From positions 62,001-126,000 of IMG/VR virus record IMGVR_UViG_3300017991_000001: a stretch of DNA of 64,000 bases. The stretch is one strand, 5' to 3'. A model generated the notes under the pieces. It worked only from the letters and a program-made list of their open reading frames with translations. It was not told where the DNA came from and did not search any database. Positions 1 to 64,000 of this stretch are shown piece after piece. The position numbers were made by a program, and so were the translations under genes. How positions within the stretch are numbered: the first letter of the stretch is position 1; each line of letters begins with the position of its first letter.

Positions 1-19
1 TCAACGTCTAGGAGAAACA

Positions 20-598
20 ATGATCGACAACTGGCTGATGATCTGCGTGCCCAGGACGGCGAGCACCTCGCTGTCCAAGATGCTGGGCCTGCGCGTGGAC
101 GGAGGGGCCGGCGAGTATGCCGAGAACCGCTACTTCGGGCACATGCCCGCGTCCATGCTGCGGCCCCGCTTCGGTGAGAAGTGGGACGAGATGTTCACGT
201 TCGGGTTTGTGCGCAACCCGTGGGACCGGCTGGTCAGCATCGCCGCGCGGGTCAACCCGCAGGCGCTGGCGAACAAGGACACGTTCTACGCGTGGATGAC
301 CACGGGCTGCCAGGGGCAGGGCGGCGATACGCCGTTCGCCACCGGCGGCACGCCGATCACGCGGCCGTGCAGCGAGTTCCTGCTGCCGTGCAAGTACGTG
401 GGGAAGTACGAGACGCTGGCCTATGACACGACGGTCATCTGCCGCGCGCTGGGGCTGGAGAAGGTGCCGCAGTGGCGCCACGACGAGCAGTGTGAGCATA
501 AGCCCTATGTGGATTACTACCACCAGGACGCCCGTGAATGGGTGAGGTGGTACTACCACGCGGACATCGTGAACTTCGGGTACCGGTACGGAGGCTGA
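20..598 (+). CDS. Sulfotransferase family 2 protein
   Basis: 5'-PSB-like ICVPRTASTS, GH motif, 3'-PB-like FGFVRNPWDRLVS, C-terminal YYxxD..FGY. Confidence 0.8.
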   Translation: MIDNWLMICVPRTASTSLSKMLGLRVDGGAGEYAENRYFGHMPASMLRPRFGEKWDEMFTFGFVRNPWDRLVSIAARVNPQALANKDTFYAWMTTGCQGQGGDTPFATGGTPITRPCSEFLLPCKYVGKYETLAYDTTVICRALGLEKVPQWRHDEQCEHKPYVDYYHQDAREWVRWYYHADIVNFGYRYGG

Positions 599-599
599 A

Positions 600-944
600 A
601 TGGGGAAGAAGATCGAGCAAGCGACCTGTTGCGGGAGAACCGTTGAGTTCCGGTTTTGTCCCGTGTGCGGCAAGCTGCACAAGGATCAAGACCCTTTGGT
701 GACACTGCACGCGCATTGCCTGAAGTCTTTGCGCGCTCTCGAGACCAGCAAAGAGACCAACCTTGAGACAATCGCGCGAATAGAGGCGCGCGAGAAGGAA
801 GGAAAAGCGTACCCCCAAGATGGTGAAGAGTTGAAGTGGAGGCGAGAACACACGAAGGGCAGTGACCCCATGATAGCCAAGTGGAAGGGATGGGTTGACG
901 CCCTTTCCGAGGTCATCGCGGTCCGTGAGAAGGAGAACGACTAA
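600..944 (+). CDS. Hypothetical protein with CxxC
   Basis: Intact ORF abutting neighbours; FCPVCG. Confidence 0.55.
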   Translation: MGKKIEQATCCGRTVEFRFCPVCGKLHKDQDPLVTLHAHCLKSLRALETSKETNLETIARIEAREKEGKAYPQDGEELKWRREHTKGSDPMIAKWKGWVDALSEVIAVREKEND

Positions 945-1504
945 TGGCGGGAGTCAAATACACGGTCACTGAGGAGTACGACATGCTCACCATCGAGGGT
1001 GAGCCATATTGCGGTAGGCGCAGGATCGTGGCCAACATCCACGAGCCGAACTCCGACAACCCCGTCGTCGAGCTGAAGCACGCGCTCGGGCTCGACGGGG
1101 TCAAGGAGATCCTCAAGCTCGCCCAGCAGCACAAGCACGGCGGCAAGTTCGAGACCCACATCCTGTGGGGCGACAAGATCAAGGGCGGCCCGAACAAGTA
1201 CGAGTTCAACACGCCCGAGGAGCGCGAGGCGTTCCTGGCGGCGATCTCCGAGGGGGACGGCTGGTTGTCCGGGGAGGAGGTCAACCCCGGCGACTACATC
1301 AACTGCGAGTGCGGCGAGGACAGCGAGCCCTTTCACCGTGAAGAGGGCCAGTGCGACCATTGCGGCCAGTTCTACTGCACGGAATGCGGCGCGAAGACGG
1401 AGATGGCCGGCGACGGCTGGGACGGACTGTGCGGCAACTGTGCGGACAGGGCCGATGACGAGGTGGCGGAGACGGACATATTGGAAGGGAGGGACGTGTC
1501 TTGA
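944..1504 (+). CDS. Hypothetical protein with C-terminal Zn-finger-like Cys cluster
   Basis: TAATG overlap; CECG...CDHCGQFYCTECG...CGNC. Confidence 0.65.
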   Translation: MAGVKYTVTEEYDMLTIEGEPYCGRRRIVANIHEPNSDNPVVELKHALGLDGVKEILKLAQQHKHGGKFETHILWGDKIKGGPNKYEFNTPEEREAFLAAISEGDGWLSGEEVNPGDYINCECGEDSEPFHREEGQCDHCGQFYCTECGAKTEMAGDGWDGLCGNCADRADDEVAETDILEGRDVS

Positions 1505-2163
1505 GCGAACCCAGAGCCGACCTGGACGAGTCCCAGCGCCAGATCACGCTGCTGGCGCTGGCCCGGCTGAAGCGTGAGCGCCCGGGCTGGGCTTACGCCA
1601 TCGGCGAGATCGAAGAGAAGCTGGGCGGCCAGCTGAAGTGGCCGCCCTACGAGCCTCACGGGCTCGACACGCAGTCGCAGGTGTTCTTCTACGAGCAGGA
1701 GTTCTACCCCCTGTCGAACTTCTCGGCCTTCTCGGTCAAGTGGCGGGGTGTCCGGTTCGACACTTCCGAGGCCGCGTATCACTACGAGAAGTTCTGCGGA
1801 CCCGGGATGGGGAAGGCGGAGGTTGCCTTGCAGATCGAGGCGGCGTGTTCGGCGCATGAGGCGCTCAAGATCGCGCAGCACTACAAAGCGCGACGCCGTT
1901 CTGACTGGGACGAGGTCAAGGTCGACAAGATGCGCGCGATCCTGCGGGCCAAGTTAGAGCAGCACGAATATGTCCGTCGCAAGCTGCTTGAGACGGGCGA
2001 CCGGGAATTGATCGAGAACTCCTGGCGCGATGACTTCTGGGGTTGGGGGCCCGACTGCGAGGGCCAGAACATGCTTGGCAAGTTGTGGATGGAGCTTCGT
2101 GCTGAGCTTAGGAAGGAGAAGTCCCTGAAAGACGAAGACCTCCCCGACGCCGGGGGGAGTTAG
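1501..2163 (+). CDS. NADAR (YbiA-like) family hydrolase with about 55-aa N-terminal extension
   Basis: LSNF, SEAAYHYEKF, RRSDWDEVK, AKLEQH, LLETGDRELIE, DDFWG, GQNMLGKLWMELR; TTG start overlapping the previous stop. Confidence 0.9.
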   Translation: MSEPRADLDESQRQITLLALARLKRERPGWAYAIGEIEEKLGGQLKWPPYEPHGLDTQSQVFFYEQEFYPLSNFSAFSVKWRGVRFDTSEAAYHYEKFCGPGMGKAEVALQIEAACSAHEALKIAQHYKARRRSDWDEVKVDKMRAILRAKLEQHEYVRRKLLETGDRELIENSWRDDFWGWGPDCEGQNMLGKLWMELRAELRKEKSLKDEDLPDAGGS

Positions 2164-2252
2164 CGCCGAGGAGGTCTGCGGGGCATGCCCCGGTACGACA
2201 TCGAGTGACAGAGCAACGCGTGTGCCACGCGGATTTACCGATTTCAAAGGAC

Positions 2253-2296
2253 TTGGGCGGGCCACGCTGCACAACCGTGTGCAGCTGCCTGCCCAA
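2253..2296 (+). other. Strong intergenic hairpin upstream of an RBS
   Basis: TTGGGCGGGC/GCCTGCCCAA outer stem plus GCTGCACA/TGTGCAGC inner stem, ACCG loop. Confidence 0.5.
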
Positions 2297-2317
2297 TCGT
2301 TGTGCAAGGAGAGGCGG

Positions 2318-2665
2318 ATGGTTCCAAAGACGGTTAAGGATCACGGGCTGGTGAATTGCGTGCAGGTGACGCTGTGCCCGGGCAACGGCACGCAGTACGA
2401 GCTGATCTTCTTCGGTCCGCTCATTGGGTCGTTTGACTTCGGCGCCCTCGGGGCGACCGGCGAGGACGACGCACAATGGTACATGGTCACCTGCAGCATC
2501 GGCAGGCGGACCATGCTGCTGAGAGGCAGGGGCGCGTTGGCGCTGGACTACGTGAAGGAAAAGCTGGGCCTGAAGCACGATGACGACGTCGTGCAGGTCA
2601 CCAAGGGTATCGGCGAGTTCCTGGATCGCCCCTACCAGAAACAGGACGGGACATGGTCGGAGTAG
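2318..2665 (+). CDS. Hypothetical protein
   Basis: AGGAGAGG RBS then ATG; overlaps next gene. Confidence 0.65.
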   Translation: MVPKTVKDHGLVNCVQVTLCPGNGTQYELIFFGPLIGSFDFGALGATGEDDAQWYMVTCSIGRRTMLLRGRGALALDYVKEKLGLKHDDDVVQVTKGIGEFLDRPYQKQDGTWSE

Positions 2666-3120
2666 TCAACTTCACCGGGGCGGACGTGGAGGTGTTCAAC
2701 CGCCACTTCAGGGACCACCGCCTCGGTTTCGAGAGGATGTACCGCCTGCTCAGCTGCTACAAGTGCGGCAGCCCGCTGGGGTATTTCCTGGGCACCAGGG
2801 AGGACAACGACAAGGCGCTCTTCCTGGAGCTGGACTGGTGCCGCACGTTCGGCGGCGCCCACACCCCCAAGAACGGCACCCGCATCAACATCGAGGAGTG
2901 CATGTTCTACGAGGTGGAGAAGTGCCTGTGCGAGGCCTACGGCTCGCGCCCGGCCTTTCGCATCGTGCCCACCCCGATGGCGGGCTTCGCCGCCTTGATG
3001 AACGGCTTCCCCATGACCAAGGCAGCGCTGCTGGAGTTCGACTTGGACGGGTGGGACCTGGGCGAGAAGCTGGATAACCTGAATACGAAAACCGATGCCG
3101 GCATCGAAAAGGAGACGTGA
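2653..3120 (+). CDS. Dispersed member of paralog family A (CxxC/CxC)
   Basis: HFRDH..RMYR..CYKC..PLGYF...CLC...ALLEFDLDGWDL matches the 16.7-21.6 kb array consensus. Confidence 0.7.
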   Translation: MVGVVNFTGADVEVFNRHFRDHRLGFERMYRLLSCYKCGSPLGYFLGTREDNDKALFLELDWCRTFGGAHTPKNGTRINIEECMFYEVEKCLCEAYGSRPAFRIVPTPMAGFAALMNGFPMTKAALLEFDLDGWDLGEKLDNLNTKTDAGIEKET

Positions 3121-3620
3121 TGATCTACGTGGAAGCACCCAAGTATCGCTTGACCGGGAAGCCCAGGACGATCTTCCTGGCCGGGGGCATCACCAACTGC
3201 CCCGACTGGCAGTCTGCCATGGTCGAATCATTGAATCATAAGCACTGCATGTCCGACGTGATCGTGTTCAACCCGCGCCGGGAGAACTTCCCCATCCACG
3301 ACCCCGAGGCGGCCAATGAGCAGATCAAGTGGGAGCACCACTACCTGTACGGCGTGGACGCCGTGGTGTTCTGGTTCGCGCGGGGCTCGCTCAACCCGAT
3401 CGTGCTCTTCGAGTACGGCAAGGAGTTGGGCCGGCGCGACGGCAAGCACCCCAAGCAGTGGAAGAAACTGTTCGTGGGCTGTGACCCCGAATACGAGCGC
3501 GTTGACGACGTGGTCATTCAGACGCGCCTCCACGAGAAGCAGATGGGCGTGGAGCCGATGCCGATATCGAACAGCCTGGACGGCGTCATCGACCGCATCG
3601 TCGACTGGTGCCAGGAATAG
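3120..3620 (+). CDS. Nucleoside 2-deoxyribosyltransferase-like protein
   Basis: IFLAGGITNCPDWQ, FNPRR, QIKWE, VVFWF, PIVLFEYG. Confidence 0.85.
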   Translation: MIYVEAPKYRLTGKPRTIFLAGGITNCPDWQSAMVESLNHKHCMSDVIVFNPRRENFPIHDPEAANEQIKWEHHYLYGVDAVVFWFARGSLNPIVLFEYGKELGRRDGKHPKQWKKLFVGCDPEYERVDDVVIQTRLHEKQMGVEPMPISNSLDGVIDRIVDWCQE

Positions 3621-3624
3621 GACG

Positions 3625-3709
3625 CTTCCCGCGCCGAGCTGCCGCTATACAGGTAAGCGGTGGGTAGGGCAAAATCCTGTGCCGGGTTCGACTCCCCCGG
3701 CGCGGGGAG
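3625..3709 (+). ncRNA. tRNA-like structured element (non-canonical)
   Basis: 12-bp closing stem (one G-U), GGGTTCGACTCCC T-arm-like motif, two internal hairpins; no valid anticodon arm or CCA. Confidence 0.3.
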
Positions 3710-3726
3710 CTTAGAGAGGAGGCGAG

Positions 3727-4008
3727 ATGGCCAAGTACAAAAAGAAACCGGTCGTGGTCGAAGCCGTGCAGCTGAGACACGACACGATCATGGAGGTGGT
3801 CAAGTTCGCGGGTGCCGGGAAGTTGACGGAGGGCAAGCCCGAGATCGCCGCCAACCCCGTGAGCGGGGAGGTGGGCATGCTCATCCCCACGCTCGAGGGC
3901 ACGATGACGGCCAACGAGGGTGACTGGATCATCAGGGGCGTGAAGGGGGAGCTTTACCCCTGCAAGCCCGACGTGTTCGACGCCACGTACGAGCCTGTCG
4001 AAGAGTAG
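3727..4008 (+). CDS. Conserved phage protein (KYxKKPVVVEA / PTLEG / GDWII type)
   Basis: KYKKKPVVVEAVQ...IPTLEGTMTANEGDWIIRGVKGELYPCKPDVF. Confidence 0.8.
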   Translation: MAKYKKKPVVVEAVQLRHDTIMEVVKFAGAGKLTEGKPEIAANPVSGEVGMLIPTLEGTMTANEGDWIIRGVKGELYPCKPDVFDATYEPVEE

Positions 4009-4010
4009 CG

Positions 4011-4475
4011 ATGGGCGACAAGACCCGCGGCACGATGACCGTGCACAGCACGAACGGTGACATCACGATCACCGAGGAGGGCATCCCCGTCAGCCTCTAC
4101 GAGACGTGGCAGATGATGCAGGTGAAGATCCTCTGCTTCGACTTGTGGGAGTACAAGCGCGTCTACGGCAAGCTGGAGGACGAATACGACGTGCTGGACC
4201 TCGGCTACTGGTGGACGACCAGCGACGGGACGCTGGAGTACGAGAAGCCGGACCCGAACTTCCGTGAGGACGTGGCGCCCCCTGGTGAGTGGCTGACGAT
4301 CAAGCAGTTCAACGATGCCTACCTGGGCGGCGACGGCGACGTGCTGTTTATCAGCAAGCTGCGGGGTTGCCTGGACAACAAGAGCATCGTCCAGGTGATC
4401 GACGCGCTCAACAGCGTGTGCCTGCGCTGCTTCAACGGACCCAAGGAGTGCGGGTGTGAAAAGCATGACCCTTAA
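4011..4475 (+). CDS. Hypothetical protein with KQFNDAYLGGD C-terminal domain
   Basis: Shares last about 55 aa with the next gene. Confidence 0.7.
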   Translation: MGDKTRGTMTVHSTNGDITITEEGIPVSLYETWQMMQVKILCFDLWEYKRVYGKLEDEYDVLDLGYWWTTSDGTLEYEKPDPNFREDVAPPGEWLTIKQFNDAYLGGDGDVLFISKLRGCLDNKSIVQVIDALNSVCLRCFNGPKECGCEKHDP

Positions 4476-4959
4476 GCAAGCGAAGAAGATCGTTAAGAAG
4501 TTCAACCCGGGCACGCGCCTGCCGCTGGTCCAGGGCGACTGGTACAGCGACGGCTCCTGCTGGCGGCAGATCATTGAACTGGGCGTGAATGGGCTGGTCT
4601 ACCGATTCAACCACTCCCCACTCGGGGAGCAGTTCGGGATCAAGAAGGAGAGCTTCCTGCGCTGGGCGACGGTGGGCCCGTGCACGCTGGACGAGAGTCG
4701 GTCCTTCGACCTCGCCAGGAAGACCATCGTCGAGGTGACCCAGCGGGAGTACAAGCGCGAGCGGAGAAACTACAGCCGCACGATAAAGCAGTTCAACGAC
4801 GCCTACCTGGGCGGCGACAGGGAGGTGCTGTTCCTGCGCAAGCTGCGGCAGAAGAACGTCGGCAGCGCGGCCATCGCCTGCATGATCGAGGTGATGAACG
4901 AGGTCTGCCTGCACTGCTTCGATAACGGCAAGAAGTGCAACTGCACGAGGGACGAGTGA
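4456..4959 (+). CDS. Hypothetical protein with KQFNDAYLGGD C-terminal domain
   Basis: Shares last about 55 aa with the previous gene. Confidence 0.7.
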   Translation: MKSMTLKQAKKIVKKFNPGTRLPLVQGDWYSDGSCWRQIIELGVNGLVYRFNHSPLGEQFGIKKESFLRWATVGPCTLDESRSFDLARKTIVEVTQREYKRERRNYSRTIKQFNDAYLGGDREVLFLRKLRQKNVGSAAIACMIEVMNEVCLHCFDNGKKCNCTRDE

Positions 4960-5147
4960 TGAAAGAGTTTCTGCGAGAGAACTGGGCGCTGCTTCTTGCG
5001 CCAACGGTGTTGGCTGCCATTTTTGCGTTCCTGCTGATCCAGCCATACTTCGAGATGCAGACGTACAACAAGTTCAAGTCTCCCGACAAACCGGAGGCGA
5101 CGTACTGGGACGCGATGTTCGCCGAGCTGAGGATACAGGACAAATGA
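4959..5147 (+). CDS. Small membrane protein
   Basis: TGATG overlap; hydrophobic WALLLAPTVLAAIFAFLLI. Confidence 0.6.
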   Translation: MKEFLRENWALLLAPTVLAAIFAFLLIQPYFEMQTYNKFKSPDKPEATYWDAMFAELRIQDK

Positions 5148-5485
5148 GAGTGATCACGAAGGCTGCGGAGTTCAGCATCTTCGAGCTATTCATCCACGGC
5201 TTCAGCGTGAACTGCCCGGTGGACGATTACGCGCTCGAGGACATTCTGGACGAGCGGTTGCGCGAGCTGGTCAAGGAGACGGATAGCGTCTTGGAGGTGA
5301 GGGTCGTCTCGCCCGCCGAGAGCGGGCTCAGGCGTTGGTCGGTGCGGTGGCGGGAGCCCGTGCACGAGAAGTGGCAGCGCTGCGAGCACCGCGTCTACAA
5401 GGTCTCCCAGTTCAAGAAGTGGGTGCCCAAGGAGATCGTGGAGGCGATGGAACAAATGGACGAAGAAACAATGGAGGTGCATTAG
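5144..5485 (+). CDS. Hypothetical protein
   Basis: Intact ORF overlapping both neighbours. Confidence 0.6.
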   Translation: MRVITKAAEFSIFELFIHGFSVNCPVDDYALEDILDERLRELVKETDSVLEVRVVSPAESGLRRWSVRWREPVHEKWQRCEHRVYKVSQFKKWVPKEIVEAMEQMDEETMEVH

Positions 5486-5907
5486 TGGTAGAGATTGGCA
5501 ACGCTTTCGATAAGGCAACGAACACGCCCTGCCCGGTCTGCTTGAAGCTGGCCAAGAAGGGCATGATACCGCCGCGCACGGTGATGCCGCTGCCGGAGTT
5601 CCCGGCAAGGCGGCGCGAGACTGACGAGCCATGCTGTGTCGACTGCCAGGCTGCCGACACGGTGATGGCTATTGGTGGACACCCGATGTTCGAGGGGGCG
5701 CGCGTGGCCACGGCCAGCGAGCGCCTTGAGGGGCTGTTGCTGCCGAAAGGCATGATGGAACGGTTTGGCTTGTGCCAGATGGGGCTGCTGAAGCCCTGTT
5801 CCGTGGAGGACCTGGCGAATCACCTGGTCTTCCTGGAACTCAACGAGCTTCCGAACGCGGCCTGCTGTCACCCCGAAGAGGAGTGGGATAACTTTGCCAA
5901 CGCTTGA
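5485..5907 (+). CDS. Hypothetical Cys-rich protein
   Basis: GTG overlapping previous TAG; CPVC and CCVDC. Confidence 0.6.
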   Translation: MVEIGNAFDKATNTPCPVCLKLAKKGMIPPRTVMPLPEFPARRRETDEPCCVDCQAADTVMAIGGHPMFEGARVATASERLEGLLLPKGMMERFGLCQMGLLKPCSVEDLANHLVFLELNELPNAACCHPEEEWDNFANA

Positions 5908-6220
5908 GGGTTTCACGATCAAGGAGTACCACGGCGGCGAGGTGATGGTCAAGAAGGGCGATGACTTCTTCGCCGCCACCAGCGAGGACGACGTGAAGCC
6001 GGGCGCCGAGATCTACGTGATGGGGCTGTTCGGTGAGCGGCGCAAGCTGACGGTCGACGACAGGGTGGGCGATACGGAGACGTGGGCGGCCTACGAGAAC
6101 GCGGAGGAGAAGTCCGGCCTGGGCGCCTTCCTGAAGTGGGCGCCCGACGACAGGGAGTGCTGGGTGGCCAGCTCCCTGTTCAGCGCGGACGGTATCAAGA
6201 GGTTGGAAATCGAGCCGTGA
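5894..6220 (+). CDS. Hypothetical protein
   Basis: TTG start after GAGGAG; intact ORF. Confidence 0.55.
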   Translation: MPTLEGFTIKEYHGGEVMVKKGDDFFAATSEDDVKPGAEIYVMGLFGERRKLTVDDRVGDTETWAAYENAEEKSGLGAFLKWAPDDRECWVASSLFSADGIKRLEIEP

Positions 6221-6999
6221 AGTACACGACCGACCTGCCCCGCGAAGTGCTGATGGACCGTGCCGAGCAGACGCGGCGCCACTACGGGCCGCAGTACACG
6301 GACATCTTCTTCAAGTTCACCTGTGAGAAGTGTGGTGAGCGTTGCACGCTGGAGACGGCCAACCAGCTCCCTGAGAAGGGCGTGTGCCACAAATGCGGTC
6401 ACCATACGGAGATCGTCGAAGGCGGGTTCCTGATCGCCAAGAAGGTGCCGCACGAGAAGGGCAAGCCGCTCGTGCGGCACGTCAACATGAACCACGTGCC
6501 GCGGGTGGTGGACATCCTGGCGGGCACCTGCCCGTTCAGGGCGATCGTGGAGCGCACGGACGCCTATGAGGCCATTTCAGCTTTTGTTGATTTGATGCCT
6601 AAACTGGCTGAAGACGAGAGAGCGGGGAAGCCGTTAAAAGGACACCCACGCACTCATGATGTCATGCGCGACATGCGAGTAAGAGTTTTGATTTTGCTTT
6701 CAGAAGGAAGAAGTAAATGGCTTGCCGCCCTTCTTGTTGCTTACGGCATCGTGTTTGACGAGAGATACGGTCCTACAAATAGGGCAGCTATGCTGGATAA
6801 CTTCAATAGCATCCTGCACTACTTCCCCGTCAAGCTGTTCAACGAGGCGGAGGCGCAGGCGCGCGAGATATACGGCGACCCGGCCCACCCGATCATCCGC
6901 TGCATCAAGCAGGAGCGGTACCGGCGGGCGGGTTTCATCAAGGACTGGGAGTTCCTGCTCGACGACCAGGGCAACCAGGTCATACACGTGGATGAGTGA
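6217..6999 (+). CDS. Hypothetical protein with N-terminal Zn ribbon
   Basis: GTGA overlap; CEKC...CHKC. Confidence 0.6.
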   Translation: MKYTTDLPREVLMDRAEQTRRHYGPQYTDIFFKFTCEKCGERCTLETANQLPEKGVCHKCGHHTEIVEGGFLIAKKVPHEKGKPLVRHVNMNHVPRVVDILAGTCPFRAIVERTDAYEAISAFVDLMPKLAEDERAGKPLKGHPRTHDVMRDMRVRVLILLSEGRSKWLAALLVAYGIVFDERYGPTNRAAMLDNFNSILHYFPVKLFNEAEAQAREIYGDPAHPIIRCIKQERYRRAGFIKDWEFLLDDQGNQVIHVDE

Positions 7000-7490
7000 T
7001 GGCTAAGACGAAGAAAAAGAAAAAGAAGACGGAGAGGCCGGACACCGTCTGGGACAAGCTCCTGGACGACGCCGTGCTGGACGTCGTGGCCGGCGCGAGG
7101 GGCAGGAAGTACAAGGAGGACGCGTACGAGAACATCAACACCGCCGTCATGGACGTGGAGACGGTCGTACGCGACATGTCGCGCAGGCTCAAGGAGCGCA
7201 GCGGGCTGGCGTTGCGGGTGCGCAGGGAGAACGCGTCCAGCACGGACGCGTCCATGCACCTGCTGATCATCGACCCGGAGACACAGGGCATCATCGAGCG
7301 CGCGGCCACCCTGGTGGTCACCGCGAGCGCCATGGGGCAGGTGGCCGTGTACCAGACCGGCGGCCGGTCCTGTGAGAGCATCGCCATCTCGGACATGGAG
7401 AACATCCTGGCCGAGATGCTTCTTTCAGTAGGTTCCCCATTGAGAGAGTTCGTGATATGGAAGCTCAACCAGCAACAGAAGAACGCGTGA
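6999..7490 (+). CDS. Hypothetical protein, paralog of next gene
   Basis: WDKLLDDAVLDVVAG...ILAEML...REFVIWKL. Confidence 0.65.
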   Translation: MAKTKKKKKKTERPDTVWDKLLDDAVLDVVAGARGRKYKEDAYENINTAVMDVETVVRDMSRRLKERSGLALRVRRENASSTDASMHLLIIDPETQGIIERAATLVVTASAMGQVAVYQTGGRSCESIAISDMENILAEMLLSVGSPLREFVIWKLNQQQKNA

Positions 7491-8017
7491 ACGATTACTG
7501 GGACAGGCCCTTCGCCGACCTGATGTTGAGCGTGGTGGCCGGGTTGAAGGGCAAGCGCCCGCGGGTCAAGAAGACCGAGAACTGGAGGTTCAAGGACGAC
7601 ACGCTCAAGCAGTGCGTGGGCGACATCTCCAACCGCCTGTTCAACGAGTGTCAGTGGAGCCTGCGGATGGAGGAGAACATCATGCGCAGGCGCGAGCCGC
7701 CGAACGGCGGCAGCGAGTTCATCGAGGACGGCGTGACGCGGTACAACCTGGTGCTCATCAACGAGTACCTGGCCATCATCAGCACGTTGCTGAGGGTGTC
7801 GTTCAGTGCGGGTGACAACCTGTTCTACATCACCCCGTTTTACTCCAAGCGCAAGACCGTCAAGGCGGAGCTGGGTGCGCTGCCGCAGGTGCTGGCGGAG
7901 ACGCTGATCGGCGAGCACGGTGTGATGAAGGAGTACCTCGTGTGGCGGCTGCAGCGCATGCAGCGCATCCAGAACAGGAAGGATAACCATGAAGATAAAG
8001 CCGGGCAAACTGGGTAA
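7487..8017 (+). CDS. Hypothetical protein, paralog of previous gene
   Basis: WDRPFADLMLSVVAG...VLAETL...KEYLVWRL. Confidence 0.65.
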   Translation: MNDYWDRPFADLMLSVVAGLKGKRPRVKKTENWRFKDDTLKQCVGDISNRLFNECQWSLRMEENIMRRREPPNGGSEFIEDGVTRYNLVLINEYLAIISTLLRVSFSAGDNLFYITPFYSKRKTVKAELGALPQVLAETLIGEHGVMKEYLVWRLQRMQRIQNRKDNHEDKAGQTG

Positions 8018-8261
8018 GACGAAGGCGATCTTCGAGCGCAGGCTTAAGATCCTGTGGCTGTTGACTTACGACGAGACGCGCTGGCGCGTGCCCATGGACG
8101 TGGGCGGCACCGACAGCAGTCATCACAGCAAGGACCTGACCCGGATGGTGAAATTGGGCCTGGTGGACCGCAAGCACTTCCAGGTCGGTTTCTCCGGCGG
8201 GCACTGGCGCTATCGCATCAACGGCGTCGGGCTGATGTTTCTGAGGGCACACAAGAAATGA
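7989..8261 (+). CDS. Small basic protein, possible winged helix
   Basis: Basic; L..MVKLGLVDR...WRYRIN.. G pattern. Confidence 0.45.
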   Translation: MKIKPGKLGKTKAIFERRLKILWLLTYDETRWRVPMDVGGTDSSHHSKDLTRMVKLGLVDRKHFQVGFSGGHWRYRINGVGLMFLRAHKK

Positions 8262-8809
8262 GTGATCGCGTTTGGGACAGTGCTGAAGAAGTGGATTTCA
8301 AGGTGGTGAGCTTCCCGTACAGCCACGCGGAGCCGTTGGGCGGCCCCGAGGAGCCCACTTCCGGCGGGGTGGCGTTCAGCGTGTTGTCGGACTACACGAT
8401 GCACGTGCAACCGGTTGACGTGTTCAACGGTTATCTTCTGAAGAGGTGCCTCGTGCTGCCCGGACACCCGGCCACGCTCAGGAAGCTCGCCAAGGTGTTG
8501 ACCGATCAGGCGCTCAAGATCGAGACGGACGAGCTGACCAGGGGCGCGCCGTTGAAGCGTTCCAACGTGTTCGGGAACGTCGATTTGGGCAAGACCCGGC
8601 TGGTCAGGATGCGGCGGTTCGACTTGCTGGCGCACCTGGCAAGAGGTTGGCGCCATATAGGCTCGGACCGGAAGCGGGACATGCGTTGCCTCAGCAAGCT
8701 GGGCTTCGTCGAGAGCAGGTCAGGTCGTGACGCCAACGGGCGTTATCAATGGCGAGCCTCGAAGAAGGGGCGTGCGTTTCTCAAGCGATGGGGTGTCGAT
8801 GCCGATTAG
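8258..8809 (+). CDS. Hypothetical fusion: family C-like domain plus possible winged helix
   Basis: Internal TLRKLAKVLTDQALKIETDELTRG resembles the EADQL motif; C-terminal LSKLGFVES...WRASKKG. Confidence 0.55.
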   Translation: MSDRVWDSAEEVDFKVVSFPYSHAEPLGGPEEPTSGGVAFSVLSDYTMHVQPVDVFNGYLLKRCLVLPGHPATLRKLAKVLTDQALKIETDELTRGAPLKRSNVFGNVDLGKTRLVRMRRFDLLAHLARGWRHIGSDRKRDMRCLSKLGFVESRSGRDANGRYQWRASKKGRAFLKRWGVDAD

Positions 8810-9017
8810 CGAAGAGGAAAAGAGACGCAGGGAGATCGTGGCGAAGTGGCTGGACGTACCGCTCCCGCCCGAGCCGACGGAGGAGGAGAAGAAGGCCTAC
8901 GAGCGCGAGTGGAAGCGTAGGCGCCGGAACCCGCTGGGACGCAGGAAGTACTGGGCGCGTTCCAGCGCGGGGGTGCACCTGAACAACACCTTCATCTACG
9001 GAGACGGGCGATGTTAG
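8799..9017 (+). CDS. Small basic hypothetical protein
   Basis: Overlaps both neighbours. Confidence 0.5.
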   Translation: MPISEEEKRRREIVAKWLDVPLPPEPTEEEKKAYEREWKRRRRNPLGRRKYWARSSAGVHLNNTFIYGDGRC

Positions 9018-9394
9018 CGATAATGGACGGGTTTTTGGGCAGCGGCGGATTTCAGGACGGCAAGCAGGGACACATCCAAATGCCGGACGCATTGATGGGG
9101 CTGTTCTCCGACACGGGCAAGGTGGCCGTGGGGGCGATGTCCAGAGAGACGTGGACCTCGATGCTGCATTCCAGGTTGAAACTCCATGGGCTGAAAAAGT
9201 TCATGGAGCTGCTGAGCGAACATACGGCCCCCGTTTTTGGTGACGAGATCCTGGCAATGTTCAGGGAGATGGGGACGCTCGCCAAGGAAGGGGACAGGGA
9301 GTCGTTGAATCGTTGCGCCGACCTCATCAAGGACATTTGGGAAATGACGGACATGTTCAACGAAAAGAACTTCACACGCATAGGGGAAGAGTGA
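9011..9394 (+). CDS. Hypothetical protein
   Basis: Intact ORF in operon. Confidence 0.55.
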   Translation: MLAIMDGFLGSGGFQDGKQGHIQMPDALMGLFSDTGKVAVGAMSRETWTSMLHSRLKLHGLKKFMELLSEHTAPVFGDEILAMFREMGTLAKEGDRESLNRCADLIKDIWEMTDMFNEKNFTRIGEE

Positions 9395-9636
9395 TGCCCG
9401 GACCCGTGTCCGACAGCTACGACCCCGAGTGGGGTACGTCATCGAACGCCGACGACATACGGTTGGCGCTGAAGCACATGCATAAGAGATTGGGCGAGGT
9501 GATCGGCGGCCCGCCACACTTCATCCTGGACGTGGTTCATCGGGAAGAGCCGGGTCCGCCGATCACCGAAACGTTCACCGAGCAGGAGTGGCGCATCCTG
9601 CGCTTCGCCTGCGAGCGTGCGAGTGAGAACTTGTGA
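9394..9636 (+). CDS. Hypothetical protein
   Basis: TGATG overlap. Confidence 0.55.
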   Translation: MPGPVSDSYDPEWGTSSNADDIRLALKHMHKRLGEVIGGPPHFILDVVHREEPGPPITETFTEQEWRILRFACERASENL

Positions 9637-9977
9637 TCGACCTGCGTAGGTACCCGGCGCTGTGGGGCAACTACCCCATACAGAAGGGGCCGTTCAAAGA
9701 TCCTGACTGGGACGTGTCGGCCAACACGGCGCTGTTCCTGTATCTGAGCGAGCTGCACACCTTCGATCCCGTGACGGACTTCATGTGCTTCGAGGACCTG
9801 CGGGAGATGCTGAAGCGGGAGCCGGGCGACGACTTCTTCCAATTGAGGTGGGTCGACAAGTTCGAGGGTGTGGCCAGCGAGATGGTGCGGGCCGAGCGCT
9901 TCAGGCGGGGCGTGCAGGCCGTGGATTGGGTGTTGAAGCTGGAGGACGGGCAGATACGCGTGGAGGTGACGACATGA
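9633..9977 (+). CDS. Hypothetical protein
   Basis: GTGA overlap. Confidence 0.55.
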   Translation: MIDLRRYPALWGNYPIQKGPFKDPDWDVSANTALFLYLSELHTFDPVTDFMCFEDLREMLKREPGDDFFQLRWVDKFEGVASEMVRAERFRRGVQAVDWVLKLEDGQIRVEVTT

Positions 9978-10291
9978 GCCTGAAGTTGAGCCATAGCAGC
10001 GACGCTTCGCACACCATCACGGCGAAGACGTGGACGGCCGACCACGTGATGTTGTTCTCGAAAGAGCTGTCGAGCAGTCACGGGATCGAGATCGACATGC
10101 GCGACTTCTGCGAGCTGGTGCTGTACGTGCTGACCAATACGGATCTCGACCCCATGGACCCGCGGGTCAGGCTGGTCAACCTCATCCGGGAGATGAAGAT
10201 CGTGGAGGGCCACAACGGCGAGGGTACGGGGAGGTTTGCCTGTGTTCAAGGCTGCGCTGTGGATGCAGAAGAAGGGCACGTCCGAGGCTGA
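9974..10291 (+). CDS. Hypothetical protein
   Basis: GGAGG RBS, ATGA overlap. Confidence 0.55.
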   Translation: MSLKLSHSSDASHTITAKTWTADHVMLFSKELSSSHGIEIDMRDFCELVLYVLTNTDLDPMDPRVRLVNLIREMKIVEGHNGEGTGRFACVQGCAVDAEEGHVRG

Positions 10292-10715
10292 CAAGCTGGC
10301 TGACGCCGTGGTGCTGGAGGTGGGCGAGCCCAATGACCCCGTGCTCATCAACGAGCGGTTCGGGTGGGACGACAAGTGGGCTGTGGTGCGCGTTATCCCT
10401 GGCTATGACGACAGGATTAGCCACATCGAGCAAAACTACTGGGGCGTTCCGTACAACGTGAACCACGACTGGCTGGCCGTGGACGCCTACCTGAAGGTTA
10501 GGAGAGCGAAGGATATGGAGGAGATGTTTCCGCGCCCGCAGTTCACGGGGACGTGGGTGTGGGGACCCGACGACCGATGTAGTGGCAAGCGGCTGTTGGT
10601 CTTCCGCGACCGATGGATCACGACCGTGGATTCCACCAATTTGTTCGACTTCAACGGCCGCGCGTACTTCATACCGGGGAGAAGCTCATGTTCAGATGTT
10701 CCCGAGTCACCCTGA
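10263..10715 (+). CDS. Hypothetical protein
   Basis: Intact ORF; start uncertain. Confidence 0.55.
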   Translation: MQKKGTSEADKLADAVVLEVGEPNDPVLINERFGWDDKWAVVRVIPGYDDRISHIEQNYWGVPYNVNHDWLAVDAYLKVRRAKDMEEMFPRPQFTGTWVWGPDDRCSGKRLLVFRDRWITTVDSTNLFDFNGRAYFIPGRSSCSDVPESP

Positions 10716-11242
10716 GCGAAGGCTACAAGGAGGTCGCGCGCACGGAGTGGCCCATGATCGTGCTGGAGGAGGGCGACCCGGACGACCCCGTGGTGCTGTA
10801 CGAGCTGTTCAAGTGGCACGAGGACAACATCCTCTACCGGCTGGTCGACATAGACAGGGTCTATGACCGGGCCGAGGTGCGCGTCGATGCGCCCATGGGC
10901 CGCCCGATTTCCATGCGCTGGCTGGCCGCGCGGCAGGACCGCAGGCTGGACGCCGACCTGGCGGACGGACACAAGCCGATGGTCAGTTTCGACGGACAGC
11001 TGCTGGTGCCGTCCGAGACCAGCTCGAACGGGGAGAAGGACACGTTCCCCGTGGAGGGCAACATCATGATCTATACGGCCTACTACGTTCAGCCGATGGA
11101 TGTTACGGGCACGTCGGGGTCGACGGGGTTGCAGCCGGGTTGGACGACGAATCGTCCGCCGAGGAAGTTAAACAAGCCGCCCAAGATGGGCATGGTCGAA
11201 CACCGTTACAAGAACTACAGGAGACTGCGTGGGAACCATTAG
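10688..11242 (+). CDS. Hypothetical protein
   Basis: Intact ORF with RBS. Confidence 0.55.
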   Translation: MFRCSRVTLSEGYKEVARTEWPMIVLEEGDPDDPVVLYELFKWHEDNILYRLVDIDRVYDRAEVRVDAPMGRPISMRWLAARQDRRLDADLADGHKPMVSFDGQLLVPSETSSNGEKDTFPVEGNIMIYTAYYVQPMDVTGTSGSTGLQPGWTTNRPPRKLNKPPKMGMVEHRYKNYRRLRGNH

Positions 11243-11423
11243 CATCTGGGGACGTTACCTGGACAACGAGCCGGAGAAGGTCGACTTCGCGCATAGCAAG
11301 AGCGGGGCCGAGTACCTGGCGGCGGAATACAAGCTGGCCTTCGGGCGGGACTGGAAGGTCTGGGCAGGCAGAAAGGACCAGGAGCCGAAAGATGAGCCGA
11401 AGTCCGATTACACTCGCGTCTGA
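11229..11423 (+). CDS. Small hypothetical phage protein
   Basis: WGRY...EKVD...AEYLAAEYKLAFG..W. Confidence 0.55.
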   Translation: MGTISIWGRYLDNEPEKVDFAHSKSGAEYLAAEYKLAFGRDWKVWAGRKDQEPKDEPKSDYTRV

Positions 11424-11697
11424 GGCGTACATGCTGTTGAAGAACCCGCAGATGGACGGGAGCCACGTGCCCAAGGCGCGTGAGCGGATACGCGAGCTGC
11501 AGGACGAGCTTCGCAAGCAGGATGATTTCTTCCTTACGGTCTACCGTGACAGCGGTGGCAACGTGCAGGTGCACGCCGCCCCGGAGGTGGAGTGGGAGGA
11601 GTTCAGGGAGGCGAGCCACCTCGACGAGGAGGACATCCTCTTCCAGTTCGAGATCGAGGGGCAGATCACCGGAGAGCCCAAGGTGACGAACTACTGA
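11392..11697 (+). CDS. Hypothetical acidic protein
   Basis: Intact ORF, TGATG overlap at 3' end. Confidence 0.55.
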   Translation: MSRSPITLASEAYMLLKNPQMDGSHVPKARERIRELQDELRKQDDFFLTVYRDSGGNVQVHAAPEVEWEEFREASHLDEEDILFQFEIEGQITGEPKVTNY

Positions 11698-12200
11698 TGA
11701 AAGATCGGACAGCTAGACACCGGACGAAGATATCGACACCCGTGGAGCGCTTGGTGGATGCGCGGCTTATTCTTCCAGCCGCTGACGGGTGGAACCCTCC
11801 CGACGTGATCTTGGATTACGGTTGCGGGTACGGGACCGACGCGTATTTCCTGCACGCAGATAGGTGGGACCCTTGCTACTTTCCCGATAGGGGGCCACTG
11901 AAAGACGAGCATTACAACGTAGTGTTGTGCACCTACGTCCTGAACATCCTACCTACGAAAGCAGAGCGACAAGCGGTACTCGATGACGTTTGCAGGTTGC
12001 TGCACCCTATTTTGGGCTGGGCGTACGTGACCGTGCGACGGGACGTAAAAGGTTGGCACCGCTCGTGGCGGGGCTGGCAGGGCAACGTCCAGATACCCGA
12101 GGGCGAGTGGACGGCCCGAAGTCTGTGGAAGACAGGCTGGTACGAAACGTACGAGATCACCAAGACTCCGGTGCCGGCATCGAAAAGGAGGAAGCGTTGA
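11697..12200 (+). CDS. Class I SAM-dependent methyltransferase (minimal)
   Basis: ILDYGCGYGTD, WDPCY, YNVVLCTYVLNIL...ER..VL. Confidence 0.75.
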   Translation: MKDRTARHRTKISTPVERLVDARLILPAADGWNPPDVILDYGCGYGTDAYFLHADRWDPCYFPDRGPLKDEHYNVVLCTYVLNILPTKAERQAVLDDVCRLLHPILGWAYVTVRRDVKGWHRSWRGWQGNVQIPEGEWTARSLWKTGWYETYEITKTPVPASKRRKR

Positions 12201-12445
12201 AGAATCAAGGCATATGTCTGGACTACCCGGTGACCCGGGACGAAGTCATCAAGGTGCGGCTGGTGGACGCCAAGCGCGTGTCCGTGTTCACGGACGCCGC
12301 CGTGCTGCGTATCTGCCCCGAGGCCCGCATCTCCGTGATGGGCCACAAGGGCGAGTGTCTGGCCAGCTTTCCCTGGCGGGAGGTGAAGGATGCCGGGGTG
12401 GTCATGATCCCGAAGGAAAAGGAAGGCGATGTCATACGAACCTGA
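12197..12445 (+). CDS. Hypothetical protein
   Basis: AGGAGG RBS, TTGA overlap. Confidence 0.55.
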   Translation: MKNQGICLDYPVTRDEVIKVRLVDAKRVSVFTDAAVLRICPEARISVMGHKGECLASFPWREVKDAGVVMIPKEKEGDVIRT

Positions 12446-13199
12446 GCCTCAGGAGTGGACGGAGAAGTTTCCGTTCTCGCAGGAGTTGCAGGTGATCGAC
12501 GCGCCCAGCTACAGGAAGTGGCTGGCCGAGGTGTGCCCGCAGATGAAGGGCGTCAAGCCGCTGCCGGGCCCGAAGATCTGTAAGGAAGGCATACCCATAG
12601 GCAAGTTCCGCTTCGGTGTGATGGAAATGAAGACACACCGCATGGGCAGCCCGTGGGAGGGGATGGGCATCCCGCTGCAGCTTTGTTCCGGCAAGCTGAG
12701 GAAGATGCGCAGCACGCTGTCGATCGCGCAGGGCCGAAAGCGCGGCGAGGTTGCGTTCACGGGGCCGGTGAAGATCCCCGTGCTGCACGACGAGTTCGGG
12801 AACGTGTGGATGTCCCTGACACCGATGGAGGTCATCACGCAGCGTGCCGGCGTGCGCAAGGCGAAGGGGCGCGTGCTGATGGGCGGACTGGGCATGGGCT
12901 GGCTGGCCCGCAAGGTCTGCGAGAAGAAGACGGTCAAGAGCCTGGTCGTGCACGAGAAGGACAAGGACGTGGCCAACTTCTTCGGGGAGCAGCTCGTCCG
13001 CGACTTTGGCAGGAAGATCAACATCTTCGTCAAGGACGTCTATGCCGGGATGAACGGCAACACGAGGAAGTTCGATACGGTCCTGATGGACATCTGGTCG
13101 GACTTCCACGGAGCGGAGTACGACCACAAGTTCACAGAGTTGGTCAAGACCCATCCCCGCGTTTGGGGCTGGGGCTATCACCCGGAGAGGAGCTGGTAA
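12429..13199 (+). CDS. SAM-dependent methyltransferase, spermidine synthase-like fold
   Basis: GRVLMGGLGMGW, VHEKDKDV, DVY, FDTVLMDIW. Confidence 0.7.
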   Translation: MSYEPEPQEWTEKFPFSQELQVIDAPSYRKWLAEVCPQMKGVKPLPGPKICKEGIPIGKFRFGVMEMKTHRMGSPWEGMGIPLQLCSGKLRKMRSTLSIAQGRKRGEVAFTGPVKIPVLHDEFGNVWMSLTPMEVITQRAGVRKAKGRVLMGGLGMGWLARKVCEKKTVKSLVVHEKDKDVANFFGEQLVRDFGRKINIFVKDVYAGMNGNTRKFDTVLMDIWSDFHGAEYDHKFTELVKTHPRVWGWGYHPERSW

Positions 13200-13660
13200 T
13201 GGGAGCTGATCTTTGCGGGTACCTCGTCGAGGGCCCTGTTTCTCTAGACCCACAGAAGGTACTCAACGCCATCAACCTGTTCACGCAGGTGCGGCAGAGG
13301 GCAGACGGCGTGCTGACGGATGGAGCGGACGCAAAAACCGTCTCCGAGATCCTTCGCGATCGAGGGGAGGGCGCGCGCTACTCCTCGTTGATATTCGGCG
13401 ATCCGACCGAAGCGCAGCTTGACCTGCTTGAGCAGGTGGTGGATGCGGGACCAGACTTCGTCAACGAGTTCGTGGGGCTGTGGGAAGGCAAGATCGTGCG
13501 GCGCGACTTCTCGTGCCGGCGCTCGGCGTCGGACGCGGACGTTCAGCTGGCCTTCGCGGGCGAGCGTTCAGGTGGAGATGGGCCAGAGCCCAGTTCGGCC
13601 TGGTGGATGTTCATGGTCGCCGACGTAACCGGCGTATTGGAAGCACTGGAGATCGCTTGA
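13199..13660 (+). CDS. Hypothetical protein
   Basis: TAATG overlap. Confidence 0.55.
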   Translation: MGADLCGYLVEGPVSLDPQKVLNAINLFTQVRQRADGVLTDGADAKTVSEILRDRGEGARYSSLIFGDPTEAQLDLLEQVVDAGPDFVNEFVGLWEGKIVRRDFSCRRSASDADVQLAFAGERSGGDGPEPSSAWWMFMVADVTGVLEALEIA

Positions 13661-13833
13661 TGGACTACGAAGCGCTCGCGAGAGCCGACGAGGCCCGGCG
13701 CATCGAGGAGGAGAGGGCCGCCAAGGCCAAGGCCGAGGCGTCCCGCTGTCCGTACTGCGGGGCGTGTCACGGCCACCACGTGGCCAACTGCGACGAGCTC
13801 AAGGCCATGGCCAGGAAGAGGTCGCGCACATGA
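13660..13833 (+). CDS. Small Cys/His-rich protein
   Basis: CPYCGACHGHH...C. Confidence 0.5.
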   Translation: MDYEALARADEARRIEEERAAKAKAEASRCPYCGACHGHHVANCDELKAMARKRSRT

Positions 13834-14402
13834 TCACGATCAAGCCGATGGAATGTGCACAGATCGCAGACCCGGACAAGTTCGCCAACATCGTGCTTCA
13901 CGACACCCCCAGCCTGCCCGGCAAGGGGTGGTGCCTGCTCGCCGTCCTGTGGGAGGAGCGGGTCGAGCGCGAGACGGGCGACGCGGTCGTGTACCTGCCG
14001 CCCTACCAGAAGGACGGCTGCAGCTACAGCGCGACGCTGGAGAAGGAAGCCAACGTGCAGCATGTCTACAAGGTCATGCGGCCCATGTTTCTGATGGGTC
14101 AGCTGACCGAGCCTGCCTTCGAGGAGCTACGGAACGAAGTCTCGGAGTCGAAGGACCGGATCAACGAAATGATGCGGGACCTGGACGACGCCAAAAGGGA
14201 CCTGAAGAAAGTGTCTGAGGAGCTCGAGAAGGTCAGCAAGCGTCGCGACGAGCTGAACGAACACGCGAACAAGAGCCTGGCGCTCCAGAAGCACGCGGAG
14301 AACGAGTGCAAGAACGTGAAGGTTAAGCTGGACATCCTGAAGCAGGAGATCGGGGCCGCGCGCTGGCGCGAGATATTCGGCGAGGAGGTGAAGGATGCCT
14401 GA
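13830..14402 (+). CDS. Hypothetical coiled-coil protein
   Basis: Heptad-rich C-terminal half. Confidence 0.6.
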   Translation: MITIKPMECAQIADPDKFANIVLHDTPSLPGKGWCLLAVLWEERVERETGDAVVYLPPYQKDGCSYSATLEKEANVQHVYKVMRPMFLMGQLTEPAFEELRNEVSESKDRINEMMRDLDDAKRDLKKVSEELEKVSKRRDELNEHANKSLALQKHAENECKNVKVKLDILKQEIGAARWREIFGEEVKDA

Positions 14403-14637
14403 CATTCCCGCGTTGAGGGAAGGCGACAAGAACAACTTCGCGATGCTGGAGAAGGCCGCCGAGCTGGGCGACCTGTCCCTGGTGTCGAGCATACGTAAAA
14501 GCGACGGTGCGCAGGTCGCTTTGGTGTGTGCCATGTCCGTGGAGGAAGAGGACGGCGAGCAGTTTTTCCGGCCGGTGCCGCTGGCCGTAATGATCGAGGG
14601 CAACCCCTACGAGGACTTCGAGGACCCAACCCAATGA
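14395..14637 (+). CDS. Conserved-looking small phage protein
   Basis: GDLSLVS...VALVCA...PLAVMIEGNPYE. Confidence 0.6.
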   Translation: MPDIPALREGDKNNFAMLEKAAELGDLSLVSSIRKSDGAQVALVCAMSVEEEDGEQFFRPVPLAVMIEGNPYEDFEDPTQ

Positions 14638-14837
14638 CCGTACTGGAGATGACCGAGAGGTTGAAGGAGCTGCCGCCGGACATGACGGTGTGCCTGGCGG
14701 ACTGGAACGAGGGCTACCTTGCACCCAGCGAACCGCAGGCCGAGATCGTCAAGGTCCAGCAGGGGCAGTACATGGTGAAGAAGAACGGAAAGCTGCAGAT
14801 TCTCTCCGGCGAGTTCGTGCAGATCGGTGAGGTATGA
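14634..14837 (+). CDS. Small hypothetical protein
   Basis: MTVLEMTERLKELPPDMTV, a common phage N-terminus. Confidence 0.55.
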   Translation: MTVLEMTERLKELPPDMTVCLADWNEGYLAPSEPQAEIVKVQQGQYMVKKNGKLQILSGEFVQIGEV

Positions 14838-15226
14838 TCAACAACCTTGATGGCTACATAGGCGGGGGCGGGGCGCTGCCCAACCCCCGCCTGGAGCTCG
14901 AGATCGACCTCGAGACCGGGCGCATGTCGCTGGAGAGTTCCAAGGAGGCGATCAAGTCGATCTCCAACCCGGCCTACGTCAAGTACGGGGTCATCACGCT
15001 GGCGGAGTGGCGCGCGACGGCGCTGGCGACCATGTCTCAGGTGGGCGACGGCGCCTTCTTCCAGGAGTTCATCGAGCACGCGAAGAACATGATGGAGGGG
15101 GAGGGGGCGAAGGCGGAGATGGACCGTCTTCTCGAGGACACGGCCCGGTTCAGGGCCGCCGGGCTGTCGCCCGAGCAGCTCCTGGACAACATAATCAAGA
15201 GCGACGTCGGAGGACTACTCTTTTGA
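14834..15226 (+). CDS. Hypothetical protein
   Basis: ATGA overlap with RBS. Confidence 0.55.
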   Translation: MINNLDGYIGGGGALPNPRLELEIDLETGRMSLESSKEAIKSISNPAYVKYGVITLAEWRATALATMSQVGDGAFFQEFIEHAKNMMEGEGAKAEMDRLLEDTARFRAAGLSPEQLLDNIIKSDVGGLLF

Positions 15227-15429
15227 TGGATGACGCGACGTACATGCAGGTGGTGTTGAACTTCACGCTGTTCGCGATCGGTATGATCGCGGGCATGCTC
15301 TTCGGCAAGCACATGTTCTACAGGCCGCCCCACAAACACAAGTTCTCGGAGTGGGCGCCGATAGAGCACCCCTCCGCGGAGCGGTTCTACTGGGACTGCG
15401 GCCACAGGGAAAGGAAGCGAATCGACTGA
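15226..15429 (+). CDS. Small membrane protein
   Basis: VVLNFTLFAIGMIAGMLFG hydrophobic segment. Confidence 0.55.
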   Translation: MDDATYMQVVLNFTLFAIGMIAGMLFGKHMFYRPPHKHKFSEWAPIEHPSAERFYWDCGHRERKRID

Positions 15430-15935
15430 TGGGTGCATACTTCACAATCAGCGGGGAGTTTATTACCCGCACGAAGGCGACCAAGCGCGGCACGCAGGAC
15501 GCCGTGGTCAACTGCTTCGACGAGGTCTGGCTCAGGTGCAATCTGGACCGGTACGTGTCTGTGGAGCGGCACGGCAAATACCGGCAGAAGGTCACGATCG
15601 AGATGGACTACGTGACCATCCGGCACTCCGATGCGGACGACATCATGAGGGGCTGGTTGAAGTGCTGTGAGATGATCATGGACCAGAAGGACATGGCCAA
15701 GGCCTCCGCCCGCTACTCGGGCGACGAGGGCGATACGGAGTACACGTTGCGGGCGGGCAAGCGGTACCTGGTGCTCAACTCCCGGATCGACGTGCTCAAC
15801 GGCAAGATCAAGGAGCTAGAGAAGGAGCGCGACAAGCTGGTCAAGGAACGGTCCGTCACGCACGTGGACGAGTTCCACGGTTCCATCGTGGACGACGAGG
15901 ACGAGACGGAGATGGAGATGACGGATGGCGAGTAA
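15429..15935 (+). CDS. Hypothetical protein
   Basis: TGATG overlap; short coiled coil. Confidence 0.6.
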   Translation: MGAYFTISGEFITRTKATKRGTQDAVVNCFDEVWLRCNLDRYVSVERHGKYRQKVTIEMDYVTIRHSDADDIMRGWLKCCEMIMDQKDMAKASARYSGDEGDTEYTLRAGKRYLVLNSRIDVLNGKIKELEKERDKLVKERSVTHVDEFHGSIVDDEDETEMEMTDGE

Positions 15936-16089
15936 ACGTTGGAAGGTACGCAGGAGCGTCTGGCCGTATCCCGACGGGTACGCGGTCTACGACGCGAAGG
16001 CGAAAGTGGTTCTCGATTCAGGGTTGTCTCACGAGGAGGCACAAACCTTGTGCGACCGGATGAACGAGGAAGAGCGCGATGGCGAGTAA
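15925..16089 (+). CDS. Small hypothetical protein (54 aa, not in ORF track)
   Basis: MASKRWKVRRSVWPYPDGYAVYD...CDRMNEEERDGE fills the gap and overlaps both neighbours. Confidence 0.55.
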   Translation: MASKRWKVRRSVWPYPDGYAVYDAKAKVVLDSGLSHEEAQTLCDRMNEEERDGE

Positions 16090-16414
16090 GGGTTTCAAGC
16101 TGCTGCCGCCCAAGCCCGGCGTCTGCCAGGAGTGCGCGGTGGACCACAAGCCGGGCGAGCCGCACAACCCGGGCAGCATGTACTACCAGTATAAGTTCCA
16201 CGGGGAGCACGGGCGCTGGCCCACCTGGAAGGACGCCATCGCCCACTGTGAGCCCGAGCTGCGCGAGGCGCTCAAGGAGGAGCTGATCCTCATGCAGGTC
16301 TGGGACCCCAAGTGGGACCAGCCCGAAGGCGAGGTGCCGGACGTGATGCCGGCCAACGACGGTTCGATCGGGACCGTGACAATCGTGTCGACGGAGGACA
16401 AAGAGGATGACTGA
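16079..16414 (+). CDS. Conserved-looking phage protein
   Basis: LLPPKPGVCQECAVDH...PHN..SMYYQYKF..EHGRWPTWKDAIAHC. Confidence 0.65.
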   Translation: MASKGFKLLPPKPGVCQECAVDHKPGEPHNPGSMYYQYKFHGEHGRWPTWKDAIAHCEPELREALKEELILMQVWDPKWDQPEGEVPDVMPANDGSIGTVTIVSTEDKEDD

Positions 16415-16694
16415 CGGCGACGGTACGCCGGCCAGCGCGCTGGCCGACGAGCTGGTTGCGAAGTTCGTGTTCGAGCCTGACGGCAAGGGCGACTTCCACT
16501 GCGAGACGGGGGAGCATTACCTGGCGGATAAAGTTGCCCGGCATATGGGGACCGACGCCGACCTTGTCGAGTCGTTCGCGAACATCTTCTTCAACCGCGT
16601 CATGGAGCGGTTCATGGAGCCACACTCCGAGCTGCACGCCAAGTGCCTGAAGCTGGTGGAGGAAATGAAGGAGAAGGAGGATGCCGACAATTAG
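16407..16694 (+). CDS. Hypothetical protein
   Basis: Intact ORF with RBS. Confidence 0.55.
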   Translation: MTDGDGTPASALADELVAKFVFEPDGKGDFHCETGEHYLADKVARHMGTDADLVESFANIFFNRVMERFMEPHSELHAKCLKLVEEMKEKEDADN

Positions 16695-17040
16695 CATGAG
16701 GGCTGCCGGGCCCGGTACGTTGCGGGAGCACCCCATCGTACAGCACTTCCTGAAGCATTACCGTTCGCCGCATTTCTATACGCTGAGGACGTGCACGCGC
16801 TGCGATTATCAGATCGGGTATTTCGTCGACGAGAACGATCGCCTGTTCTACGACAGCGGCTGTGAGTGCACCTACCACAACGGCCCGAACATCGAGCCGC
16901 GCAGTTGGGAGATGCTGGTGGAGTACTTCCGTGCGCACCAGCCGGAGATGGACCTGCTGCTGGCCCTGAACATCGACCGGGCCGGCAACGACAATCCGAT
17001 TGCGGAGGATGACGAACCCGAAGGGGAAGACGATGAATGA
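16681..17040 (+). CDS. Family A paralog 1 (CxxC/CxC)
   Basis: HFLKHY..FYTLRTCTRC..IGYF...CEC...W..L...DLLLALNID. Confidence 0.7.
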   Translation: MPTISMRAAGPGTLREHPIVQHFLKHYRSPHFYTLRTCTRCDYQIGYFVDENDRLFYDSGCECTYHNGPNIEPRSWEMLVEYFRAHQPEMDLLLALNIDRAGNDNPIAEDDEPEGEDDE

Positions 17041-17251
17041 CGACGTCTGCTGGCTGGTCACCGTGCTTCACGACGGGCGATTGCTCAAATGCGCCGTGAA
17101 GTTCAAGCGCGACAGCGTGCCCGGCGACATGGTCAGGTATCCTACGGAGTGGCGCACGGAGGTCGGAGAGAGGCTGTTGCCCGAGCACGTCAGGTCCGCG
17201 GGTCCGATCGTGGCCGTCGAGGAGATCTTCGAGGTGCACGTGCGTGGATGA
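17033..17251 (+). CDS. Hypothetical protein within array A
   Basis: No family motif; overlaps both neighbours. Confidence 0.5.
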   Translation: MNDDVCWLVTVLHDGRLLKCAVKFKRDSVPGDMVRYPTEWRTEVGERLLPEHVRSAGPIVAVEEIFEVHVRG

Positions 17252-17633
17252 CAAGATGAGGGCGGTCTTGAGCTACATTGAGGAGCGCGTCGCTTCCAGG
17301 AACCTGGAAGAGGAAGTGGAGTGGTTCAAGAGGCGCCAACGGGCGGCCGAGATGGTTCCGGCGCTGAAGGACTTGCTGGTCAGGGAGGAGGCGTGGCTGT
17401 ATCGCGTGACTGGCTGTACGGCCTGCTATAGCCACTGCAAGTTTCACATTCCCAGCCTCCGCAGGAAAGAGGAGCCTTCCCTGTTCGCGAGTTTGTGCAA
17501 CTGTCACCAGTCCAACCTCATTGTGCTGGGATGGGAGGAGGTGGCGATGTTCTTCCTGAACCACCCCGGGCTGCTGGACCTGTACACGGCGTTCCAGATG
17601 GACGCCGTGGACGTAGAGGAAGCGAATGTCTGA
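17244..17633 (+). CDS. Family A paralog 2
   Basis: LYR..CTAC...CNC...WEEV...DLYTAFQMDAVDVEE. Confidence 0.7.
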   Translation: MDDKMRAVLSYIEERVASRNLEEEVEWFKRRQRAAEMVPALKDLLVREEAWLYRVTGCTACYSHCKFHIPSLRRKEEPSLFASLCNCHQSNLIVLGWEEVAMFFLNHPGLLDLYTAFQMDAVDVEEANV

Positions 17634-18057
17634 CCACTTGAAGAGTTTGCCGTGGTGGGAAGTTGAGCGGCTTTCACGGAAGTTGAGCGTAATGGCGCGG
17701 CGCCACTTCTCGGCGCACCGCCAGGGACGGCTCTACGCGCTCGAGCGTTGCAAGGAGTGTGGGGTGGCCGGAAAGGGGTGGTACATTGCCCTGAACGGGG
17801 AGCCGGTTTACCAGGACCGGTGTTTCTGTACGTTGAAGGGGGAGCGCAAGGACGACGTACATCGGGCGATGTGGGCCCACGTGGGCGATTTCCTGCTCCG
17901 GCACCCGCACCTGGCGGACATGCTGTTCGCGTTCGACATGGACGCCGTGGAAGTGGAGGAAGCCGATGTTTGCTCCGAAGCACAGCGGGTCCCCGAGGCG
18001 GCGGGGGCGGCCCAAGTTCGAGAAGATCATCACGCCCAAGTTCACCAAGGACGTTGA
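17626..18057 (+). CDS. Family A paralog 3
   Basis: HF..H..RLY..RCKEC...CFC...W...DMLFAFDMDAVEVEE. Confidence 0.7.
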   Translation: MSDHLKSLPWWEVERLSRKLSVMARRHFSAHRQGRLYALERCKECGVAGKGWYIALNGEPVYQDRCFCTLKGERKDDVHRAMWAHVGDFLLRHPHLADMLFAFDMDAVEVEEADVCSEAQRVPEAAGAAQVREDHHAQVHQGR

Positions 18058-18418
18058 GGAGCTCAAGAAGTGGGACACGGACATACGGGATATCCTCACG
18101 GACGACTCGATCATCCGTCAGTTCAGGGCCGAGGACCTGGCTCCGAGACTGCGGGAGCATTTCGAGAAGCACCGCCTTAGGCGTCTTTACCGCACGCACC
18201 GGTGCCCGCGCTGCAACGTGGCCGTCGGGTTCTTCCTGCCGGCCAAGGGCGAGCAACTGCGGGCGTCGTTGCGTTGCCATTGCGTGCTGAAGGGGGCACG
18301 TGACAAGTCGGCGCCGACCACGTTCGCGAACCTGGCCGATTTGCTGTTGGATCACAAGCGCGAGCTGGATGCGCTGCTGGCTTTCGACATGGACCTGATT
18401 GATCTGGAGGAAGCGTGA
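17966..18418 (+). CDS. Family A paralog 4
   Basis: HFEKH..RLYRTHRCPRC..VGFF...CHC...ALLAFDMDLIDLEE. Confidence 0.75.
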   Translation: MFAPKHSGSPRRRGRPKFEKIITPKFTKDVEELKKWDTDIRDILTDDSIIRQFRAEDLAPRLREHFEKHRLRRLYRTHRCPRCNVAVGFFLPAKGEQLRASLRCHCVLKGARDKSAPTTFANLADLLLDHKRELDALLAFDMDLIDLEEA

Positions 18419-18762
18419 GCGTTCTGAAACGAATGCATGACAACGAGGGTGTGATAAACGCCCGGTGGGAGCTGGTCGACGCCCTGGTGAACCACTTCTA
18501 TCTTCATCGCGTGGACAACATGTACAGGACCGGCCGGTGCTCGTGCGGACAGCCCTACGGCTACGTGATGAATTCGCACGGACAGCTGAACTTCAAGGAG
18601 AGTTGCGTGTGCAACGAGAGCCCGATACGGGCCATGAAGAAGGTGCTCGCCCACACCTGGAGCGACCTGGCGGCCCTGCTCTACGGGAAGCAGCAAGAGC
18701 TGTCGATGCTGTTCGACTTTGACATGGACCTGCTTGATCTCAAGGAGGGCAACGGCGATTAG
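18415..18762 (+). CDS. Family A paralog 5
   Basis: HFYLH..NMYRTGRCSC..YGY...CVC...W...MLFDFDMDLLDLKE. Confidence 0.75.
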   Translation: MSVLKRMHDNEGVINARWELVDALVNHFYLHRVDNMYRTGRCSCGQPYGYVMNSHGQLNFKESCVCNESPIRAMKKVLAHTWSDLAALLYGKQQELSMLFDFDMDLLDLKEGNGD

Positions 18763-19072
18763 CCTGGTACGCGAGAAGTGGCGTGTGTCCCAGTTGTTGA
18801 AGGCGCATTTCGAGAAGCACCGGGTGAACAGGATGTACCGCGTGGGGCGGTGCGAGAAGTGCCGGAAGCCATACGGGTATCTGCTCACCACCCACGCGCT
18901 GTTGTTCCTGGAGCGGTGCAAATGCTGCCAGAACAAGCGCCGGGCCGCGAGGACGAAGTATGCGCACAGTTTCGTGTGGATGGCCGGGGAGATGATGAGC
19001 AAGAAACGGGAGCTGTCGATGTTGCTCGACTTCGACATGGACCTGCTTGATCTGGAGGACGAAGGGCGTTGA
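18758..19072 (+). CDS. Family A paralog 6 (possible ATT start)
   Basis: HFEKH..RMYRVGRCEKC..YGY...CKC...MLLDFDMDLLDLED; start inferred 9 nt after AAGGAGG. Confidence 0.7.
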   Translation: MSLVREKWRVSQLLKAHFEKHRVNRMYRVGRCEKCRKPYGYLLTTHALLFLERCKCCQNKRRAARTKYAHSFVWMAGEMMSKKRELSMLLDFDMDLLDLEDEGR

Positions 19073-19416
19073 GCAGCGTAAGCAAGGATGGTTGGGACCT
19101 GGCGTTCAAGCTGTTGAGGCACTTCCACGCTCACAGGATGAACAGGATGTACCGCACGGGCCGTTGCGACGCATGCAATTCTCCTTACGGGTATGTTCTG
19201 GAGGAGAAGAAGGAGAACGGCAAGCGGTGGAACTTGTTCTTCCGCGAGACTTGCGAGTGCTGGCGCGACGGGTTGCGCCTGGGCCGGAAGGGTATGGTGC
19301 ACAGCTGGTTCGACATCGCCAACGAGCTGCAGGACAGGGAACAGGAGCTTCACATGCTGTTCGACTACGACTTGGACCTGGTGGATCTGCAAGATGGCAC
19401 GCTTTCGCGAGCCTGA
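19069..19416 (+). CDS. Family A paralog 7
   Basis: HFHAH..RMYRTGRCDAC..YGY...CEC...MLFDYDLDLVDLQD. Confidence 0.75.
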   Translation: MSSVSKDGWDLAFKLLRHFHAHRMNRMYRTGRCDACNSPYGYVLEEKKENGKRWNLFFRETCECWRDGLRLGRKGMVHSWFDIANELQDREQELHMLFDYDLDLVDLQDGTLSRA

Positions 19417-19771
19417 CAAGTGGCAGGTGGGTGTACAGCTCTGCGCTCACAGCATGGAGCATTGTCTGAAGGGCCGTTTCTACCGATGGCGCCGGTGCGA
19501 GGACTGCGGGGAACCGATCGGGGTGTGGCTGCACTCCTGCTTCGACCCGAAGTACAGGGACGAGTGTACGTGTGATGTCGGGGCGGCCCGCCGCCTTACG
19601 ATCGGGAATAAGATGCTGTGGGGCGAGGTGGCGGAGGTGATCATGCGCACCCCGGCTGCGATCGACGCCTTCCTGGCGTATGACCTGGACATTCTGGACT
19701 TGGAGGAGGGCTGTGAAACAAACCGAGCTGACGCGCGGCTTGAACACGCTGCACAGCGACAAGACGTATAG
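19394..19771 (+). CDS. Family A paralog 8
   Basis: RFYRWRRCEDC..IGVW...CTC...W...AFLAYDLDILDLEE. Confidence 0.75.
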   Translation: MARFREPDKWQVGVQLCAHSMEHCLKGRFYRWRRCEDCGEPIGVWLHSCFDPKYRDECTCDVGAARRLTIGNKMLWGEVAEVIMRTPAAIDAFLAYDLDILDLEEGCETNRADARLEHAAQRQDV

Positions 19772-20171
19772 GCAGACCTCAACTTGGGAATTGAGGCCGG
19801 AAGGTACGGCTAAGCGCGCGACGCGGATTCTGCGTGTGCGGGATTACTTCATCCACAACTACACGCACCGTTCGCGGGTTTTCATGCGGGACGTCAAGGC
19901 CCGCTCGTTCAAGCGCCGTTGCGTCAACTGCGGCGCCATACTGTACGTCTTCGTCTACAGGGCGTTCCCGTACATGGTGGGTTGCTATCACGGCAATGCG
20001 AAGGAGTTCGACAAGATCCCGGGCATCAAGTATGGGCGCTTGTATCGTCTCTTTTGGGAGCAGGTGGGTCGCTGGCTTGAGGACGACAAGTTCTTCGATC
20101 TGTTGCTGCTGGCGGGTACCGATCCGGTGGACCTGGAAGACGATGGCGCTGAAACCACCGACGTCGTGTGA
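19713..20171 (+). CDS. Family A paralog 9
   Basis: YFIHNY...RRCVNC...GCYH...W...DLLLLAGTDPVDLED. Confidence 0.7.
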   Translation: MKQTELTRGLNTLHSDKTYRQTSTWELRPEGTAKRATRILRVRDYFIHNYTHRSRVFMRDVKARSFKRRCVNCGAILYVFVYRAFPYMVGCYHGNAKEFDKIPGIKYGRLYRLFWEQVGRWLEDDKFFDLLLLAGTDPVDLEDDGAETTDVV

Positions 20172-20478
20172 CGTCTTCACGATGCGCGTGCGGGATAGTT
20201 TCATGGCACGTCGCATGGATGGTCGCGTGTTCCGCACACGGCGCTGTCGGCGCTGCAAAGAGGCAGTGGGCTTCTTCGTGTACCCGGCCGAGCCCTTTGA
20301 GGTCGTGGCACCGCAGCTTCACTTTCGTCCTTGCCAGTGCGGAGGGGCGAAGCAGAACTGGCCTGTGTTATGGGAGGCGCTGTCCGCGTGGGCATCGAAG
20401 AACCCGAAGGCGTGGGACTTGTTTCTGGCGTTCGACATGGACATGCTGGATCTGGCGGATGCCGACGTCAAAGGCTGA
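20143..20478 (+). CDS. Family A paralog 10
   Basis: RVFRTRRCRRC..VGFF...CQC...W...DLFLAFDMDMLDL. Confidence 0.75.
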   Translation: MALKPPTSCDVFTMRVRDSFMARRMDGRVFRTRRCRRCKEAVGFFVYPAEPFEVVAPQLHFRPCQCGGAKQNWPVLWEALSAWASKNPKAWDLFLAFDMDMLDLADADVKG

Positions 20479-20896
20479 CATCACGCGCGAGCTGCGCAGG
20501 CTGATGCGGGACGCATCGAGGTATGGACGCTACTACATGGAGCACCACCTCTCGGAGAACGAGACCTTTCTCAAGGTGGCGCAGTACTTCTACAGCCACT
20601 TCGAGTTCAGCAGTTTGCATCGCAAGGTGATCCTGAGGGACGTGAAGCGCAGGTCCTACCGGACCGACCGCTGCGAGATCTGCGGTGAGCCGGCCTACTG
20701 GTTCATCTACGGCGGGGTGCTGTTCGCGTTCCGGTGCTACCACGGCGACCGCAAGCGCCACCCGTCCAAAGGGGGCGGGCACGTGTACAAGGAGCGGTGG
20801 CGGTGTATTTGGCGTTATCTGGAGGACGACAGGGTGCGGGACATGCTGTTGTCGTTCGGGATCGACCAGGCGGAGTTGGAAGATGGCGCTGACTAA
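20459..20896 (+). CDS. Family A paralog 11
   Basis: RSYRTDRCEIC...RCYH...W...DMLLSFGIDQAELED. Confidence 0.7.
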   Translation: MPTSKADITRELRRLMRDASRYGRYYMEHHLSENETFLKVAQYFYSHFEFSSLHRKVILRDVKRRSYRTDRCEICGEPAYWFIYGGVLFAFRCYHGDRKRHPSKGGGHVYKERWRCIWRYLEDDRVRDMLLSFGIDQAELEDGAD

Positions 20897-21314
20897 CGAA
20901 CCCTCGACGTGGGAGCTTGGCGAGGCAGACTGGTGGTTCGACAAGCGGGATCTGGAGAACGACCCGCTCCTGCGGTATTTCGTCGAACACTACGACATAT
21001 GGCACCCGGCGATGCCGCCCGCGGACCTGGTCGGGCGGTCGTACCGCATTCTCATCTGTACCCGGTGCGGCGAAGTTCATCGCTGGTTCGTCTTCCAGGA
21101 GAGGACGCTTTGGCGGTACGGGTGCAAGTGCAGCTCGCCGAATCAGGCGTTTCGGGCGTTTCGGGAGCGCCTGACGACGCTGAGGAACTACTTCGAGGCG
21201 AACCCGCGGCTGACGGACCTGCTGCTGGGTTTCGGGATCGATGCCGTGGAGGCGAACGGAGGGGAACGCGAGGATGTTCTCGGATCAGCAGATAGCAGGC
21301 AGCTCCTTCATTAG
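20883..21314 (+). CDS. Family A paralog 12
   Basis: YFVEHY..RSYR..CTRC...CKC...DLLLGFGIDAVE. Confidence 0.7.
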   Translation: MALTNEPSTWELGEADWWFDKRDLENDPLLRYFVEHYDIWHPAMPPADLVGRSYRILICTRCGEVHRWFVFQERTLWRYGCKCSSPNQAFRAFRERLTTLRNYFEANPRLTDLLLGFGIDAVEANGGEREDVLGSADSRQLLH

Positions 21315-21642
21315 GACCTACAAGGACAACCCCATCTTCCGACACTTCATGAAGCACTACATCTACGGCGGCAGAATCAGCCCGAAGAGGTCGTATCGGC
21401 TGGCGCGTTGTCCGGGGTGCAAATGTTGCAGGGGTTGGGTGGTCAACGTTCACGGGCACGCCTTCTACTACGCGTGCAGATGCTGGAACATAAAGAACGA
21501 ACTCGTGAACGAGTCCTGGGATTACATATTCAGGATCTTCGACCACAACCCGCCGCTCAAGGACTTTCTGTTGGCGTTCGGGATGGACGCCGTGGCCGTG
21601 GAGGAGATGCATGAAACTTCGGACACCGAGGTAAAGGGATAA
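21274..21642 (+). CDS. Family A paralog 13
   Basis: HFMKHY..RSYRLARCPGC...CRC...W...DFLLAFGMDAVAVEE. Confidence 0.7.
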   Translation: MFSDQQIAGSSFIRTYKDNPIFRHFMKHYIYGGRISPKRSYRLARCPGCKCCRGWVVNVHGHAFYYACRCWNIKNELVNESWDYIFRIFDHNPPLKDFLLAFGMDAVAVEEMHETSDTEVKG

Positions 21643-21983
21643 TGGGCAAGCACCGCTACAACCGACCCACGCGCCTCCCCGTACTGACCGGGGACGCGTT
21701 CTTGCGCAGGCGGCTCTCCATCGAGCCGCACTGCCATTGGTGCAGGAGGAAGGTCTTCAACCCGCGCAACAAGGCGCAGGTGGATGCGGCCCTCGTGGCC
21801 GCGGTGGACTACAAGGACCCCCGGGGCGACTCCGACGACGAGCGCAACTGCGTGCTCGTCTGTACGGAGTGTAAGGAGGCCCGGTCCAAGCTGGACCAGT
21901 CTGCCTTCGGGAAACGTATCCAGAGTCTGCGAGCAAACCATGCCGAAAAAGAAGAAGAAGGCAGCAGCAGCGCAGGAGAGTAA
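21642..21983 (+). CDS. HNH endonuclease-like protein, probably degenerate
   Basis: CHWC...VDYKDPRG...NCVLVCTEC (canonical DH and CN appear as DY and CK). Confidence 0.55.
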   Translation: MGKHRYNRPTRLPVLTGDAFLRRRLSIEPHCHWCRRKVFNPRNKAQVDAALVAAVDYKDPRGDSDDERNCVLVCTECKEARSKLDQSAFGKRIQSLRANHAEKEEEGSSSAGE

Positions 21984-22266
21984 GAACCCCAACGAGAACT
22001 GTCTCGAAGGCAGACGCTGTCCGAAGTGCGGCAGCTACGGCCCGTTCACGGTGCTCACCCAGCAGTGGGTGACGCTCACCGACGACGGGACCGACGATCC
22101 CCCCAAGGATCATGGCGACGTTGAATACGACGAGGACGCGCCCGCCAGCTGTCAGGGCTGGCCGGCCGCGAGCGAGGACGAGCCCGTCCAGTTCGCGGAG
22201 GAGTGCGACTTCGAGGGAAAGTGGGGCGATTTTCGCGACAAGGAGGTCAGTGATGCCTCCACGTGA
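21940..22266 (+). CDS. Hypothetical phage protein with CPKC
   Basis: NCLEGRRCPKCGS.GPF...C...CDFEG. Confidence 0.6.
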   Translation: MPKKKKKAAAAQESKNPNENCLEGRRCPKCGSYGPFTVLTQQWVTLTDDGTDDPPKDHGDVEYDEDAPASCQGWPAASEDEPVQFAEECDFEGKWGDFRDKEVSDAST

Positions 22267-23053
22267 GAACCCGTGCTACCTGAAGCTCTACGGGGGCAAC
22301 CCGCACCCCGACAAGACGGATGAGAACCACACGGTCCTGCTGGGCCCGATCACCGACCTGTCGGCCAACAGCCACAGCGTTGAAGTCCGCATGGGTAACA
22401 ACGGCCTGTGCGAGATCTGGTACGACCGCGGCAGGCTGTTCTACGACCGGCACTGGTACCTCGGGTTCGAGGTCATCAGCGAGCTGGCGGCGGCCAGGAG
22501 CACGCTGAGCGTGCAGCCACTGTCGCAGGAGATGGCGGCGCCGCCGAACGACCGCACCAAGCACCCGAATGACACGCACGCCGACAAGCGGCTGATCATG
22601 ATGGTGGGGCTGCCGTGTTCGGGTAAGAGCACGATAGCGAGCAACCTGTCCAAGCACTTCTTCGCCCCGATCGTGTGCCCGGACATCGTGCGCTGGTGCA
22701 TGCACGGGGAGCGAAGCAACAAGCGCATGGAGCCGATGGTATGGTCATGTGTGCATACCATGGTGGAGTCCCTGTTCAGGGTGGGGCACAACTATGTCAT
22801 TCTGGACGCCGTCAACACGATGCGTTGGCACCGTGACCAGTGGAAGGACGATCGCTGGAAGCGCGTCTACATGGTGATGCCGGTCAGCGCCGAGAGGTGC
22901 ATGCGGCGAGCCAAGACGTGTAACGACATCGTGATACAGCCCGTGATCGAGCGTATGGCGGCCACCATGGAGGCGTTGGAGGAAGACGAGAAGGACGATC
23001 CCGAGTTCCAGAGGACGCTGGACTCTTTTCTGGAGGCGGCCGAAAGGCTGTAG
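22253..23053 (+). CDS. P-loop kinase (polynucleotide kinase/AAA_33-like) with N-terminal unknown domain
   Basis: LIMMVGLPCSGKST Walker A; IVCPDIVR; VILDAVN...R. Confidence 0.8.
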   Translation: MPPRENPCYLKLYGGNPHPDKTDENHTVLLGPITDLSANSHSVEVRMGNNGLCEIWYDRGRLFYDRHWYLGFEVISELAAARSTLSVQPLSQEMAAPPNDRTKHPNDTHADKRLIMMVGLPCSGKSTIASNLSKHFFAPIVCPDIVRWCMHGERSNKRMEPMVWSCVHTMVESLFRVGHNYVILDAVNTMRWHRDQWKDDRWKRVYMVMPVSAERCMRRAKTCNDIVIQPVIERMAATMEALEEDEKDDPEFQRTLDSFLEAAERL

Positions 23054-23084
23054 TGGGCCGGTCAGGCGTCAAGCATGAAAACAT

Positions 23085-23546
23085 GTGCAAGGTCTTTACG
23101 GAAAACTTTTCCCACGGTACTCTTCGGCGGGGGATGGGGAGGTGTGCTTGGATTTGGCCACCTTTGCTTCCGCACTGCTGTTGGCACTTGGAGAGTTGGG
23201 CGCCATCCGCATTGACGGGTCCAGGGCTCTCGAACGCGGTTTGAATGCCGCTTTTCGTGAGGCTCGCCGTCGTCGCCTCAGGATCAGAATTTCCTCCCTT
23301 TCACAGATGAATGCCGCCGTGGTTGCCGACCTCTGGGAACGCAACAAGTTGGCGGAGTGGTGTAAGGTCAGCTACTGCTGGCGCTTGTGCAACATACGCC
23401 CGGAAAGCCGGCTGCGCGACATTCAGTTCTGTCATCTCATCAGGGACTCCGAGATCAGGGAAGACGTGAGAGCCACTGCAGTTGCGTTCCTGACCGAGGT
23501 CTACGCTCCGCAAGCGTCGGTGCTGGTAGGCAGTTTTCAGGATTGA
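23085..23546 (+). CDS. Hypothetical protein with atypical codon usage
   Basis: Intact ORF, more T/A-ending codons than flanks; start uncertain. Confidence 0.4.
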   Translation: MQGLYGKLFPRYSSAGDGEVCLDLATFASALLLALGELGAIRIDGSRALERGLNAAFREARRRRLRIRISSLSQMNAAVVADLWERNKLAEWCKVSYCWRLCNIRPESRLRDIQFCHLIRDSEIREDVRATAVAFLTEVYAPQASVLVGSFQD

Positions 23547-23629
23547 GTTCCCTTGTGTCTGATGTTAATATTAAAGTGTTCAATGTGCAGTAGAACAACT
23601 TTTGCGTCAGGCAGTGGGGGGAGCGCGTT

Positions 23630-23661
23630 CGGGGAGACCTCAACCCCTCCGAGGTCTCTCC
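23630..23661 (+). other. Intergenic hairpin
   Basis: GGGGAGACCTC / GAGGTCTCTCC inverted repeat (one G-U). Confidence 0.4.
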
Positions 23662-23756
23662 GGCGCGCGCCATACTACCTAAAAAACACGCCTACCTGCG
23701 GTACCATTTCCTAAGCTCGAGCCTGAAGCTCATAGCTCTCGCGAAAGGAGAGATCG

Positions 23757-23933
23757 ATGCCGCAAGACACAAGCGACAAGAAGTCATTGGGTTACCGCAT
23801 CGACGAGACGATCCACCGTTTCGTCATGTGGGCCACAAAGGACGATACGGTCCTGTTCGTGGTTTGGTCCGCGTTCGCGGCCGTCTGTGTCGTTCACAGA
23901 GCCTGTTACGGCTTTTGGCCGTGGCAATCCTGA
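23757..23933 (+). CDS. Small membrane protein (58 aa, not in ORF track)
   Basis: AAAGGAG RBS; MPQDTSDKK...VLFVVWSAFAAVCVVH...WPWQS. Confidence 0.55.
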   Translation: MPQDTSDKKSLGYRIDETIHRFVMWATKDDTVLFVVWSAFAAVCVVHRACYGFWPWQS

Positions 23934-23939
23934 CCTGTG

Positions 23940-24020
23940 CGGCGCCCCTGTGCGGGGCGCCGGTCGGAGGTAACACTCCGGTGCCCTGAGAAGGGCGCCG
24001 GGCATCACGCTTTTTCCTTT
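23940..24020. terminator. Triple-hairpin element plus T tract between convergent genes
   Basis: GGCGCCCC/GGGGCGCC, CGGAG/CTCCG and GGTGCCC/GGGCGCC, followed by TTTTTCCTTT. Confidence 0.45.
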
Positions 24021-24021
24021 G

Positions 24022-25368
24022 CTATTCGGTAAGTTCGCGCAGGGTGGCCAGGCCGCCGTAGCCCAGGCCGCCTGCCAGGCTCGAGCGTAGCGCGGCCAGT
24101 GGTATGGTGGTCTGCCCTTGGAGGTCGGAGACCATGCGGTGGCTGCGTACGGCCGAGATCGGGTCGAAGAGGCCGCCCAGCTGCGGGGACTGGTGGACCA
24201 GCCCGGAGAAGCCTTCGGGGTTGGTCTCAATGATGCGGGCCTTGCCCTTCGGCGTGATGGCCACGTCGAAGCTGAAGGCACGGTTCTTGACGTATTTCGG
24301 CTTGATGCCCTTGGCTTTGCCGAGGGCCTTCTCGACGGCGCGCTCCGCGGTGCGGAAGTAGCCGGGCCGCTGGCCGGCCAGGACGCTGAGCTCCGACAGG
24401 CCGCCGAAACGGTGAGCGGTGGAGCCCGGCAGGACCTTGTTGCCGATGGCGTGCACGCGCAGTTCCAGGTTGGCGGGCTGCCCCGTGGTGGCCATGATCG
24501 CCGCCTCGTCGACGGGGCCGAGCTTGCCGATGGGGAAGCGCTTCTGAATCATCAGGCCCCTGCGGCCTTTGCGCTTCATCATCTCTTTCATCATTTCGCG
24601 GGCGTGCAGGCCCGGGATGCGCTGCCGCAGGATCACCTGCTCGTCTTCGGGCAGCTTCAAGAGCCTTTTGTAGGTGATGTTCTCGGGGCGGCCAAGGAAC
24701 TTGTCCATGATGGTGCGTTGCACCTTCAGGCGGCTTTTCGGGTTGAGGGCCAGCGCCCCGGCCAGGATCTCCCGCAGGTCGTCCTTCTCGGTGATCAGCG
24801 TGCCGGCCGTTTGCGACTCGTCGGTGCCCTTCATGATCCACTTCTTGCCGAGCTTCTTGTCCAGGTGCTTCTGCAGTTCGGTGGCCCGGCGCATGGGGTC
24901 CTTGATCTTGAAGATGCGCCTGGGGAGTTCGTCGCCCAGGATGGTTTTGGGATACAGGTCCGGTACGGCCTTGCCGAAGATCTTGGACTCCATCCGCTTG
25001 GACTCGATGCCCGGGATCTCCTTACCGAAGCCGATGTTGCCTCCGCGCACCCGGCTCTTGGTGAACTGGGTCTCCGAGATCGGCGAGAAGAAGACTTCCT
25101 TGAGTTGCTTGGACTTGGCGGACGTGGGCATGCCGCGCGCCCTGGAGCCGTACTGTAGGTAGTTGAGCAGGTCCGAGTCGTAGGCTTCCCCCTTGGGCAC
25201 TTCGCGGGCCAGGCCCTTTTCCCTGATCTTACGAGCCAGGCGGTTGCCCATTGAACCGGCGCGTATGCGGCGTGCCAGCAGGAAGGTGATGATGGCCGGC
25301 AGACCGATGGCGCCCGCGGTCATCCACGGGCTTTCGATCAGTTCATCGTTCTCTCGAGGTTTAGCCAT
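24022..25368 (-). CDS. ATP-grasp fold ligase-like protein with hydrophobic termini
   Basis: WIMKG, LMIQKRF, ELRVHAIGNKV, FSFDVAI...IIETNP..SG; the only convincing minus-strand gene. Confidence 0.65.
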   Translation of the reverse strand: MAKPRENDELIESPWMTAGAIGLPAIITFLLARRIRAGSMGNRLARKIREKGLAREVPKGEAYDSDLLNYLQYGSRARGMPTSAKSKQLKEVFFSPISETQFTKSRVRGGNIGFGKEIPGIESKRMESKIFGKAVPDLYPKTILGDELPRRIFKIKDPMRRATELQKHLDKKLGKKWIMKGTDESQTAGTLITEKDDLREILAGALALNPKSRLKVQRTIMDKFLGRPENITYKRLLKLPEDEQVILRQRIPGLHAREMMKEMMKRKGRRGLMIQKRFPIGKLGPVDEAAIMATTGQPANLELRVHAIGNKVLPGSTAHRFGGLSELSVLAGQRPGYFRTAERAVEKALGKAKGIKPKYVKNRAFSFDVAITPKGKARIIETNPEGFSGLVHQSPQLGGLFDPISAVRSHRMVSDLQGQTTIPLAALRSSLAGGLGYGGLATLRELTE

Positions 25369-25912
25369 GGAAGATGTTAAAGTCCTCAACAAGCGCGTGC
25401 GCGCGCAGTTACGCAGGCTCGGAGTGAAGCTGCCGCGCGGTGAACCCGACGTTTCACGGGTCGCCCGCAAGTGGCACCCCCTCGACTATATTTGTTCCTG
25501 GTACGAGGGTCAAGACGGAGAGCACGCCATTAACGTCAAGGCGTTGGGCGGGATGTGGCTGATGCGCCACGAATACGGGCACTACCTGGTGGAGAAATAC
25601 GACCTGGCGAAGCAGAAGTCCTACAAGAACACCTTCAAGAACGGGCCGCTCTACGCGGAAGGTTTGGGCTACGATGTCGGCGTGGTCTTCCTGCGAGCGA
25701 CGGACGTTGTGCTGCGCAAGGGCGCCAAGATCAGCCCGCCGAAGGGCCACCCGACATTCTATGCGTTGCTTGGCGGCGAAGAGTGTTTCTGCGAGTGCGT
25801 GGCGCTGCTGCTATCCAACCGCTGCGATTACCGCAAGGCTGCCGACGGTGACATGTGGCTGGAGAACCGCCTGATCATCACGAGGCTGCTTCTTGAACAG
25901 CACTGTCGCTAA
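25367..25912 (+). CDS. HExxH zinc metallopeptidase-like protein
   Basis: RHEYGHY plus distal EECFCEC; GAGGT RBS. Confidence 0.55.
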   Translation: MEDVKVLNKRVRAQLRRLGVKLPRGEPDVSRVARKWHPLDYICSWYEGQDGEHAINVKALGGMWLMRHEYGHYLVEKYDLAKQKSYKNTFKNGPLYAEGLGYDVGVVFLRATDVVLRKGAKISPPKGHPTFYALLGGEECFCECVALLLSNRCDYRKAADGDMWLENRLIITRLLLEQHCR

Positions 25913-25968
25913 GTTGTGGATAGAATCGAGAAAGATGATATAAAGCGTGAACTACGAGGAGGGGTGCA

Positions 25969-26673
25969 ATGCAGGTTGATCTCGACGCAGCCGAAGACTT
26001 CAAACACCCAGACCGACTCCAGGCGTTCGTCAAGGGCATCCGCAGGACCGCGCTCTCCTTCAAGGCGTTCAAGGCCAAGATCGAGCCGCTGCTGTTCGAG
26101 GACGAGGATCTCATGTCCGATCACGAGTCGGACCTCCTCCCCGAGTACTACTACTGCAAGTACCTGATCGCCCACGTGCTGCATCCAAAGAAGATCGTGG
26201 AGATCGGCATCCGTGCGGGGCTCTCGGCCTGGACGTTCACGCTGGCCAGCGGGGCGATACAGTACACGGGCTACGATACCTACGCGGAGACGGCCGAGTG
26301 CCGTCCGCTGGCGGAGCGGCGCCTGTTGGCCTACAAGCGTTTCGACATCATCGTGGCCGACTCGCAGCGGCTGGTTAAGGTGCCCAAGGCCGACCTCTAC
26401 CACGTGGACGGCCTGCACACGCGTGCCGGCACCTATGGCGACCTGTGCCTGTGCTACGACCACGCGCCGGACGGGGCGGCGATCCTGGTGGACGATGTGA
26501 TGTGCGGCCCCCACGTGATCGCCGGCGTGTACGACTTCGTACGGGACCGGGGGTGTTACCCGATCTTCTTCAAGGATCTGAGGGGGGAGGCGCTCTTCTT
26601 CAAGCACGCGCCCCACCCCTCCAGGATGTTCATGCTGCAGAGCACGTTTCCGCAGCAGTACATAGGAGTATAG
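25969..26673 (+). CDS. Class I SAM methyltransferase (Methyltransf_24-like)
   Basis: IVEIGIRAGLS, GYDTY, LYHVDGLH, GAAILVDDV. Confidence 0.85.
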   Translation: MQVDLDAAEDFKHPDRLQAFVKGIRRTALSFKAFKAKIEPLLFEDEDLMSDHESDLLPEYYYCKYLIAHVLHPKKIVEIGIRAGLSAWTFTLASGAIQYTGYDTYAETAECRPLAERRLLAYKRFDIIVADSQRLVKVPKADLYHVDGLHTRAGTYGDLCLCYDHAPDGAAILVDDVMCGPHVIAGVYDFVRDRGCYPIFFKDLRGEALFFKHAPHPSRMFMLQSTFPQQYIGV

Positions 26674-26675
26674 CG

Positions 26676-27554
26676 ATGCTCAAGTTCCATGTGCCCGCAG
26701 GCATCGGCGACATTTCCTGGTGCTACTCGAAGGTGGAGGAACTGTCCAAGCAGCGGCAGGTCGGCTTCATCGTGTGCGGGGACCAGCCGCGGCGCAGCCA
26801 TCCCTACGTGAACATCCTGCCGCGGATCGTCAACCTGGGGTACAGCAAGCTTTCCTACGTGCCGCACATCGAGCCCAACCTGCTGCCGCCGAAGGACACC
26901 AATCTGGCCGAACTGAAGAACGGGACGTACTACCTGGGCCTGAACCCCTGGCTGGAGGCCGGGCATCCGCTGCACGAAGCCTTTCCGATGCAGGCAACGA
27001 ATTATCACTACGAGCTCCACCTCCCGCATCCCGACACGCTGCCGGCGGCGCGCATGCTGCGCAGCCTGCCCCAGAAGAAGATCGGGTTCTACTGCAGCTC
27101 CAACCGACACCGCCCGGACCTGGGCATGTGGACGGTGCAGCAGTGGGTGGCGTTCCTGGAGATGGTCAAGGCTTTCCACGAGAACTCGGTCTTCGTGGCC
27201 ATCGGCGCCCCGTACGACGACAAGACGGCGCAGGTGGCCGACGAGCTGGCCAAGAGGCACAGCGTCTACCGGTACCTCAACCAGCCGCCCTGTCAGAGCT
27301 TCCGCCTCATGGAAACGCTCAGCTACTTCTTTGCCTTTCCAAGCGGGCTGGGGATAATGGCGGACGTCCTGCGGGTTCCCTGCATGATGTGGTACTGGGC
27401 CAACCTGGCCGAGTGGGGGCACATGGGTGGCCTGTTCACCTCGTACGCCGACCCCGAGACATTGGCCAGCGGGCAGCATATCGTGGCGCCTTACGCGTCC
27501 GTGGATGAGTCGTTCAAGTTGTTCGCGGAGAAGGGAGCAAGGCATTTCAGATGA
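26676..27554 (+). CDS. GT9-like (heptosyltransferase-type) glycosyltransferase
   Basis: GIGD motif, Y.L.LP linker, W, FVAIG...D, F..PSGL..MA..L.VP. Confidence 0.65.
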   Translation: MLKFHVPAGIGDISWCYSKVEELSKQRQVGFIVCGDQPRRSHPYVNILPRIVNLGYSKLSYVPHIEPNLLPPKDTNLAELKNGTYYLGLNPWLEAGHPLHEAFPMQATNYHYELHLPHPDTLPAARMLRSLPQKKIGFYCSSNRHRPDLGMWTVQQWVAFLEMVKAFHENSVFVAIGAPYDDKTAQVADELAKRHSVYRYLNQPPCQSFRLMETLSYFFAFPSGLGIMADVLRVPCMMWYWANLAEWGHMGGLFTSYADPETLASGQHIVAPYASVDESFKLFAEKGARHFR

Positions 27555-28369
27555 AGACGCTGGTTGCCGGTCCTTGGGTGGGGGAGTTCGGCTGGGAGTT
27601 GATCTCCTGGCAGGCCTGGGTGCGCATACGCTCGCAGGGGTACAAGCAGGTTGTGGTCAGCGCGCCGGCAGGACACGAGGCCCTCTACGATACGGCTACC
27701 GTGTTCGTGCCCCACACCATGTCCGGCAAGAAGGATTGCTGGCGTCTGCTGACCCCGAACCCTTCCGAGCAGGCACGCGTCGAACAGGAACTCTCCAAGT
27801 ACAGGGGCGACCGCATGCGTCCCGGCGGCTACGTCAAGCCCGAGCACCAGCAGTTCGTGAAGCTGGGCGACAAGAAGCGCGTGAACGCCGAGGACCGCTA
27901 TGACGTGCTGATCCACATTCGCGGCCCGGTGGGCAAGCGCTCCTACCACGCCTGGAACCCGCATGACGCAGCCGCCGTGGTCAAGGGCCTGGCCGGCATG
28001 CGCGTCGGCTGCATCGGCACCGAGGCGCCCGCCGTGGACGGGGCCGACGACCTCCGCAACCTGCCGCTCAACCGACTCTGTGATCTCATCGCCGCGGCAC
28101 AACTGGTGATCTCGCCGGCCAGCGGGCCGGCTCTTCTTTCTGGACTGTGCGGCACGCCGTACCTGTGCTGGACCGATGGCGGCTACCGCAGTGCCGTCAG
28201 GGAGAACGACGACAAACGCACGCGCGGGTCCTGGAACCCGCTGGGCACCCCCTGCAAGGTGCTGATCAGGAAGGACTGGAAGCCCGACCCCAACCTGCTG
28301 GTCAAGCACGCGGAGGAGATGCTGATACGTAAGAGGAGAGAAAGTGATGCCGCAATGCCCCGTCTGTGA
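27551..28369 (+). CDS. GT9-like glycosyltransferase
   Basis: GEFGWE, DLRNLPL..LCDLIAAAQLVISPASGP..L..LCGTP. Confidence 0.7.
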   Translation: MKTLVAGPWVGEFGWELISWQAWVRIRSQGYKQVVVSAPAGHEALYDTATVFVPHTMSGKKDCWRLLTPNPSEQARVEQELSKYRGDRMRPGGYVKPEHQQFVKLGDKKRVNAEDRYDVLIHIRGPVGKRSYHAWNPHDAAAVVKGLAGMRVGCIGTEAPAVDGADDLRNLPLNRLCDLIAAAQLVISPASGPALLSGLCGTPYLCWTDGGYRSAVRENDDKRTRGSWNPLGTPCKVLIRKDWKPDPNLLVKHAEEMLIRKRRESDAAMPRL

Positions 28370-28991
28370 CGACACCGCCGGCGACTGCGGGAGCGAGCTG
28401 TTCCGCTGCCCCGCATGCGACCACATCTTCCAGTACCCCGCCGAGGTGGAGTGCATCTACGACAAGGAGTACGTGGCCACCCGCTACGACGTCTACGAGA
28501 CGACGCCGCTGATGAACCACCTGCGGCTGGGTTTCGTGAAGGGCTTCGTGAGTGGGGGCAGGCTCCTGGACGTGGGCTACGGTAACGGGTCTTTCCTGAA
28601 GCTGGCAGGCAAGAACGGCTTCGACATCTACGGCAAGGACGTGCACGGGGCCGACTACGGCATCCGTGAGGTGGAGCTGTCCGACTTCGCGTGGGAGCTG
28701 GTGACGTTCTTCGACTCGCTCGAGCACTTCCCCGATCTCACCCCGGCGCGCGAGATGCGTGCCAGGTACGTGATCGTGTCCATACCCTACAGACCCGATA
28801 CGTTCCCGGCCGACCTGGGCTGGAAGCACTACCGACCCGGGGAACACCTCCACTACTTCACGGTGGAGTCGCTGGCGGCCTTCTTTAGCCACATGGAGCT
28901 GATCAGGATATCGACGCTGGAGGACGCTGTGAGAGGCATGCGGGAAGGTTTGCCCAACATCGTCACCTGCGTCTTCAAACTAAAAGAATGA
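28347..28991 (+). CDS. SAM methyltransferase (Methyltransf_23-like) with N-terminal Zn ribbon
   Basis: CPVC...CPAC; LLDVGYGNGSF; FFDSLEH; EHLHYF. Confidence 0.85.
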   Translation: MPQCPVCDDTAGDCGSELFRCPACDHIFQYPAEVECIYDKEYVATRYDVYETTPLMNHLRLGFVKGFVSGGRLLDVGYGNGSFLKLAGKNGFDIYGKDVHGADYGIREVELSDFAWELVTFFDSLEHFPDLTPAREMRARYVIVSIPYRPDTFPADLGWKHYRPGEHLHYFTVESLAAFFSHMELIRISTLEDAVRGMREGLPNIVTCVFKLKE

Positions 28992-29881
28992 GGCTACACA
29001 TCCTTGGGCCGCGCCAAGACCGGCCCGCGTATTTCGACATGGCTTGCCGTTGCAAGCCGCACAAGGCCCGCTGGTACGGGGGCGGGTTCCGCATGGGCGA
29101 CCGGGCCGCGGCCTACGTCTACCTGTCGGAGTGGCGCCACCACAATCCCAACCGCAAGCTGATCGTGCTGGACAACGTCGGCTTGCCGGGCACGTTTCCC
29201 GAGATGAGCGCGGACTGGCTTTTTGCCGGCATCGCGGACGAGGCGTACGTCGCTTGCGGGCCGTCCAGCCCGATACCCGTTCCGCGCGGTGAGCGGCTCT
29301 ACACGCAGTCGCTGTGGCTGACGTGGCGGCAGCTAAGGATGAGGCATGACAAGCTGCCCAAGCCCGCGATCAGGCCCGACAGGGAGGCATTGCAGACTAC
29401 GTCCCGCTGGTCCGAAACGATCAATCTGCCCCCGTTCTACGTGACGTTGCAGCCGCTTTACGACGCCAAGTACGAGGGTTTCCGCAATCAGTCGATCGAG
29501 TGGTGGCAGGAGGTGTGCACGTCTCTCAACCGGCGTGGTATACCCGTGCTGGTGCTGGACTGCTTCACTTCGGCTTTTCCCATACCTGAAGGCTGCTACC
29601 CGCAACTGAAGTGGCCGGCCAAGACAACGATCATGTACAGCATGGCGCTCGTCTCCAACGCCTGCGTCCACGTGGGCGGACAGACGGGCCTGACGTTGTG
29701 GTCGGCGATCTTCGGCGTGCCCACCGTGGCCGCCTACAAGCACTGGGGCATCATGGACCACAGGGACGCCCGACCCATACCGTTTGGCGCTCCCGTCGAG
29801 CCTGCCGATCTGCGTGGACCGCCTGATGCGGTGGCTCAGAAAGTAGAGAAACTGTTCTATACCAAAGCGGTCCGGGCGTAG
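28988..29881 (+). CDS. GT9-like glycosyltransferase
   Basis: GDR, WWQEV, ALVSNACVHVGGQTGL..SAIFGVPTV. Confidence 0.65.
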   Translation: MRLHILGPRQDRPAYFDMACRCKPHKARWYGGGFRMGDRAAAYVYLSEWRHHNPNRKLIVLDNVGLPGTFPEMSADWLFAGIADEAYVACGPSSPIPVPRGERLYTQSLWLTWRQLRMRHDKLPKPAIRPDREALQTTSRWSETINLPPFYVTLQPLYDAKYEGFRNQSIEWWQEVCTSLNRRGIPVLVLDCFTSAFPIPEGCYPQLKWPAKTTIMYSMALVSNACVHVGGQTGLTLWSAIFGVPTVAAYKHWGIMDHRDARPIPFGAPVEPADLRGPPDAVAQKVEKLFYTKAVRA

Positions 29882-29882
29882 G

Positions 29883-29888
29883 TACAAT
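29883..29888 (+). promoter_or_regulatory. Putative sigma70-type -10 box (TACAAT)
   Basis: Intergenic, 19 nt before the metacaspase ATG, RBS in between; no clear -35. Confidence 0.3.
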
Positions 29889-29907
29889 CCGCGAGAGGAG
29901 ACGCATC

Positions 29908-30957
29908 ATGCTGGTCAAGATGTATCCGCAGGAGAAGGGCCTGACGTTTGGCCTGAACAAGTACCCGGGCGCCGAGCTGCGCGGCTGCGTCAACGATTCA
30001 GAGGACATGGCCAACGAGCAGGTCAGGGCCTACGACTGGGACCCCGGCAATATCCGGCTCTTGACCGACTTCCGCTGCACGCGTAAGGAGATGTTCAAGC
30101 GGCTGGAGTGGCTGGTGGACGTGAAGAAGGGTGATCGTGTCTTCTTCCACCAGAGCGGGCATGGCGTGCAGTTTCCCTCCCGCTCCTACAGCGGCGAGCC
30201 CGATGGCCTGCTCGAGGCGTTCTGCCCGATCGACTTCGCGTGGTGTCTGGACGGGATGGTGACCGACAAGGACTACGTGGAGTTCTTCAGCCGCATCCCC
30301 AGAGGGGTTGAGTTCACCTGGGTGAACGACTCCTGCCACTCGGGCGACCTGACCCGGGCGCAGCCCGGCAACCCGCACGGCCCAACGATCGTCCCGCGGT
30401 CCTATCCCGTCCCCGAGGACATCGCCTGGCGGCACAAGGGCCTGAAGACCCGCAACATCAAGAGCATGGAGCGGGCCATGGTCTGCGGGAAGATGGACGT
30501 GGGTTTCGTGAGTGCCTCACGCTCCGATCAAACAGCAGCCGACACCTTTGTCAACGGACGCCCCTGCGGGGCGCTCACGCATTACTTCCTCCAGACATTG
30601 CGAGGAAATCGCCAGCTCCCGCTCGAAACGGTGGTGAGCATGACGAGGGACACGTTGCGGGCGCAGGGTTATACCCAGGAGCCGCAGGCCGAAGGCCGGC
30701 GCGTGGACAAGCCGTTCATGATAAACAGGGCGGTTCCCGGTGCGCCCGGTGCTGTAGGTTGCATCAGCCAAACAGGGCCAACCGGTCCGGTCGAGGAGCA
30801 GGTGGGCGTTACCCACGCTTCCACCCCCGAGTCTCACTTAGATCCGGTCGGACCGGGCGGTGTGACCGGCGTTATGGGTCCGGCTGGGACCTACTTGCTG
30901 CCTTTCGACAAGGAAGGCGCGCAGAACGTCTGTCCGCACTGCGGGAAGACAAAATGA
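29908..30957 (+). CDS. Metacaspase / caspase-like peptidase C14
   Basis: GLNKY..AELRGCVND, FFHQSGHG, CPIDF, DSCHSG (His-Cys dyad intact). Confidence 0.9.
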   Translation: MLVKMYPQEKGLTFGLNKYPGAELRGCVNDSEDMANEQVRAYDWDPGNIRLLTDFRCTRKEMFKRLEWLVDVKKGDRVFFHQSGHGVQFPSRSYSGEPDGLLEAFCPIDFAWCLDGMVTDKDYVEFFSRIPRGVEFTWVNDSCHSGDLTRAQPGNPHGPTIVPRSYPVPEDIAWRHKGLKTRNIKSMERAMVCGKMDVGFVSASRSDQTAADTFVNGRPCGALTHYFLQTLRGNRQLPLETVVSMTRDTLRAQGYTQEPQAEGRRVDKPFMINRAVPGAPGAVGCISQTGPTGPVEEQVGVTHASTPESHLDPVGPGGVTGVMGPAGTYLLPFDKEGAQNVCPHCGKTK

Positions 30958-31073
30958 AGAACGGTTCCAAGAAGGCCCTCTATGCCCTGCTGGCCATAGG
31001 GCTCGTGCTGCTGATCTTCGGCGTGGTGCTCTTCGCCCACGTGGCGTTCCGGTTCATGCTTGAAACGAGGTGA
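30954..31073 (+). CDS. Small single-pass membrane protein
   Basis: KK followed by ALYALLAIGLVLLIFGVVLFAHVAF. Confidence 0.5.
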   Translation: MKNGSKKALYALLAIGLVLLIFGVVLFAHVAFRFMLETR

Positions 31074-31076
31074 GTC

Positions 31077-32003
31077 ATGGCTTGGATCATCAGTGCTGTC
31101 CTCTTCCTGTGTTGGGGCGCCTACATCGGCCGCCACGACGGGAGCGCCGACTCGGGCGGCCTCAAGCATCTCCTCTATCGCATCTGGCGTCGCCTGGCCT
31201 TCTGGGCCGGCGACGTCAGGTTCTGGTGGGAGTGGTACTTCGGGTTCATCCCGCTACCGCGGTTCTCTTGGGCGCACCATGAGTACGCCATCACCTACGA
31301 GACCCTGCTTGATGCCTGTAAGCGCTTGCAGCCAGGCGACATCATGCTGGCCACCAAGAAGGGCTACATCTTCTCCAACTCGGCAATCCCGGGGTGTTTC
31401 AAGCACGCCGGCATCATCGTGCAAGGCCCCGACTCCGCGAGGGTGCAACCGGTAGACCCCCCTGACAGGCCGTTTTCGACCCCCGACCTCGCGAGGGTGC
31501 AACTCGTTGAGGCGATCTCCGAGGGCGTGGTCAGGCGCCACCCCCTGTGGGCCCGGGGCGACCTGATGATCTTCCTCAGGCCCAAGCACGCGCAGGACAA
31601 GGACCGGGAGAAGGCCGTTGAGATCGCCCACGCCATCGTCGGCTGCAAGTACGACGCCTCCTTCAAGTTCAACATGGAGGAGGAGCTGAAGCTGCTGGCC
31701 GAGCAGGAGGAGAGCCCGCTGGTCGAGAACGTGGAGGAGCTGCACCGTTCCATGCGGAACCTCCGCTCCGAGTACGATATGTCCTTCAGCTGCACGGAGG
31801 TTGTGGCGACGGCCTGGTGGCATATGCGCAAGCGGTTGGGGATCGCCCGCAAGAAGGTCAGGGGCAGGTTGTGCATCACGGCCGACCAATTTTTAAACAG
31901 GGACTTCAAGGTCGTGTGGACAAATGTTACAGTGGGGCAGGCTGAGAAGGCCGGCCTTGGTGAAGAGGGGGTTCGGGAGCTGAAAGCGTACTGGAACGAA
32001 TAA
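31077..32003 (+). CDS. Permuted papain-like amidase (YiiX/YaeF, NlpC/P60 superfamily)
   Basis: LQPGDIML, FKHAGII, LVEA...GV, KYD, FSCTEVV; hydrophobic N-terminus. Confidence 0.8.
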   Translation: MAWIISAVLFLCWGAYIGRHDGSADSGGLKHLLYRIWRRLAFWAGDVRFWWEWYFGFIPLPRFSWAHHEYAITYETLLDACKRLQPGDIMLATKKGYIFSNSAIPGCFKHAGIIVQGPDSARVQPVDPPDRPFSTPDLARVQLVEAISEGVVRRHPLWARGDLMIFLRPKHAQDKDREKAVEIAHAIVGCKYDASFKFNMEEELKLLAEQEESPLVENVEELHRSMRNLRSEYDMSFSCTEVVATAWWHMRKRLGIARKKVRGRLCITADQFLNRDFKVVWTNVTVGQAEKAGLGEEGVRELKAYWNE

Positions 32004-32449
32004 TGGGCTTCAGAAACATCCACCCAGTCAAGATTGAGAAGAAGTGGGGCCACGAGCTTTGCGTGGTCACCAAGCACCCCGTGGACGGACCGGCCGGCTA
32101 CTCGGGTAAGATCCTCACACTCGACTACGGCTGGCAGTGCTCGATCCACTATCACGTGCACAAGACGGAGACGTTCTTCGTGCTGGAGGGGAAGCTGGTC
32201 CTTGAGCTTTACGACCTGAAGGCGTCCTTCGTCAAGACGGCGCCCCCCAGGAACCCCTCCATGGACGATGTCCGGTTGGCGATCTCGACGGTGCTGGAAC
32301 CGGGACAAGGCATGACGCTGGACCCGCTGACGCCGCACCGCTTCTGGACCGTGACGCTGGACGGATGCAAGTTCGTGGAGTTTTCCACGCCCGACGACCC
32401 GTCGGACAGTTACCGCATCACGACATCGGGACCGAAAGATGCAAAGTAA
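32003..32449 (+). CDS. Cupin (sugar isomerase-like) protein
   Basis: KKWGHE, YSGKIL, SIHYHVHKTETF, PHRF, EFSTP..SDSYR. Confidence 0.85.
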   Translation: MGFRNIHPVKIEKKWGHELCVVTKHPVDGPAGYSGKILTLDYGWQCSIHYHVHKTETFFVLEGKLVLELYDLKASFVKTAPPRNPSMDDVRLAISTVLEPGQGMTLDPLTPHRFWTVTLDGCKFVEFSTPDDPSDSYRITTSGPKDAK

Positions 32450-32450
32450 G

Positions 32451-32660
32451 ATGCCGTACATCCTGAAGTTCCACTCACCCCGCGACGGTGTGCTGTCCAC
32501 CACGCACATCGACGCGGAGGACGACCCGGACGCCATGGACCAGGCGCTGGAGCGTATCAACAGACGTACCGCGGAAGGCCTGGAGGGGGATCACGTACTG
32601 ATCGGACCAGGGGGCCGCAAACTCAAACTCGATCTTGTCGGCTGCGCGCCGGCGGACTGA
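32451..32660 (+). CDS. Small hypothetical protein
   Basis: Intact ORF. Confidence 0.5.
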   Translation: MPYILKFHSPRDGVLSTTHIDAEDDPDAMDQALERINRRTAEGLEGDHVLIGPGGRKLKLDLVGCAPAD

Positions 32661-32679
32661 CCACCACGGAAAATCGAAT

Positions 32680-33279
32680 ATGTCTCGCGACGAGTTTCAG
32701 ATCCTGTTTAACCAGGAGCCAACCGCCCGCGATTACTTTCCAGAGGGGCTCGACGAGAACCCGCTGGACCTGTTCGTCAAGGCGTTGGCGAGCGGGAACT
32801 ACGCGGAGACCGGGTTGTCGGGGCTTCGCCGCAAGGGCACGATTTCGGACCTACCGGCGCACGCCAACGCGACCCAGATTGTAGACTACCAGGACAAGCA
32901 CGGACGGCTGCCCCGCCGCATTTCCAAGACACTGCGCACGGCTGAGGGAGGAAACGTCTTTATTCATGGCTTGTGGTTCTACTCGGCGACGGGCGTGCTG
33001 TGCGACACGTTTTTCCACGCTGCAGGTGAGAAGCACTGGGACGCCAGCTGGGACGAGGAAAGCTTCTTTTGCACGCGTGCTCCAAGGGCGCCTGGCAGAC
33101 ACACGCCGTTCCTGCACTCGGAAGAACATAACACGGAGCGTCCTCCGTTTGCTGTCGCGTGGTGGTGGGAGCGGCTGACGAAGCTGCCGTTGCCGCCGAT
33201 GATGAATTATATGGTGAACAAGGAGCTGACCTTCTCGCAACTGGCCGACTTGCTGACGGTGGGCGCGCCATGGACATAA
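32680..33279 (+). CDS. Family B paralog 1 (GVLC...GAPW)
   Basis: YSATGVLCD...WWW..LPL...FSQLADLLTVGAPW. Confidence 0.75.
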   Translation: MSRDEFQILFNQEPTARDYFPEGLDENPLDLFVKALASGNYAETGLSGLRRKGTISDLPAHANATQIVDYQDKHGRLPRRISKTLRTAEGGNVFIHGLWFYSATGVLCDTFFHAAGEKHWDASWDEESFFCTRAPRAPGRHTPFLHSEEHNTERPPFAVAWWWERLTKLPLPPMMNYMVNKELTFSQLADLLTVGAPWT

Positions 33280-33713
33280 AGAAGGACTCGCCCCTGATGG
33301 CGTGGATCAAGGCGCTGGGTGACGACAGCTACATCACGCAGTGGAAGGATTACGGCTACCACCCGCCCCAGCTGCGGACCGTGATCTACGAGCCGTCGGG
33401 GACGGGCAAGGAGGCGACACACATCCTCTGGTCGCCGATGGGCGTCCTGGCCGACGCGTTCGTGCAGCGGCACTGCAAGGCGCCGCTGTACTCGATGTGG
33501 GTCGACCGTTGGATGCGGGTCAGCCCCGTGGGCGGCCCGCACCTGTCCTTTGACGAGGCGTGGCCGCTGCCCTGGCCCATCGAGACGTGGTGGAAGAACT
33601 GGCATGCCGACCTTCCTTTCAAGAAAGTAGGGGACTACATGTTTGAACCGCAAGCGAACTTCCGGCAGTTGGCCGACCTGTTGGCTGTGGGGGCACCGTG
33701 GGTGAGCCACTAG
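33270..33713 (+). CDS. Family B paralog 2
   Basis: WSPMGVLAD...WW...DLPF...FRQLADLLAVGAPW. Confidence 0.75.
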   Translation: MDIKKDSPLMAWIKALGDDSYITQWKDYGYHPPQLRTVIYEPSGTGKEATHILWSPMGVLADAFVQRHCKAPLYSMWVDRWMRVSPVGGPHLSFDEAWPLPWPIETWWKNWHADLPFKKVGDYMFEPQANFRQLADLLAVGAPWVSH

Positions 33714-34219
33714 AGTCGTGGATACTCAGCCTGTCGACCAAGGAGTACGAGCAGGAGATGGATTCCCCCATGCTGCGGCGCATCTACAGGGAGGCTGTCG
33801 CCACGAGCGACAACGTGTGCTACCGGGGCCAGCTGCTGAAGAAGGGCGAGAAGATTGTGATCCCGGACAACATTGATCGGGTCGGCGACTCGGCTTTCTG
33901 GGATATGCAGAGGCATCTGGTGACGCTCGGCAAGGTCATCAAGTTCACGGCTTCCGGCGTGCTGTGCCAGCAGTGCCTGAAGTACGCGCCGATGCCGACG
34001 CGCGGCGGCATGTGGGACGGGCTCGAGTTCAGCTGTAAGGGACTCTTCTGTCAGGAGTCGCCGCATCTGCATATGTGGCCGCTGCCATGTGTGGTGCGGG
34101 CCTGGTGGAGCGACTACGAGGATCTGCCGCTGGAGCCGCTGAAACCGTACCTGGAGAACATCAAGATGTCGTTTGACGAGCTGGCTACGCTGTTAGCGGT
34201 GGGCGCGCCATGGGCATGA
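33698..34219 (+). CDS. Family B paralog 3
   Basis: FTASGVLC...WW..DLPL...FDELATLLAVGAPW. Confidence 0.75.
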   Translation: MGEPLESWILSLSTKEYEQEMDSPMLRRIYREAVATSDNVCYRGQLLKKGEKIVIPDNIDRVGDSAFWDMQRHLVTLGKVIKFTASGVLCQQCLKYAPMPTRGGMWDGLEFSCKGLFCQESPHLHMWPLPCVVRAWWSDYEDLPLEPLKPYLENIKMSFDELATLLAVGAPWA

Positions 34220-34647
34220 CGTATTGGGACTACCAGCCGCTGGGACTCTGGATCGAAGGGCTGCGTAACGTCTACAAGGAGATCGATTACGGTGACGACG
34301 CGCCGCCCGATCGCGTGCCGTTGTACACCGGCCACCCGGCGGAGCACGCTTTGAGCTTGAGGAGGTTTTCACCTGCCGGCGTGTTGTGTGCCCTTCTAAC
34401 CCTAAAGGGGCCGTCGGTGGGCGCGCATATGAGCAACGGGGAATTCAAATGGGTGGAAGGTTGCGCCGACCGGCCCGTCTACCGTACAGCGAAGTGGGCG
34501 GACGAAATGCCGGAGCCCGTCATTGCGTGGTGGCACAAGTCTCACGACGACCTGCCGTTCGAGAAGCTGATGCCGTTCCTGACCGACCCGCACTTGCGGT
34601 TCAAGCCGTTCGCTGACCTTTTGGAGATGCACGCGCCATGGGCGTGA
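34210..34647 (+). CDS. Family B paralog 4
   Basis: FSPAGVLC...WW..HDDLPF...FKPFADLLEMHAPW. Confidence 0.75.
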   Translation: MGMTYWDYQPLGLWIEGLRNVYKEIDYGDDAPPDRVPLYTGHPAEHALSLRRFSPAGVLCALLTLKGPSVGAHMSNGEFKWVEGCADRPVYRTAKWADEMPEPVIAWWHKSHDDLPFEKLMPFLTDPHLRFKPFADLLEMHAPWA

Positions 34648-35288
34648 GAGACGAGATCCTGGAGAAGGTGTTCAAGGGCAGCTCCGAGCAGCACGCGATG
34701 CGCTTGAAGCTGGTGACGCCCATGGAGGTGTGGGTGCAGTCGCTGCGCGGACGGCTTGATAACGAACACCGGACGGTATACGAACAGGCCCACACCACGC
34801 AGCTGCGCACGCGTGGCAGTTTCACCAGAGGCGCGGCCAGCGCGATAGCAGACTTCACGAGGGTCAAGATGAAGGAAGAGGGTTTCTGGCGGAAGATCAT
34901 GCCGCCCACGCCTATCGGCAAGTCCACAACGATGGCGCAGACTACAGTGAAGCAGGCGTACAGGAGCACGCCGAACGTGAACGGTGACGTCTTCGGTTTG
35001 GACATATGGGACTACTCGGCGCTGGGCGTGCTGTGCGACCTGTATCTGCGTTTCGAGCGCCAGCACAGGGGCGACGCCTCGTGGCGGGGTAACGAGTTCC
35101 AGTGGTTGGTCAAGGGCAAGTTGAGGAGATCGAATTCATGCAAGAAGGTTCCCACGCCGGTAAGAATGTGGTGGGAACGGCATCACGGGGAACTTCCGTT
35201 CAGGAACCTGAAGGCCTACCTGCGCAACCCGTATCTGAAGTTCGAACAGTTCGCGGACCTGCTGGAGATGCACGGGCCATGGACCTGA
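34638..35288 (+). CDS. Family B paralog 5
   Basis: YSALGVLCD...WW..HGELPF...FEQFADLLEMHGPW. Confidence 0.75.
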   Translation: MGVRDEILEKVFKGSSEQHAMRLKLVTPMEVWVQSLRGRLDNEHRTVYEQAHTTQLRTRGSFTRGAASAIADFTRVKMKEEGFWRKIMPPTPIGKSTTMAQTTVKQAYRSTPNVNGDVFGLDIWDYSALGVLCDLYLRFERQHRGDASWRGNEFQWLVKGKLRRSNSCKKVPTPVRMWWERHHGELPFRNLKAYLRNPYLKFEQFADLLEMHGPWT

Positions 35289-35890
35289 AAGGTTACAAGC
35301 CGCTGCCGCCACTGACGCTGTGGGTGGATGCGCTGCGCAGCAAGGGATATAACCCTACGGACGCGAAGGCGCTCCGCAAGAAACGCAGGATTACGATCGA
35401 CGGCGTCGAGCTCGTCTCGGGCGATAATGTGATGGCCCACGACTCGGGCAAGACGATGTACATACAAGACTGGGCATACTCGCCGATGGGGGTGCTGTGC
35501 GATCTCTACCTGAACTACGTGCCGCTTTCCTACCGGTCCAAATGGCGCTGCGCGTGGAAGGGGCAGTACTTTCGTTGGATGGTCCGTGGCAAGTGGAGCA
35601 GGCAAAAGTCCAGGCATCAGATGCCCACGCCCATCTACGAGTGGTGGAGCAAGCACCACCGCAAGCTGAAGATCGAGCCGCTGAGGCCGTTCCTGAAGGA
35701 CAAGGACCTCAGGTTTGACATGTTTGCGGACCTGCTGGAATTGCACGCGCCGTGGTCGATGGACCCGGCGCTGCTGGGCTACGAAGCTGACCGGCCCAAG
35801 CCTTTGCCTTTTTCCACGTTGCCTCTTGACAGGCATATCCGCGGACCTCGCTTCCGCTGTTTAGAGAAACCCGAGGGAGTAGAGGAGTGA
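35279..35890 (+). CDS. Family B paralog 6
   Basis: YSPMGVLCD...WW..H...FDMFADLLELHAPW plus a tail. Confidence 0.75.
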   Translation: MDLKGYKPLPPLTLWVDALRSKGYNPTDAKALRKKRRITIDGVELVSGDNVMAHDSGKTMYIQDWAYSPMGVLCDLYLNYVPLSYRSKWRCAWKGQYFRWMVRGKWSRQKSRHQMPTPIYEWWSKHHRKLKIEPLRPFLKDKDLRFDMFADLLELHAPWSMDPALLGYEADRPKPLPFSTLPLDRHIRGPRFRCLEKPEGVEE

Positions 35891-36351
35891 TCGGGATCGA
35901 TCACCAGGGGCCGTTGCAGTGGTGGTTGAAGGAGATGAAGAAAGGGTACAAGGACCACACCCGACACGGGTACTACAGTCGCCCGCCGCTATGCCGGACT
36001 GTTGAAACCTTTCGGACGTATTCCCCCGGCGGTGTTTTGTGCCAGGCGTACAGCGGCGTTATGGGCACGCATGGGTTCAGCTACGCCTACGAGGGGCATG
36101 GTCGCCTCTACCCGGAATGTGTACCGTTCGTGTGGCGGACCCGGTGCGGCCGTACGTGTGGCAGCATCTTCAGCGTGCCCAAACCGGTGCGCGAGTGGTG
36201 GGCGAGCCACTACTACAGCGAGCTGCCGTTCAGCGCGTTGATCCCCTATCTCGAAGACAAGAACCTTACGATCGACGCCTTCTCGGTGCTCCTGATGACG
36301 GGGGCGCCGTGGCTGGGTTGTGAGGACAAACCGTTGAAAGGATCGAAATGA
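35887..36351 (+). CDS. Family B paralog 7
   Basis: YSPGGVLC...WW...ELPF...FSVLLMTGAPW. Confidence 0.75.
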   Translation: MIGIDHQGPLQWWLKEMKKGYKDHTRHGYYSRPPLCRTVETFRTYSPGGVLCQAYSGVMGTHGFSYAYEGHGRLYPECVPFVWRTRCGRTCGSIFSVPKPVREWWASHYYSELPFSALIPYLEDKNLTIDAFSVLLMTGAPWLGCEDKPLKGSK

Positions 36352-36524
36352 GCGAAGCGGCCAAACGGGCCAGAAGGTTGCGGCAGCAGGGGTTTGACAA
36401 GGCGTTCGTGGACCGGTCGACCGGCGCGGTCTGCGTGCGTTGCAGCCAGTGTGAGGCGCTGGTGATATGCGGGGTGCCCTGCCACGAGAAGGGCTGCCCG
36501 AACGAGGTGAGGGATGACGACTGA
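36348..36524 (+). CDS. Small Cys-rich phage protein (58 aa, not in ORF track)
   Basis: VRCSQCEALVICGVPCHEKGCPN; ATGA overlap. Confidence 0.65.
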   Translation: MSEAAKRARRLRQQGFDKAFVDRSTGAVCVRCSQCEALVICGVPCHEKGCPNEVRDDD

Positions 36525-36792
36525 GGAAGACCTGAAAGAGGCGCTGGCCGGCATGTGCTACCAGTTCGCCTACCGCGGCAAGACGAAAGAGGGCCGCCTG
36601 ACCATCTGGACGGGCGGCCTTTCTGCACTGGAGCTGGCGTTTCAGGAGCTGGGGTGGGAGGACCCTCACCCTTACCCGGAAGGGGAATGCCAGAACGAGG
36701 GCTGCTACAACGAGGCGACCTGCGGGAAGCCTACACCCGAGGGTTACAAGTTCCTGTGTGGGAGCTGCGATGCCAAAAAACACTCTCCGTAG
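36514..36792 (+). CDS. Hypothetical Cys-rich protein
   Basis: GGLSALE..F..LGW; C...C...C...CGSC. Confidence 0.6.
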   Translation: MTTEEDLKEALAGMCYQFAYRGKTKEGRLTIWTGGLSALELAFQELGWEDPHPYPEGECQNEGCYNEATCGKPTPEGYKFLCGSCDAKKHSP

Positions 36793-37060
36793 CGTCAAAA
36801 TCACGTTCGACCGGAAGGATCGCTGCATCGACGAATACGGTGTTTGGGTGTGGTGGTACCGGACTTCTAGCCGCTTTGCTATCCAGCAGGCCGATAGTGA
36901 CAACCACGTCGACCCGGACAGAATGATCGGTATCCCACGTAACCTCCGGGTCCTGAAGGCCCTGATCAAGGAGCTGCAGTGGCACGTGACGGACCTGGAG
37001 GCGGACCAGCTGACAAAGGGGACGCTCGATGGAGATACCACCGATGCCGGCGGCACGTAA
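36770..37060 (+). CDS. Family C paralog 1 (EADQL)
   Basis: IGIPRN..VLK...TDLEADQLTKGTLD. Confidence 0.7.
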   Translation: MPKNTLRSVKITFDRKDRCIDEYGVWVWWYRTSSRFAIQQADSDNHVDPDRMIGIPRNLRVLKALIKELQWHVTDLEADQLTKGTLDGDTTDAGGT

Positions 37061-37370
37061 GCGCAAGCGCGTGAACTTCGACGTCAAGATCCCCGTAACA
37101 GACAATCATACGGAGGGGGTGATCGGGGGCTTGCGGCTCACCGACTTCCTTGCCGACGAGCACACACCCGTAGGGAAGGTGTGGTTTACGCCCATAGTCA
37201 GGTGGACGTACCCGAGAAGCGGCAAGAAGAGCGAGACGCGCGGAAACATACTGTCGATCCCGCGCGACCCGAAGGCCCTGCGCAAGATCGCGGCGTTTCT
37301 GCTGGACGTGGCCGACGACGCGGAGGCCGATCAACTGACGAAAGGAACACTCGATGCCGAACCAGATTGA
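37029..37370 (+). CDS. Family C paralog 2
   Basis: LSIPRD..ALR...DDAEADQLTKGTLD. Confidence 0.7.
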   Translation: MEIPPMPAARKRKRVNFDVKIPVTDNHTEGVIGGLRLTDFLADEHTPVGKVWFTPIVRWTYPRSGKKSETRGNILSIPRDPKALRKIAAFLLDVADDAEADQLTKGTLDAEPD

Positions 37371-37629
37371 GCGGGTGATGTTGCCGCTGACGAGGGACGG
37401 TGAGCCGTTCATGCTCGAAGTGCTGGACGACGAGGCGCGCGAACGGGTGTCTTTCCGTCCGGTCATAATGGACAAGAACACGTACGCGAACTACGACCTC
37501 GAGCGGTACGGCGAGATGGTAACCGTACCGCGGGTTGCGCGCGTGTTGCGCGAGATCGGACAGATCCTGCTGGACAGGGCGACGGACATCGAAGCCGATC
37601 AACTGGCGAAAGGGACACTGGATGACTGA
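37354..37629 (+). CDS. Family C paralog 3
   Basis: VTVPRV..VLR...TDIEADQLAKGTLD. Confidence 0.7.
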   Translation: MPNQIERVMLPLTRDGEPFMLEVLDDEARERVSFRPVIMDKNTYANYDLERYGEMVTVPRVARVLREIGQILLDRATDIEADQLAKGTLDD

Positions 37630-37975
37630 GAGCATACCGTATCCGTACGAGTACAACATAACGGTGGGTGGCATGCTGGTGGACACGTGTCACCGGATGG
37701 TTGGTCTGCCCGGACACTTCGAGGTTCGGATCACGCCGTTTTACAGGGGCGGATCGTACGTTGACCGGGGAAACAACGCGTCGCCGATCACCATCCCTCG
37801 AAAGAAGGAGGTGCTGGAGCGGTTCATCAAGGTGTTCCAGGCGGCGATAACGGACATAGAGGCCGAGGCGCTGGCAAGGGGGTTGGAGGAGATCAGGTTC
37901 GAGCACACCGAGACGGGAATCTGCCGGAAGCGTGACCCCGAGACCGGACAGGAGCTGAGAAGGGAGAGCGGATGA
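37622..37975 (+). CDS. Family C paralog 4
   Basis: ITIPRK..VLE...TDIEAEALARG. Confidence 0.7.
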   Translation: MTESIPYPYEYNITVGGMLVDTCHRMVGLPGHFEVRITPFYRGGSYVDRGNNASPITIPRKKEVLERFIKVFQAAITDIEAEALARGLEEIRFEHTETGICRKRDPETGQELRRESG

Positions 37976-38280
37976 CGGATCACGAAAAGAAGGTGCAGGA
38001 CCTGGTTATCGAGTTTCCGCCGAGCTTTGCCGGGTGGTTCAACGCTCGTTCGTGCGGGGTTTGCATCTCTTTCAGGCAAAGAGGCACGAGTCTTCACGAC
38101 ATGACGAGGGAAGACAACGCCGCACCTATGAGGTGTACGAACCCAACCATCGTGTTCCCCAATAATGTCCAGTTCCTGCGCACGCTGAGCGAGGCGCTGG
38201 GGATCGTGGCCGATGACCTGGAAGCCGACAACCTGACCCGGGGCATCGAGGAGGAGAAGGTGAGGGTTTACGCATGGTGA
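37972..38280 (+). CDS. Family C paralog 5
   Basis: IVFPNN..FLR...DDLEADNLTRG. Confidence 0.7.
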   Translation: MTDHEKKVQDLVIEFPPSFAGWFNARSCGVCISFRQRGTSLHDMTREDNAAPMRCTNPTIVFPNNVQFLRTLSEALGIVADDLEADNLTRGIEEEKVRVYAW

Positions 38281-38579
38281 TCGTACCCAAGAGCTATGCC
38301 AAGCATTACTGGGGCAACCTGTGTGAGATCACGCGCTGCCCGAGGGAGGGCTGCGACGGCGACCTGCGTTTCTCCGTAGGTGGCGACGAGAACACGGACT
38401 GGAAGCAGGGGTGCGGCGGCTACGAGGACGCGCCCACGGCCAAGTTTCGGTGTCAGAAGTGCAACCTGGGTATCGTTATCTCGAACCCCAGGTCGTTTCT
38501 GACCAAGAACTGTTTCGATAAGGACGGAAAGCTGAGGAAGCGAGATGATTCACGGACTGGAGATGATAAAGGAGCATAA
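38274..38579 (+). CDS. Zn-ribbon hypothetical protein
   Basis: CPREGC...CQKC. Confidence 0.55.
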   Translation: MVIVPKSYAKHYWGNLCEITRCPREGCDGDLRFSVGGDENTDWKQGCGGYEDAPTAKFRCQKCNLGIVISNPRSFLTKNCFDKDGKLRKRDDSRTGDDKGA

Positions 38580-39087
38580 GTGGTTCAAGGACCACCAGGT
38601 CACGAGCCACAGCATCGACCGCATCGTCTGGCAGAAGCCAGGCTCGTCGGTCTACCGGGCGGATTACATCCTGCACGGGCCGTTCCTGGCCGTCGTGGGC
38701 GACATGGGCGAGGCCGTCTACCAGTGGTCGGAGAACCTGACGTGGGCGTTCCTGAACGGGCTGAACTTCGGCTACTTCCACAGCAAGTGCCGGGCGAGCC
38801 CCAAGGGGTTCCCCTGGTACGACTGGGACGAGCAGGTGGCCAGGAAACAGGTGGACGAGCTGTTCGACGGCAGCGATTACCTGGACAAGAGCAATCGCGA
38901 CGAGTGCCTGTCCGCCTGCAGCAGCGAGTCGGACTGGCAGATGTTCACGATGGAGAAGGGCTACGAGATGTTGGGCAGCGACTGGTGGGAGCTGAACATC
39001 GGCAAGGTGCCGGCATTGCAGTGCGTGGGGCACTGGTACGGCCTCAAGCTGGCAACAAACTTCACATTGGGGAAAACGGATGGCTAA
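38545..39087 (+). CDS. Conserved-looking phage protein
   Basis: FKDH...WQKPGSSVY...LAVVGDMGEAVYQW...GYFHSK. Confidence 0.65.
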   Translation: MIHGLEMIKEHKWFKDHQVTSHSIDRIVWQKPGSSVYRADYILHGPFLAVVGDMGEAVYQWSENLTWAFLNGLNFGYFHSKCRASPKGFPWYDWDEQVARKQVDELFDGSDYLDKSNRDECLSACSSESDWQMFTMEKGYEMLGSDWWELNIGKVPALQCVGHWYGLKLATNFTLGKTDG

Positions 39088-39415
39088 GAGAAGGAAGATC
39101 TGGGTCGTGGAGAGCTGCTGTCACGACGAGGACCAGAAGTTCGCGGATGTCATCGCGGCCGGCTCCAGCGAGGAGGCGGTGCGCGAGGCGAAGCTGTTGC
39201 GCGAGCGTTATGCGGAGGGCTTCGAGGCCTGCACGCTGGCCGAGCACATCAAGTGGCTGAAGCGCGGCCTGAAGGTCTACGAGAAATACGTCGGCAAGCC
39301 GGAGAAGGCGCAGAAGGAGTGGGACGAGTTCCTGAAGCAGGAGGACCCCGAGCTGGTCCGCGACGAGAACGGACGCCTGACACACAAGGAAGACCTGGAG
39401 GACGAGGACGAGTGA
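39080..39415 (+). CDS. Hypothetical protein
   Basis: Intact ORF overlapping neighbours. Confidence 0.55.
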   Translation: MAKRRKIWVVESCCHDEDQKFADVIAAGSSEEAVREAKLLRERYAEGFEACTLAEHIKWLKRGLKVYEKYVGKPEKAQKEWDEFLKQEDPELVRDENGRLTHKEDLEDEDE

Positions 39416-39750
39416 CGTACCTCTACCACTTGACCTGGGACATCCGCGTGCCGTCGATCTTGAAGAAGGGACTTATCCCCAACTACCGCCCCAACAAATG
39501 GTCGATGCCAAGGGCGCTCAAGCGTAGCAAGGGGCGGACGTTCCTATGTAAGCACAGTCGCAGGGGGTACTGGTCGTCGGTGTTCGGGGGCGGCTGGGCG
39601 GGGCGTGTCAAGAACGCCACGCTGGTCTGGTTGAAGGTTAACGTCAAGGGCCTGAGGTTAAGGAAGGACAAGGGGACCCTGGAAGGCGATTTCTCGATTA
39701 CAAAGGTGATTCCACCAGAGAGGATCAAACTGGATGCGAGGAGGTCCTAA
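39412..39750 (+). CDS. Possible ADP-ribosyltransferase-fold (Tpt1/KptA-like) protein
   Basis: YLYHLT...SILKKGL.P...TFL...WLKVNVKGL. Confidence 0.4.
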   Translation: MTYLYHLTWDIRVPSILKKGLIPNYRPNKWSMPRALKRSKGRTFLCKHSRRGYWSSVFGGGWAGRVKNATLVWLKVNVKGLRLRKDKGTLEGDFSITKVIPPERIKLDARRS

Positions 39751-40984
39751 ACCACACTGGCTGTCGTTCATACAGGACGCGCTGCCACTGCTGAAGAAGA
39801 TGACGTCCCTGGACTGGCCCCAGACCTACTGGGAGTCGCTGGAGCACTACGAGGAGCTGGATTACTACTACTTCCAGCGCCTGCCGTTCGTGGGAGGCAT
39901 GGACATGCTCAAGGCCCGGCTGGCCACGCTGGGCATGGCCGAGCGGGACATCGCCGCGCAGGTCCACGTGCTGCAGGAGGAGGCCTACGGGGTCATGTCC
40001 TTCCACAAGCATGAGTGCCGGGTGATCAGGCCCACCGCCGACGCGGTGAGCGCGCTGTGCCGGACCGAGGTGAACGTGCCGCTGGTGGACATCGTGGCGC
40101 CGTACCCGCACGTGTACATCGCCCTGCCCAAGGAGCAGAAGTTGAAGGTCAGGCACTTCCGCGACCCGGACAAGATGGTTGACCTGCAGGGCATGTACGT
40201 CACCTGGGCCCCCACGGGTCAGGCGACGAAGGACGCGCTCGCCGCCAGCGACGAGGTCGTCTTCAAGCGAAACAAGTGGGGCCTGATCGTGCCGGAGCAC
40301 CAGGCCGCCGCCGATGATGAAGTCGTGAAGCCTTCCCCGGAGATGTTCGGGGACTGGGCGTGCCGCGTGCAGGCGGTGGCCTGGGCCGGCCCGGACCAGA
40401 AGCACAACTACACGACCACCTTCTTCAACATGCGGTGGCTGGAAGACACCAAGGAGGAAGCGGAGGGCGCCTACAAGCGCTTCACCGAGCACTGGATGCC
40501 GTCCTACGAGAAGTGTCCGGGCGGGCAGCTGGGCAGCTTCGAGCTCAACGAGCAGCTCTTCCACCTGGTCGCGAACCTGTACCTCTACATGTCGCAGAAG
40601 GGCGACGACGAGGACGTGGTCTGGATGCCGGACGAGGACCGGGAGCGGTACCGCCAGCGCAAGCAGCGCCGCATGGGGTCCAAGCAGCGCCGCAAGCTCA
40701 AGCAGCGCCTGCTCGAGGAGATGCCCACGGATGAGTGGATCGTGGGCCAGAAGTTGAAAGTTGACAAAAGTATCGAAGAGTCCGATACTGGCGAACAACT
40801 TGGGACAGGCAAGAAACACGCGTCTCCGAAGACGCACTGGCGGCGGGCGCACTGGCACGGGTACTGGACCGGACCGAGGCAGGGGCCCCGCAAGAAGGTG
40901 TACAGGCGGGTCGAGCGCGTCCTGATCGTGGGGCGCGGCAAGAAGCCCGACTACACCTTGATCTCGGTGGAGAAGAAGAAATGA
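39734..40984 (+). CDS. Large hypothetical protein with C-terminal SPxxHWRRxHW motif
   Basis: SPKTHWRRAHWHGYWTG. Confidence 0.65.
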   Translation: MRGGPKPHWLSFIQDALPLLKKMTSLDWPQTYWESLEHYEELDYYYFQRLPFVGGMDMLKARLATLGMAERDIAAQVHVLQEEAYGVMSFHKHECRVIRPTADAVSALCRTEVNVPLVDIVAPYPHVYIALPKEQKLKVRHFRDPDKMVDLQGMYVTWAPTGQATKDALAASDEVVFKRNKWGLIVPEHQAAADDEVVKPSPEMFGDWACRVQAVAWAGPDQKHNYTTTFFNMRWLEDTKEEAEGAYKRFTEHWMPSYEKCPGGQLGSFELNEQLFHLVANLYLYMSQKGDDEDVVWMPDEDRERYRQRKQRRMGSKQRRKLKQRLLEEMPTDEWIVGQKLKVDKSIEESDTGEQLGTGKKHASPKTHWRRAHWHGYWTGPRQGPRKKVYRRVERVLIVGRGKKPDYTLISVEKKK

Positions 40985-41292
40985 AAATCTGTGAATTCGT
41001 CGCAGAGCTGATGAGTAACAAGGACGTCCTGCTGAACGGCCACAACGTGCTGGACGAGTCGGTTACCCATACGTGCAACCTGGACGAGAAGGTGTTTGCC
41101 AAGCTCCACCCGGATCAGCAGTGGATGCTGCTCTGCGAGCTTCGGAAGCTCCTGTCCAAGTGCGACCATGCCTACGACGCGGGCCGCGTGGCGCGGGGCG
41201 AGTTGACGGAAGGCGATGTCAACCGCCTCCGCAGCGGCATGGGCGGCGTTGAGGGGAGCGACTTGAGGACGCTTAGGGGACTCGGCGGATGA
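40981..41292 (+). CDS. Hypothetical protein
   Basis: ATGA overlap. Confidence 0.5.
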   Translation: MKICEFVAELMSNKDVLLNGHNVLDESVTHTCNLDEKVFAKLHPDQQWMLLCELRKLLSKCDHAYDAGRVARGELTEGDVNRLRSGMGGVEGSDLRTLRGLGG

Positions 41293-42035
41293 AATCCGAA
41301 GAAATCAGGATCTACGCGTTGCTGTACGGTCCCCACGAGGACCTGCACCGGCGCTTGCTGGACAGCATCGCCAGGAATGTCCCTGAGGACGTGGGGCTCG
41401 ACCTGTGGCTGAACGTCGTGGGCGACGCCACCAAGTACATGGTCAGCGAGTTGGGCGGCGGCCCGCGCAGCGTGCACGTCAACACGAGCGATACAAACGT
41501 GCCGAAGTACGAGGCCATGCGCGAGATGTTCGGGCGGTTGAAGGCGGGCGCGCACCCGGAGGTCAAGTGGCTCGTCTGGTTCGACGACGACGCTCACATC
41601 GAGGGAGAGTACGGTCACTGGTGGATTCACACGACAGGGTGGATCAAGGAGCGCGAGCCCAAGAACGTCTGCTACACGGGCCAGTGCTGGTTCATTGACT
41701 GGAAGGCGGGGCAGGAGCAGTTCATCCGGGAGGCACCCTGGTACAAGGGGCTGCCGGCCAAGATGGTGGGCAACAAGCGCAAGCGGCCGGGCATCGAGTT
41801 CGCGCAGGGGTCGTACTGGTGGCTGAGGCGCGACGTCATGCAGCAGTTGGATTGGCCGGACCCGCGGCTCAAGCACAACGGCGGCGACACCATGCTCGGC
41901 GAAGCGGTTCGCCAACAGGGGTTGCCGTTCCACAAGCTGCCGTGGGACTGTTTCGGCGTGAAGACCAACGACGCACCCCGGCGCGGGCACCACGAGGCGC
42001 CGGCCGGGTGCATCGACAAGAATGCGAGGGCCTGA
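41289..42035 (+). CDS. GT-A fold (GT2-like) glycosyltransferase
   Basis: WLVWFDDDAHI (DxD), FAQGSYWWLRRD, GGDTMLG. Confidence 0.65.
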   Translation: MKSEEIRIYALLYGPHEDLHRRLLDSIARNVPEDVGLDLWLNVVGDATKYMVSELGGGPRSVHVNTSDTNVPKYEAMREMFGRLKAGAHPEVKWLVWFDDDAHIEGEYGHWWIHTTGWIKEREPKNVCYTGQCWFIDWKAGQEQFIREAPWYKGLPAKMVGNKRKRPGIEFAQGSYWWLRRDVMQQLDWPDPRLKHNGGDTMLGEAVRQQGLPFHKLPWDCFGVKTNDAPRRGHHEAPAGCIDKNARA

Positions 42036-42421
42036 TGTTAGTGGAGATGAGACTGACGGTCGAAGTGGAAAGTGCCGGTAAGAAGAAGGGCGACACGGAG
42101 GATTACATACAGCTGCACAGGCAGCTGGAGATGGAGGTCATACCTTCAAGAGGTGACATCCTTTATTCGGAGCATGATTTGGTACTCCGGGTCAAGGAGG
42201 TGCGCCACTACATAGACAGATCTCCCCCCTTGATTGAGTTGGATCTGGAGGAGGACGAAGCGCCTGTTCAACCAGATCGTCTTGATTTGGAGGCACTTCG
42301 GCAAGGGTGGATGTCTTTCATGTGGAAGCACGGGTGGGTGGTGGACCTGGACGACTCGCTTTTACCTAGAAGAGGCGACATGTGGTTACTGCTAGAGCCC
42401 TTTAAGAGAAAAGAGAGATAA
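42035..42421 (+). CDS. Hypothetical protein (AT-richer codons)
   Basis: TGATG overlap; ends 5 nt before the tmRNA. Confidence 0.45.
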   Translation: MLVEMRLTVEVESAGKKKGDTEDYIQLHRQLEMEVIPSRGDILYSEHDLVLRVKEVRHYIDRSPPLIELDLEEDEAPVQPDRLDLEALRQGWMSFMWKHGWVVDLDDSLLPRRGDMWLLLEPFKRKER

Positions 42422-42425
42422 CGCT

Positions 42426-42790
42426 GGGCCCGATTTAGATTCGACGGCGGGTACGGAGGATGTGGCAGCACGCCGCGGTTGATCGGTTGGCCGCGTTATC
42501 AAGCCGATCACACAATCAAATGCCAAGACGAAAGTCGTGGCCGGCGACTTCGGCGCAAGCCGGGTCGCCCTCGCTGCTTAACCGACAGCGGGTGAAGGTG
42601 CCCGTACTCCTGGTCCCCAGGTAAGAACGGGAAGGTCCAAAGGGGGATGGCAGCGGGGAAGACTGCTGACGGCAACCAAAGGCTGCTGACGGGGCCGCCG
42701 GGTCCTGGGAAAGACCGAACCCGGATAAGCGTGTAGAGACCCCTTCCGAAGTTCCGGCGGACTTGGGTGCAAATCCCAACGGGTCCACCA
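42426..42790 (+). ncRNA. ssrA: tmRNA (one-piece); tag ORF 42522-42581 = AKTKVVAGDFGASRVALAA*
   Basis: Acceptor GGGCCCG/CGGGTCC with G3-U70, ACCA 3' end, GATTCGAC D-loop motif, GAC plus T-arm TTGGG-TGCAAAT-CCCAA, tag ending ALAA-TAA, 365 nt. Confidence 0.95.
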
Positions 42791-42809
42791 TTTATAGGAG
42801 TGGATTTTA

Positions 42810-43262
42810 ATGCATGCAGGTGAAGCGTTGTGGACGCTGTACGCTGCGCTGGCGGCCGTTGGCCAGCGCACCCTGAAGGACCCCGGGGCGAACGCCCTGT
42901 TGACGAAGGCGGAGGAGTGCTGCGCCGTACTCGGGCAGCACATCAAGGTCGAGCCGCCCCCGATCGACCAGAAGATGCTCAGGGCGGCGGACCTGGTTGA
43001 GCGGCTGGTGCAGGCGGACGAGGCCGAAAGTAAGGCCAGTACGATTACGGATGGCGCGGCCCGCGAGGCCTTCGACCTGGCGGTCGGCATCCTGGAGGAC
43101 CTGGACGAGCTGCCCGACCGGGCGGAGGAGTTCACGGAGTCCGTGCGGGAGAAGGTTACCAGCATGCGCGACAGCATTGAGAAGTACGACAACGTGACGG
43201 CGCCGATGATGAAGGCGCTGCAGAACATGCGTGGGGGCGTCGACAGGTGGCTGAAGCGATAG
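42810..43262 (+). CDS. Hypothetical helical acidic protein
   Basis: AGGAG RBS. Confidence 0.6.
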   Translation: MHAGEALWTLYAALAAVGQRTLKDPGANALLTKAEECCAVLGQHIKVEPPPIDQKMLRAADLVERLVQADEAESKASTITDGAAREAFDLAVGILEDLDELPDRAEEFTESVREKVTSMRDSIEKYDNVTAPMMKALQNMRGGVDRWLKR

Positions 43263-43270
43263 GAGAGAAC

Positions 43271-43957
43271 ATGTCGGGTGAAGACAAGGTCCCTTCGGTC
43301 AAGGAACGCATACAGCAGAAGGCTTCGGGCGCGCACAAGACGCCCGAGGAGTTGAAGGCGGAGACGACGCAACGCATCGCCAAGGAGGTGTTCAACGTCG
43401 AATCGCCGATTACGGAGGAACGGCGGATCGCGGCGAACCTGGAACGCGACAAGCTCAAGGCCAAGCAGGCCGGCAAGCTGCAGCTGCTCAACATGAGCGG
43501 CGGCCACCTGGCCAACCTGATCGTCGGGATCTGGACGTTGATGTCGGTCACGGCGGCGGTGGTGGCCATGGTGACGTACTACTTCCTGTTGATTCACATC
43601 GAGGAGGCGCGCAAGGCTGCGCCTGTGCCGGCGAAGCAGGAGCCGGTCGTGGTCAATGTGCCTCCCATGCCGGAAACCAAACCCCCACAACTGTTCGTCT
43701 TCCTGCCTGGTAAAGAGGGCACGAAGACCATCAGGGTGGAGGGCATCAACCCGGCCACCTGGCCGGACGAGGTGCGCATCCGGCTTTCCGACATGGAGGC
43801 GCTGAAGTCGATTTTGAAGGAGCTGAAGCCCCCGGACCCTCCAAAGGCCGCCCCGCCAAAGAAGAAGGCGCGGGCGGCAAAAAGCACACAAGTCCAGAAG
43901 GGTAAGGACGGTAGCGAGTGGCTACCGCCTCCGAGGGACGTGGTTCCGCGGCAGTAG
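43271..43957 (+). CDS. Membrane protein with Pro-rich C-terminus
   Basis: AGGAG RBS; long hydrophobic segment LIVGIWTLMSVTAAVVAMVTYYFLLI. Confidence 0.6.
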   Translation: MSGEDKVPSVKERIQQKASGAHKTPEELKAETTQRIAKEVFNVESPITEERRIAANLERDKLKAKQAGKLQLLNMSGGHLANLIVGIWTLMSVTAAVVAMVTYYFLLIHIEEARKAAPVPAKQEPVVVNVPPMPETKPPQLFVFLPGKEGTKTIRVEGINPATWPDEVRIRLSDMEALKSILKELKPPDPPKAAPPKKKARAAKSTQVQKGKDGSEWLPPPRDVVPRQ

Positions 43958-43995
43958 GCTTCACATAACCCACAACATGCAGTACACTTCGGGAC

Positions 43996-44244
43996 ATGGA
44001 CATCGAGATACAGTACTGCGAGTTGTGAGGGGGTCGAGAACACGCCGACCGTGTTGTCGGTGAGATCCGCCGGTACCTGTCGCTGCCCACGAGCATCCTT
44101 GACGTGGGCAAGGGCAAGTTCGAGGTGCTGGTCAATGGCAAGACCATCTTTTCAAAGCAGAAGGCAGGACGGTTTCCGCGTCCCGGCGAGATCGCCAAGA
44201 TCTGTCGGGACACGTTCCGAAATCCGATGCAGGCATCGAAATGA
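43996..44244 (+). CDS. Rdx/SelW-SelT-SelH family selenoprotein (CxxU), 82 aa, UGA at 44026-44028 read as Sec
   Basis: MDIEIQYCELUGGREH...GKFEVLVNGKTIFSKQKAGRFPRPGEI; family motifs on both sides of the in-frame TGA; true stop overlaps the next ATG (ATGA). Confidence 0.85.
44041..44064 (+). promoter_or_regulatory. Bacterial SECIS-like hairpin
   Basis: GCCGAC-CGTGTT-GTCGGT; loop starts 21 nt after UGA with G-U at loop positions 2-3. Confidence 0.6.
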
Positions 44245-44582
44245 GCATGTCGAAGCCCAACTGGAGCGACCTGAAGCGCCGCCGGCGCATGGGTCGCGCG
44301 CAGCGCTGGAAGTCCGCCGTGAAGCACGTACCGCGGCTGACCGCCTTCTGCGCCGAGCACGGCGTGGAAATGAGATCCGTGGATGGGGGGTATCAGTTCC
44401 GGTTCATGGAGTACGTGATCATCTGGTTCCCGGCGACCAACAAGGTGCTGGTCCAATACCAGTTGCCGGGGCATGAGACCGTTCGATTTGAAGAGAACGG
44501 ACAACACAACAAGCCACGTGTACTAGTGGCACTGGAGGAGATGGTTGACCTCACGAGGCCTAAATGCGTATCGCACGGTTAG
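44241..44582 (+). CDS. Hypothetical protein
   Basis: ATGA overlap with the selenoprotein stop. Confidence 0.6.
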   Translation: MSMSKPNWSDLKRRRRMGRAQRWKSAVKHVPRLTAFCAEHGVEMRSVDGGYQFRFMEYVIIWFPATNKVLVQYQLPGHETVRFEENGQHNKPRVLVALEEMVDLTRPKCVSHG

Positions 44583-44928
44583 TCTGTGCGTGACCGACAG
44601 CGTCTCGTCAGAGTGTCGGTTGTGCCAGTGCCGATCCCGACGAGACGAGCAGCTTGTGGCCCTGGAGCTGTACCCCGGGCCGAGGCTTGAGATCTACTGC
44701 TGTGAGTGTTACGAACACCTCTGGGTGGAAGCGTCTCCACACATGCCGGAGCTGCCTCCGCTGATTCAGTTGGAGACGGAAACTTCGCAGCTACAGGTAC
44801 CGGAGTACCTGGTCAAGGACAACAGCCTGTTCCAGTTGTTCTTTCCGAGCGACCCCATCAACCTGGGCGTCCTCAGGCAGCAGCGCCGCCGCGAACGCGG
44901 CCAGCTCGAAAAGGAGGGTAAGAGGTGA
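44545..44928 (+). CDS. Hypothetical Cys-rich protein
   Basis: CRLC...CCEC; start uncertain. Confidence 0.45.
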   Translation: MTSRGLNAYRTVSLCVTDSVSSECRLCQCRSRRDEQLVALELYPGPRLEIYCCECYEHLWVEASPHMPELPPLIQLETETSQLQVPEYLVKDNSLFQLFFPSDPINLGVLRQQRRRERGQLEKEGKR

Positions 44929-45416
44929 TAAGGAACCCGCAGTTTCATCTCGGGGCGTTGTTCATGGTTTTGCTGATGGCCCCGCCCGTACTGACAGGGT
45001 GTTGGGGCAACGGCACCCCGGTCGACACGCCCCAGAAGAGGGCGGAGTTGGCGAAGGACGCCGGAGAGCTGGCGGCGCTGGGCTACCTGGCGATCGACAA
45101 GCCCTCCAACGAGGACGCCGCGAAGATCAAGGAGATCATCGACAAGGTCCGCGGCAGCCTTACGGAGTGGAAGGAGGGCGGCTTCATCACGGCGCTGCCC
45201 GAGCTGGAGGAACTGGCCGACAAGCTCTTCGAGGGGGAGGACAAGAAGGCTCTTCGCATCGGCGCCAAAAAGCTGACGAAGATGCTGCTCGAGGAGCTGG
45301 ACAACCTCTTTGAAAAGAACCCTTCGTGGAAGGACAAGGGCGACGAGGTGGCCACGCTGATCGGGAAGTTTATGGATGGGGCCTCGGACTCGTTCAAGAC
45401 GTACATTGAGTCCTAG
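44925..45416 (+). CDS. Putative lipoprotein
   Basis: Basic N-terminus, hydrophobic core, lipobox LTG-C. Confidence 0.65.
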   Translation: MIRNPQFHLGALFMVLLMAPPVLTGCWGNGTPVDTPQKRAELAKDAGELAALGYLAIDKPSNEDAAKIKEIIDKVRGSLTEWKEGGFITALPELEELADKLFEGEDKKALRIGAKKLTKMLLEELDNLFEKNPSWKDKGDEVATLIGKFMDGASDSFKTYIES

Positions 45417-45482
45417 GTGCACCGCGTTATCGTCATCGTGATCACGGCGACGCCTGTTACTTTGGAAAACCTGAGAATAGAT

Positions 45483-45516
45483 GAGAGGGTGGTCTGGTGA
45501 CCACCCTCTCTTCGTT
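45483..45516 (+). terminator. Probable intrinsic terminator
   Basis: Perfect 12-bp stem GAGAGGGTGGTC/GACCACCCTCTC, 4-nt loop, weak T tail. Confidence 0.5.
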
Positions 45517-45528
45517 GGAGGAGACATC

Positions 45529-45759
45529 ATGAACAAATTGCCGCGAGACCGGAACAGGCCTTCCCGCAACCGCACGAAGAGGGTTCACCTGCTTCATGAG
45601 GGGCGCGGGGCGTGCGGCCTCAAACTCAAGGGTCGCCGCAAGGCCATCGCGATCGTGGAAGCGGGCGACATCGAGAAGATCACCTGCCGGAAGTGCCTCG
45701 ATGCCGAGGTGCCGCCCAAGGAGCTTGTGCCCGTCGCGGAGTCACAGCCGGGTCTCTGA
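45529..45759 (+). CDS. Small basic Cys-containing protein
   Basis: GGAGGAG RBS; VHL...ACG...ITCRKC. Confidence 0.55.
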   Translation: MNKLPRDRNRPSRNRTKRVHLLHEGRGACGLKLKGRRKAIAIVEAGDIEKITCRKCLDAEVPPKELVPVAESQPGL

Positions 45760-45818
45760 TCTTTGGGCTTGTCAATCGAAGTTCTCGATATACACTTCGG
45801 GGAACTTCGGGGGATCTC

Positions 45819-46736
45819 ATGGAACTCTGGGTGATGTACTCGCCGTCGAACCTGGGCGGCCACCAGCTGGTCGGGCAGTTGTCCTCCGCGTTCATGGAGC
45901 GGGAGGAGATCGACAACGTTCTATCCATCCCGGACAACACGCTGCATGAGCACAGGGAGTGGGAGACCCTGCCGGACATGCTGTTGCTGGTCGATGCCAT
46001 CGAGTCCTACATGTCCTGGCGCTTCGCCGTGCCGGGGCGGCCGTGGATCTGCGCGGCCTCGTTCTCCTACGCCGACCTCTACACGCTGTACCGCGGCGGC
46101 GTGCGCCTGAACGAAACGGGCATCAATTACGTTCTGACCAACTGTGCTTCCTACGTGGAGCGCTCCACGGCGACCATGCCGGCCAAGCTGTGCTACCGCC
46201 CCATGACGGAGAAAGGCGGACGGCACGCGGGTCTGCCGACTGTAGGGGCGGTGCTGCCGAACGTGAAGGACCGGGACTTCAGCCTGCTGTTGTGGGTGCG
46301 CGAGAAGCTCATACAGCGAGGCATGCAGTCCCGGTTCAAGGTCTTCCTGCACGCGGATGCCGAGGGGCGGCTGCCCGGGAAGCTGCAGTTCGAGACCTAC
46401 ACGGACGAGCGCAGGCCTTACGGCGACATCGACGTGTATGTTCCGGTGCCGCGCATCACGGATTACCGGTCCGGCGTCATCCCGGCCGAGTTCATCCAGG
46501 CCTGGCACGCGGGCTGCCGCCCGCTCGCCGTTTTTCATCCGAACCTGGAGCCGTTGGGGATTCCGCTTTACGGCTCCCTGTTGGAGATCGAGCAGGACCT
46601 GGACAAGCTGGCGGAGGGCGAGGACCTGACGCCGTACGGCCCGCCCAGCGAGGAGTTCTGCCCGAGTATGGAAACATTTGTCACGGAGGTCATGCAGGGA
46701 CGTGAACGATGGGAACGAGACCGAGTCGCCCATTAA
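45819..46736 (+). CDS. GT-B fold glycosyltransferase-like protein
   Basis: S..GGH N-terminus; IDVYVPVP...SG.IPAE..QAWHAGCRPL resembles a GT-B donor-binding motif. Confidence 0.45.
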   Translation: MELWVMYSPSNLGGHQLVGQLSSAFMEREEIDNVLSIPDNTLHEHREWETLPDMLLLVDAIESYMSWRFAVPGRPWICAASFSYADLYTLYRGGVRLNETGINYVLTNCASYVERSTATMPAKLCYRPMTEKGGRHAGLPTVGAVLPNVKDRDFSLLLWVREKLIQRGMQSRFKVFLHADAEGRLPGKLQFETYTDERRPYGDIDVYVPVPRITDYRSGVIPAEFIQAWHAGCRPLAVFHPNLEPLGIPLYGSLLEIEQDLDKLAEGEDLTPYGPPSEEFCPSMETFVTEVMQGRERWERDRVAH

Positions 46737-47565
46737 GGGTGCGGTATTCAGGCTGACGGATGTCGTGGCGAGGTTCGAGAGGCTGTTGACCCTCTCGGCG
46801 GGTTTCAAGGGGGAGCGGCTGCAGGGTGCCATACTGGCCGACTTCGCCAAGATCGTGTGCAGGGGACTCAGGCTGTACGACGAGGCAAGGGAACGGGCCC
46901 ACGCGGCACTGACCCTGTACAGCGGCCGGGTCCTCGATTGGGCGTTTTACATCGACTTGTGCTGGCTAATGGCGGCCGGGTACCCCCGGTTCAAGAAAGG
47001 GCTGGAGATACGCAACAAGTTTTCGGACGCCGGCAGCCGGTGGGTCGGCATCCAGGTCACGGACGTGCGGCCGGCCCCGCGCAGCAAGCACGGCACGAAC
47101 AGGGCGGAGGTCCACTTCCGCATACTGACGGGAATCTTCTGCGGGCTGAAGTTCACCCAGTGGATGCCGCACGACTACGTGACGAAGATCATGGCGAAGA
47201 CGATGGGCACGCTGCGGTATGCGGGGGCGCAGCCCAAGGAAGTGGTCGGCATGCTGGGCGTGGTGCTGATCGAGCTGAACAGGCGCGGACCGCAGGTCAG
47301 GGACCTGCGCGTGCCAGGCGGCGCCCTGACCTACAACAAGAAGCTGCGCAACAAGCGGGCGGAGCCGTGCATATGGAAGTACCAGTGGCCCTGTCACCTG
47401 TGTCCCATCGGGAACAGCGCCGAAAGCCAGCGATGCAGCAGGGGGACGCACCCCTTCACGTACGAGTACCGGGAGTGCCCGAGCTGCAAGCACAGGACGT
47501 GGTTCGACACGCACAGCAAGTCGGGCGTATGCGTCTCGTGCGGTGAGAAGCGGTCCAAGCGATAG
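46702..47565 (+). CDS. Hypothetical protein with multiple C-terminal CxxC motifs
   Basis: CHLC, CPSC, CVSC. Confidence 0.6.
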   Translation: MNDGNETESPIKGAVFRLTDVVARFERLLTLSAGFKGERLQGAILADFAKIVCRGLRLYDEARERAHAALTLYSGRVLDWAFYIDLCWLMAAGYPRFKKGLEIRNKFSDAGSRWVGIQVTDVRPAPRSKHGTNRAEVHFRILTGIFCGLKFTQWMPHDYVTKIMAKTMGTLRYAGAQPKEVVGMLGVVLIELNRRGPQVRDLRVPGGALTYNKKLRNKRAEPCIWKYQWPCHLCPIGNSAESQRCSRGTHPFTYEYRECPSCKHRTWFDTHSKSGVCVSCGEKRSKR

Positions 47566-47574
47566 GAGCAGGTC

Positions 47575-48120
47575 ATGCAGATGCGTCCACCAGGCGGCGG
47601 CGACCAGCGCTGGTACAGCCCCGAGAGGGACCTGGCCTACGCGCTGCCGCGTTACTTCCGGCAGGCCATCTTCGTGCGCTTCGGCGGCGAGGATGCCCGC
47701 ACGAAGCGGGACTACGGTCCCTACAACTTCGACCTGGAGGGCGTGACGGAGGAGCAGTTCGGCGAGGCGTGTGTCAAGGTGAGGGAGCTGTTCCTGGCGA
47801 TGCGCGACTGCCAGTTCCCGGACATGGAGGTCTTCCGGGAGCGCCTCAACGAACTGGATGAGAAGGTGCTGGGTCCGCTGTTGTGGCCCATGTTCCTGAT
47901 CATGCTGACGGAGTACCGGGAGTGGTGCGCGCTGGTCTCACCGAAGGACGAGACCGACACCGCGATCGACATGAAACGCATGGAAAGGGTTGTCAACGAT
48001 TTCGTACGCACGATCACCAAGAGGAAGAACCCGCTCTACAGGTTCATCCAGGACCTTGCCTGGATGGCCAGGCGAGCCCTCTCGAGGGGAAAGAAAGACA
48101 ATGAAGCAACTTTTGACTGA
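47575..48120 (+). CDS. Hypothetical protein
   Basis: AGGAG RBS; intact ORF. Confidence 0.6.
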   Translation: MQMRPPGGGDQRWYSPERDLAYALPRYFRQAIFVRFGGEDARTKRDYGPYNFDLEGVTEEQFGEACVKVRELFLAMRDCQFPDMEVFRERLNELDEKVLGPLLWPMFLIMLTEYREWCALVSPKDETDTAIDMKRMERVVNDFVRTITKRKNPLYRFIQDLAWMARRALSRGKKDNEATFD

Positions 48121-48802
48121 GATCGCCTCCAGATGCCCGGGCGGGAAACTGCCCGAGTCCTACCTGGTCTTCGACACCGAGACCAGCGGGGTGAATCCGA
48201 CGAAGGACAAGATCCTTCAATACGGGTTCGGCGTCGTCAAGGAGGGCCAGCTGGTGGACCACTTCTCCATACTGGTCAACCGGCCGGGCTTGAAGATCGC
48301 GCCGGGCGCCGTGGCCGTGCACGGCATCAGCGAGGAAAAGATGGCCGCGGAGGGCATGGACGCCGAGGCGGCCTTCAACGAGGTGCTGTCGACCTTCCAG
48401 GCCTATCGCTGCGCCGAGCAGATGTTCGTCGGGCACAACATGATCGCGTTCGACGCGGAGCTGTTCGAGAACGAGTCCCGCCATTGGGGCAAGGAGTTCC
48501 GCTTCGGGGAGAACGAGATCTTCGACACGGGCATGGTGGTGAAGGCCGCCCAGTTGGGGATGTACTTCGACCAGCGCGACTCGATCCGCTCCTGGGCCCG
48601 CAAGGTCAGCGAGGTCAGGGCGCGGGGCGTGTACTGGTCGCTGGACCGGCACTGCTTCTCGGCGTTCAAGCTGTCGAAGTTCGGGCTCGACAAGGAAGCG
48701 GCCCACGACGCCGGTGAGGACTGCCAGCTGACCCACTTCCTCGTGAAGCGCTTCAAGGAGAAGCTGGAGGAGCTCATCCCCGAAGAGGAGATCCCGTTTT
48801 GA
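48101..48802 (+). CDS. DEDDh 3'-5' exonuclease (Pol III epsilon-like)
   Basis: VFDTETSG, VGHN..FD, AHDAGEDC. Confidence 0.9.
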   Translation: MKQLLTEIASRCPGGKLPESYLVFDTETSGVNPTKDKILQYGFGVVKEGQLVDHFSILVNRPGLKIAPGAVAVHGISEEKMAAEGMDAEAAFNEVLSTFQAYRCAEQMFVGHNMIAFDAELFENESRHWGKEFRFGENEIFDTGMVVKAAQLGMYFDQRDSIRSWARKVSEVRARGVYWSLDRHCFSAFKLSKFGLDKEAAHDAGEDCQLTHFLVKRFKEKLEELIPEEEIPF

Positions 48803-49413
48803 GCAAACCGATCAGGGCCATAGGGGTCGACGCGGGTTTTCGCAAGACGGGCGTGGCCCTGTTCGACCTGCGCCCCAAGGGCGATGTGCTTGTCGCGGCG
48901 GACACGCTCGTCACCTCGAAGGAGACGGCGTCCGACCGGTTGAACGACGACGTGGATGCGTGTTGGAACCTCTACACCAACATCGAGACGTTCATGATCA
49001 AGTACGAGCCGAGCGCCGCTTTCATTGAGATGCCTCACGGCGGCGCGCAGGGTGCGCGGGCGAACCGCTGCATGGGCATGGCGACGGCCGTGATGGCGTC
49101 CCTGTTCAACGCGGTCGGCATGCCCTACGAGATGTTTGCGCCGACGGAGGTGGAGAAGGCGCTGGGCGTCTTCCTGACGAACAAGCAGGCACGCGAGATG
49201 GGCATCCCCAAGGGGAAGACGGGCAAGCACAAGAAGGACCGCCTGAAGAGCATCGTGCTGGCCGAGTTCCCCGACTTCGACGGTTGGCCCAAGGCGGTCA
49301 CACGGGCGGAGGACGCCTACGACGCGGCGGCCGTCTTCCACGCCGCGCGCTTCCGCGGCAGCGAACTATACCTGAAACTAAGGAGGAAAGTCAGTGGCGG
49401 ACAAGCCGGTTGA
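48799..49413 (+). CDS. RuvC-like Holliday junction resolvase
   Basis: IGVDAGFRKTGVA, FIE, P..V.KAL, DAYDAAAV. Confidence 0.75.
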   Translation: MSKPIRAIGVDAGFRKTGVALFDLRPKGDVLVAADTLVTSKETASDRLNDDVDACWNLYTNIETFMIKYEPSAAFIEMPHGGAQGARANRCMGMATAVMASLFNAVGMPYEMFAPTEVEKALGVFLTNKQAREMGIPKGKTGKHKKDRLKSIVLAEFPDFDGWPKAVTRAEDAYDAAAVFHAARFRGSELYLKLRRKVSGGQAG

Positions 49414-50560
49414 TCCCAAGAAGCAGTTCCTGCAGGCCGAGCACGACGCGATGCTGGAGAAGATCCGGCAGTCGAAGGGGCAGGAGTCCTCGCCCCTGCT
49501 CGGGCCCGACGGCCAGCCCATTGTCAAGGACAAGGACGGCAAGCCCAAACCCGAAGGGATCGTGACGCCCGGTGAGATGGGCGCGCCGGCCAGCCAGGAG
49601 GAGTTCGACGAGCTGCTCGCCAAGCAGCGCCAGCAGGAGCGTGAGAAACGCGATGCGCTGGGCAAGCAGCTGCAGAAGGCGTTCGAGGACAACAAGGAGT
49701 TCGGGCTGGTGGCCGGGCATCTCCTGACGGCGTACCGGCTGCTGTTCTGGCTGATGAGCGAGGCGATGACCCACGAGGGCGTCACCAAGGACATGATCAA
49801 CCACCTCAGCGACTCCTGCCGGGCGAGCGCCATGAACCAGGGGTACAGCCTGCAGGAGCTGATCGGCACGATCCGCGGCAACCTGGTGCCCATGCTGAAC
49901 GGCCGCATGCAGTACTACAGCCGCAAGCAAAAGGCCCGCCAGGCCAAGATCAAGCAGATCGAGAAGCGCATCGGCGCCAAAGGCGTGGCGCTGCCGTGCC
50001 TTTCCATGGAGCGGATGTTCAAGGACAAGGACGGCAACCTGTCCGGTTTCCGCCCCGGGAGCATCATGCTCGTTCACGGCTCGCCCCTGGCAATCACCTA
50101 CGCGTTGGCGGCGTGTGCGAAGTCGCATAAGGAGAAGAACAACGGCGAGTCGTGGTTCCTGCAGCGCGTCAACGAGAAGGACGAGCACGACTACATCACG
50201 TTCATGCCGTGCAAGTGGTGGAAGCACAAGGCTCAGAGCTACAAGGAGCTGGAGGAGACACTCGAGCCGATCCGCAAGAGCGGAGCGGTGCTGGTGTTGA
50301 TCGACCAGCTTGATCTGCTGCACCCGCACGACGGGACGCTGCAGAGTCAGTCCAGGGCAGGGGCCAAGGCGCTGGGGAACCTTTACCAGTGGGCCACGGA
50401 GAATTGTGTGTGCTTCATCATCGGTGACGTGGTCGGCGACGACGTCACCGTGCCGCCCGAGGCGTACAGCCCGCTACCGCATCTGCCGGTGGCCCTCCGT
50501 AACGTGGAGGGGGAGCAGAAGCTCGTGATCGGTAACGACGTAATGGACATCGACCTATGA
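49394..50560 (+). CDS. Hypothetical protein, C-terminal half possibly a degenerate RecA/DnaB-like fold
   Basis: GFRPGSIMLVHG and VLVLIDQLDL, but no GKT/S. Confidence 0.5.
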   Translation: MADKPVDPKKQFLQAEHDAMLEKIRQSKGQESSPLLGPDGQPIVKDKDGKPKPEGIVTPGEMGAPASQEEFDELLAKQRQQEREKRDALGKQLQKAFEDNKEFGLVAGHLLTAYRLLFWLMSEAMTHEGVTKDMINHLSDSCRASAMNQGYSLQELIGTIRGNLVPMLNGRMQYYSRKQKARQAKIKQIEKRIGAKGVALPCLSMERMFKDKDGNLSGFRPGSIMLVHGSPLAITYALAACAKSHKEKNNGESWFLQRVNEKDEHDYITFMPCKWWKHKAQSYKELEETLEPIRKSGAVLVLIDQLDLLHPHDGTLQSQSRAGAKALGNLYQWATENCVCFIIGDVVGDDVTVPPEAYSPLPHLPVALRNVEGEQKLVIGNDVMDIDL

Positions 50561-51138
50561 AGATCAAGTTGGGATGTGTCGGCTACACCACCCAGATCAG
50601 GGAGGACTGGGAGCAGTTCGCTCCCGAGATCACGCCCCCGTCCAACTACAAGGACAAGGCGAAGATCGCGAAGTACGTTGAAGACGCCAGGATGAAGCAG
50701 CTGAACACGGCGGATACGACGCCGCTGTTGTGTGAGTTCCGCGAAGTCTGCGCGGTTAACGAGAAGGGGGAATGCGTGGAGCTGATGACGGGGACCCGTA
50801 TGGCCTATCTGGGTCAGTTCACGCACATTGCCGTGATAGGGGCGTCGTTGATGCGGCACCTGCTCATGCGCGAGCAAATCGAGCACGGCAGGAAATTGGA
50901 CGCGGGGCAACTGTGGAACATCATGAGCCTGCGTACAGGCTATCCGTTTCTGGCGGGCGGTAGTACGGGGAAGGACATTTTCGACCCCGTGCACGCACTC
51001 ACCTGCACGAGCACGCTGGACGATCATCTGGACAGCGTGGCAAAGGCGTACGGATACAAGCACGGCACCCTTACGGCGACGGATCGGGCGGTATTCGCGT
51101 ACCATCTTTGCAAGCTCATGGGGATTGCCGATGGATGA
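50557..51138 (+). CDS. Hypothetical protein
   Basis: ATGA overlap. Confidence 0.55.
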   Translation: MKIKLGCVGYTTQIREDWEQFAPEITPPSNYKDKAKIAKYVEDARMKQLNTADTTPLLCEFREVCAVNEKGECVELMTGTRMAYLGQFTHIAVIGASLMRHLLMREQIEHGRKLDAGQLWNIMSLRTGYPFLAGGSTGKDIFDPVHALTCTSTLDDHLDSVAKAYGYKHGTLTATDRAVFAYHLCKLMGIADG

Positions 51139-51766
51139 TCGACTCGTCAGGCCTGCGCCTGACTTCCAATTCGCGGAGTCGTTCAAGGACCTGGAGCGTC
51201 AGGGGTTCGTCCCCTGCGCTCTGGGTCCGGTCTACGTCTACGCGGAAGTGAAGGAGAGCATCCCGGACCGCTTTGCCATGGAGGACATACCTGGCAAGCC
51301 GTCCGAGATGCGGGGCATGGAGCTGCGCCTGGAGCGGCCCATCCTGTCCCACTGCATGGACTGGAACTACATGCTCAACATCATCGACGGTGACAGCTTC
51401 CCGTACTTCAAGCAGTGGCTGCTGTCGCAGCAGTTCGTCAACCGCGAGAAACGCTGCTTCTACGTGGTCCGGCACTTCAAGGTGCCGGTAAAGGACCCTA
51501 TTGCTTTAGCTCTCGGCAAGTCCGTGGACACGGCGCTGGACGTCTTCACGCTGAGCGGTTTTTCGGGGTTGCTCAAGCCGGTGATCTCCACCCTGCCGGC
51601 GACCTACACGGGCACCAAGGACCCCAAGGAGCTGTCCCCGCGGGACGAGGTGGCCAAGCGGGTGGACGCGGTCGTGCCAGACTTCGTGGTGCTCAAGGTC
51701 GCCTCGCCCGAGGACGAGGTGATCGACCTGGGCAAGGCCGCGCTGGAGATCGTGGACAATGCGTAG
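51131..51766 (+). CDS. Hypothetical protein
   Basis: Intact ORF overlapping neighbours. Confidence 0.55.
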   Translation: MDDRLVRPAPDFQFAESFKDLERQGFVPCALGPVYVYAEVKESIPDRFAMEDIPGKPSEMRGMELRLERPILSHCMDWNYMLNIIDGDSFPYFKQWLLSQQFVNREKRCFYVVRHFKVPVKDPIALALGKSVDTALDVFTLSGFSGLLKPVISTLPATYTGTKDPKELSPRDEVAKRVDAVVPDFVVLKVASPEDEVIDLGKAALEIVDNA

Positions 51767-51992
51767 GCTGAAGATTATTTCGGACGGCACACCCGAAGGT
51801 ACGCGCCTGGTCGACAGTGTGACGTCGGAGGATTTGAAGTTGCCCATTAAGAGCATTGTGTGGCGGTTTGACGTGGAGAGTTTCCCAACCGCGGAAGTGA
51901 CGCTGTTGTGTCCTCTGGCTACGTTGGTGGCGGATACCGTCATAGGAGGCCCGGATGGACCGGTCGAAAACAAAGGTGGCAGTGATCGGTGA
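51759..51992 (+). CDS. Small hypothetical protein
   Basis: LKIISDGT..GTRLVD. Confidence 0.55.
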   Translation: MRRLKIISDGTPEGTRLVDSVTSEDLKLPIKSIVWRFDVESFPTAEVTLLCPLATLVADTVIGGPDGPVENKGGSDR

Positions 51993-52938
51993 CGTGATGC
52001 TGGACGTGCACATCCACTGTGACGTGACGGGCATCTCCCCCGAAGACGACATCGCCCCCAAGCTGCGCATCCGCGAGGAGACCTTGCGGCCCGGCGGAGC
52101 CGGCAACGTGGCCCTCAACCTGAAGAGCCTGGGCCTGATCGACGAGGTCTACCTCTTCGGGTTGGTCGGTGCCGACGAGGAGGGCGACATGCTCAAGGGC
52201 GCCGTTGACGGCGCCTGCATCAATTTCATGGAGCTCGTCGACACCCGGCCCACCACCGTCAAGACCCGCTACCTGACCCAGCGCGGGCGGCACCTGTGCC
52301 GGGTGGACCGCGAGTCCGTTTTTCCCGTGACGGGCCACGAGCGCAACGCGTTGGAGAAGGCCATCATGAGCCACGGCCCGTACGACATGTTCGTGATCTC
52401 AGACTACGGCAAGGGCGTGGTCACGGACGGACTGATGGAGGGGTTGCGGGAGCGCAGCGGGGAGTCCCTGCCCATCGTGGTCGACCCCAAGGGGGACGAC
52501 TTCACCAAGTACGGCGAGGTGTACGCGGTCACCCCCAATATCAAGGAGTTCCTGGGCATCATGCGGAACCGCGCCGCGGACGTCTGGAACCTGAAGTGCG
52601 CGGCCCAGAACATCGTCATCACCCGCGGCGAGGAGGGCTGCCAGCTTCTGCGCACGGACGACAGGCAGCTCTTTCAGGGCGCATACACGGGTGACCCCGT
52701 CAAGAACACCTTCCCCTCCCGGGCCCGCGAGGTGGGTGACCCCACCGGCTGCGGGGACTCCTTCGTGGCGGGGCTGGTCAGCTCGCTGGTGGTGCATACG
52801 CAGCATCCCAAGCACGAGAGGCTGCAGCAGGCCTGCCGCTTCGCCAACGCGGTGGGGGCCTGCGCCTACGACCACCAGGGGGCCCGGTCGGTCACGCTGG
52901 ATGAGGTGCAGAAAGAGTTCGAGACGTTCAACTACTAG
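51955..52938 (+). CDS. Heptose-7-phosphate kinase (HldE/RfaE domain I, PfkB family)
   Basis: VIGDVMLD, RISP-like GISPE, PGGAGNVALN, TTVKTR, RVDRE, SDYGKG, VDPKG, TPN.KE, TRGEEG, DPTGCGDSFVA. Confidence 0.9.
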   Translation: MDRSKTKVAVIGDVMLDVHIHCDVTGISPEDDIAPKLRIREETLRPGGAGNVALNLKSLGLIDEVYLFGLVGADEEGDMLKGAVDGACINFMELVDTRPTTVKTRYLTQRGRHLCRVDRESVFPVTGHERNALEKAIMSHGPYDMFVISDYGKGVVTDGLMEGLRERSGESLPIVVDPKGDDFTKYGEVYAVTPNIKEFLGIMRNRAADVWNLKCAAQNIVITRGEEGCQLLRTDDRQLFQGAYTGDPVKNTFPSRAREVGDPTGCGDSFVAGLVSSLVVHTQHPKHERLQQACRFANAVGACAYDHQGARSVTLDEVQKEFETFNY

Positions 52939-52946
52939 GAGGTTCC

Positions 52947-53207
52947 ATGAAGCTCAAGATCAAGCTGCCGTCCTCGCTGGACGCCACGGACATTTCGTTC
53001 GACGACCAGTCCAACGAGATCTCGATGAACCTGGTTTTCTACGGGGACGGGAAGGAAAGCGTGGGCGGCGTGGTCCGCACCACCGATGAGGCCGACGAGA
53101 CGCTCTTTCGGGGCATCGTCAAGATCAGCGGCCAAACGGCCAAAGTGTCCGTCGTGGACCGCACGAAGCAGGTGAAGCCGCTCATTGAGAGGAAAAAGAA
53201 AGGCTAA
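52947..53207 (+). CDS. Hypothetical protein
   Basis: AGGAGG RBS. Confidence 0.6.
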   Translation: MKLKIKLPSSLDATDISFDDQSNEISMNLVFYGDGKESVGGVVRTTDEADETLFRGIVKISGQTAKVSVVDRTKQVKPLIERKKKG

Positions 53208-53251
53208 AATACGCCCGCGGGCGCGTTACAATACCCTGTCTGGACATTGCC

Positions 53252-53686
53252 ATGCCCTCACAGATTTTGATCAAGACATTCATCGACACCAAGCCGGCCG
53301 AGCTCGACCGGAAGGTGAACGCATGGGTGCTCGACGCGAGCGTACGCCTGCTCGAGGTCAAGGTCACTCCCATCTTATGGGAGTCTCAGCATCAGTTCGC
53401 CTTCACCGCACTCTACGAGTCGCGTGATGAGCGAAAGGCGCAGCCTCCGCCCGAGGGGTCCTCCGCGCCCACCGTGCCGGCCTTCGTGAACCTAGAAGGT
53501 CAGGAGCGGTCTGCTGAATGCATGGCGGGTATCTTCGGCGTGCCCGAGGGTTGGAAGCTGTCCCCGACGGACGGGGAGGCGGCACCGGTGGTCTGTCTGA
53601 GTCCGGACTGTGACCTGGCGCCGTATAGCGAACTCTTTGGAAACGTAGAGGAGCATACCTATGAGCGAGGAGAAAGCTCCCGCTGA
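53252..53686 (+). CDS. Hypothetical protein
   Basis: Intact ORF after TACAAT. Confidence 0.5.
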   Translation: MPSQILIKTFIDTKPAELDRKVNAWVLDASVRLLEVKVTPILWESQHQFAFTALYESRDERKAQPPPEGSSAPTVPAFVNLEGQERSAECMAGIFGVPEGWKLSPTDGEAAPVVCLSPDCDLAPYSELFGNVEEHTYERGESSR

Positions 53687-54029
53687 AACCCCTCCGGCGT
53701 CGTCGGAGGACACGCCTCCGCCCCCGGCGGACGGCAAGTTCCACTTCCTGGTCGTGCCCGAGAAGGGCGAGGACCAGACACCAAAGTGGGAAACGTCTTC
53801 CACCCTGGAGGACATGCTTTCCCGCTTGCACACCACGCTGGTGACGTGTGAAGTGGGCTGGGTCTACGTCATCATTGATGGCAAACGGGCCCTCCTTTCA
53901 GCACCTAGGCAGGTGTTTGACCTCCAGCTGCCCGACAAAAACGTCGTGCGGGTGGAACCGAAGGATCAGGCGACATTTCTACAGGACGGCCGCTTCGTCG
54001 CTCTGGTGTCGCCTACGCAGCGTGAATAA
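53661..54029 (+). CDS. Hypothetical protein
   Basis: Intact ORF with RBS. Confidence 0.55.
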   Translation: MSEEKAPAETPPASSEDTPPPPADGKFHFLVVPEKGEDQTPKWETSSTLEDMLSRLHTTLVTCEVGWVYVIIDGKRALLSAPRQVFDLQLPDKNVVRVEPKDQATFLQDGRFVALVSPTQRE

Positions 54030-54074
54030 TGCTGCGTGCGAACGTGGAGAAGTGTGTTTGGAGGAAACAGCACC

Positions 54075-55679
54075 ATGAACAAACGTGGAAAACGAGTCGG
54101 CGGCCGACCGCGGTTCAAACGCGAGGTCAGTGAGTTGCAGGCACGCATCAGATCCCTTCCAAGTGATGAGGCCATTTTCTCTATCATCGGTCCCAAGAAC
54201 GAGGACATCGTTCCTCTTTCCAGGGCGAAAGCCCTTGTCATCTCCCGCGGGGATTACCCCCGCACCTACGTGCCGCTGCAGCTGCGCGGCATGCTCCCCT
54301 GTGTTGTGTCCCTCTTGCCCGTCGTTTGGGAAGCCATCCAGCGAACGAAGGAAGACGGCAGCATCGAAACCTCCTACAAGGCCCACATCGGCGGGCCCGG
54401 CTGGTACGAGTACCGCAAGGGCAAGCACCACAGCCTGTACGCCCGCGAGCACATTCGCGGCTATCAGCCTTGCGGCACCGAAATCGACCTCTTCGAGACC
54501 GATCCCCGCGAGCCCCGCTGTCCGCGTTGGGGCTTGAAGGACGAGCGCATTTTCCTTCGCTCCAACAAGGTGAAGATCGACCGTGTGGAGCAGCGCGTGC
54601 ACAAGAAGATGGTGCAGCACGCCGGGAGGATGCTGGACCCTATTAAGCTGGAGGACATGCCGGGTTACGACGTGAACGGCTTTGGCGAGCTGCGCATGCC
54701 GGACCTGCTGTTCGTGCCCAGCAAACAGCCCCTTCGCCTTAACTATGACACCATCGATGACGTCGTGCTCACGGCGGTGAACATGGGGTTGTGGGGCGTG
54801 CGCGACCACGACGTCTTCCTTAGGGGTTTGCAGGCGCCACAGCGCGGTGTGGTGACGCGCGAGCAGGGGTCCAACGACTACACGTTCCGCCCGGACGAGG
54901 ACCCCGATGACGATGAGGAAGTGATCTACTATCACCGCCACATCTGCTCGGACGTCGAGCTTCGCTGCCGACAGCTGTTCCACCTTCCGGTCCGCGCGGA
55001 GCTGCGCCCGACCCTCCCGCCTGGTGAGCATCGCGTGGCGCGCGGCCACGTGCTGTACGCGCCGCAGATGCCGGCCGACACGTTCAAGGATGTTGACGCC
55101 CTCAAGAAGTCGGTGGGACAGGGCGTCCTGAACATGTATCGGTTCATTGCCGCACTGACCCGCGCCCGCATGGTGAACAACCTGCCGGCGCTGGACTCGG
55201 ACGTGGCGGTGGGCGGCGGCGAGCCATACCTGGACCTGGACTCCATGATCCCCCGGGTGCAGAAGTTGGTGGGTTCGCCCATCAGCCTGGTGTACCGGCA
55301 GGGCTTCTGGAATGTCAATCTTTCCGACTTCCAGGGCAGGCGCTCCAACCGCTTGCTGTCCGAGGAGCTTCGCGAGGAACGGGCCGTGCGTCGCAAGGCC
55401 CGGGAATCCAAGCTCAAGGAGAAGCCTCTTCCCGAACCGGCGAAGAAGCTCGCCGCGGCGCGTGAGGAGGTCCAGAAGGCAGCGGCCAAGGAGAAGAAGG
55501 CCAAGGAGAAGGCCTACAGTTACACGACCTTCTCGGCGGCAGGGCTGCCCATAGACCAGGGTACGGTGATGGCGTCGGACAAGAAGGAAGCCCGCAAGAA
55601 GGTGCGCGAGCTTCTGCAGGTCGACAAGTTGCCGAAAGGCACTGTCGTGGAGAAGGCCAAGGAAGCAGCGGTTTCCTGA
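54075..55679 (+). CDS. Large hypothetical protein
   Basis: GAGGA RBS; followed by terminator. Confidence 0.65.
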   Translation: MNKRGKRVGGRPRFKREVSELQARIRSLPSDEAIFSIIGPKNEDIVPLSRAKALVISRGDYPRTYVPLQLRGMLPCVVSLLPVVWEAIQRTKEDGSIETSYKAHIGGPGWYEYRKGKHHSLYAREHIRGYQPCGTEIDLFETDPREPRCPRWGLKDERIFLRSNKVKIDRVEQRVHKKMVQHAGRMLDPIKLEDMPGYDVNGFGELRMPDLLFVPSKQPLRLNYDTIDDVVLTAVNMGLWGVRDHDVFLRGLQAPQRGVVTREQGSNDYTFRPDEDPDDDEEVIYYHRHICSDVELRCRQLFHLPVRAELRPTLPPGEHRVARGHVLYAPQMPADTFKDVDALKKSVGQGVLNMYRFIAALTRARMVNNLPALDSDVAVGGGEPYLDLDSMIPRVQKLVGSPISLVYRQGFWNVNLSDFQGRRSNRLLSEELREERAVRRKARESKLKEKPLPEPAKKLAAAREEVQKAAAKEKKAKEKAYSYTTFSAAGLPIDQGTVMASDKKEARKKVRELLQVDKLPKGTVVEKAKEAAVS

Positions 55680-55696
55680 CGGTGAGGTCGGGAAGC

Positions 55697-55738
55697 GGGG
55701 GTTGCGGGCGCTTCGGCGCCCGTGGCCCCTTTCTCTTT
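55697..55738 (+). terminator. Rho-independent terminator
   Basis: GC-rich stem with C-TTCG-G tetraloop followed by TTTCTCTTT. Confidence 0.75.
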
Positions 55739-55773
55739 AGCTATCAGCCAGTATGATACCCACGGGAGGAACC

Positions 55774-56874
55774 ATGGCTGGCGAAGAAGAAGTGAACGAC
55801 GAATACCGTGACGGCAGACAGAGTCACGGCATGAAGGGCACTGTGGTCCCCAGCGCCCGCAAGGGCGACCGCGAGGACAGCGGCGTGCGCTTCGACCCGC
55901 ACAACCCGCGCTTCGACCACAACATCGTGGTGGTGCGCGAGGACGGAGGGGAAAGCAAGGTCGGCATTTCCGCCGAGACGCAGGAGAAGTTGAAGAATGG
56001 CCTGCGCAAAGGACAGAGGGTGGATTACGACCAGCTCATGGAGAAAGGAAACGCCCCCGTGGAACGCTCCGAGATTCCTCTTACCCGCGAAGCGCCGTCC
56101 GCCGCCATCGACGACAGCGTGCCCGACACCGAGGAGACGCTGAGCATGCCCAGCGTGATCAGGAGTCCCGCACCCGCGCCGGAGCCCGTGCGGCAGGAGG
56201 AACCGGACCCGGAACCCGTACCGGTGGCGGAGCCGGCGCCTGAACCGGAACCGGAGCCACAGAAGCCCGCCGAGCCCATGGAGGCCAACAGGCCCGTCAG
56301 CAAGACTCCGGCGGACCTGGACCTCGAACCGGACCCGTCTCCGGGCCCCGAGCAGCTGTCCAGCTACACGGTCGAGAAGGACGAGGCGTCCGGCAAGTCC
56401 AGGCCCCTGTTGAAGCCCGCGGAGTCACCGGGCGGCGCGGAGTTCGACGACGCGTCCCTCGAGCGCGACGAGGGTTCCGACTTGGGTGAGATGCCGGACA
56501 TTTCGATGCAGGCACCGGAATCCAAGGGCGTGCCGATCAAGAGCCCCAACGTGAACCTGGACAGCGCACCCATGCGGGTGCAGCGCGTCAAAGTCAGGTT
56601 CATAAGCAAGTTGGGGAAGTTGGCGATTCCATACAACCTGGTTTTCCGGTATGGTATGAACCTGGTGTTGATCCAGTACAGCGAGGAGGGCATCTTCTAC
56701 GACCCCCCGCAGGCGACGGACCTGGAGATCGAGGTGTGGTGGCACGGGAGCGTGTTCATCTGTTTCCCGGGCGTCTACTTCGAGTTCCCGGACGGACAAA
56801 CCTCGCAGACCATCTTTTTCATCGACGAGGACAAGACACGTGCCAAGCGAAAAGAGCTCCGAGAAGCCCAGTGA
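55774..56874 (+). CDS. Hypothetical protein with long Pro/Glu-rich linker
   Basis: GGGAGGA RBS; PEPEP-type low complexity. Confidence 0.65.
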   Translation: MAGEEEVNDEYRDGRQSHGMKGTVVPSARKGDREDSGVRFDPHNPRFDHNIVVVREDGGESKVGISAETQEKLKNGLRKGQRVDYDQLMEKGNAPVERSEIPLTREAPSAAIDDSVPDTEETLSMPSVIRSPAPAPEPVRQEEPDPEPVPVAEPAPEPEPEPQKPAEPMEANRPVSKTPADLDLEPDPSPGPEQLSSYTVEKDEASGKSRPLLKPAESPGGAEFDDASLERDEGSDLGEMPDISMQAPESKGVPIKSPNVNLDSAPMRVQRVKVRFISKLGKLAIPYNLVFRYGMNLVLIQYSEEGIFYDPPQATDLEIEVWWHGSVFICFPGVYFEFPDGQTSQTIFFIDEDKTRAKRKELREAQ

Positions 56875-56878
56875 AGGC

Positions 56879-57064
56879 ATGGTGAAGAACGGCAACCTGA
56901 AGTCGCCGACCACCCGTTGTGATTTGTGTGGCGCGCCATCTGCCGTTATTCTTCCGAGCGGTAAAGCGCGCTGCCCGGCACACGTCGTCGCGGACAAGAT
57001 GGCCAGTGACGACGAGCCGTTGAAGGGTGCGGGCGAGCGCCTCTCCGGCCAACATGACGCCTGA
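56879..57064 (+). CDS. Small Zn-finger-like protein
   Basis: CDLC...CPAH. Confidence 0.55.
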   Translation: MVKNGNLKSPTTRCDLCGAPSAVILPSGKARCPAHVVADKMASDDEPLKGAGERLSGQHDA

Positions 57065-57075
57065 AGGAGGTCGCC

Positions 57076-58938
57076 GTGCCGATCGACAACACAGCCGTCT
57101 TCTCGTCCTTTCCCAATGAGCCGTCCGGCTCCAACCAGGCCAACCGCTCCAACCGCTTCAGCGGGGCGTTCCCGGACCCCTACCTGGACTATGCCTCCAC
57201 GCAGATGCCGCGCAGCATGTACGACGTGCTGCGCTGGTGCGAGTACGTGTGGATCACCTACGGCACGTACCGCATGGCCTGCCAGCGCGTGGTCCGGTAC
57301 TTCCTGACCCGCATCGAGCTGACCGACGCCTCGGACGACGAGAAGGAGAAGTTCGAGGACTTCCTCGGCCCCGAGCACCTCAACCTGATGCACGAGTTGG
57401 CCAGCTCCGGCGATAACCGGATGGCTTACGGCAACGACTTCATCTCCATGCACGTGCCGTTCCGCCGGCACCTGAAGTGCCCCAACTGCAAGGCGGAGAG
57501 CCCGTTGAAGGGCATGGCCTACCGTTGGATCGGGTGGCGCTTCGAGTCCAAGTGCAAGAAGTGTAAGTACGAGGGCCGCTTCGAGCGCGTGGACCGCCGG
57601 TCCATCGAGCAGGACAAGCTCAGGATCATCCACTGGCCGGCCCACGAGATCCGCATCCTGCACCACCCCATCACCAACGAGTCGATGTACTTCTGGGAGA
57701 TCCCGCCCACGGTCAGGAGCTTGATCGAGCGGGGCAACGAGTTCTACCTGGAGAAGACGCCTTGGGAGATCATCGAGGCTTGCCGGCAGCGCAAGCTTTT
57801 CCGCTTCAACAAGGACGTGATGTTCCACTTGCGCGACGAGCCCATCTCGGGTGTGCGGGACTATGGCTGGGGCATTCCCCTCATCATGGGGAACTTCAAG
57901 CAGGCCTGGCTCATACAGGTCCTGAAGCGCTACAACGAGGCCATTGCGCTGGACTACATCATCCCGTTCCGAGCGGTGACGCCCAAGCCGGGCACCTCGC
58001 GTGAAGCCGACCCGTTGCTGCACATGAACCTGGGCAACTTCCAGAACAAGGTCCTGGGCATGTTCAGGCAGCACCGCCGCGACCCGACCATGATCCACGC
58101 GCTGCCGTTCCCGGTGGAGATGCAGATGTTGGGCGCGGAGGGCAAGCAGCTCGCGCCTTCGGAGCTGCTGGACGCGGCCACCGACGAGTTTCTCAATGCA
58201 CAGGGGATACCCGCCGAGCTTTACAAGGGCACGCTGCAACTGCAGGCCATGCCCACGGCGCTGCGCTTGTTCGAGCGCACATGGGTGTCACTCATAGATG
58301 GCTTTAACGCGATGATCAATTGGATATTCAGGCGCGTATCCGATTTAATGAACTGGGAGAACTTGAAGGGAAGACTGCAACCGGTCACCATGGCCGACGA
58401 TCTGGAACGGAAGGCCGTCATGCTGCAGCTGGCCGCCGGTCAACAGATCTCCCGCCAAACGGCCCTGGCGCCCTTCGGCATCGATCTGCGCGAGGAAATC
58501 AAGCGCATGTTCGAGGAAGAGGAATACACCCAGGAGCAGATGGCGCGTTTCCAGGAGGAAATGGCGCAGAAGCAGGAACTCCAGCAGACCATGCAAATGG
58601 GTGCTGCCGGCATGCTGCCGCCAGGTGGCGCGGCCATGCCTCCAGGCGCCGCACCAATGCCAGGGGCGCCGCCTCCGGCCATGGGCGCTCCCGCCGCTCC
58701 CGCCGCCGCCGGCCAGCAGGGCGTCTCCATCGACGACCTGTCCATGCAGGCCGAGCAGGAGGCCCACCGTCTCATCTCCATGCCGTATGAGATGAGGAAG
58801 TCCGAGCTGTTGCAGATCAAGCGATCCAACGAGACGCTGCATGCCCTGATCATCTCCAAAATGGACACACTGAGGAATCAGGCCAAGACGCAGGGGGGTC
58901 AAATGTTGCTTCAACAGTCCGCGGGTGCCGCGGCGTGA
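57076..58938 (+). CDS. Putative portal / head morphogenesis protein with CxxC insertion
   Basis: 620 aa; YGN.F and WGIP elements, acidic Gln/Pro/Ala-rich tail, position at start of structural-like block; no search run. Confidence 0.4.
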   Translation: MPIDNTAVFSSFPNEPSGSNQANRSNRFSGAFPDPYLDYASTQMPRSMYDVLRWCEYVWITYGTYRMACQRVVRYFLTRIELTDASDDEKEKFEDFLGPEHLNLMHELASSGDNRMAYGNDFISMHVPFRRHLKCPNCKAESPLKGMAYRWIGWRFESKCKKCKYEGRFERVDRRSIEQDKLRIIHWPAHEIRILHHPITNESMYFWEIPPTVRSLIERGNEFYLEKTPWEIIEACRQRKLFRFNKDVMFHLRDEPISGVRDYGWGIPLIMGNFKQAWLIQVLKRYNEAIALDYIIPFRAVTPKPGTSREADPLLHMNLGNFQNKVLGMFRQHRRDPTMIHALPFPVEMQMLGAEGKQLAPSELLDAATDEFLNAQGIPAELYKGTLQLQAMPTALRLFERTWVSLIDGFNAMINWIFRRVSDLMNWENLKGRLQPVTMADDLERKAVMLQLAAGQQISRQTALAPFGIDLREEIKRMFEEEEYTQEQMARFQEEMAQKQELQQTMQMGAAGMLPPGGAAMPPGAAPMPGAPPPAMGAPAAPAAAGQQGVSIDDLSMQAEQEAHRLISMPYEMRKSELLQIKRSNETLHALIISKMDTLRNQAKTQGGQMLLQQSAGAAA

Positions 58939-58950
58939 GGGGAGTTGACA

Positions 58951-59310
58951 ATGGATCAGCAGGTGGACCTTTCCACGGTGCTTTGGATCATCGGTATCTT
59001 CATGACCATCGTCGTGAGCTTGACCGGGGCGGTCTGGGCGCTACTCCTGAAGAATATCGAGCGCGTACGGAATAATGTGGCCGACGCGTTCAATGGTATC
59101 AAGGAGGAGCGCAACCATTGCGACAAGAAGATTGACGAGGTGACCGCGAAGGTGGACGCCGAGCGCAAGGAGCGCACGGACAAGCATGACGCGGCCATGG
59201 AGCGCGTTTTCGGAGAGATCGAGAAGACGAAGGACAAGACGGCGGATCTGGAGGTGACAGTGGCGGGGTTCGGTTCCGTTTACGTGACACGAGCGGAACA
59301 ACAACCATAA
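58951..59310 (+). CDS. Membrane-anchored coiled-coil protein
   Basis: N-terminal hydrophobic helix followed by heptads. Confidence 0.6.
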   Translation: MDQQVDLSTVLWIIGIFMTIVVSLTGAVWALLLKNIERVRNNVADAFNGIKEERNHCDKKIDEVTAKVDAERKERTDKHDAAMERVFGEIEKTKDKTADLEVTVAGFGSVYVTRAEQQP

Positions 59311-59321
59311 GGAGTGGGACC

Positions 59322-59687
59322 ATGCGCATACTGGTTGTCGACTCAAACCGGGTGTTCGCGAGGAAGGTGGGCGACTTCCTGGAACAGCACCTGAAGAAGG
59401 TCGAGGTCGACTATGCCACAAACGTGCCGATCCTGCGACGCAGGTTGAGGGTCAACGACTACGACTACATCATCGCCGACATCTTCACGGCTTTCGACGC
59501 CAAGGCCATGCAGGAGGTGCTGAGCGACGTTGACACGCCGATGCTGGTGTGGTCGATCCTCAAGTCGCCGGACCGCATCACGAACGTCTTCAGGGATCAG
59601 CTCGCCAAACGCGTGCTGCCGAAGCCCGACGACGACGCGGGCATCGAAGCGGCCGTGACGTCTGTCATGCTTCAAACTGTTGAATGA
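59322..59687 (+). CDS. Stand-alone response regulator receiver (CheY-like) domain
   Basis: MRILVVD, YDYIIAD, PMLVWS, LPKP. Confidence 0.7.
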   Translation: MRILVVDSNRVFARKVGDFLEQHLKKVEVDYATNVPILRRRLRVNDYDYIIADIFTAFDAKAMQEVLSDVDTPMLVWSILKSPDRITNVFRDQLAKRVLPKPDDDAGIEAAVTSVMLQTVE

Positions 59688-60298
59688 TGGAAGCGACCTA
59701 CGACCACAACCTGGCCGTCTTCGGCCGCTGGATCGGATTCTGGCGCGACCGTTGGCACAGCAAGGGCGAAGCCTACAGCGGCGGCGTCGAGCAGACCCGC
59801 ACCATCGAAGGCATCATCCGAGGCCTTTTCTCCCCCAAGCACTACTACCCGGACGCCATGGACTTCGGCGCTGGCCACGGCCGCTTCTGCGAGCTGATGA
59901 GCCTGTACTGCGGCCACATCTGGGCGGCGGACATCGTGGACGACATGCTGGACTGCTACGGTTCCAAGGCGCCCACGGTCACGCCCATGAAGCTGGAGTG
60001 GCCGGTCAAGCTGCCCCTGCGGGACGACAAGCTGGACCTGCTGTGGGCCTTCTTCACCTTCCAGCACATCGTCGACCCCACCATCTTCCAGCTCACCACC
60101 CAGGAGCTGCGCCGGGTCCTCAAGTCCGGTTCTCGCATCCTGATCATTGACAACGCCGTCGATACGGCCAATCATGTACGTTCCCGCGGCCCCGAGGCAC
60201 TGGGGAAAGCACTGGGCATGAAGCCCGGCTTCACGCAAGTGCGCGTGACCATAGGGAATCCGCATGACCATTGGCTGATCGACGGGGTCAAGGCTTAA
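59684..60298 (+). CDS. Class I SAM methyltransferase (Methyltransf_11-like)
   Basis: MDFGAGHGR, AADIV, LPL.D..DL, FQHI, LRRVLKSG. Confidence 0.85.
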   Translation: MMEATYDHNLAVFGRWIGFWRDRWHSKGEAYSGGVEQTRTIEGIIRGLFSPKHYYPDAMDFGAGHGRFCELMSLYCGHIWAADIVDDMLDCYGSKAPTVTPMKLEWPVKLPLRDDKLDLLWAFFTFQHIVDPTIFQLTTQELRRVLKSGSRILIIDNAVDTANHVRSRGPEALGKALGMKPGFTQVRVTIGNPHDHWLIDGVKA

Positions 60299-61815
60299 TG
60301 CCCAAGGAAGACTTCGCCCCAGGACTACCCGACCCCTCCCGCTTCGGTGAGATACACAAGCTCATCACGGGGAAGGAGCTCCCCTTTGTCATACAGCGGC
60401 ACCTGGCAGAGCGAGCCGGCCCACACTACGACGTCCGATTCGGTACACGTCCAGACGCCCAGGCTCCGCTGGTCTCGTTCGCCACGAAGAAGGACTGGCC
60501 GGGGCCCGGCGGCAAGACGATGCTCTTCCAGCAGCCGCTCCACAGCGGACAGTACGCCGACTTCGAGGGCGAGATCACGCACGGCTACGGCAAGGGCACG
60601 GTCAAGACCCATGAGAAGGGGAAGCTGATCGTCACTCAGGCTGACAAGGACAAGATCAAGTTCGTCCTGGCCCACAAGAAGTTCCCCGAGACCTACACCC
60701 TGATCCGCAAGAGCGGTCCTCCCAGGCCCAAGACCGAGCGCCAGCGTGCCACGCAGGGCGGCTCGTGGCTGTTGATCAACACCACGCCCATGGACGCCGC
60801 GAAGATGCTGGGCGGCGAGCCTGAAGCTGTCGGCCTCAACAAGATGCGTTACACAAAGATCCCGTCCGAGCAGGTGGACAAGGTCTTCAGCAAGGACTAC
60901 CTGGTGCAGGAGAAGGTTGACGGGGCCAGCGCTTTATATCACCTGCTGGCCGACCGGATCGAGGTGTTGTCCTACCGCACGGCCCAGGACGACCGCCCCA
61001 TCATCCACACCTACAGGACCATGGGGCCGGGCGGCGAGAAGGCCGGGGTCAAACTCCCCAAGCGCCTGATCGGGACCATCCTCCGCGGCGAGATCTACGG
61101 CGAGCGGGAGGGCCAGGCCATACCGCCGCAGGAGCTGGGCGGCATCCTCAACGCTTCGACCGTGCGGTCCCTGGAGAAGCAACGCGAGCAGAAGGTCAGG
61201 ATGAAGCACATGCTGTTCGACGTGGTCCGGTTGGGCAAGGACTACGTGCCGCCCGTCTCCGTGGGCGCCGAGGACCGCATGCGGATGCTCAGCGACGTGT
61301 CCAAGTACCTGCCACCGTCTTTCAGCATGCCGGAGACGGCCACCGACCCTGCTGCACAGCGTGACTTATACAAACGTATTACGGGCGGCGAGCACCCGCG
61401 CACGCGTGAGGGGATCATCGCCTGGCCCAAGGAGCCCGGGAAGAAGCCGATCAAGGTCAAGGCCACCCCAGAGGCCGACGTGTGGGTGCAGAAGGTCTTC
61501 CCCGGAGAGAAGAGATTGAAGGGTGTCGGAGCCGGTGGTTTCGAGTATAGTCTGTCACCGGAAGGCCCCGTAACGGGCCGTGTCGGTACAGGGTTTACAG
61601 AAGCCACGCGCAAGGAGATGCTGGAAGATCCAGAGGGGTGGAAGGGCCGCCTGGCCCGCATTCGCTCCCAGGGCCGCTTCCCAAGCGGCGCACACCGTGC
61701 CCCGGCTTTCATTTCGCTGCACGAGGACTATCCTTTGCGCAAGGCGTCCTCGGCGGACCTGGACGCGATACAGGAACTTCTGGACGCCGCGACACGCGCT
61801 TTCATGACGAGGTAG
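60298..61815 (+). CDS. LigD-type 3'-phosphoesterase domain fused to ATP-dependent DNA ligase
   Basis: FVIQRHLA.RAGPHYDVR...FEGEI..GYGKG.V; QEKVDG, LRGEI, LFDVV, EGII, KVK, GRVGTGF, P.F. Confidence 0.8.
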   Translation: MPKEDFAPGLPDPSRFGEIHKLITGKELPFVIQRHLAERAGPHYDVRFGTRPDAQAPLVSFATKKDWPGPGGKTMLFQQPLHSGQYADFEGEITHGYGKGTVKTHEKGKLIVTQADKDKIKFVLAHKKFPETYTLIRKSGPPRPKTERQRATQGGSWLLINTTPMDAAKMLGGEPEAVGLNKMRYTKIPSEQVDKVFSKDYLVQEKVDGASALYHLLADRIEVLSYRTAQDDRPIIHTYRTMGPGGEKAGVKLPKRLIGTILRGEIYGEREGQAIPPQELGGILNASTVRSLEKQREQKVRMKHMLFDVVRLGKDYVPPVSVGAEDRMRMLSDVSKYLPPSFSMPETATDPAAQRDLYKRITGGEHPRTREGIIAWPKEPGKKPIKVKATPEADVWVQKVFPGEKRLKGVGAGGFEYSLSPEGPVTGRVGTGFTEATRKEMLEDPEGWKGRLARIRSQGRFPSGAHRAPAFISLHEDYPLRKASSADLDAIQELLDAATRAFMTR

Positions 61816-61819
61816 AGCC

Positions 61820-62533
61820 ATGGCCGAAGCAGATCGCGTACGCACCCTGGTCAAGAACCTGACCGACCGCCGGCGGGTCAGCTGGATGCCGCCCAACGGC
61901 CGCGAGATGGGCGACCAGGAGCAGGTCAGTGTGGACGGCGTGCTCGAGAACATCGTCGTGATGGGCATGGACGCTGCGGTCTTCGACCAGTACGTCTACG
62001 ACCTGGCCAACGACCGTGTCGAGATCACCAAGCTGGGCTACGCAGGCGGCGGCGAGGAGGAGACCGAGTCCTTCACCACGGTGGTGGGCGACGGCTCCGA
62101 GACGGTCTTCGACATCGACGCGGGCTTCAACACGGCCAACGCCAGGGTCTTCGTTTACGACACCATCAGCGGCTCCCAGATCACGGCCTACCAGTTCCAG
62201 CTGCAGACGCCCACGACCACCAGCGTGCGGCTGACCTTCAACCCCGCGCCGGCCGCGGGGCAGATCCGGGTCTTCATCTTCAGCCCGAGCACGGCGGAGG
62301 GCGAGACCTACGATTCCGGCGACATCGGCAACGGCGCCGACACTGAATTCGTGCTCGATTTGGGCTTCCCGGCGGCCCTGGCGGACATCTACGTTTTCGA
62401 TGCGCTTGGCGGAGGACCGATCTTCGGATACTCCTTGCAGCGCGCCACGCCCACCCTGAACAGCATCACGGTGGGGTTTTCCCCTGCTCCGGCTTCGGGG
62501 CAGATTCGGCTGTTCGCGTTTGAGCGGTCTTGA
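61820..62533 (+). CDS. Putative virion protein with two about 65-aa beta repeats
   Basis: G[DN]G..T.F....GF...V.D...TPT..S....F.PAPA.GQIR twice. Confidence 0.6.
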   Translation: MAEADRVRTLVKNLTDRRRVSWMPPNGREMGDQEQVSVDGVLENIVVMGMDAAVFDQYVYDLANDRVEITKLGYAGGGEEETESFTTVVGDGSETVFDIDAGFNTANARVFVYDTISGSQITAYQFQLQTPTTTSVRLTFNPAPAAGQIRVFIFSPSTAEGETYDSGDIGNGADTEFVLDLGFPAALADIYVFDALGGGPIFGYSLQRATPTLNSITVGFSPAPASGQIRLFAFERS

Positions 62534-62581
62534 CCGTAAAGATGCGGGCGCCTATCATGAGGCCGGTACGGAGAAGGGCCC

Positions 62582-62833
62582 ATGGCAAAATCTCAAGGTA
62601 CGTTTGGGAACGGCGCCGACACGCAATTCGACGTCAACGCGGGCTTCAGCACCGCCGTCGTTTGCGTGCGGCTCTTCGACCTTAACCGGGACGGACTTGA
62701 GATCCCGGCTTTCCAGCTGCAAAAGCAGACGCCCACGGCCAACAGTGTAAGGTTCATCTTGACCCCGGCACCGGCGTCAAACTCGATCCAGTACGTGATT
62801 ACGGACGGTACGGAACCGCCAGATCCGGCGTGA
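62582..62833 (+). CDS. Single-domain paralog of the preceding repeat
   Basis: GNGADTQFDVNAGF...TPTANSVRF..TPAPASNSI. Confidence 0.6.
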   Translation: MAKSQGTFGNGADTQFDVNAGFSTAVVCVRLFDLNRDGLEIPAFQLQKQTPTANSVRFILTPAPASNSIQYVITDGTEPPDPA

Positions 62834-62844
62834 GGAGGTAGGTG

Positions 62845-63774
62845 ATGGCTGACACTCCGATGTTCAACCCGATTGACATGCAAAACAATCGGATCAAGAA
62901 CCTGCCCGCTCCCGTCGACGATGACGATCCGTTGCGCAAGGTCGACCAGTCTTCCGGCCCAACCGGGGTTACGGGGGCCACCGGCGCCTCGGGCGCGGCC
63001 GGTACGGACGGCGTGACAGGCGTGACGGGTGCCACCGGCGCGGCCGGTGTTACGGGCGTGACCGGGGTCTCGGGCGCGGCCGGTACGGACGGTGTCACGG
63101 GTGTGACCGGAGCCACAGGCTCCGCAGGGGCTCAGGGTGTGACCGGCGTGACTGGTGCTACAGGTTCCGCCGGGTCAGCGGGAGCGCAAGGCGTGACCGG
63201 CGTGACCGGTGCCACGGGCTCGGCGGGTGCTGCCGGCGCCACGGGTGTGACCGGTGCGCAAGGCGTGACCGGCGTGACCGGTGCGACCGGTCTTGGCGTG
63301 ACCGGCGTGACCGGGGCCACGGGCTCAGCGGGTTCCGTTGGCGCGACAGGCGCCACCGGGGCCACCGGTGCCACAGGACCGGCCATCAACGCCACGGAGT
63401 CCGCAATCGGTTCGGTTGAGCTGGCTACTGAGGCCGAAGCTAAGGCTGGTGCTACAGGCGCTGGTAGTGTGGGTCCGCTGGCCGTACGCCCCATTCATCT
63501 GATGGTATACCGCGACCCGAACTATGGTACGCTTATCGCCCGCGCAAACCTGACACCGCCGGCCTCAACTCCGTATGCCCGAGGCTCCTACGCTGTCGAA
63601 CTTCAGTCTGAGATCAACGCCGACGATCAGGTGGCCTATGGGGCCTATGATGTAGTGGTTGGCAGTCGGAATAAGAGTACCCTCGGCAGTTACGCCAACG
63701 TCGTTCATGGGCGAGCCAATTCCTGCGAGGGCGGTGACAACTTCGTTTTCGGCACGTCAAACAGCATCGGCTAG
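62845..63774 (+). CDS. Collagen-like (Gly-X-Thr) fibre protein
   Basis: [15 protein letters not shown]-terminus, 47 G-X-Y triplets, GxxN-rich C-terminus. Confidence 0.8.
62956..63384 (+). repeat. Collagen triplet repeat region
   Basis: 47 triplets with one G-L interruption; mostly GVT/GAT. Confidence 0.9.
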
Positions 63775-63799
63775 GTCGGGGTTCACTAGGAGATAGATC

Positions 63800-64000
63800 A
63801 TGGTCATCATTTTCGGTTCCGACATGAACACGATTACGGGACGGTCCAACCAAATCCCGGCGGCCGTGAATCGAAACGCAATCTTGAGCTGTTACAACGT
63901 GTACGCAGCCGGCTCGTACAACTTTCTGGCCAACGTATACGGCTATGTCAAGGTCTCCGGGTCCAACAACGTCATTGCCGCGAGCTACACGTCGAACTCG
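63800..64000 (+). CDS. 5' part of probable fibre/structural protein (runs off window)
   Basis: AGGAG RBS; G/S/N-rich, open to the window end. Confidence 0.45.
   Translation, partial: MVIIFGSDMNTITGRSNQIPAAVNRNAILSCYNVYAAGSYNFLANVYGYVKVSGSNNVIAASYTSNS

What the first reader, a model, noticed from the sequence alone, without database searches (positions are those of the whole stretch)
16681..38280. Three unrelated paralog arrays share one architecture: the conserved 3' end of each gene encodes the start of the next
Seen: in family B the near-invariant terminal Pro-Trp codons (CCA-TGG or CCG-TGG) contain the next gene's ATG/GTG at five consecutive junctions (33270, 33698, 34210, 34638, 35279). 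In family C the conserved K-G-T-L-D gives AAAGG(G/A) as RBS and GAT-G as the next ATG at three junctions (37029, 37354, 37622). In family A the acidic tail (D-L/V-E-E/D) often spells GGAGG/GAGGA a few bases before the next start (e.g. 17626, 17966, 18415, 19069, 19713). Inferred: the 'conserved motifs' may be partly dual-coded translational coupling signals. The arrays would then behave like self-linking cassettes, where recombination or duplication at the conserved 3' block yields a new, automatically translated gene with a variable 5' part. This could be an undescribed diversification system.
Basis: partly seen in the sequence, partly recalled or inferred. Interest (0 to 1): 0.8.

Follow-up and report, generated by a model that had tools for sequence, protein, structure and literature searches.

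The report
Overlapping tandem gene families in phage
Three old families of small, tandemly repeated genes in a giant phage are packed so that each gene's end overlaps the next gene's start, as almost all genes in this genome are; relatives have lost whole genes by recombination at the shared gene ends, but nothing indicates a dedicated diversification system.

Summary
The window is part of a phage genome of at least 211 kb and holds three unrelated tandem paralog families: A (13 genes plus one distant copy), B (7) and C (5). In all three, the next gene's start codon or Shine-Dalgarno (SD) sequence lies inside the conserved 3' codons of the gene before it.

1. Overlapping stop/start is genome-wide: 40 of 50 junctions outside the arrays overlap too.
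2. The C-terminal motifs are conserved as protein. B6 and B7 keep Pro-Trp with no start there. A stand-alone family A copy and its orthologue keep the tail far from any start. AlphaFold puts the family A and B motifs in confident helices. Synonymous codon identity between paralogs equals the codon-usage expectation.
3. Local synonymous tuning does exist. The rare Pro codon CCA (6.5%) gives ATG at 4 of 5 family B junctions.
4. Diverged relatives lack whole units (A5, A8, A10, A8-A10, B2, B2-B3), and every mapped breakpoint lies in the conserved 3' block.
5. Trees show that these are losses of old paralogs, not births of new genes.

There are no near-identical repeats and no sign of dedicated diversification machinery. 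Verdict: ordinary tandem families with coupled translation and unequal recombination. The three protein families themselves are new and of unknown function.

The parts
16681..17040 (+). Family A gene A1. Zn-ribbon CxxC...CxC; its tail has diverged to an acidic run.
   Evidence: orthologue L070:1003-1368 at 65% aa identity
17033..17251 (+). x1, a 72-aa non-family gene inserted between A1 and A2. Absent in relative L070.
17256..17633 (+). Family A gene A2
17626..18057 (+). Family A gene A3. It has no stop after the tail motif and overlaps A4 by 92 nt. The public gene caller did not call it. The same arrangement is present in L070.
17966..18418 (+). Family A gene A4
18415..18762 (+). Family A gene A5 (GTGA overlap with A4). 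Absent in L070-type relatives.
18785..19072 (+). Family A gene A6. Start as given by the gene caller; alternative TTG starts at 18719 and 18734.
19069..19416 (+). Family A gene A7. This is the sequence modelled: pLDDT 91.5.
19394..19771 (+). Family A gene A8. Absent in L017, L018 and L070.
19713..20171 (+). Family A gene A9. Present in L017 and L018, absent in L070.
20203..20478 (+). Family A gene A10. Absent in L017 and L070.
20459..20896 (+). Family A gene A11
20883..21314 (+). Family A gene A12
21274..21642 (+). Family A gene A13. In L070 an unrelated 131-aa gene takes its place.
2653..3120 (+). A0, a stand-alone distant family A copy. It keeps the LLxFDLDxWDL tail about 55 nt before the next gene's start.
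   Evidence: orthologue P0026 has a 101-nt gap after the gene
32680..33279 (+). Family B gene B1. Ends ...GAPWT*; CCA-TGG holds the ATG of B2.
33270..33713 (+). Family B gene B2. Absent in L001/L002 and in L003/L004.
33698..34219 (+). Family B gene B3 (GTG start inside CCG-TGG). Absent in L003/L004.
34210..34647 (+). Family B gene B4. Alternative start at 34216 (ATGA). This is the sequence modelled: pLDDT 86.9.
34638..35288 (+). Family B gene B5. Alternative starts at 34644 (GTGA) and 34698.
35279..35890 (+). Family B gene B6. Keeps Pro-Trp (CCG) 43 codons before its stop, with no start on it.
35887..36351 (+). Family B gene B7. Keeps Pro-Trp (CCG) 11 codons before its stop, with no start on it.
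36770..37060 (+). Family C gene C1
37044..37370 (+). Family C gene C2.
37354..37629 (+). Family C gene C3. Its ATG lies inside the GAT-G of C2's KGTLD motif.
37622..37975 (+). Family C gene C4. Its ATG lies inside the GAT-G of C3. Its own motif is ARGLEE and carries no start.
37972..38280 (+). Family C gene C5. Its motif is TRGIEEE and carries no start.

Best explanation
The region holds three old, fast-evolving tandem multigene families of small proteins of unknown function. They lie in the accessory region of a phage of at least 211 kb that infects a bacterium. Family A is a Zn-ribbon family. Family B has a fold resembling DUF8296. Family C is a small family that was not modelled here.

The whole genome is written as long same-strand gene trains in which nearly every gene overlaps the next by 1-50 nt and carries the next gene's SD in its own tail. 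In the arrays the C-terminal helices are conserved for protein reasons, so the same junction recurs from unit to unit.

Where a start lies on those codons, synonymous positions have been tuned: CCA or CCG gives ATG or GTG, GAT-G gives ATG, and xxA-TGA gives ATGA. Downstream genes are probably translated by coupling or reinitiation (inferred).

The 3' blocks are among the few stretches that keep 12-20 nt of exact identity between paralogs. All mapped breakpoints of the whole-unit, in-frame deletions that distinguish relatives lie in them, which fits short-homology or unequal recombination (shown by comparison; mechanism inferred). This is a passive by-product of the architecture. It is not a dedicated diversification system.
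For: - Families and gene models.
- Overlap and SD are genome-wide.
- Protein-level constraint: Pro-Trp is invariant in B6 and B7 with CCG and no start. A0 and P0026 keep the tail away from any start. The AlphaFold models are confident (pLDDT 91.5 and 86.9) and place the C-terminal motifs in helices. Synonymous codon identity in the 3' block equals expectation.
- Local tuning: CCA is 6.5% genome-wide but occurs at 4 of 5 junctions. Relatives swap ATG and GTG between the two adjacent start positions.
- Unit-precise differences with breakpoints in the 3' blocks: A8 and A10 in L017/L018; A5 and A8-A10 in L070/L071/L072; B2 in L001/L002 and B2-B3 in L003/L004.
- The L070 type is seen in four independent assemblies and co-occurs with the window type in run X5.
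- Trees pair positional orthologues and place the missing genes outside those pairs, so the absences are losses.
- No repeats above about 80% identity, and no excess of promoters or terminators.
- Bacterial host: tmRNA.
Against: - No expression or start-site data exist, so coupling is inferred only.
- Family B junctions B1-B3 lack a recognisable SD. This fits reinitiation but remains untested.
- Only three diverged genotypes are available, all as short contigs, so gains or duplications could have been missed.
- Selection would remove deletions that are out of frame or not unit-precise, so the clustering of breakpoints at 3' blocks partly reflects survivorship.
- The exact identical stretches between paralogs are short (17-20 nt at most) and some also lie inside the genes. 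Homology alone therefore does not fully explain why all six events map to the 3' end.
- Tree roots are midpoint only, and A8, A10 and B2 are long branches.
Confidence: 0.7

Rival explanations
1. The conserved 3' blocks are selected as dual-purpose linkers that combine a recombination site with translational coupling. The arrays would then be self-linking cassette systems that generate and exchange new, automatically expressed genes.
For: - All six mapped indels among relatives have their breakpoints inside the 3' blocks.
- Rare codons give ATG at the junctions.
- A non-family gene, 15925-16089, is flanked by a 12-nt direct repeat of the junction (GATGGCGAGTAA) and is absent in L070.
- Three unrelated families share the layout.
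Against: - The motifs are kept where no start lies on them.
- Synonymous identity in the blocks is at expectation.
- All differences are losses of deep paralogs; no new or chimeric units were seen.
- The paralogs are homologous over their whole length.
- The overlapping layout is genome-wide.
- No associated reverse transcriptase, recombinase or near-identical repeats were found in the proteins scanned or the repeats searched.
Confidence: 0.12
2. Pure inheritance. The junction, including CCA-TGG, was simply copied with each tandem duplication, and no selection acts on the overlaid start signals. Differences among relatives are random deletions filtered by selection for intact genes, not recombination at the blocks.
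For: - B1 and B3 share a 17-nt identical block, and B4 and B5 share a 12-nt one. The four CCA codons may therefore reflect only two lineages.
- Selection would hide deletions that are not unit-precise.
Against: - Other synonymous sites between the same paralogs are saturated, so retention of a 6.5% codon by descent alone is unlikely.
- B6 and B7 (no start on Pro-Trp) carry CCG.
- Relatives switch between CCA/ATG and CCG/GTG while gaining or losing the neighbouring ATGA, so an ATG is kept within 2 codons in most cases.
- In each indel the flank identity switches within about 10-30 nt of shared sequence.
Confidence: 0.13
3. The copy-number differences are assembly artefacts, caused by assemblers collapsing or jumping at the repeated 3' blocks.
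For: L001 is 100% identical to L002 up to position 2050 and 100% identical to the window after it. It switches in a 33-nt shared stretch, which is typical of a k=31 assembly chimera.
Against: - The shared blocks between paralogs are at most 20 nt of exact identity, far below the k=141 of the ENA assemblies.
- The deletion-bearing contigs are diverged from the window on both sides, at 59-93% aa identity.
- The same junctions recur in independent samples and assemblers: L017 and L018; L003 and L004; L070-L073.
Confidence: 0.03

Closest known systems
Translationally coupled overlapping genes in phage and bacterial operons (ATGA/TGATG overlaps, termination-reinitiation; established knowledge)
   Same: The start codon of the downstream gene lies inside or next to the end of the upstream ORF, and the SD is encoded by the upstream gene's last codons. 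This holds genome-wide here.
   Different: In family B the preferred start lies 10-16 nt upstream of the stop, inside an invariant Pro-Trp pair, rather than on the stop codon, and often has no SD. Coupling itself has not been tested.
Tandem multigene families evolving by unequal crossing-over, such as paralog arrays in jumbo phages and giant viruses and poxvirus 'genomic accordions' (own knowledge)
   Same: Same-strand tandem paralogs. Copy number differs among close relatives. Breakpoints lie at homologous positions.
   Different: No recent duplicates were found: synonymous sites are saturated and only losses were seen. Exact homology is very short (at most 20 nt).
PeSL promoter-early/stem-loop cassettes of T4-type phages (Arbiol et al. 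2010, PMC2839356; Comeau et al. 2014, PMC4122927)
   Same: Short conserved motifs recur between small non-essential genes in a hyperplastic region. They are the sites of insertion and deletion between relatives and carry the expression signal for the adjacent gene.
   Different: PeSLs are intergenic promoter-plus-terminator elements. Here there is no intergenic space, the repeated element is coding sequence conserved as protein, and the signal is translational. No excess of promoters or terminators was found. Mini-circles were not examined.
Modular phage evolution with 'linker' or boundary sequences at gene borders (Susskind and Botstein's model; lambdoid boundary sequences; own knowledge)
   Same: Recombination joints coincide with gene boundaries, so functional units are exchanged or lost whole.
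   Different: Here the joint lies between paralogs within one genome, not between alleles of different phages. The one apparent inter-genotype recombinant (L001) is probably an assembly chimera.

Membership tests
Translationally coupled overlapping gene pairs | The downstream start codon overlaps or abuts the upstream ORF's end | tested here: met
   By the independent gene caller's starts plus A3, 20 of 23 array junctions and 40 of 50 other junctions overlap by 1-92 nt.
Translationally coupled overlapping gene pairs | Translation of the downstream gene depends on translation of the upstream gene | not testable with these tools
   This needs reporters or ribosome profiling. No RNA run holding the sequence was listed in a kind='any' search, which is not a dedicated RNA search.
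Tandem multigene family shaped by unequal recombination | Same-strand adjacent genes that are homologous over their whole length | tested here: met
   BLASTP clusters and alignments.
Tandem multigene family shaped by unequal recombination | Copy number varies among relatives, with breakpoints at homologous positions of paralogs | tested here: met
   Six unit-precise differences, each switching flank identity within the shared 3' block.
Tandem multigene family shaped by unequal recombination | Recent duplicates or concerted evolution (gene conversion) | tested here: not met
   The ratio of observed to expected same-codon use at identical residues is 0.98-1.06. Paralogs are 17-45% identical. The longest exact match is 20 nt.
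PeSL-type mobile regulatory cassettes | An intergenic sigma-70 promoter plus stem-loop terminator between the small genes | tested here: not met
   The genes overlap and leave no intergenic space. Promoter and terminator counts are not above those of shuffled sequence.
PeSL-type mobile regulatory cassettes | Indels between relatives are bounded by the repeated motif | tested here: met
   This holds by analogy only: the indels are bounded by the conserved coding 3' block.
Dedicated diversification systems (DGR, shufflon, cassette gene conversion) | Near-identical template/variable repeats, or inverted recombination sites | tested here: not met
   Direct repeats are 60-83% identical. Inverted repeats are only scattered, chance-like pairs. 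All genes in the arrays lie on one strand.
Dedicated diversification systems (DGR, shufflon, cassette gene conversion) | An associated reverse transcriptase or site-specific recombinase | tested here: inconclusive
   None was found among about 50 window proteins scanned with Pfam or PHROGs. The rest of the genome of at least 211 kb was not examined.
Pfam DUF8296 (for family B) | Sequence match to PF26948 at the gathering score | tested here: not met
   No member matches even at E<=10. There is only a fold-level resemblance to a viral DUF8296 cluster, TM 0.61/0.66.

The most novel reading that the evidence does not exclude
The conserved C-terminal coding block with its embedded start acts as a coding-sequence counterpart of T4 PeSL cassettes. 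It would be a portable joint at which whole genes can be deleted, and possibly inserted or exchanged between co-infecting relatives, while staying in frame and translationally coupled. Phage populations would then carry presence/absence repertoires of these (possibly host-interaction) genes. The non-family gene at 15925-16089, flanked by a 12-nt junction repeat, would be an example of an insertion.
Probability: 0.15. Interest if true: 0.6.

Novelty: new member of a known kind. Interest (0 to 1): 0.33.

Why it matters
The case shows how densely overlapping phage gene trains place translation signals on protein-coding C-termini, with measurable synonymous tuning. It also shows how the one block that stays conserved in an old tandem family becomes the place where whole genes are cleanly lost. 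This bears on how accessory regions of jumbo phages change in content.

It documents three protein families with no Pfam, PHROG or PDB match. Two of them have confident predicted folds, and no homologue closer than a distant Zn-ribbon core was found outside this lineage's metagenomic contigs. It does not reveal a new diversification mechanism.

Tried and rejected
- Megablast of both array regions against 50,697 phage records: no match.
- Pfam and PHROGs on family members: nothing significant.
- Foldseek against the PDB for both models: no hit at E<=0.001. ESM Atlas searches gave only hypothetical viral clusters.
- Profile searches of 5.8 billion and 1.8 billion proteins: the only non-self hits were orthologues on related metagenomic contigs, plus a distant Zn-ribbon core for family A. 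Family C returned only the window's own proteins.
- IMG/VR scans returned only the same genome.
- A metagenome scan with the flanking cupin gene returned 45 unrelated phage contigs with no A, B or C homologues.
- The first attempt to scan with the family B alignment failed because no conserved stretch was long enough.
- L001 at first looked like a natural recombinant between two genotypes. I rejected it as evidence because it is a perfect 100%/100% chimera that switches in a shared 33-mer in a k=31 assembly.
- Read laying had only assembled contigs to lay, not raw reads. It could show that the window type and the L070 type co-occur, but not rare variants.
- I looked for junction repeats outside the families and found only the 15925/16079 pair.
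- C6 (38274-38579) was considered as a sixth family C member. The support is circular and weak (E 1.7e-4 against an HMM that included it), so it is left out.

Full report
**What the window is.** The 64-kb window has about 62% G+C, and nearly all high-GC3 ORFs lie on the + strand. Exact-protein look-ups place it on a 211,084-bp contig present in IMG/VR and in several sediment and seawater metagenomes. It carries a weak portal match, an ATP-dependent ligase, methyltransferases, a caspase-like peptidase and an AcrVA2-like protein. It also carries a tmRNA gene at 42426-42790, found by ARAGORN and by Rfam at 93.6 bits. It is therefore a jumbo phage of a bacterium. No catalogued phage is similar at the DNA level.

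**The observation.** All-vs-all BLASTP and alignments confirm three unrelated tandem families.
- Family A has 13 genes at 16681-21642 and a distant stand-alone copy at 2653-3120.
- Family B has 7 genes at 32680-36351.
- Family C has 5 genes at 36770-38280.

A gene caller run independently on near-identical public contigs chose the same family B starts: 33270, 33698, 34210, 34638 and 35279. It also chose most of the family A and C starts. Three points differ: it preferred 37044 to 37029 for C2, it started A6 and A10 after short gaps, and it missed A3, which overlaps A4 by 92 nt. At B3/B4 and B4/B5 a second in-frame start two codons later overlaps the stop (ATGA, GTGA).

**The layout is not special to the arrays.** Using the gene caller's coordinates for 74 genes, 40 of 50 junctions outside the arrays also overlap (1, 4, 8, 11, 14, 17 ... 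nt). Most starts have a GGAGG, GAGG or GGAG motif inside the upstream gene's tail. C-terminal hexapeptides are enriched in D, E and G genome-wide (29-35% against 21% overall). The arrays follow the genome's general style. They stand out only because their tails are homologous.

**Why the motifs are conserved.** Four tests point to constraint on the protein.
1. Pro-Trp is invariant in all seven family B paralogs and five orthologues. This includes B6 and B7, where it lies 43 and 11 codons before the stop and no start sits on it. Those two use the common codon CCG.
2. The stand-alone family A copy keeps LLxFDLDxWDL about 55 nt before the next start. Its orthologue P0026 ends with the motif and is followed by a 101-nt gap.
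3. AlphaFold models built on the family alignments are confident (A7: pLDDT 91.5; B4: pLDDT 86.9) and place the C-terminal motifs in well-predicted helices.
4. At columns where two paralogs share a residue, they share the codon exactly as often as codon usage predicts. This holds in the 3' block (ratios 1.06, 0.98 and 1.06 for A, B and C) and elsewhere (1.05, 1.04, 0.99). The blocks therefore show no nucleotide-level conservation and no gene conversion.

The two members without an embedded start (C4, C5) have LEE/IEE in place of TLD. This could be subfamily divergence or relaxed dual coding.

**Dual coding exists, but only locally.** CCA makes up 6.5% of Pro codons here, GAT 17.6% of Asp and AAA 11.7% of Lys. 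CCA-TGG, which gives ATG, occurs at 4 of the 5 family B junctions in the window and in L003. No CCC, which would give CTG, occurs at any of the 10 junction Pro-Trp pairs.

Relatives with CCG-TGG (GTG) mostly have xxA-TGA (ATGA) two codons later, and window and relative swap ATG and GTG between the two positions. C2/C3 and C3/C4 use the rare codons AAA, ACA and GAT. Synonymous sites are thus tuned to provide a start, as expected for overlapping genes. Three family B junctions have no recognisable SD. This suggests reinitiation by terminating ribosomes, which is an inference.

**Comparison with relatives.** Three diverged genotypes were recovered from metagenomes.
- L070/L071/L072/L073 come from four independent assemblies. 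They read A1-A2-A3-A4-A6-A7-A11-A12 and then an unrelated gene. They lack x1, A5 and A8-A10.
- L017 and L018 read A7-A9-A11-A12-A13, lacking A8 and A10.
- L002 (and the L002-identical part of L001) reads B1-B3-B4-B5, lacking B2. L003 and L004 read B1-B4, lacking B2 and B3.

Gene order is collinear and only presence or absence differs. In each case where the switch was mapped base by base (A5, A8, A10, A8-A10 and B2-B3), the relative matches the upstream gene up to the conserved 3' block and the downstream unit from that block on. Examples: A7|A8 switches within GACCTGGACCTGCTGGATCTG|GAGGAGGGC. B1|B3 switches within the shared CGGTGGGCGCGCCATGG. In L070, 29-31 nt align to both flanks at the A5 and A8-A10 joints. 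Contigs of run X5 show that the window type and the L070 type co-occur.

**Direction of change.** Maximum-likelihood trees pair positional orthologues (A1, A2, A3, A4, A6, A7, A9, A11, A12, A13; B1, B3, B4, B5). They place A5, A8, A9, A10 and B2 outside those pairs (midpoint roots; A8, A10 and B2 are long branches). The absent genes are therefore older than the split of the genotypes, and the differences are deletions. No recent duplicate, no chimera and no unit with a new 5' part was seen.

Paralogs are only 17-45% identical in protein, and their longest exact DNA match is 20 nt. Repeats in the region are 60-83% identical. Neither a reverse transcriptase nor a recombinase turned up among the proteins scanned.

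**A caution.** L001 at first looked like a recombinant between genotypes. It is 100% identical to L002 up to base 2050 and 100% identical to the window afterwards, switching in a shared 33-mer. In a k=31 assembly this is most likely a chimera, and I do not use it as evidence. The unit deletions are not open to the same doubt. The shared blocks are far shorter than the assemblers' k, both flanks are diverged from the window, and the junctions recur in independent samples.

**What the proteins are.**
- Family A is a small Zn-ribbon protein (CxxC...CxC) with an N-terminal helix and a C-terminal helical bundle. A profile search of 1.8 billion representatives found only 27 hits. These are orthologues in related contigs and a distant group of stand-alone proteins of 83-101 aa that share the Zn-ribbon core. 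Four of the five lack the tail; P0035 ends with a similar FDTD.
- Family B has no sequence match to any Pfam family. Its fold resembles a viral DUF8296 cluster (TM 0.61/0.66).
- Family C has no relatives outside this genome.
- Neither model has a PDB fold match.

Function is unknown. The setting, a same-strand train of small fast-evolving genes near methyltransferases and an AcrVA2-like gene, suggests accessory host-interaction genes. This is inference only.

**Conclusion.** The finding describes a real and neat pattern, but the pattern results from three ordinary causes.
1. The genome is packed throughout with overlapping, probably coupled genes.
2. Old tandem families have C-terminal helices conserved as protein.
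3. Short-homology recombination at those blocks removes whole units.

The closest known concepts are translational coupling, unequal crossing-over in tandem families, and, by analogy only, the PeSL cassettes of T4-type phages (PMC2839356, PMC4122927). The data do not exclude that the blocks also promote gain or exchange of units, which I rate at about 0.15. The 12-nt junction repeat around gene 15925-16089 hints in that direction.

Noticed in passing
window:42426-42790 (+): A phage-encoded tmRNA gene with tag peptide AKTKVVAGDFGASRVALAA, found by ARAGORN and by Rfam RF00023 at 93.6 bits. It points to a bacterial host.
   Followed up: yes
window:15925-16089 and the junctions at 15924-15935 and 16078-16089: This 54-aa non-family gene is flanked by an exact 12-nt direct repeat of the junction, GATGGCGAGTAA (...DGE* over MASK...). 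The gene is absent in relative L070, which keeps one copy of the repeat. It looks like a cassette-type indel outside the families.
   Followed up: partly
window:3924-4959, 6996-8017, 10197-11242, 61808-62833: Four further pairs of adjacent paralogous ORFs (BLASTP E<1e-3). Tandem duplication is common across this genome.
   Followed up: no
window:17626-18057 with 17966-18418; L070:1732-2166: A3 has no stop after its tail motif and reads 92 nt into A4 in another frame. The same long overlap is present in the diverged relative. The public gene caller missed A3 in every contig.
   Followed up: partly
L001:1-4535 (Logan contig of SRR6963352): A perfect chimera: 100% identical to L002 up to base 2050 and 100% identical to the window after it, switching in a shared 33-nt stretch in the B5 N-terminus. 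Probably an assembly artefact and not a natural recombinant.
   Followed up: yes
L070:3946-4341: In the L070-type relative the last family A gene (A13) is replaced by an unrelated 131-aa gene. x1 (17033-17251) and the 95-aa gene at 16407-16694 are also absent. The whole region is hyperplastic.
   Followed up: partly
window:23053-25367, with the minus-strand ORF 24022-25323: This is the only large stretch without + strand genes. It holds a lone 433-aa minus-strand gene with no convincing Pfam match. The L070 relative has two such minus-strand genes (453 and 433 aa).
   Followed up: partly
window:39734-40984; 29908-30957; 25969-26673; 28347-28991: An AcrVA2-like protein (PF26125, precomputed), a caspase-like peptidase C14 and two methyltransferases lie between and beside the arrays. 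This fits an accessory or anti-defence region.
   Followed up: no
P0027 (2612 aa) and P0030 (2249 aa): Two very large proteins from elsewhere each match the N-terminal half of the family A profile five times, so the Zn-ribbon core also occurs as an internal repeat.
   Followed up: no
window:16625-16671 and 34682-34728: A 47-nt stretch at the 3' end of gene 16407-16694 is 77% identical to the B5 N-terminal region, the place where the L001 chimera switches. Probably coincidence.
   Followed up: no

What the first reader, a model, noticed from the sequence alone, without database searches (positions are those of the whole stretch)
16681..21642. Tandem array of 13 diverged Zn-binding paralogs (family A) of unknown function
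Seen: 13 genes in 5 kb with consensus [HY]F..H...R[MLS]YR..RCxxC...G[YFW]....CxC (CYH in two)....W..[LV]....D.LLxFDMD..DLEE, highly diverged between motifs. A 14th copy lies at 2653-3120. I recognise no family. Inferred: a conserved Zn scaffold plus acidic, hydrophobic C-terminal docking tail, with variable surfaces, suggests a repertoire of host-interaction or anti-defence proteins under diversifying selection.
Basis: partly seen in the sequence, partly recalled or inferred. Interest (0 to 1): 0.75.

Follow-up and report, generated by a model that had tools for sequence, protein, structure and literature searches.

The report
Expanded zinc-protein family in jumbo phage
An uncultured 211-kb phage carries 13 back-to-back, translationally coupled copies (plus one solo copy) of a previously undescribed small zinc-binding protein with no recognisable relatives of known fold or function; the array grew from a single founder gene, and what the proteins do is still unknown.

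Summary
Window 16681-21642 holds 13 homologous + strand genes of 104-152 aa, and a 14th lies at 2653-3120. A leave-one-out profile recovers every copy at E 5e-8 to 3e-26. Identical contigs occur in several independent metagenomes. The window is part of a complete 211,084-bp jumbo-phage record.

The family has no Pfam, PHROG, NCBIfam or PDB match. Two confident AlphaFold models share one topology: a helix, a three-stranded sheet carrying the CxxC...CxC/H site, then three helices. Nothing in PDB, AFDB, BFVD or ESM Atlas resembles it beyond weak zinc-ribbon likeness.

Only about 10 foreign close relatives exist among 1.84 billion protein clusters. Related contigs carry 1, 8 or a different subset of copies, and one junction is chimeric. 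The array therefore grew from an A1-like founder by unequal recombination in the conserved tail.

That tail is modelled as two structured helices. Its last codons are also the ribosome-binding site and start of the next gene. Ortholog dN/dS is 0.24-0.6 in all pairs but one (0.96), like the flanking genes, so selection is purifying and gene-wide diversifying selection is not shown.

The function is untested. The most likely role is a repertoire of small accessory binding proteins.

The parts
2653..3120 (+). A0, solo 14th copy (155 aa). It has a ~30-aa insertion between CxxC and CxC and lies next to a nucleoside 2-deoxyribosyltransferase-like gene.
   Evidence: orthologs P0019 and P0021
16681..17040 (+). 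A1, first copy and founder-like (119 aa). It has the sequence bridge to the wider ~90-aa phage family; its tail is degenerate and very acidic.
   Evidence: single-copy ortholog in L008
17033..17251 (+). Unrelated 72-aa ORF inserted between A1 and A2. It is coding-like (GC3 0.85) and absent from L001.
17256..17633 (+). A2 (125 aa; alternative GTG start at 17244)
   Evidence: (P0015)
17626..18057 (+). A3 (143 aa). It runs 92 nt past the usual stop position into A4; the same arrangement is seen in L001.
17966..18418 (+). A4 (150 aa). N-terminal residues 13-57 are a copy of residues 111-155 of the phage's major-head-protein-like gene.
18415..18762 (+). A5 (115 aa). CxC replaces CxxC. It is absent from L001 and from a co-occurring variant.
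18758..19072 (+). A6 (~104 aa). The start is uncertain: ATT 18758 or CTG 18764 after AAGGAGG, canonical TTG at 18719 or 18734, and the public gene call starts at GTG 18785.
   Evidence: P0009
19069..19416 (+). A7 (115 aa). This is the modelled copy, pLDDT 90.8.
19394..19771 (+). A8 (125 aa). It sits on a long branch and is absent from L006 and L001.
19713..20171 (+). A9 (152 aa, GTG start after GGAGGAGG). C-Y-H variant.
   Evidence: P0004
20143..20478 (+). A10 (111 aa; the public gene call starts at 20203). It sits on a long branch and is absent from L006 and L001.
   Evidence: (P0014)
20459..20896 (+). A11 (145 aa). C-Y-H variant. This is the second modelled copy, pLDDT 83.3.
20883..21314 (+). 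A12 (143 aa)
21274..21642 (+). A13, last copy (122 aa). It is followed by a weakly HNH-like gene at 21642-21983.
   Evidence: (P0012)
17576..21613 (+). Eleven copies of a 53-nt tail/junction repeat, 60-77% identical. Each encodes the D.LL.F.MD..DLEE helices and also carries the Shine-Dalgarno sequence and start codon of the next gene.
   Evidence: no conserved RNA structure

Best explanation
This is a lineage-specific birth-and-death expansion of a previously undescribed ~100-aa phage protein, from 1 copy to 8 to 13.

The genes lie in a long + strand block of small unannotated genes, which I read as an early or accessory region. They have no spacers. Each start codon lies inside or just after the previous gene's last helix, and the LEE/LED codons (CTGGAGGAA and the like) supply the ribosome-binding site. 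The 13 proteins are therefore probably made together by translational coupling.

All copies keep one scaffold: helix 1, a three-stranded sheet whose hairpin CxxC and following CxC/H form a four-ligand, presumably zinc, site, then three helices ending in an acidic one. Almost every other position differs between copies, as do the N-terminal extension (30-79 aa) and net charge.

Copies are gained and lost by unequal homologous recombination in the conserved 53-nt tail/junction.

The most likely role is a repertoire of small accessory binding proteins of the host-takeover or counter-defence kind, each aimed at a different target.

Shown: homology, anatomy, copy-number variation, purifying selection and a consistent predicted fold.

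Inferred: zinc binding, co-expression, binder function and diversity of targets.
For: Homology and count.

The array is real and identical in independent runs.

All 12 junctions overlap. A GGAGG-type site lies in the tail codons at 7 of them.

Two divergent copies give the same topology, at pLDDT 90.8/pTM 0.79 and 83.3/0.80.

Conserved columns are the 4 ligands, core hydrophobics, and H18, R26, R29, D95 and D103. Spacing is conserved.

Core charge ranges from -3 to +15 while the tail is always -4 to -10.

Expansion history:
- L008 has one A1-like copy in the same synteny.
- L063 has one distant copy beside the conserved upstream gene.
- L001 has 8 copies.
- L006 lacks A8 and A10 and has a chimeric A7-body/A8-tail junction.
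- A co-occurring variant lacks A5.
- In the tree the A1 clade lies next to the outgroup, and orthologs pair across phages.

Purifying selection: dN/dS 0.24-0.59 in 11 of 12 ortholog pairs, against 0.25-0.81 for neighbouring genes.

The neighbourhood is made of small genes without Pfam or PHROG matches.

Recombination-driven amplification of a counter-defence gene is documented in phage T4, for tifA (10.1101/2022.04.14.488369).
Against: Nothing here tests function. There is no partner, no expression data and no host.

Gene-wide dN/dS below 1 gives no sign of an arms race. Most duplications predate the split from L001, so this is not a recent accordion.

Relatives of the wider family sit beside DNA polymerase A and NDK. 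The weak structural echoes are of nucleic-acid-binding zinc ribbons. Both fit a replication or nucleic-acid role at least as well.

The timing of expression is assumed from gene order only. No promoters or terminators stood out above chance.
Confidence: 0.45

Rival explanations
1. The proteins are nucleic-acid-binding zinc-ribbon factors. They would be replication, recombination or transcription accessories or regulators, and the paralogs would recognise different DNA or RNA sites or structures.
For: The only, and weak, structural echoes are zinc ribbons of type IA topoisomerase C-termini and large serine recombinases, plus PC4/Pur-alpha-like ssDNA binders.

Conserved R.YR..R lies next to the metal knuckle.

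Several cores are strongly basic, up to +15.

Wider-family members lie next to DNA polymerase A and NDK. The array lies next to a polynucleotide-kinase-like AAA_33 gene and a weakly HNH-like gene.
Against: All structural scores are at noise level: E >= 0.12, Z <= 3.5, TM <= 0.38.

Half of the cores are neutral or acidic, and every copy carries an acidic helix.

Thirteen co-expressed regulators in one operon would be unusual.
Confidence: 0.2
2. The proteins are subunits of one hetero-oligomeric assembly, or packaged and ejected virion proteins. Translational coupling would set their stoichiometry, and the conserved C-terminal helices would be the shared assembly interface.
For: Every junction is coupled.

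The conserved block is the C-terminal pair of helices.

A4 carries a 45-aa copy of the major-head-protein-like gene.

Giant phages are known to have paralogous families of ejection or head proteins (PMC5694885, abstract).
Against: The homodimer prediction scored 0.00, although the tool says this is no evidence either way.

Copy sets differ between close relatives at 13, 8 and 1, which a fixed complex would not tolerate.

The array lies far from the structural module, among small accessory genes. Only one copy has the capsid-gene fragment.
Confidence: 0.1
3. The copies are largely neutral or decaying duplicates. The conserved tail would reflect only DNA-level constraints, namely the RBS and start of the next gene and a recombination substrate, not protein function.
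For: The DLEE codons coincide with the Shine-Dalgarno sequence. That part degenerates where no paralog follows, in A0, A1, the L008 copy and P0021.

Two other arrays in the same phage also place the next gene's start inside their conserved C-terminal motif.

A12 against its L006 ortholog gives dN/dS 0.96.
Against: All 14 reading frames are intact with coding composition.

dN/dS is below 0.6 in 11 of 12 ortholog pairs.

Orthologs are retained across phages.

The conserved block spans about 18 codons, far more than an RBS. Its LL.F..D part is kept in solo copies.

The junctions have no conserved RNA structure.
Confidence: 0.05

Closest known systems
Unnamed wider family of ~85-110-aa phage proteins (P0022, P0025, P0026, P0028, P0029, P0031-P0033; motif R.CS.C..P.GY...FD..CDCT...P.SW)
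   Same: They have the same four ligand positions and spacing, and the same aromatic and Trp positions. A1 and its orthologs align to them along the whole core. The best ESM Atlas structural match is a 95-aa viral cluster, probably of this family, at TM 0.50/0.58.
   Different: They are single-copy, or two domains fused in one protein. They lack the acidic FDMD..DLEE helices and the R.YR motif. They too have no Pfam or PHROG match and no known function.
Zinc-ribbon domains (type IA topoisomerase C-terminal ribbons PF01396/PF13368; large serine recombinase Zn_ribbon_recom PF13408)
   Same: A three-stranded antiparallel sheet with a Cys knuckle in the first hairpin. These domains recur as the top, though weak, structural matches.
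   Different: The scores are at noise level. The second ligand pair is C-x-C/H directly after strand 3, not a second CxxC knuckle. There is an N-terminal helix and three C-terminal helices. No sequence match was found.
Recombination-driven gene amplification in viruses (T4 tifA amplification; poxvirus genomic accordions)
   Same: Tandem copy-number change of an accessory gene by recombination between repeats (10.1101/2022.04.14.488369; PMC9973261 and PMC6115191, listed). Here a chimeric junction and presence/absence of single copies show the same process.
   Different: Those arrays are recent, near-identical copies that give a dosage effect. Here the copies are old, 15-44% identical to one another, each conserved with its ortholog, and fixed in the population.
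Paralogous head or ejection protein families of giant phages (SPN3US, phiKZ-like)
   Same: Multi-member paralog families in jumbo phage genomes (PMC5694885, abstract).
   Different: Those are larger virion proteins within structural modules. Here the proteins are ~100-aa zinc proteins among small accessory genes, with no virion evidence.
Small phage or bacterial zinc-finger regulators (DksA/TraR C4 finger PF01258; P2 Ogr/P4 Delta, from my own knowledge)
   Same: Small size, four-Cys site, phage-encoded.
   Different: PF01258 touches only A8, at E 0.006 and 17 bits against a cut-off of 24.9, over 13 residues. Ogr_Delta gave no hit. Ligand spacing and predicted topology both differ.

Membership tests
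Any Pfam-A family | Score at or above the family's gathering threshold | tested here: not met
   All 14 copies plus 4 foreign relatives were scanned. The best hits were PF01258 at 17.0 bits (cut-off 24.9), PF03692 at 15.6 (23), PF20719 at 16.9 (21) and PF13451 at 15.4 (24).
Any PHROG or NCBIfam family | Significant profile match | tested here: not met
   PHROGs: best E 0.14 for the ten copies scanned, A0-A9. NCBIfam: one member at E 0.046, all 14 scanned.
Proteins of known structure (PDB, by sequence and by fold) | Significant sequence or fold similarity | tested here: not met
   Profile against PDB sequences: best E 0.034, to an artificial ATP-binding zinc protein. Foldseek PDB: best E 0.27 for A7 and 0.49 for A11. 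VIA-align wide: best Z 3.5, second look 2.7. AFDB clusters: E 0.14. Swiss-Prot models: E 0.59. BFVD: E 0.12.
Zinc ribbon (structural class) | Two beta-hairpin knuckles, each giving two Cys ligands to one zinc | tested here: inconclusive
   The first pair, CxxC, lies in the strand1-strand2 hairpin as in a ribbon. The second pair, C-x-C/H, follows strand 3 and is not a classical knuckle. Metal binding itself is not testable with these tools.
Sliding-clamp-binding or SSB-tail-like docking peptides (idea raised from the D.LL.F and FDMD patterns) | An exposed, disordered terminal peptide, and a clamp partner | tested here: not met
   The segment is modelled as helices at pLDDT 93-96. The phage encodes no gp45-like or beta clamp. 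Docking to a host clamp was not tested.
Recent 'genomic accordion' amplification | Near-identical tandem copies | tested here: not met
   Paralogs are 15-44% identical at protein level. The only DNA repeat is the 53-nt junction, at 60-77% identity. Orthologs of 8 copies exist in L001.

The most novel reading that the evidence does not exclude
The array is a phage counterpart of the multigene host-range families of poxviruses and giant viruses. A fixed acidic C-terminal helix pair would plug every copy into one common hub, while 13 different bodies capture different host or defence proteins. A4's copied capsid-protein segment would serve as a decoy for capsid-sensing immunity. Together with two further arrays of the same build in this genome (families B and C), this would indicate a general way in which some jumbo phages manufacture binder repertoires, using a dual-use tail/RBS junction as the duplication module.
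Probability: 0.15. Interest if true: 0.85.

Novelty: new variant of a known kind. Interest (0 to 1): 0.6.

Why it matters
Phage genomes are compact, and families with more than a few paralogs are rare. A fixed, 13-member, translationally coupled array is therefore unusual, especially with a traceable history from one copy to 8 to 13 and a confidently predicted fold that matches nothing known.

It offers three things. First, a new small metal-binding scaffold that evolution has already diversified, which is attractive for structure and binder studies. Second, a natural case for studying how phages build gene repertoires by unequal recombination at a junction that serves both protein and translation. 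Third, a set of candidates for accessory or counter-defence functions in a jumbo-phage lineage that has no close cultured relative among the 50,697 phage records searched (nearest: Vibrio phages D181/D148/D69 and Salmonella phage Arash, 27-30% portal identity).

If the function turns out to be ordinary, for example a redundant nucleic-acid binder, the evolutionary anatomy still stands.

Tried and rejected
1. Pfam, PHROGs and NCBIfam on all copies and on the wider family found nothing.

2. Word-indexed protein searches with two alignments returned only the window's own proteins and a few metagenomic ones, with no names. The exhaustive HMMER search gave 31 hits.

3. tblastn of A1 and P0031 against 50,697 phage records found no match. 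Pattern scans of IMG/VR and of 185,579 species' genomes found none. Two scans could not start because the alignments were too diverged. No copy was found in Vibrio phage D181 or Salmonella phage Arash.

4. Clamp-binding-motif idea: rejected for lack of a phage clamp, and because the segment is modelled as helical.

5. Homodimer prediction: score 0.00, which the tool declares uninformative.

6. A structured RNA or Rfam element at the junctions: none.

7. Promoters or terminators bounding the array: not above chance.

8. A possible 15th copy (genome 26884-27465): rejected. It is a different Cys-rich ORF.

9. Assembly artefact: rejected.

10. The ESM Atlas feature search for A1 gave only unnamed clusters below the level at which a hit counts for more than a lead.


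Full report
**Where the window lies.** The window is bases 62001-126000 of a 211,084-bp virus record with direct terminal repeats, rated complete. GC is about 62%, and nearly all genes are on the + strand, with GC3 of 0.8-0.9. A portal-like protein (57076-58935) is 27-30% identical to proteins of Vibrio phages D181, D148 and D69 and to the annotated portal of Salmonella phage Arash. No close cultured relative exists in the collection. This is therefore an uncultured jumbo phage. The record name seen later is Ga0180434_10000025.

**Checking the observation.** ORF listing and a motif scan show 13 consecutive + strand genes from 16681 to 21642, and a 14th at 2653-3120.
- In the alignment of the 14, both Cys of the first pair, the first Cys of the second pair, and one Asp of the tail are invariant.
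- A profile of the alignment finds exactly these 14 places in the genome.
- With each copy left out in turn, a profile of the other 13 still finds it at E 5e-8 to 3e-26. The best unrelated ORF scores E >= 0.003. The recurring weak ORF is a different Cys-rich protein.
- Spacing is conserved. CxxC to CxC is 17-25 residues (52-58 in the A0 clade), and CxC to the tail Phe is 29-40.
- All copies have coding-type base composition.

A5 has C-x-C as its first pair. A coding-like but unrelated 72-aa ORF (17033-17251) separates A1 and A2. Real starts lie later than the longest ORFs.

**The array is not an artefact.** Seven public runs hold 94-100% of the sampled words. They are sediment metagenomes from 2018 and seawater metagenomes from 2021, from several studies. 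Contigs of four of them cover 16400-22000 with no differences.

**Junction anatomy.** All 12 junctions between successive copies overlap, by 4 to 92 nt.
- The next start codon lies within or just after the previous tail.
- At 7 junctions the LEE/LED codons spell a GGAGG-type Shine-Dalgarno sequence 5-10 nt upstream. Stops and starts often interlock as ATGA, GTGA or TTGA.
- The tail/junction is the only DNA-level repeat: 53 nt, 11 copies, 60-77% identity.
- It has no conserved RNA fold and no Rfam match.
- No promoter or terminator signal exceeds chance.

I infer one transcript and translational coupling. This was not tested.

**What the protein is.** Nothing matches in Pfam, PHROGs or NCBIfam at any curated or significance threshold.
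- The best PDB sequence hit, E 0.034, is an artificial zinc-containing ATP-binding protein. This is a chance match of the R.YR..C..C stretch.
- AlphaFold2 with a 41-row family alignment models A7 at pLDDT 90.8 and pTM 0.79. The elements are helix 6-22, strands 27-32, 39-47 and 53-60, then helices 68-74, 80-87, 91-100 and 104-112.
- The divergent C-Y-H copy A11 gives the same core topology plus N-terminal additions, at pLDDT 83.3 and pTM 0.80.
- CxxC lies in the first hairpin, and C-x-C/H directly follows strand 3. This resembles a zinc ribbon but is not a classical one.
- The tail is modelled as two helices. The invariant Asp lies in the turn between them, most simply read as a helix cap.

Fold searches found nothing:
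- Foldseek PDB: E >= 0.27.
- VIA-align over 48,161 chains: best Z 3.5, below the tool's usual background. The second look gave Z 2.7.
- AFDB clusters: E >= 0.14. Swiss-Prot models: E >= 0.59. BFVD: E >= 0.12.
- ESM Atlas gave a 95-aa viral cluster at TM 0.50/0.58, probably the wider family. Recombinase and topoisomerase zinc ribbons followed at TM 0.36-0.38.

The conserved columns are the four ligands, core hydrophobics (F19, Y28, W80, L97, L98, F100), and H18, R26, R29, D95 and D103. Core net charge runs from -3 to +15, while the tail is always -4 to -10.

**Relatives and history.** The exhaustive profile search of 1.84 billion cluster representatives gave only 31 hits at E <= 1e-3, with 17 at E <= 1e-10. 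Most of the strong ones are the window's own. About ten are foreign close relatives. The rest are ~85-110-aa proteins that share the core but lack the acidic helices. A1 and its orthologs align with these along the whole core. Those distant members are likewise unannotated and sit next to DNA polymerase A or NDK.

Related contigs show the growth of the array:
- L008 has a single A1-like gene in the same synteny. It is directly followed by the weakly HNH-like gene, a zinc-ribbon gene and the AAA_33 kinase.
- L001 to L004 have eight copies: orthologs of A1, A2, A3, A4, A6, A7, A11 and A12.
- L006 runs A7, A9, A11, A12, A13. Its first gene has an A7 body and an A8-like tail, which is the footprint of recombination within the tail. 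A8 and A10 are missing.
- A minor co-occurring variant joins a diverged A4 directly to A6, so A5 is missing.
- Of 68 metagenomic loci that share the conserved upstream 111-aa gene, only the window's own contig and L001/L002 have arrays. One other locus, L063, has a single distant copy.

In the tree the A1 clade lies next to the outgroup, although root support is weak. Two clades correspond to the left and right halves of the array. Orthologs pair across phages, so most duplications are older than the split of these phages.

**Selection.** Nei-Gojobori dN/dS is 0.24-0.59 for 11 of 12 ortholog pairs, and 0.96 for A12 against L006, where there are few changes. Four flanking genes give 0.25-0.81. 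dS is 0.6-1.3 for most pairs and codon bias is strong, so the values are rough. They show purifying selection and no gene-wide excess of replacements. Site-level tests need more orthologs.

**Interpretation.**
- Firmly shown: a real, homologous, intact, conserved, tightly coupled 13+1 gene family of a new small protein type. It expanded from one founder by recombination at a junction that serves both protein and translation.
- Inferred: zinc binding, co-expression, and a role as a repertoire of binding proteins.

I favour the accessory or host-interaction reading at about 0.45. The reasons are the location among small unannotated genes, presence/absence variation between close relatives, retention of each copy under purifying selection, and a fixed scaffold with divergent surfaces and charges. 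The nucleic-acid-binding alternative (0.2) rests on weak structural echoes and on neighbours. The complex or virion alternative (0.1) rests on the coupling and on A4's capsid-gene fragment. The neutral-duplicate alternative (0.05) is contradicted by selection and retention. A homodimer prediction was uninformative. The clamp-motif idea was dropped.

**Comparison with known systems.** The process resembles recombination-driven amplification in T4 (tifA; 10.1101/2022.04.14.488369) and poxvirus accordions (PMC9973261 and PMC6115191). Here, however, the copies are old and diverged, not recent dosage copies. The protein belongs to no described family. Its nearest structural class is the zinc ribbon, and membership in that class is inconclusive.

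**Verdict.** I rate this a new variant of a known kind, a virus multigene family, with interest 0.6.

Noticed in passing
window 32635-36351: A second tandem array ('family B'). It has seven + strand paralogs of about 145-262 aa with GVLCD, WW and a conserved C-terminal F..LADLL.VGAPW motif. The APW codons (CCATGG) contain the next gene's ATG. No Pfam or PHROG match for the three copies scanned.
   Followed up: partly
window 36758-38280: A third tandem array ('family C'). It has five small paralogs ending in D.EADQLTKGTLD. The next start codon again lies in the tail (CTGGATGAC). No Pfam or PHROG match for the two copies scanned.
   Followed up: partly
window 17966-18140 (A4 N-terminus); 34638-35288; 35102-35890; G000:C1:154870-155835 (L005:2871-3833): Pieces of the major-head-protein-like gene are copied into array members. 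That gene matches PHROG 2522 at E 3.6e-5. A4 residues 13-57 are 56% identical to its residues 111-155, and this piece is conserved in the L001 ortholog. By eye, shorter look-alike pieces also sit in two family B members.
   Followed up: partly
window 17626-18057 / 17966-18418: A3 runs 92 nt past the usual stop position, overlapping A4's start in another frame. The same overlap is present in L001. The A4 frame is the better conserved one there.
   Followed up: partly
window 17033-17251: A coding-like 72-aa ORF (GC3 0.85) lies between A1 and A2. It is absent from the related contig L001, where A1 and A2 abut. No family match.
   Followed up: partly
window 16079-16414: The 111-aa gene upstream of the array carries motifs C.EC..HKP..PHNP.SMYYQYKF and WPTWKDA. 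It has 68 related loci in metagenomes, so it is a widespread unannotated protein family (seen mostly on unclassified metagenome contigs), far more common than family A.
   Followed up: partly
window 21642-23053: A conserved trio lies downstream of the array in all relatives. It consists of a 113-aa weakly HNH-like protein, a small CxxC protein, and a 313-aa AAA_33/polynucleotide-kinase-like protein (Pfam E 6e-14; PHROG 505). The single founder copy in L008 sits directly in front of the same trio.
   Followed up: partly
window 3117-3620: The gene after the solo copy A0 is a nucleoside 2-deoxyribosyltransferase-like protein (PF15891, E 1.2e-14).
   Followed up: no
window 18719-18790: A6 has no canonical start codon at the expected distance from the AAGGAGG in A5's tail. 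The candidates are ATT 18758 or CTG 18764. The public gene call uses GTG 18785, which cuts off a conserved Trp-containing helix.
   Followed up: partly
L082 (Salmonella phage Arash, OQ632216.1 130093-134670): In the distant cultured relative, the portal is followed by a large gene annotated as RNA polymerase beta subunit. The window's phage has a 2358-aa ORF at G000:C1:131428-138504 that was not examined.
   Followed up: no

What the first reader, a model, noticed from the sequence alone, without database searches (positions are those of the whole stretch)
25969..63774. Heptose-based glycosylation system with a candidate substrate: Thr-rich collagen fibre
Seen: an operon of MTase-GT9-GT9-MTase-GT9 (25969-29881), a sugar-type cupin (32003), GT2-like (41289) and GT-B-like (45819) genes, a stand-alone HldE kinase (51955), another MTase (59684), a sulfotransferase (20), and a collagen-like fibre with Thr at the Y position in 29 of 47 triplets. 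Known: GT9 enzymes use ADP-heptose; AAH/TibC-type heptosyltransferases modify Ser/Thr of surface proteins; GXT collagen of Bacillus BclA is O-glycosylated. Inferred: the phage may build methylated or sulfated heptose glycans on virion fibres. Alternatives are remodelling host LPS for superinfection exclusion, or modifying DNA.
Basis: partly seen in the sequence, partly recalled or inferred. Interest (0 to 1): 0.7.

Follow-up and report, generated by a model that had tools for sequence, protein, structure and literature searches.

The report
Phage heptose-type glycosylation gene set
An uncultured 211-kb phage from marine sediment carries a conserved set of at least seven sugar-adding enzymes (four shaped like bacterial heptose transferases), plus sugar-methylating, sulfating and heptose-activating enzymes, and it most likely uses them to coat its own particle proteins with sugars, though the target has not been shown.

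Summary
The methyltransferases, cupin, PfkB kinase, sulfotransferase and collagen repeats match curated profiles. The three 'GT9' genes match no GT9 sequence profile. Their predicted folds are nevertheless closest to the solved GT9 heptosyltransferases WaaC, WaaF and TibC (Z 14-18, against 12.6 or less for other GT-B folds). The kinase is HldA-like. An HldC-like nucleotidyltransferase lies elsewhere in the 211-kb genome, and gmhA, gmhB and hldD are absent.

A second cluster (GT1-methyltransferase fusion, Pfam-positive GT9 fusion) lies among tail genes, near three more GXT collagen genes. Almost the whole set is kept in a relative at 40-60% identity.

The acceptor is not shown. Three observations favour virion proteins:
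- In 11 of 31 related viral loci the GT9-like gene follows the major head gene.
- Known routes to a DNA acceptor are absent.
- Poly-serine tracts occur only in the structural quarter of the genome and keep their positions in orthologues.

Collagen is absent from 0 of 7 complete GT-bearing phages, so collagen Thr is not the family-wide acceptor. The window's collagen gene is the N-terminal piece of a split fibre. Verdict: partly supported, a new variant of phage virion glycosylation, untested.

The parts
1..598 (+). Sulfotransferase (Sulfotransfer_2). The gene starts 85 nt upstream of the window and encodes 227 aa.
   Evidence: Pfam PF03567, E 3.6e-7 for the in-window ORF and 6.3e-7 for the full length. 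An orthologue at 51% identity exists in relative G001.
22112..23053 (+). P-loop kinase-like protein (AAA_33). Its role is unknown. A role in sulfate-donor supply is not supported.
   Evidence: Pfam AAA_33, E 6e-14. The APS_kinase match covers the P-loop only, E 0.02. Homologues lie near the GT in L012/L013, and an APS_kinase/AAA_33 gene lies near the GT-sulfotransferase cassette in L044.
24022..25470 (-). Conserved gene transcribed divergently from the operon. It has one predicted membrane helix. The function is unknown; an ATP-grasp-like C-terminus is my reading only.
   Evidence: GC3 0.87. No Pfam hit. 66% identical orthologue at the same position in L045. Sequence read.
25969..26673 (+). 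SAM methyltransferase of the Methyltransf_24 (TylF-like sugar O-methyltransferase) type. First gene of the operon.
   Evidence: Pfam, E 8e-9. Conserved next to GT_A in L045, L015 and L028. A TylF label appears on a relative's homologue.
26676..27554 (+). GT_A, a GT9-like GT-B glycosyltransferase.
   Evidence: AF2 model, pLDDT 96.7. Foldseek top hits are WaaF, WaaC, 3tov and TibC. VIA Z is 18.5-14.3 for GT9 chains and 12.6 or less for the rest. 74 homologues: one carries PF01075 and one is named heptosyltransferase by JGI. Gly9, Gly11 and Asp12 are invariant. The PSGL motif aligns to TibC.
27551..28369 (+). GT_B, a GT9-like glycosyltransferase.
   Evidence: The Atlas model of this exact protein has TM 0.79/0.85 to a viral cluster in which 67% of members carry PF01075. 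Further rows are GT9 fusions. Orthologues in L045 (67% identity) and G001 (46%).
28344..28991 (+). SAM methyltransferase (Methyltransf_23) with an N-terminal Cys4 zinc-ribbon-like motif. It is the conserved partner of the GT_A family.
   Evidence: Pfam, E 4e-11. A homologue is present in 17 of 31 GT_A loci, often adjacent.
28988..29881 (+). GT_C, a GT9-like glycosyltransferase.
   Evidence: AF2 model, pLDDT 90.7. The 26 best Foldseek PDB hits are all GT9: WaaC, WaaF, 3tov and TibC. The Atlas neighbour agrees.
29908..30957 (+). Caspase-like peptidase C14 with a short GXY run at its C-terminus. It is not a fixed part of the operon.
   Evidence: Pfam PF00656, E 2e-19. Absent from the operon in L045. 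Its orthologue lies elsewhere in G001. GXY run read.
31077..32003 (+). Membrane-anchored protein resembling a permuted papain/NlpC-P60 (C92) amidase. Conserved operon member.
   Evidence: Pfam PF05708, E 2e-5, below the cut-off. N-terminal hydrophobic helix. Orthologues sit between GT_C and the cupin in L045 and in G001.
32003..32449 (+). Sugar-type cupin (D-lyxose/D-mannose isomerase family). Last conserved gene of the operon.
   Evidence: PF07385, 30.1 bits, above the 20.8 cut-off. NCBIfam LyManIsom and WbuC matches are weak. PDB 2y0o lyxose isomerase, E 0.06. The position is conserved in L045, L046 and G001.
39734..41292 (+). Two conserved genes of 416 aa and 103 aa that precede the GT2-like gene in all close relatives. 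Function unknown; the L045 and L046 homologues carry an AcrVA2-like Pfam label.
   Evidence: Synteny in L045 and L046. No Pfam hit for the window copy.
41289..42035 (+). GT2-like (GT-A, DDD motif) glycosyltransferase.
   Evidence: 173 homologues at 42-72% identity, many with PF00535/PF13641 or named GT2. Its C-terminus aligns to the C-terminal domain of the GT9 fusion protein, E 6e-4. No direct Pfam hit.
45819..46736 (+). GT-B glycosyltransferase with a GT1/GT4-like fold.
   Evidence: Atlas structure, TM 0.68-0.74 to GT1/GT4 clusters. Feature neighbours include DNA alpha- and beta-glucosyltransferase clusters. Orthologue in G001 at 29% identity.
51955..52938 (+). Stand-alone HldA/HldE-domain-I-like heptose-7-phosphate kinase.
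   Evidence: PfkB, E 3e-30. TIGR02198, E 6e-59 over its full length, below the equivalog cut-off.
57076..58938 (+). Portal protein. It marks the start of a virion-gene stretch.
   Evidence: 27-30% identity to the annotated portal of Salmonella phage Arash and to Vibrio phages, E 1e-64 to 1e-75. In L033 a 39%-identical portal is followed directly by MT23 and GT_A homologues.
59684..60298 (+). SAM methyltransferase (Methyltransf_11), two genes downstream of the portal.
   Evidence: Pfam, E 3.5e-11.
62842..63774 (+). Collagen-like fibre, N-terminal piece. 47 GXY triplets with Thr at Y in 28, then a tail-fibre-like motif and the first beta-helix-like repeats.
   Evidence: Pfam Collagen, E 2e-19. 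Tail-fibre PHROGs down to E 2e-42. Triplet count. Aligns to residues 1-319 of a 932-aa fibre in G001.
63800..64000 (+). Start of the next ORF (383 aa, runs to G000 126951). It carries the rest of the beta-helix repeats and the fibre C-terminal domain, in a different frame from the collagen ORF.
   Evidence: The same sequence, with 0 differences, is seen in contigs of four runs.

Best explanation
The genes form a phage-encoded cytoplasmic glycosylation machinery that builds methylated, possibly sulfated, heptose-containing O-glycans on the phage's own virion proteins before or during assembly.

Proposed steps:
1. The host supplies sedoheptulose-7-P isomerase and the bisphosphate phosphatase (inferred).
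2. The phage HldA-like kinase and HldC-like nucleotidyltransferase raise the supply of NDP-D-glycero-beta-D-manno-heptose. The gene identities are shown; the activities are inferred.
3. Four GT9-like enzymes (GT_A, GT_B and GT_C in the window, plus a Pfam-positive GT9 fusion at G000 196539-198290) transfer heptose. The fold is shown; donor and acceptor are inferred.
4. Two GT-B and one or two GT2-like enzymes add further sugars (inferred).
5. The Methyltransf_23, _24 and _11 enzymes and the sulfotransferase decorate the glycan (inferred).
6. The cupin isomerises or epimerises a sugar (inferred).

Likely acceptors are Ser/Thr-rich parts of structural proteins. These are the positionally conserved poly-Ser tracts of eight proteins encoded at 156.8-208 kb, several of them at the extreme C-terminus, and perhaps the four GXT collagen-like fibres.
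For: Enzyme identities:
- GT9-like folds for GT_A, GT_B and GT_C.
- A true PF01075 domain elsewhere in the genome.
- Kinase and nucleotidyltransferase, the latter with HxGH and GSTT motifs.
- HldE-like genes in 4 of 23 records with the GT_A family, all four from large phages.

Virion link:
- In 11 of 31 GT_A loci the gene closes a head module: TerL, portal, major head protein, small protein, GT2, GT_A.
- L033 has portal, MT23, GT_A in a row.
- The second GT cluster lies between a tail-fibre/decoration-repeat protein and three collagen fibres, downstream of a baseplate wedge gene.

Conservation:
- The gene set is syntenic core in L045 and L046 and is almost wholly kept in G001 at 29-62% identity. 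This fits a phage-intrinsic substrate.

Candidate acceptors:
- All 10 poly-Ser runs lie in 8 proteins of the last genome quarter (hypergeometric p 1.6e-6).
- They are written with mixed Ser codons.
- 6 of the 8 proteins have G001 orthologues with the tract at the same position.
- One poly-Ser-tailed protein is encoded directly downstream of the GT9 fusion gene in both phages.

Other support:
- The GT_A motif PSGL matches the protein heptosyltransferase TibC rather than the DSGL of WaaF. This is weak, E 0.076.
- Precedent: phage-encoded GTs glycosylate the capsid in mycobacteriophages Che8 and Rita (PMC11256854).
Against: - There is no experimental or direct computational evidence for any glycan, donor or acceptor.
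- The window operon itself lies among non-structural genes. In two other phages the GT_A cassette sits beside DNA-metabolism genes.
- Two operon-linked proteins have membrane helices, which fits an envelope target as well.
- The poly-Ser proteins have no recognised family, so their virion role rests on genome position only.
- Poly-Ser can be a plain linker.
- Collagen is absent from most phages with the GT family.
- The GT_A homologues in head modules are only 25-34% identical to the window's GT_A and may differ in acceptor.
- gmhA, gmhB and hldD are missing, so heptose supply depends on an unknown host.
- The complex prediction gave no answer.
Confidence: 0.45

Rival explanations
1. Host envelope remodelling. 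The GT9-like enzymes and heptose-activating enzymes alter or extend the LPS inner core, or another lipid-linked glycan, of the infected Gram-negative host. The purpose would be to block superinfection or to stop progeny sticking to debris.
For: - All solved GT9 enzymes that rank first are LPS heptosyltransferases.
- Cyanomyophages carry a kinase, nucleotidyltransferase and GmhA that are read as LPS or cell-wall genes (PMC12801897).
- A huge-phage survey called a phage heptosyltransferase I an LPS auxiliary metabolic gene (PMC10747093).
- The C92-like protein and the divergent 482-aa protein have membrane helices.
- GT_B and GT_C are basic, with pI 9.3-9.4.
Against: - The set is conserved core synteny across a phage clade rather than a variable, host-specific moron.
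- Seven or more GTs and five methyltransferases are far more than surface conversion usually needs.
- The GT_A family sits inside head modules of small phages.
- No priming transferase, flippase or ligase was noticed among the roughly 80 proteins scanned. The genome was not scanned exhaustively.
Confidence: 0.2
2. DNA hypermodification. The kinase, nucleotidyltransferase and GT-B enzymes place heptose-containing glycans on phage DNA bases to evade restriction.
For: - A phage gene cluster (HAD/APH kinase, cytidylyltransferase, GT-B) puts one or two heptoses on 5hmC (bioRxiv 10.1101/2023.12.21.572611).
- In a 718-kb phage contig the GT_A-GT-MT23 cassette lies beside RNR, a 5-hmdU DNA kinase domain, a C5 DNA methylase and dCMP deaminase.
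- In L044 it lies between a UvrD helicase and SSB.
- Atlas feature neighbours of the 45819 GT-B include DNA alpha- and beta-glucosyltransferase clusters.
Against: - Six-frame profile searches of the complete genome find no thymidylate-synthase/hydroxymethylase family member, no TET/JBP dioxygenase and no C5 DNA methyltransferase. The known ways to make a hydroxymethyl acceptor are therefore missing.
- No GT9-fold enzyme is known to act on DNA.
- The DNA GTs in the preprint resemble T4 beta-GT, not GT9.
Confidence: 0.1
3. Another cytoplasmic target or product. Options are glycosylation of host proteins for takeover (as EarP or the AAH/TibC-type enzymes modify proteins), or synthesis of a free or small-molecule heptoside. 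Alternatively the GT9-like enzymes use a non-heptose donor.
For: - EarP is among the structural matches of GT_A.
- GT9-fold proteins in the Atlas are fused to many other domains.
- NDP-heptose enzymes occur in viruses with unknown roles (PMC11461863).
- None of GT_A, GT_B or GT_C meets the GT9 sequence profile.
Against: No specific evidence points to any such target. The links to head modules and tail clusters, and the conserved poly-Ser tracts, fit a virion target better.
Confidence: 0.15

Closest known systems
LPS heptosyltransferases WaaC and WaaF (CAZy GT9, PF01075)
   Same: GT_A and GT_C have this GT-B fold as their best structural match (Z 16-18). They keep an N-terminal Gly-x-Gly-Asp loop and the C-domain G-x-x-D and SGL-type motifs.
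   Different: There is no PF01075 hit. The proteins are shorter (272-297 aa against about 320-350). The KxWP and DSGL motifs are altered. The three are not similar to each other by sequence. The acceptor is unknown, and the genes lie in a phage.
Autotransporter heptosyltransferases TibC/AAH (protein O-heptosylation of Ser)
   Same: They have the same fold class (Z 14.3). They are the only proteins known to put heptose on Ser residues of proteins from ADP-heptose. GT_A shares the PSGL variant of the C-domain motif.
   Different: The iron-binding Cys cluster and the N-terminal extension needed for the dodecamer were not seen. The model aligns to TibC residues 98-395 only. Sequence similarity is not significant (E 0.076).
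Mycobacteriophage virion glycosylation (Che8, Rita; Freeman et al. 2023, as summarised in PMC11256854)
   Same: Phage-encoded glycosyltransferases, with methyltransferases nearby, modify capsid proteins. This matches the logic proposed here and the arrangement of head module followed by GTs in the small phages.
   Different: Those phages infect actinobacteria and have 2-4 GTs of other families and no heptose pathway. Here there are at least 7 GTs, including GT9-like ones, in a jumbo phage with its own NDP-heptose enzymes. Nothing has been shown experimentally.
Cyanomyophage heptose genes (P-SSM2, P-SSM5, S-CAM1: kinase, nucleotidyltransferase, phosphoheptose isomerase)
   Same: These are phage-encoded HldE-type kinase and nucleotidyltransferase genes, 23-26% identical to the window kinase.
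   Different: The cyanophages also carry GmhA, and this phage does not. Their genes are read as host LPS or cell-wall auxiliary genes.
Phage 5hmC DNA glycan gene clusters (bioRxiv 10.1101/2023.12.21.572611)
   Same: A sugar kinase, a cytidylyltransferase and a GT-B enzyme together give heptose transfer.
   Different: Those clusters depend on a C5-methyltransferase with a TET-type dioxygenase, or on a ThyA-type hydroxymethylase. None of these was found here. Their GTs are T4 beta-GT-like.
Bacillus BclA and giant-virus fibril glycosylation (from my own knowledge, not tested here)
   Same: GXT collagen-like filaments with a C-terminal globular domain, and virus-encoded multi-GT/methyltransferase machineries that decorate surface fibrils.
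   Different: The enzyme families and sugars differ. Collagen is not linked to the GT family beyond this clade.

Membership tests
CAZy GT9 / Pfam PF01075 (Glyco_transf_9) | Significant match to the family sequence profile | tested here: not met
   GT_A, GT_B and GT_C have no PF01075 hit at E<=10, and the six-frame search of the genome finds only the 583-aa ORF at G000 196539-198290. One distant GT_A homologue (P0061) carries PF01075.
CAZy GT9 / Pfam PF01075 (Glyco_transf_9) | GT-B fold closest to solved GT9 enzymes | tested here: met
   GT_A: Z 18.5 (3tov), 17.6 (WaaF), 16.4-16.6 (WaaC), 14.3 (TibC). The best non-GT9 enzyme scores 12.6. GT_C: the top 26 Foldseek hits are all GT9. GT_B: TM 0.79/0.85 to a viral cluster that is 67% PF01075.
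CAZy GT9 / Pfam PF01075 (Glyco_transf_9) | Use of ADP-L/D-glycero-D-manno-heptose as donor | not testable with these tools
   Support is indirect only: HldA-like and HldC-like genes in the same genome and HldE-like genes in large relatives.
HldE domain I / HldA heptose-7-phosphate kinase (TIGR02198) | Full-length match above the equivalog cut-off | tested here: inconclusive
   E 6.3e-59, 199.6 bits over positions 6-313 of 315, which is under the 345-bit cut-off. It is 45 orders of magnitude better than any other sugar kinase family.
Complete ADP-heptose pathway (GmhA, HldA/E-I, GmhB, HldC/E-II, HldD) | All five activities encoded | tested here: not met
   Present: the kinase and the nucleotidyltransferase at G000 17166-17678 (117 bits to TIGR02199; CTP_transf_like). 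Absent: gmhA (TIGR00441, SIS_2), gmhB and hldD. A HAD-like domain inside the RNAP-beta-like giant protein matches a PHROG labelled 'phosphoheptose isomerase', but only LNS2/PNKP phosphatase models in Pfam.
Bacterial autotransporter heptosyltransferases (TibC/AAH) | Sequence homology to TibC/AAH and an autotransporter substrate | tested here: not met
   The profile match to TibC is E 0.076 over 42 residues. No autotransporter was looked for or seen. The resemblance is of fold and one motif only.
Phage-encoded virion glycosylation (mycobacteriophage type) | GT genes linked to virion genes | tested here: met
   11 of 31 GT_A loci lie directly after the major head gene. The second cluster lies among tail and fibre genes. 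For the window operon itself the link is indirect.
Phage-encoded virion glycosylation (mycobacteriophage type) | Glycans demonstrated on virion proteins | not testable with these tools
   The phage is uncultured and known only from sediment and seawater metagenomes.
Phage DNA glycosylation (T4-type or 5mYOX-type) | An enzyme that makes a hydroxymethylpyrimidine acceptor (ThyA-family hydroxymethylase, or C5-methyltransferase plus TET/JBP) | tested here: not met
   PF00303, PF12851 and PF00145 have no match at E<=1 in the complete genome.
Collagen triple-helix repeat proteins (PF01391) | Uninterrupted G-X-Y repeats above the Pfam cut-off | tested here: met
   69.3 bits; runs of 38 and 9 triplets. 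Three paralogues lie at G000 206727-210262.
GT2 (PF00535) | Match to the family profile | tested here: inconclusive
   The window protein 41289-42035 has no hit. Many of its 173 homologues at 42-72% identity do, and a DDD motif is present.

The most novel reading that the evidence does not exclude
A clade of uncultured jumbo phages of Gram-negative sediment bacteria, together with unrelated 45-50 kb phages that carry a GT2 and a GT9-like gene right after the major head gene, heptosylate their own virions. GT9-fold enzymes would have been recruited from LPS synthesis to put methylated or sulfated heptose glycans on conserved poly-Ser tails and collagen-like fibres. This would be the first heptose-based virion glycosylation, and the first outside actinobacteriophages. 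A side possibility is that the operon's lyxose/mannose-isomerase-type cupin stands in for the missing GmhA.
Probability: 0.3. Interest if true: 0.8.

Novelty: new variant of a known kind. Interest (0 to 1): 0.6.

Why it matters
Virion glycosylation by phage-encoded enzymes has so far been shown only for a few actinobacteriophages, where it shields particles from antibodies. If GT9-like enzymes do the same in phages of Gram-negative hosts, three things would follow:
- Heptose would become a building block of virus particles.
- The many orphan 'LPS-like' genes in huge-phage genomes would have an explanation.
- There would be a compact, testable set of enzymes (three small GT9-like proteins with paired methyltransferases) and candidate acceptor tags (short poly-Ser tails) for glyco-engineering and for understanding phage adsorption and stability in sediments.

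It also bears on why viruses carry NDP-heptose enzymes at all, a question left open in PMC11461863.

Tried and rejected
- **Direct sequence searches for the GTs.** Pfam at E<=10, NCBIfam and phmmer against PDB gave nothing for the three GT9-like proteins, the GT2-like gene or the GT-B gene. The profile of the GT_C family against PDB gave nothing.
- **Link between GT_A and GT_C families.** hhalign gave probability 1.4%, so no sequence-level link can be claimed.
- **Isolated phages.** Megablast and tblastn against GenBank phages found no relative of the operon, GT_C or the GT2-like gene.
- **Methyltransferases and cupin against PDB.** The two methyltransferases gave no hit and the cupin gave only marginal ones.
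- **GmhB.** The PHROG label 'phosphoheptose isomerase' on a domain of the 2358-aa RNAP-beta-like protein was checked. Pfam sees only a weak HAD phosphatase (LNS2/PNKP type), so I do not count it as GmhB or GmhA.
- **APS kinase.** The AAA_33 protein matches only through its P-loop, so it is rejected as evidence for PAPS supply.
- **Neighbours of the HldC-like gene.** They are not sugar genes.
- **Promoters.** An 8-mer enrichment over 73 upstream regions and the sigma-70/terminator scan gave nothing above chance. The operon could not be assigned to early or late transcription.
- **GT2 of the small phages.** It has no detectable similarity to the window's GTs.
- **Complex prediction.** The GT9 fusion with the poly-Ser-tailed neighbour returned 'no answer' and is not used.
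- **Amber read-through.** Reading the two TAGs after the collagen ORF with the phage's suppressor tRNA does not join it to the next ORF, because the frames differ.

Full report
**What the window is.** It is bases 62001-126000 of a complete 211,084-bp virus record with direct terminal repeats. The genome has 62% G+C, and nearly all genes are on the + strand. True reading frames are easy to recognise because their third-codon-position G+C is 0.8-0.95.

The portal (window 57076-58938) and two RNA-polymerase-beta-like genes downstream of it are laid out as in Salmonella phage Arash, at 27-30% identity. No isolated phage carries any of the glycosylation genes. The same sequence is present in at least seven sediment and seawater metagenome runs. 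The host is unknown.

**Check of the observation.** Eight of the listed genes match curated profiles directly.
- Methyltransf_24: 25969-26673.
- Methyltransf_23: 28344-28991.
- Cupin of the D-lyxose-isomerase family, above Pfam's cut-off: 32003-32449.
- PfkB kinase: 51955-52938.
- Methyltransf_11: 59684-60298.
- Sulfotransfer_2: the in-window ORF is 20-598, and the gene starts 85 nt before the window.
- Collagen repeats: 62842-63774.

The kinase is by far closest to HldE domain I (TIGR02198, E 6e-59, full length), although it scores below the equivalog cut-off.

The three 'GT9' genes fail the sequence test. They have no PF01075 hit even at E<=10 and no PDB sequence hit, and they show no similarity to each other. 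The real gene is 26676-27554.

At the level of structure the label holds.
- An AlphaFold model of GT_A (pLDDT 96.7, built on 34 homologues) aligns best with every solved GT9 enzyme. Z is 18.5 for Veillonella GT9, 17.6 for WaaF, 16.4-16.6 for WaaC and 14.3 for TibC. The best non-GT9 enzyme reaches 12.6.
- The GT_C model (pLDDT 90.7) has GT9 chains as its 26 best Foldseek hits.
- The Atlas model of GT_B matches a viral cluster in which 67% of members carry PF01075, with TM 0.79/0.85.

The 41289 gene belongs to a large family, conserved at 42-72% identity, many of whose members are Pfam GT2. The 45819 gene has a GT1/GT4-type GT-B fold. Thr is at position Y in 28 of 47 triplets.

**The rest of the genome.**
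- An HldE-domain-II-like nucleotidyltransferase is encoded at G000 17166-17678. It scores 117 bits to TIGR02199, matches CTP_transf_like, and carries HxGH and GSTT motifs.
- gmhA, gmhB and hldD are absent. The phage therefore encodes the two nucleotide-consuming steps and must rely on its host for the others. A commentary on Tang et al. likewise states that the phosphatase is missing from viral heptose gene sets (PMC11461863).
- A second glycosylation cluster lies at 194-198 kb. It holds a GT1-methyltransferase fusion (619 aa) and a 583-aa protein with a true PF01075 domain. The C-terminal domain of that protein is related to the window's GT2-like protein (E 6e-4).
- This second cluster lies downstream of a baseplate-wedge gene. 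It is flanked on one side by a protein made of tail-fibre/head-decoration repeats and on the other by three further GXT collagen-like genes at 206.7-210.3 kb.

**Conservation.** In a close relative (L045) the order is MT24, GT_A, an extra 281-aa gene, GT_B, MT23, GT_C, C92-like, cupin, a 73-aa gene, a 416-aa gene, a 103-aa gene, then GT2-like. The caspase gene and window 32.6-39.7 kb are therefore insertions here. A MAG contig (L046) keeps the same order as far as the RNase-T-like gene.

A 163-kb relative (G001) keeps GT_A, GT_B, MT23, GT_C, C92, the cupin, the GT2-like gene, the GT-B gene, the sulfotransferase, HldC-like, GT1-MT, GT9-X and four collagen genes, at 29-62% identity. It also has an HldE-like ORF. 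This is a conserved core of the clade and not a variable accessory island.

**What is the acceptor?** Five lines of evidence bear on it.
1. *Context of the GT_A family in 31 viral loci.* A Methyltransf_23 homologue accompanies it in 17. In 11 loci, from 43-50 kb phages (some complete), the gene closes the head module: large terminase, portal, three small genes, major head protein, an 82-aa protein, a GT2 (in one case fused to a methyltransferase), then GT_A. In L033 the order is portal, MT23, GT_A.
2. *Collagen.* It is found in only 2 of 23 records with the family and in 0 of 7 complete ones. Collagen Thr therefore cannot be the family's general acceptor.
3. *Routes to a DNA acceptor.* No ThyA-family hydroxymethylase, TET/JBP dioxygenase or C5 DNA methyltransferase is present. 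Heptosylated 5hmC DNA is now known (bioRxiv 10.1101/2023.12.21.572611), and in two other phages the cassette lies beside DNA-metabolism genes. The absence of these routes therefore matters.
4. *A new observation: poly-Ser tracts.* Homopolymer runs of five or more residues in the predicted proteome are almost all serine (S 10, K 2, G 2, A 1).
   - All ten serine runs lie in eight proteins encoded at 156.8-208 kb, which is 49 of 244 proteins (hypergeometric p 1.6e-6).
   - Several sit at the extreme C-terminus. One of these is the 161-aa protein encoded directly after the GT9 fusion gene.
   - The tracts use all six Ser codons.
   - Six of the eight proteins have G001 orthologues (44-67% identity), and each orthologue has a tract at the equivalent position.
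   - Such tracts are classic O-glycosylation targets. Examples, from my own knowledge, are the serine-rich repeat adhesins and the Ser residues heptosylated by AAH and TibC.
5. *A sequence motif.* The C-domain motif of the GT_A family (FPSGL) aligns to TibC (LPSGL) rather than to WaaF (NDSGL). The match is weak, E 0.076.

**Most likely mechanism.** I favour cytoplasmic O-glycosylation of virion proteins with methylated, perhaps sulfated, heptose-containing glycans, at a probability of about 0.45. The gene identities, folds, synteny and tract conservation are shown. The donor, the acceptor and every catalytic step are inferred.

The rivals are as follows.
- Remodelling of the host LPS core (about 0.2). 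It is favoured by what GT9 enzymes are known to do, by the cyanophage precedent and by two membrane-anchored proteins linked to the operon. It is disfavoured by the clade-wide conservation, the number of enzymes and the head-module context.
- DNA glycosylation (about 0.1).
- Other targets or donors (about 0.15).

**The collagen gene.** It is real, and it matches tail-fibre PHROGs (E down to 2e-42). Its C-terminus begins a beta-helix-like repeat that continues in the next ORF, which is in another frame. In G001 the two parts belong to one 932-aa fibre. The split is identical in contigs from four runs of three studies, so it is not a one-off assembly error. Whether it is a two-part fibre, a frameshift site or a defect cannot be told.

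**Comparison with known systems and novelty.** Each component has a precedent.
- GT9 heptosyltransferases.
- TibC/AAH protein heptosylation.
- HldE-type genes in cyanomyophages.
- Capsid glycosylation in mycobacteriophages (PMC11256854).
- Heptose on phage DNA.

The combination has not been described. It consists of four GT9-fold enzymes with paired methyltransferases, a sulfotransferase and NDP-heptose enzymes, conserved across a jumbo-phage clade, with GT9-like genes inside the head modules of other phages. I did not find it in the literature searched. I rate it a new variant of a known kind, with interest 0.6. The evidence is entirely comparative, and the key claim needs the co-expression and mass-spectrometry test.

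Noticed in passing
G000 156782-207986 (outside the window; loci L007-L010): Ten poly-Ser runs (5-13 residues) lie in eight proteins, all in the structural quarter of the genome. Several are at the extreme C-terminus. They use mixed Ser codons and keep their positions in orthologues of a relative at 44-67% identity.
   Followed up: yes
window 62842-64000 and on to G000 126951: The collagen-like fibre is split into a 310-aa ORF and a 383-aa ORF in different frames, with two in-frame TAGs after the first. The relative G001 has a single 932-aa fibre. The split is identical in contigs of four runs.
   Followed up: yes
L003:17106-17180 (G000 about 35106-35180): ARAGORN calls a tRNA with anticodon CTA, an amber suppressor reported as tRNA-Pyl. 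TAG still ends 43 of 218 predicted genes, so the genome does not look recoded.
   Followed up: partly
L006:7428-14504 (G000 131428-138504): A 2358-aa RNA-polymerase-beta-like protein contains an intein with a LAGLIDADG domain, a SET-domain match and a HAD-type phosphatase-like domain. The last matches a PHROG labelled 'phosphoheptose isomerase'.
   Followed up: partly
window 29908-30957: A caspase-like peptidase C14 is inserted in the GT operon. It is absent at this place in L045 and lies elsewhere in G001. Its C-terminus carries a short collagen-like run (GPG GVT GVM GPA GT) resembling the fibre repeats.
   Followed up: partly
window 60271-61815: A 514-aa protein combines a LigD 3'-phosphoesterase domain with weak ATP-dependent DNA/RNA ligase matches. 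It lies between the portal and the fibre genes.
   Followed up: no
L044:10001-13831: A 56-kb phage contig carries, in order, a GT_A homologue, a 242-aa gene, Methyltransf_23, Sulfotransfer_3 and a faint Sulfotransfer_1, with an APS-kinase/AAA_33 gene nearby. Glycosyltransferase, methyltransferase and sulfotransferase therefore travel together in an unrelated phage.
   Followed up: partly
L016-L018, L024-L029, L038 (head modules of 43-50 kb phages): The major head proteins end in ...GSSGA or ...GSQGA, and the following 70-90-aa protein ends in ...VGSQS(A). This shared C-terminal motif lies next to GT2 and GT9-like genes and is a possible modification site.
   Followed up: no
window 39734-40984: A conserved 416-aa protein whose L045 and L046 homologues carry a precomputed AcrVA2-like (PF26125) label. 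The window copy gave no Pfam hit. It always precedes the GT2-like gene.
   Followed up: no
window 47990-49413: An RNase_T-type exonuclease (E 9e-14) and a weak RuvC-like protein lie in the conserved syntenic block between the GT-B gene and the kinase.
   Followed up: no
L032/L041 (G017, a 511-kb phage record): This megaphage has six PF01075-type matches and an HldE-like gene that runs across the record's ends. Multiple GT9-like genes seem common in very large phages.
   Followed up: no
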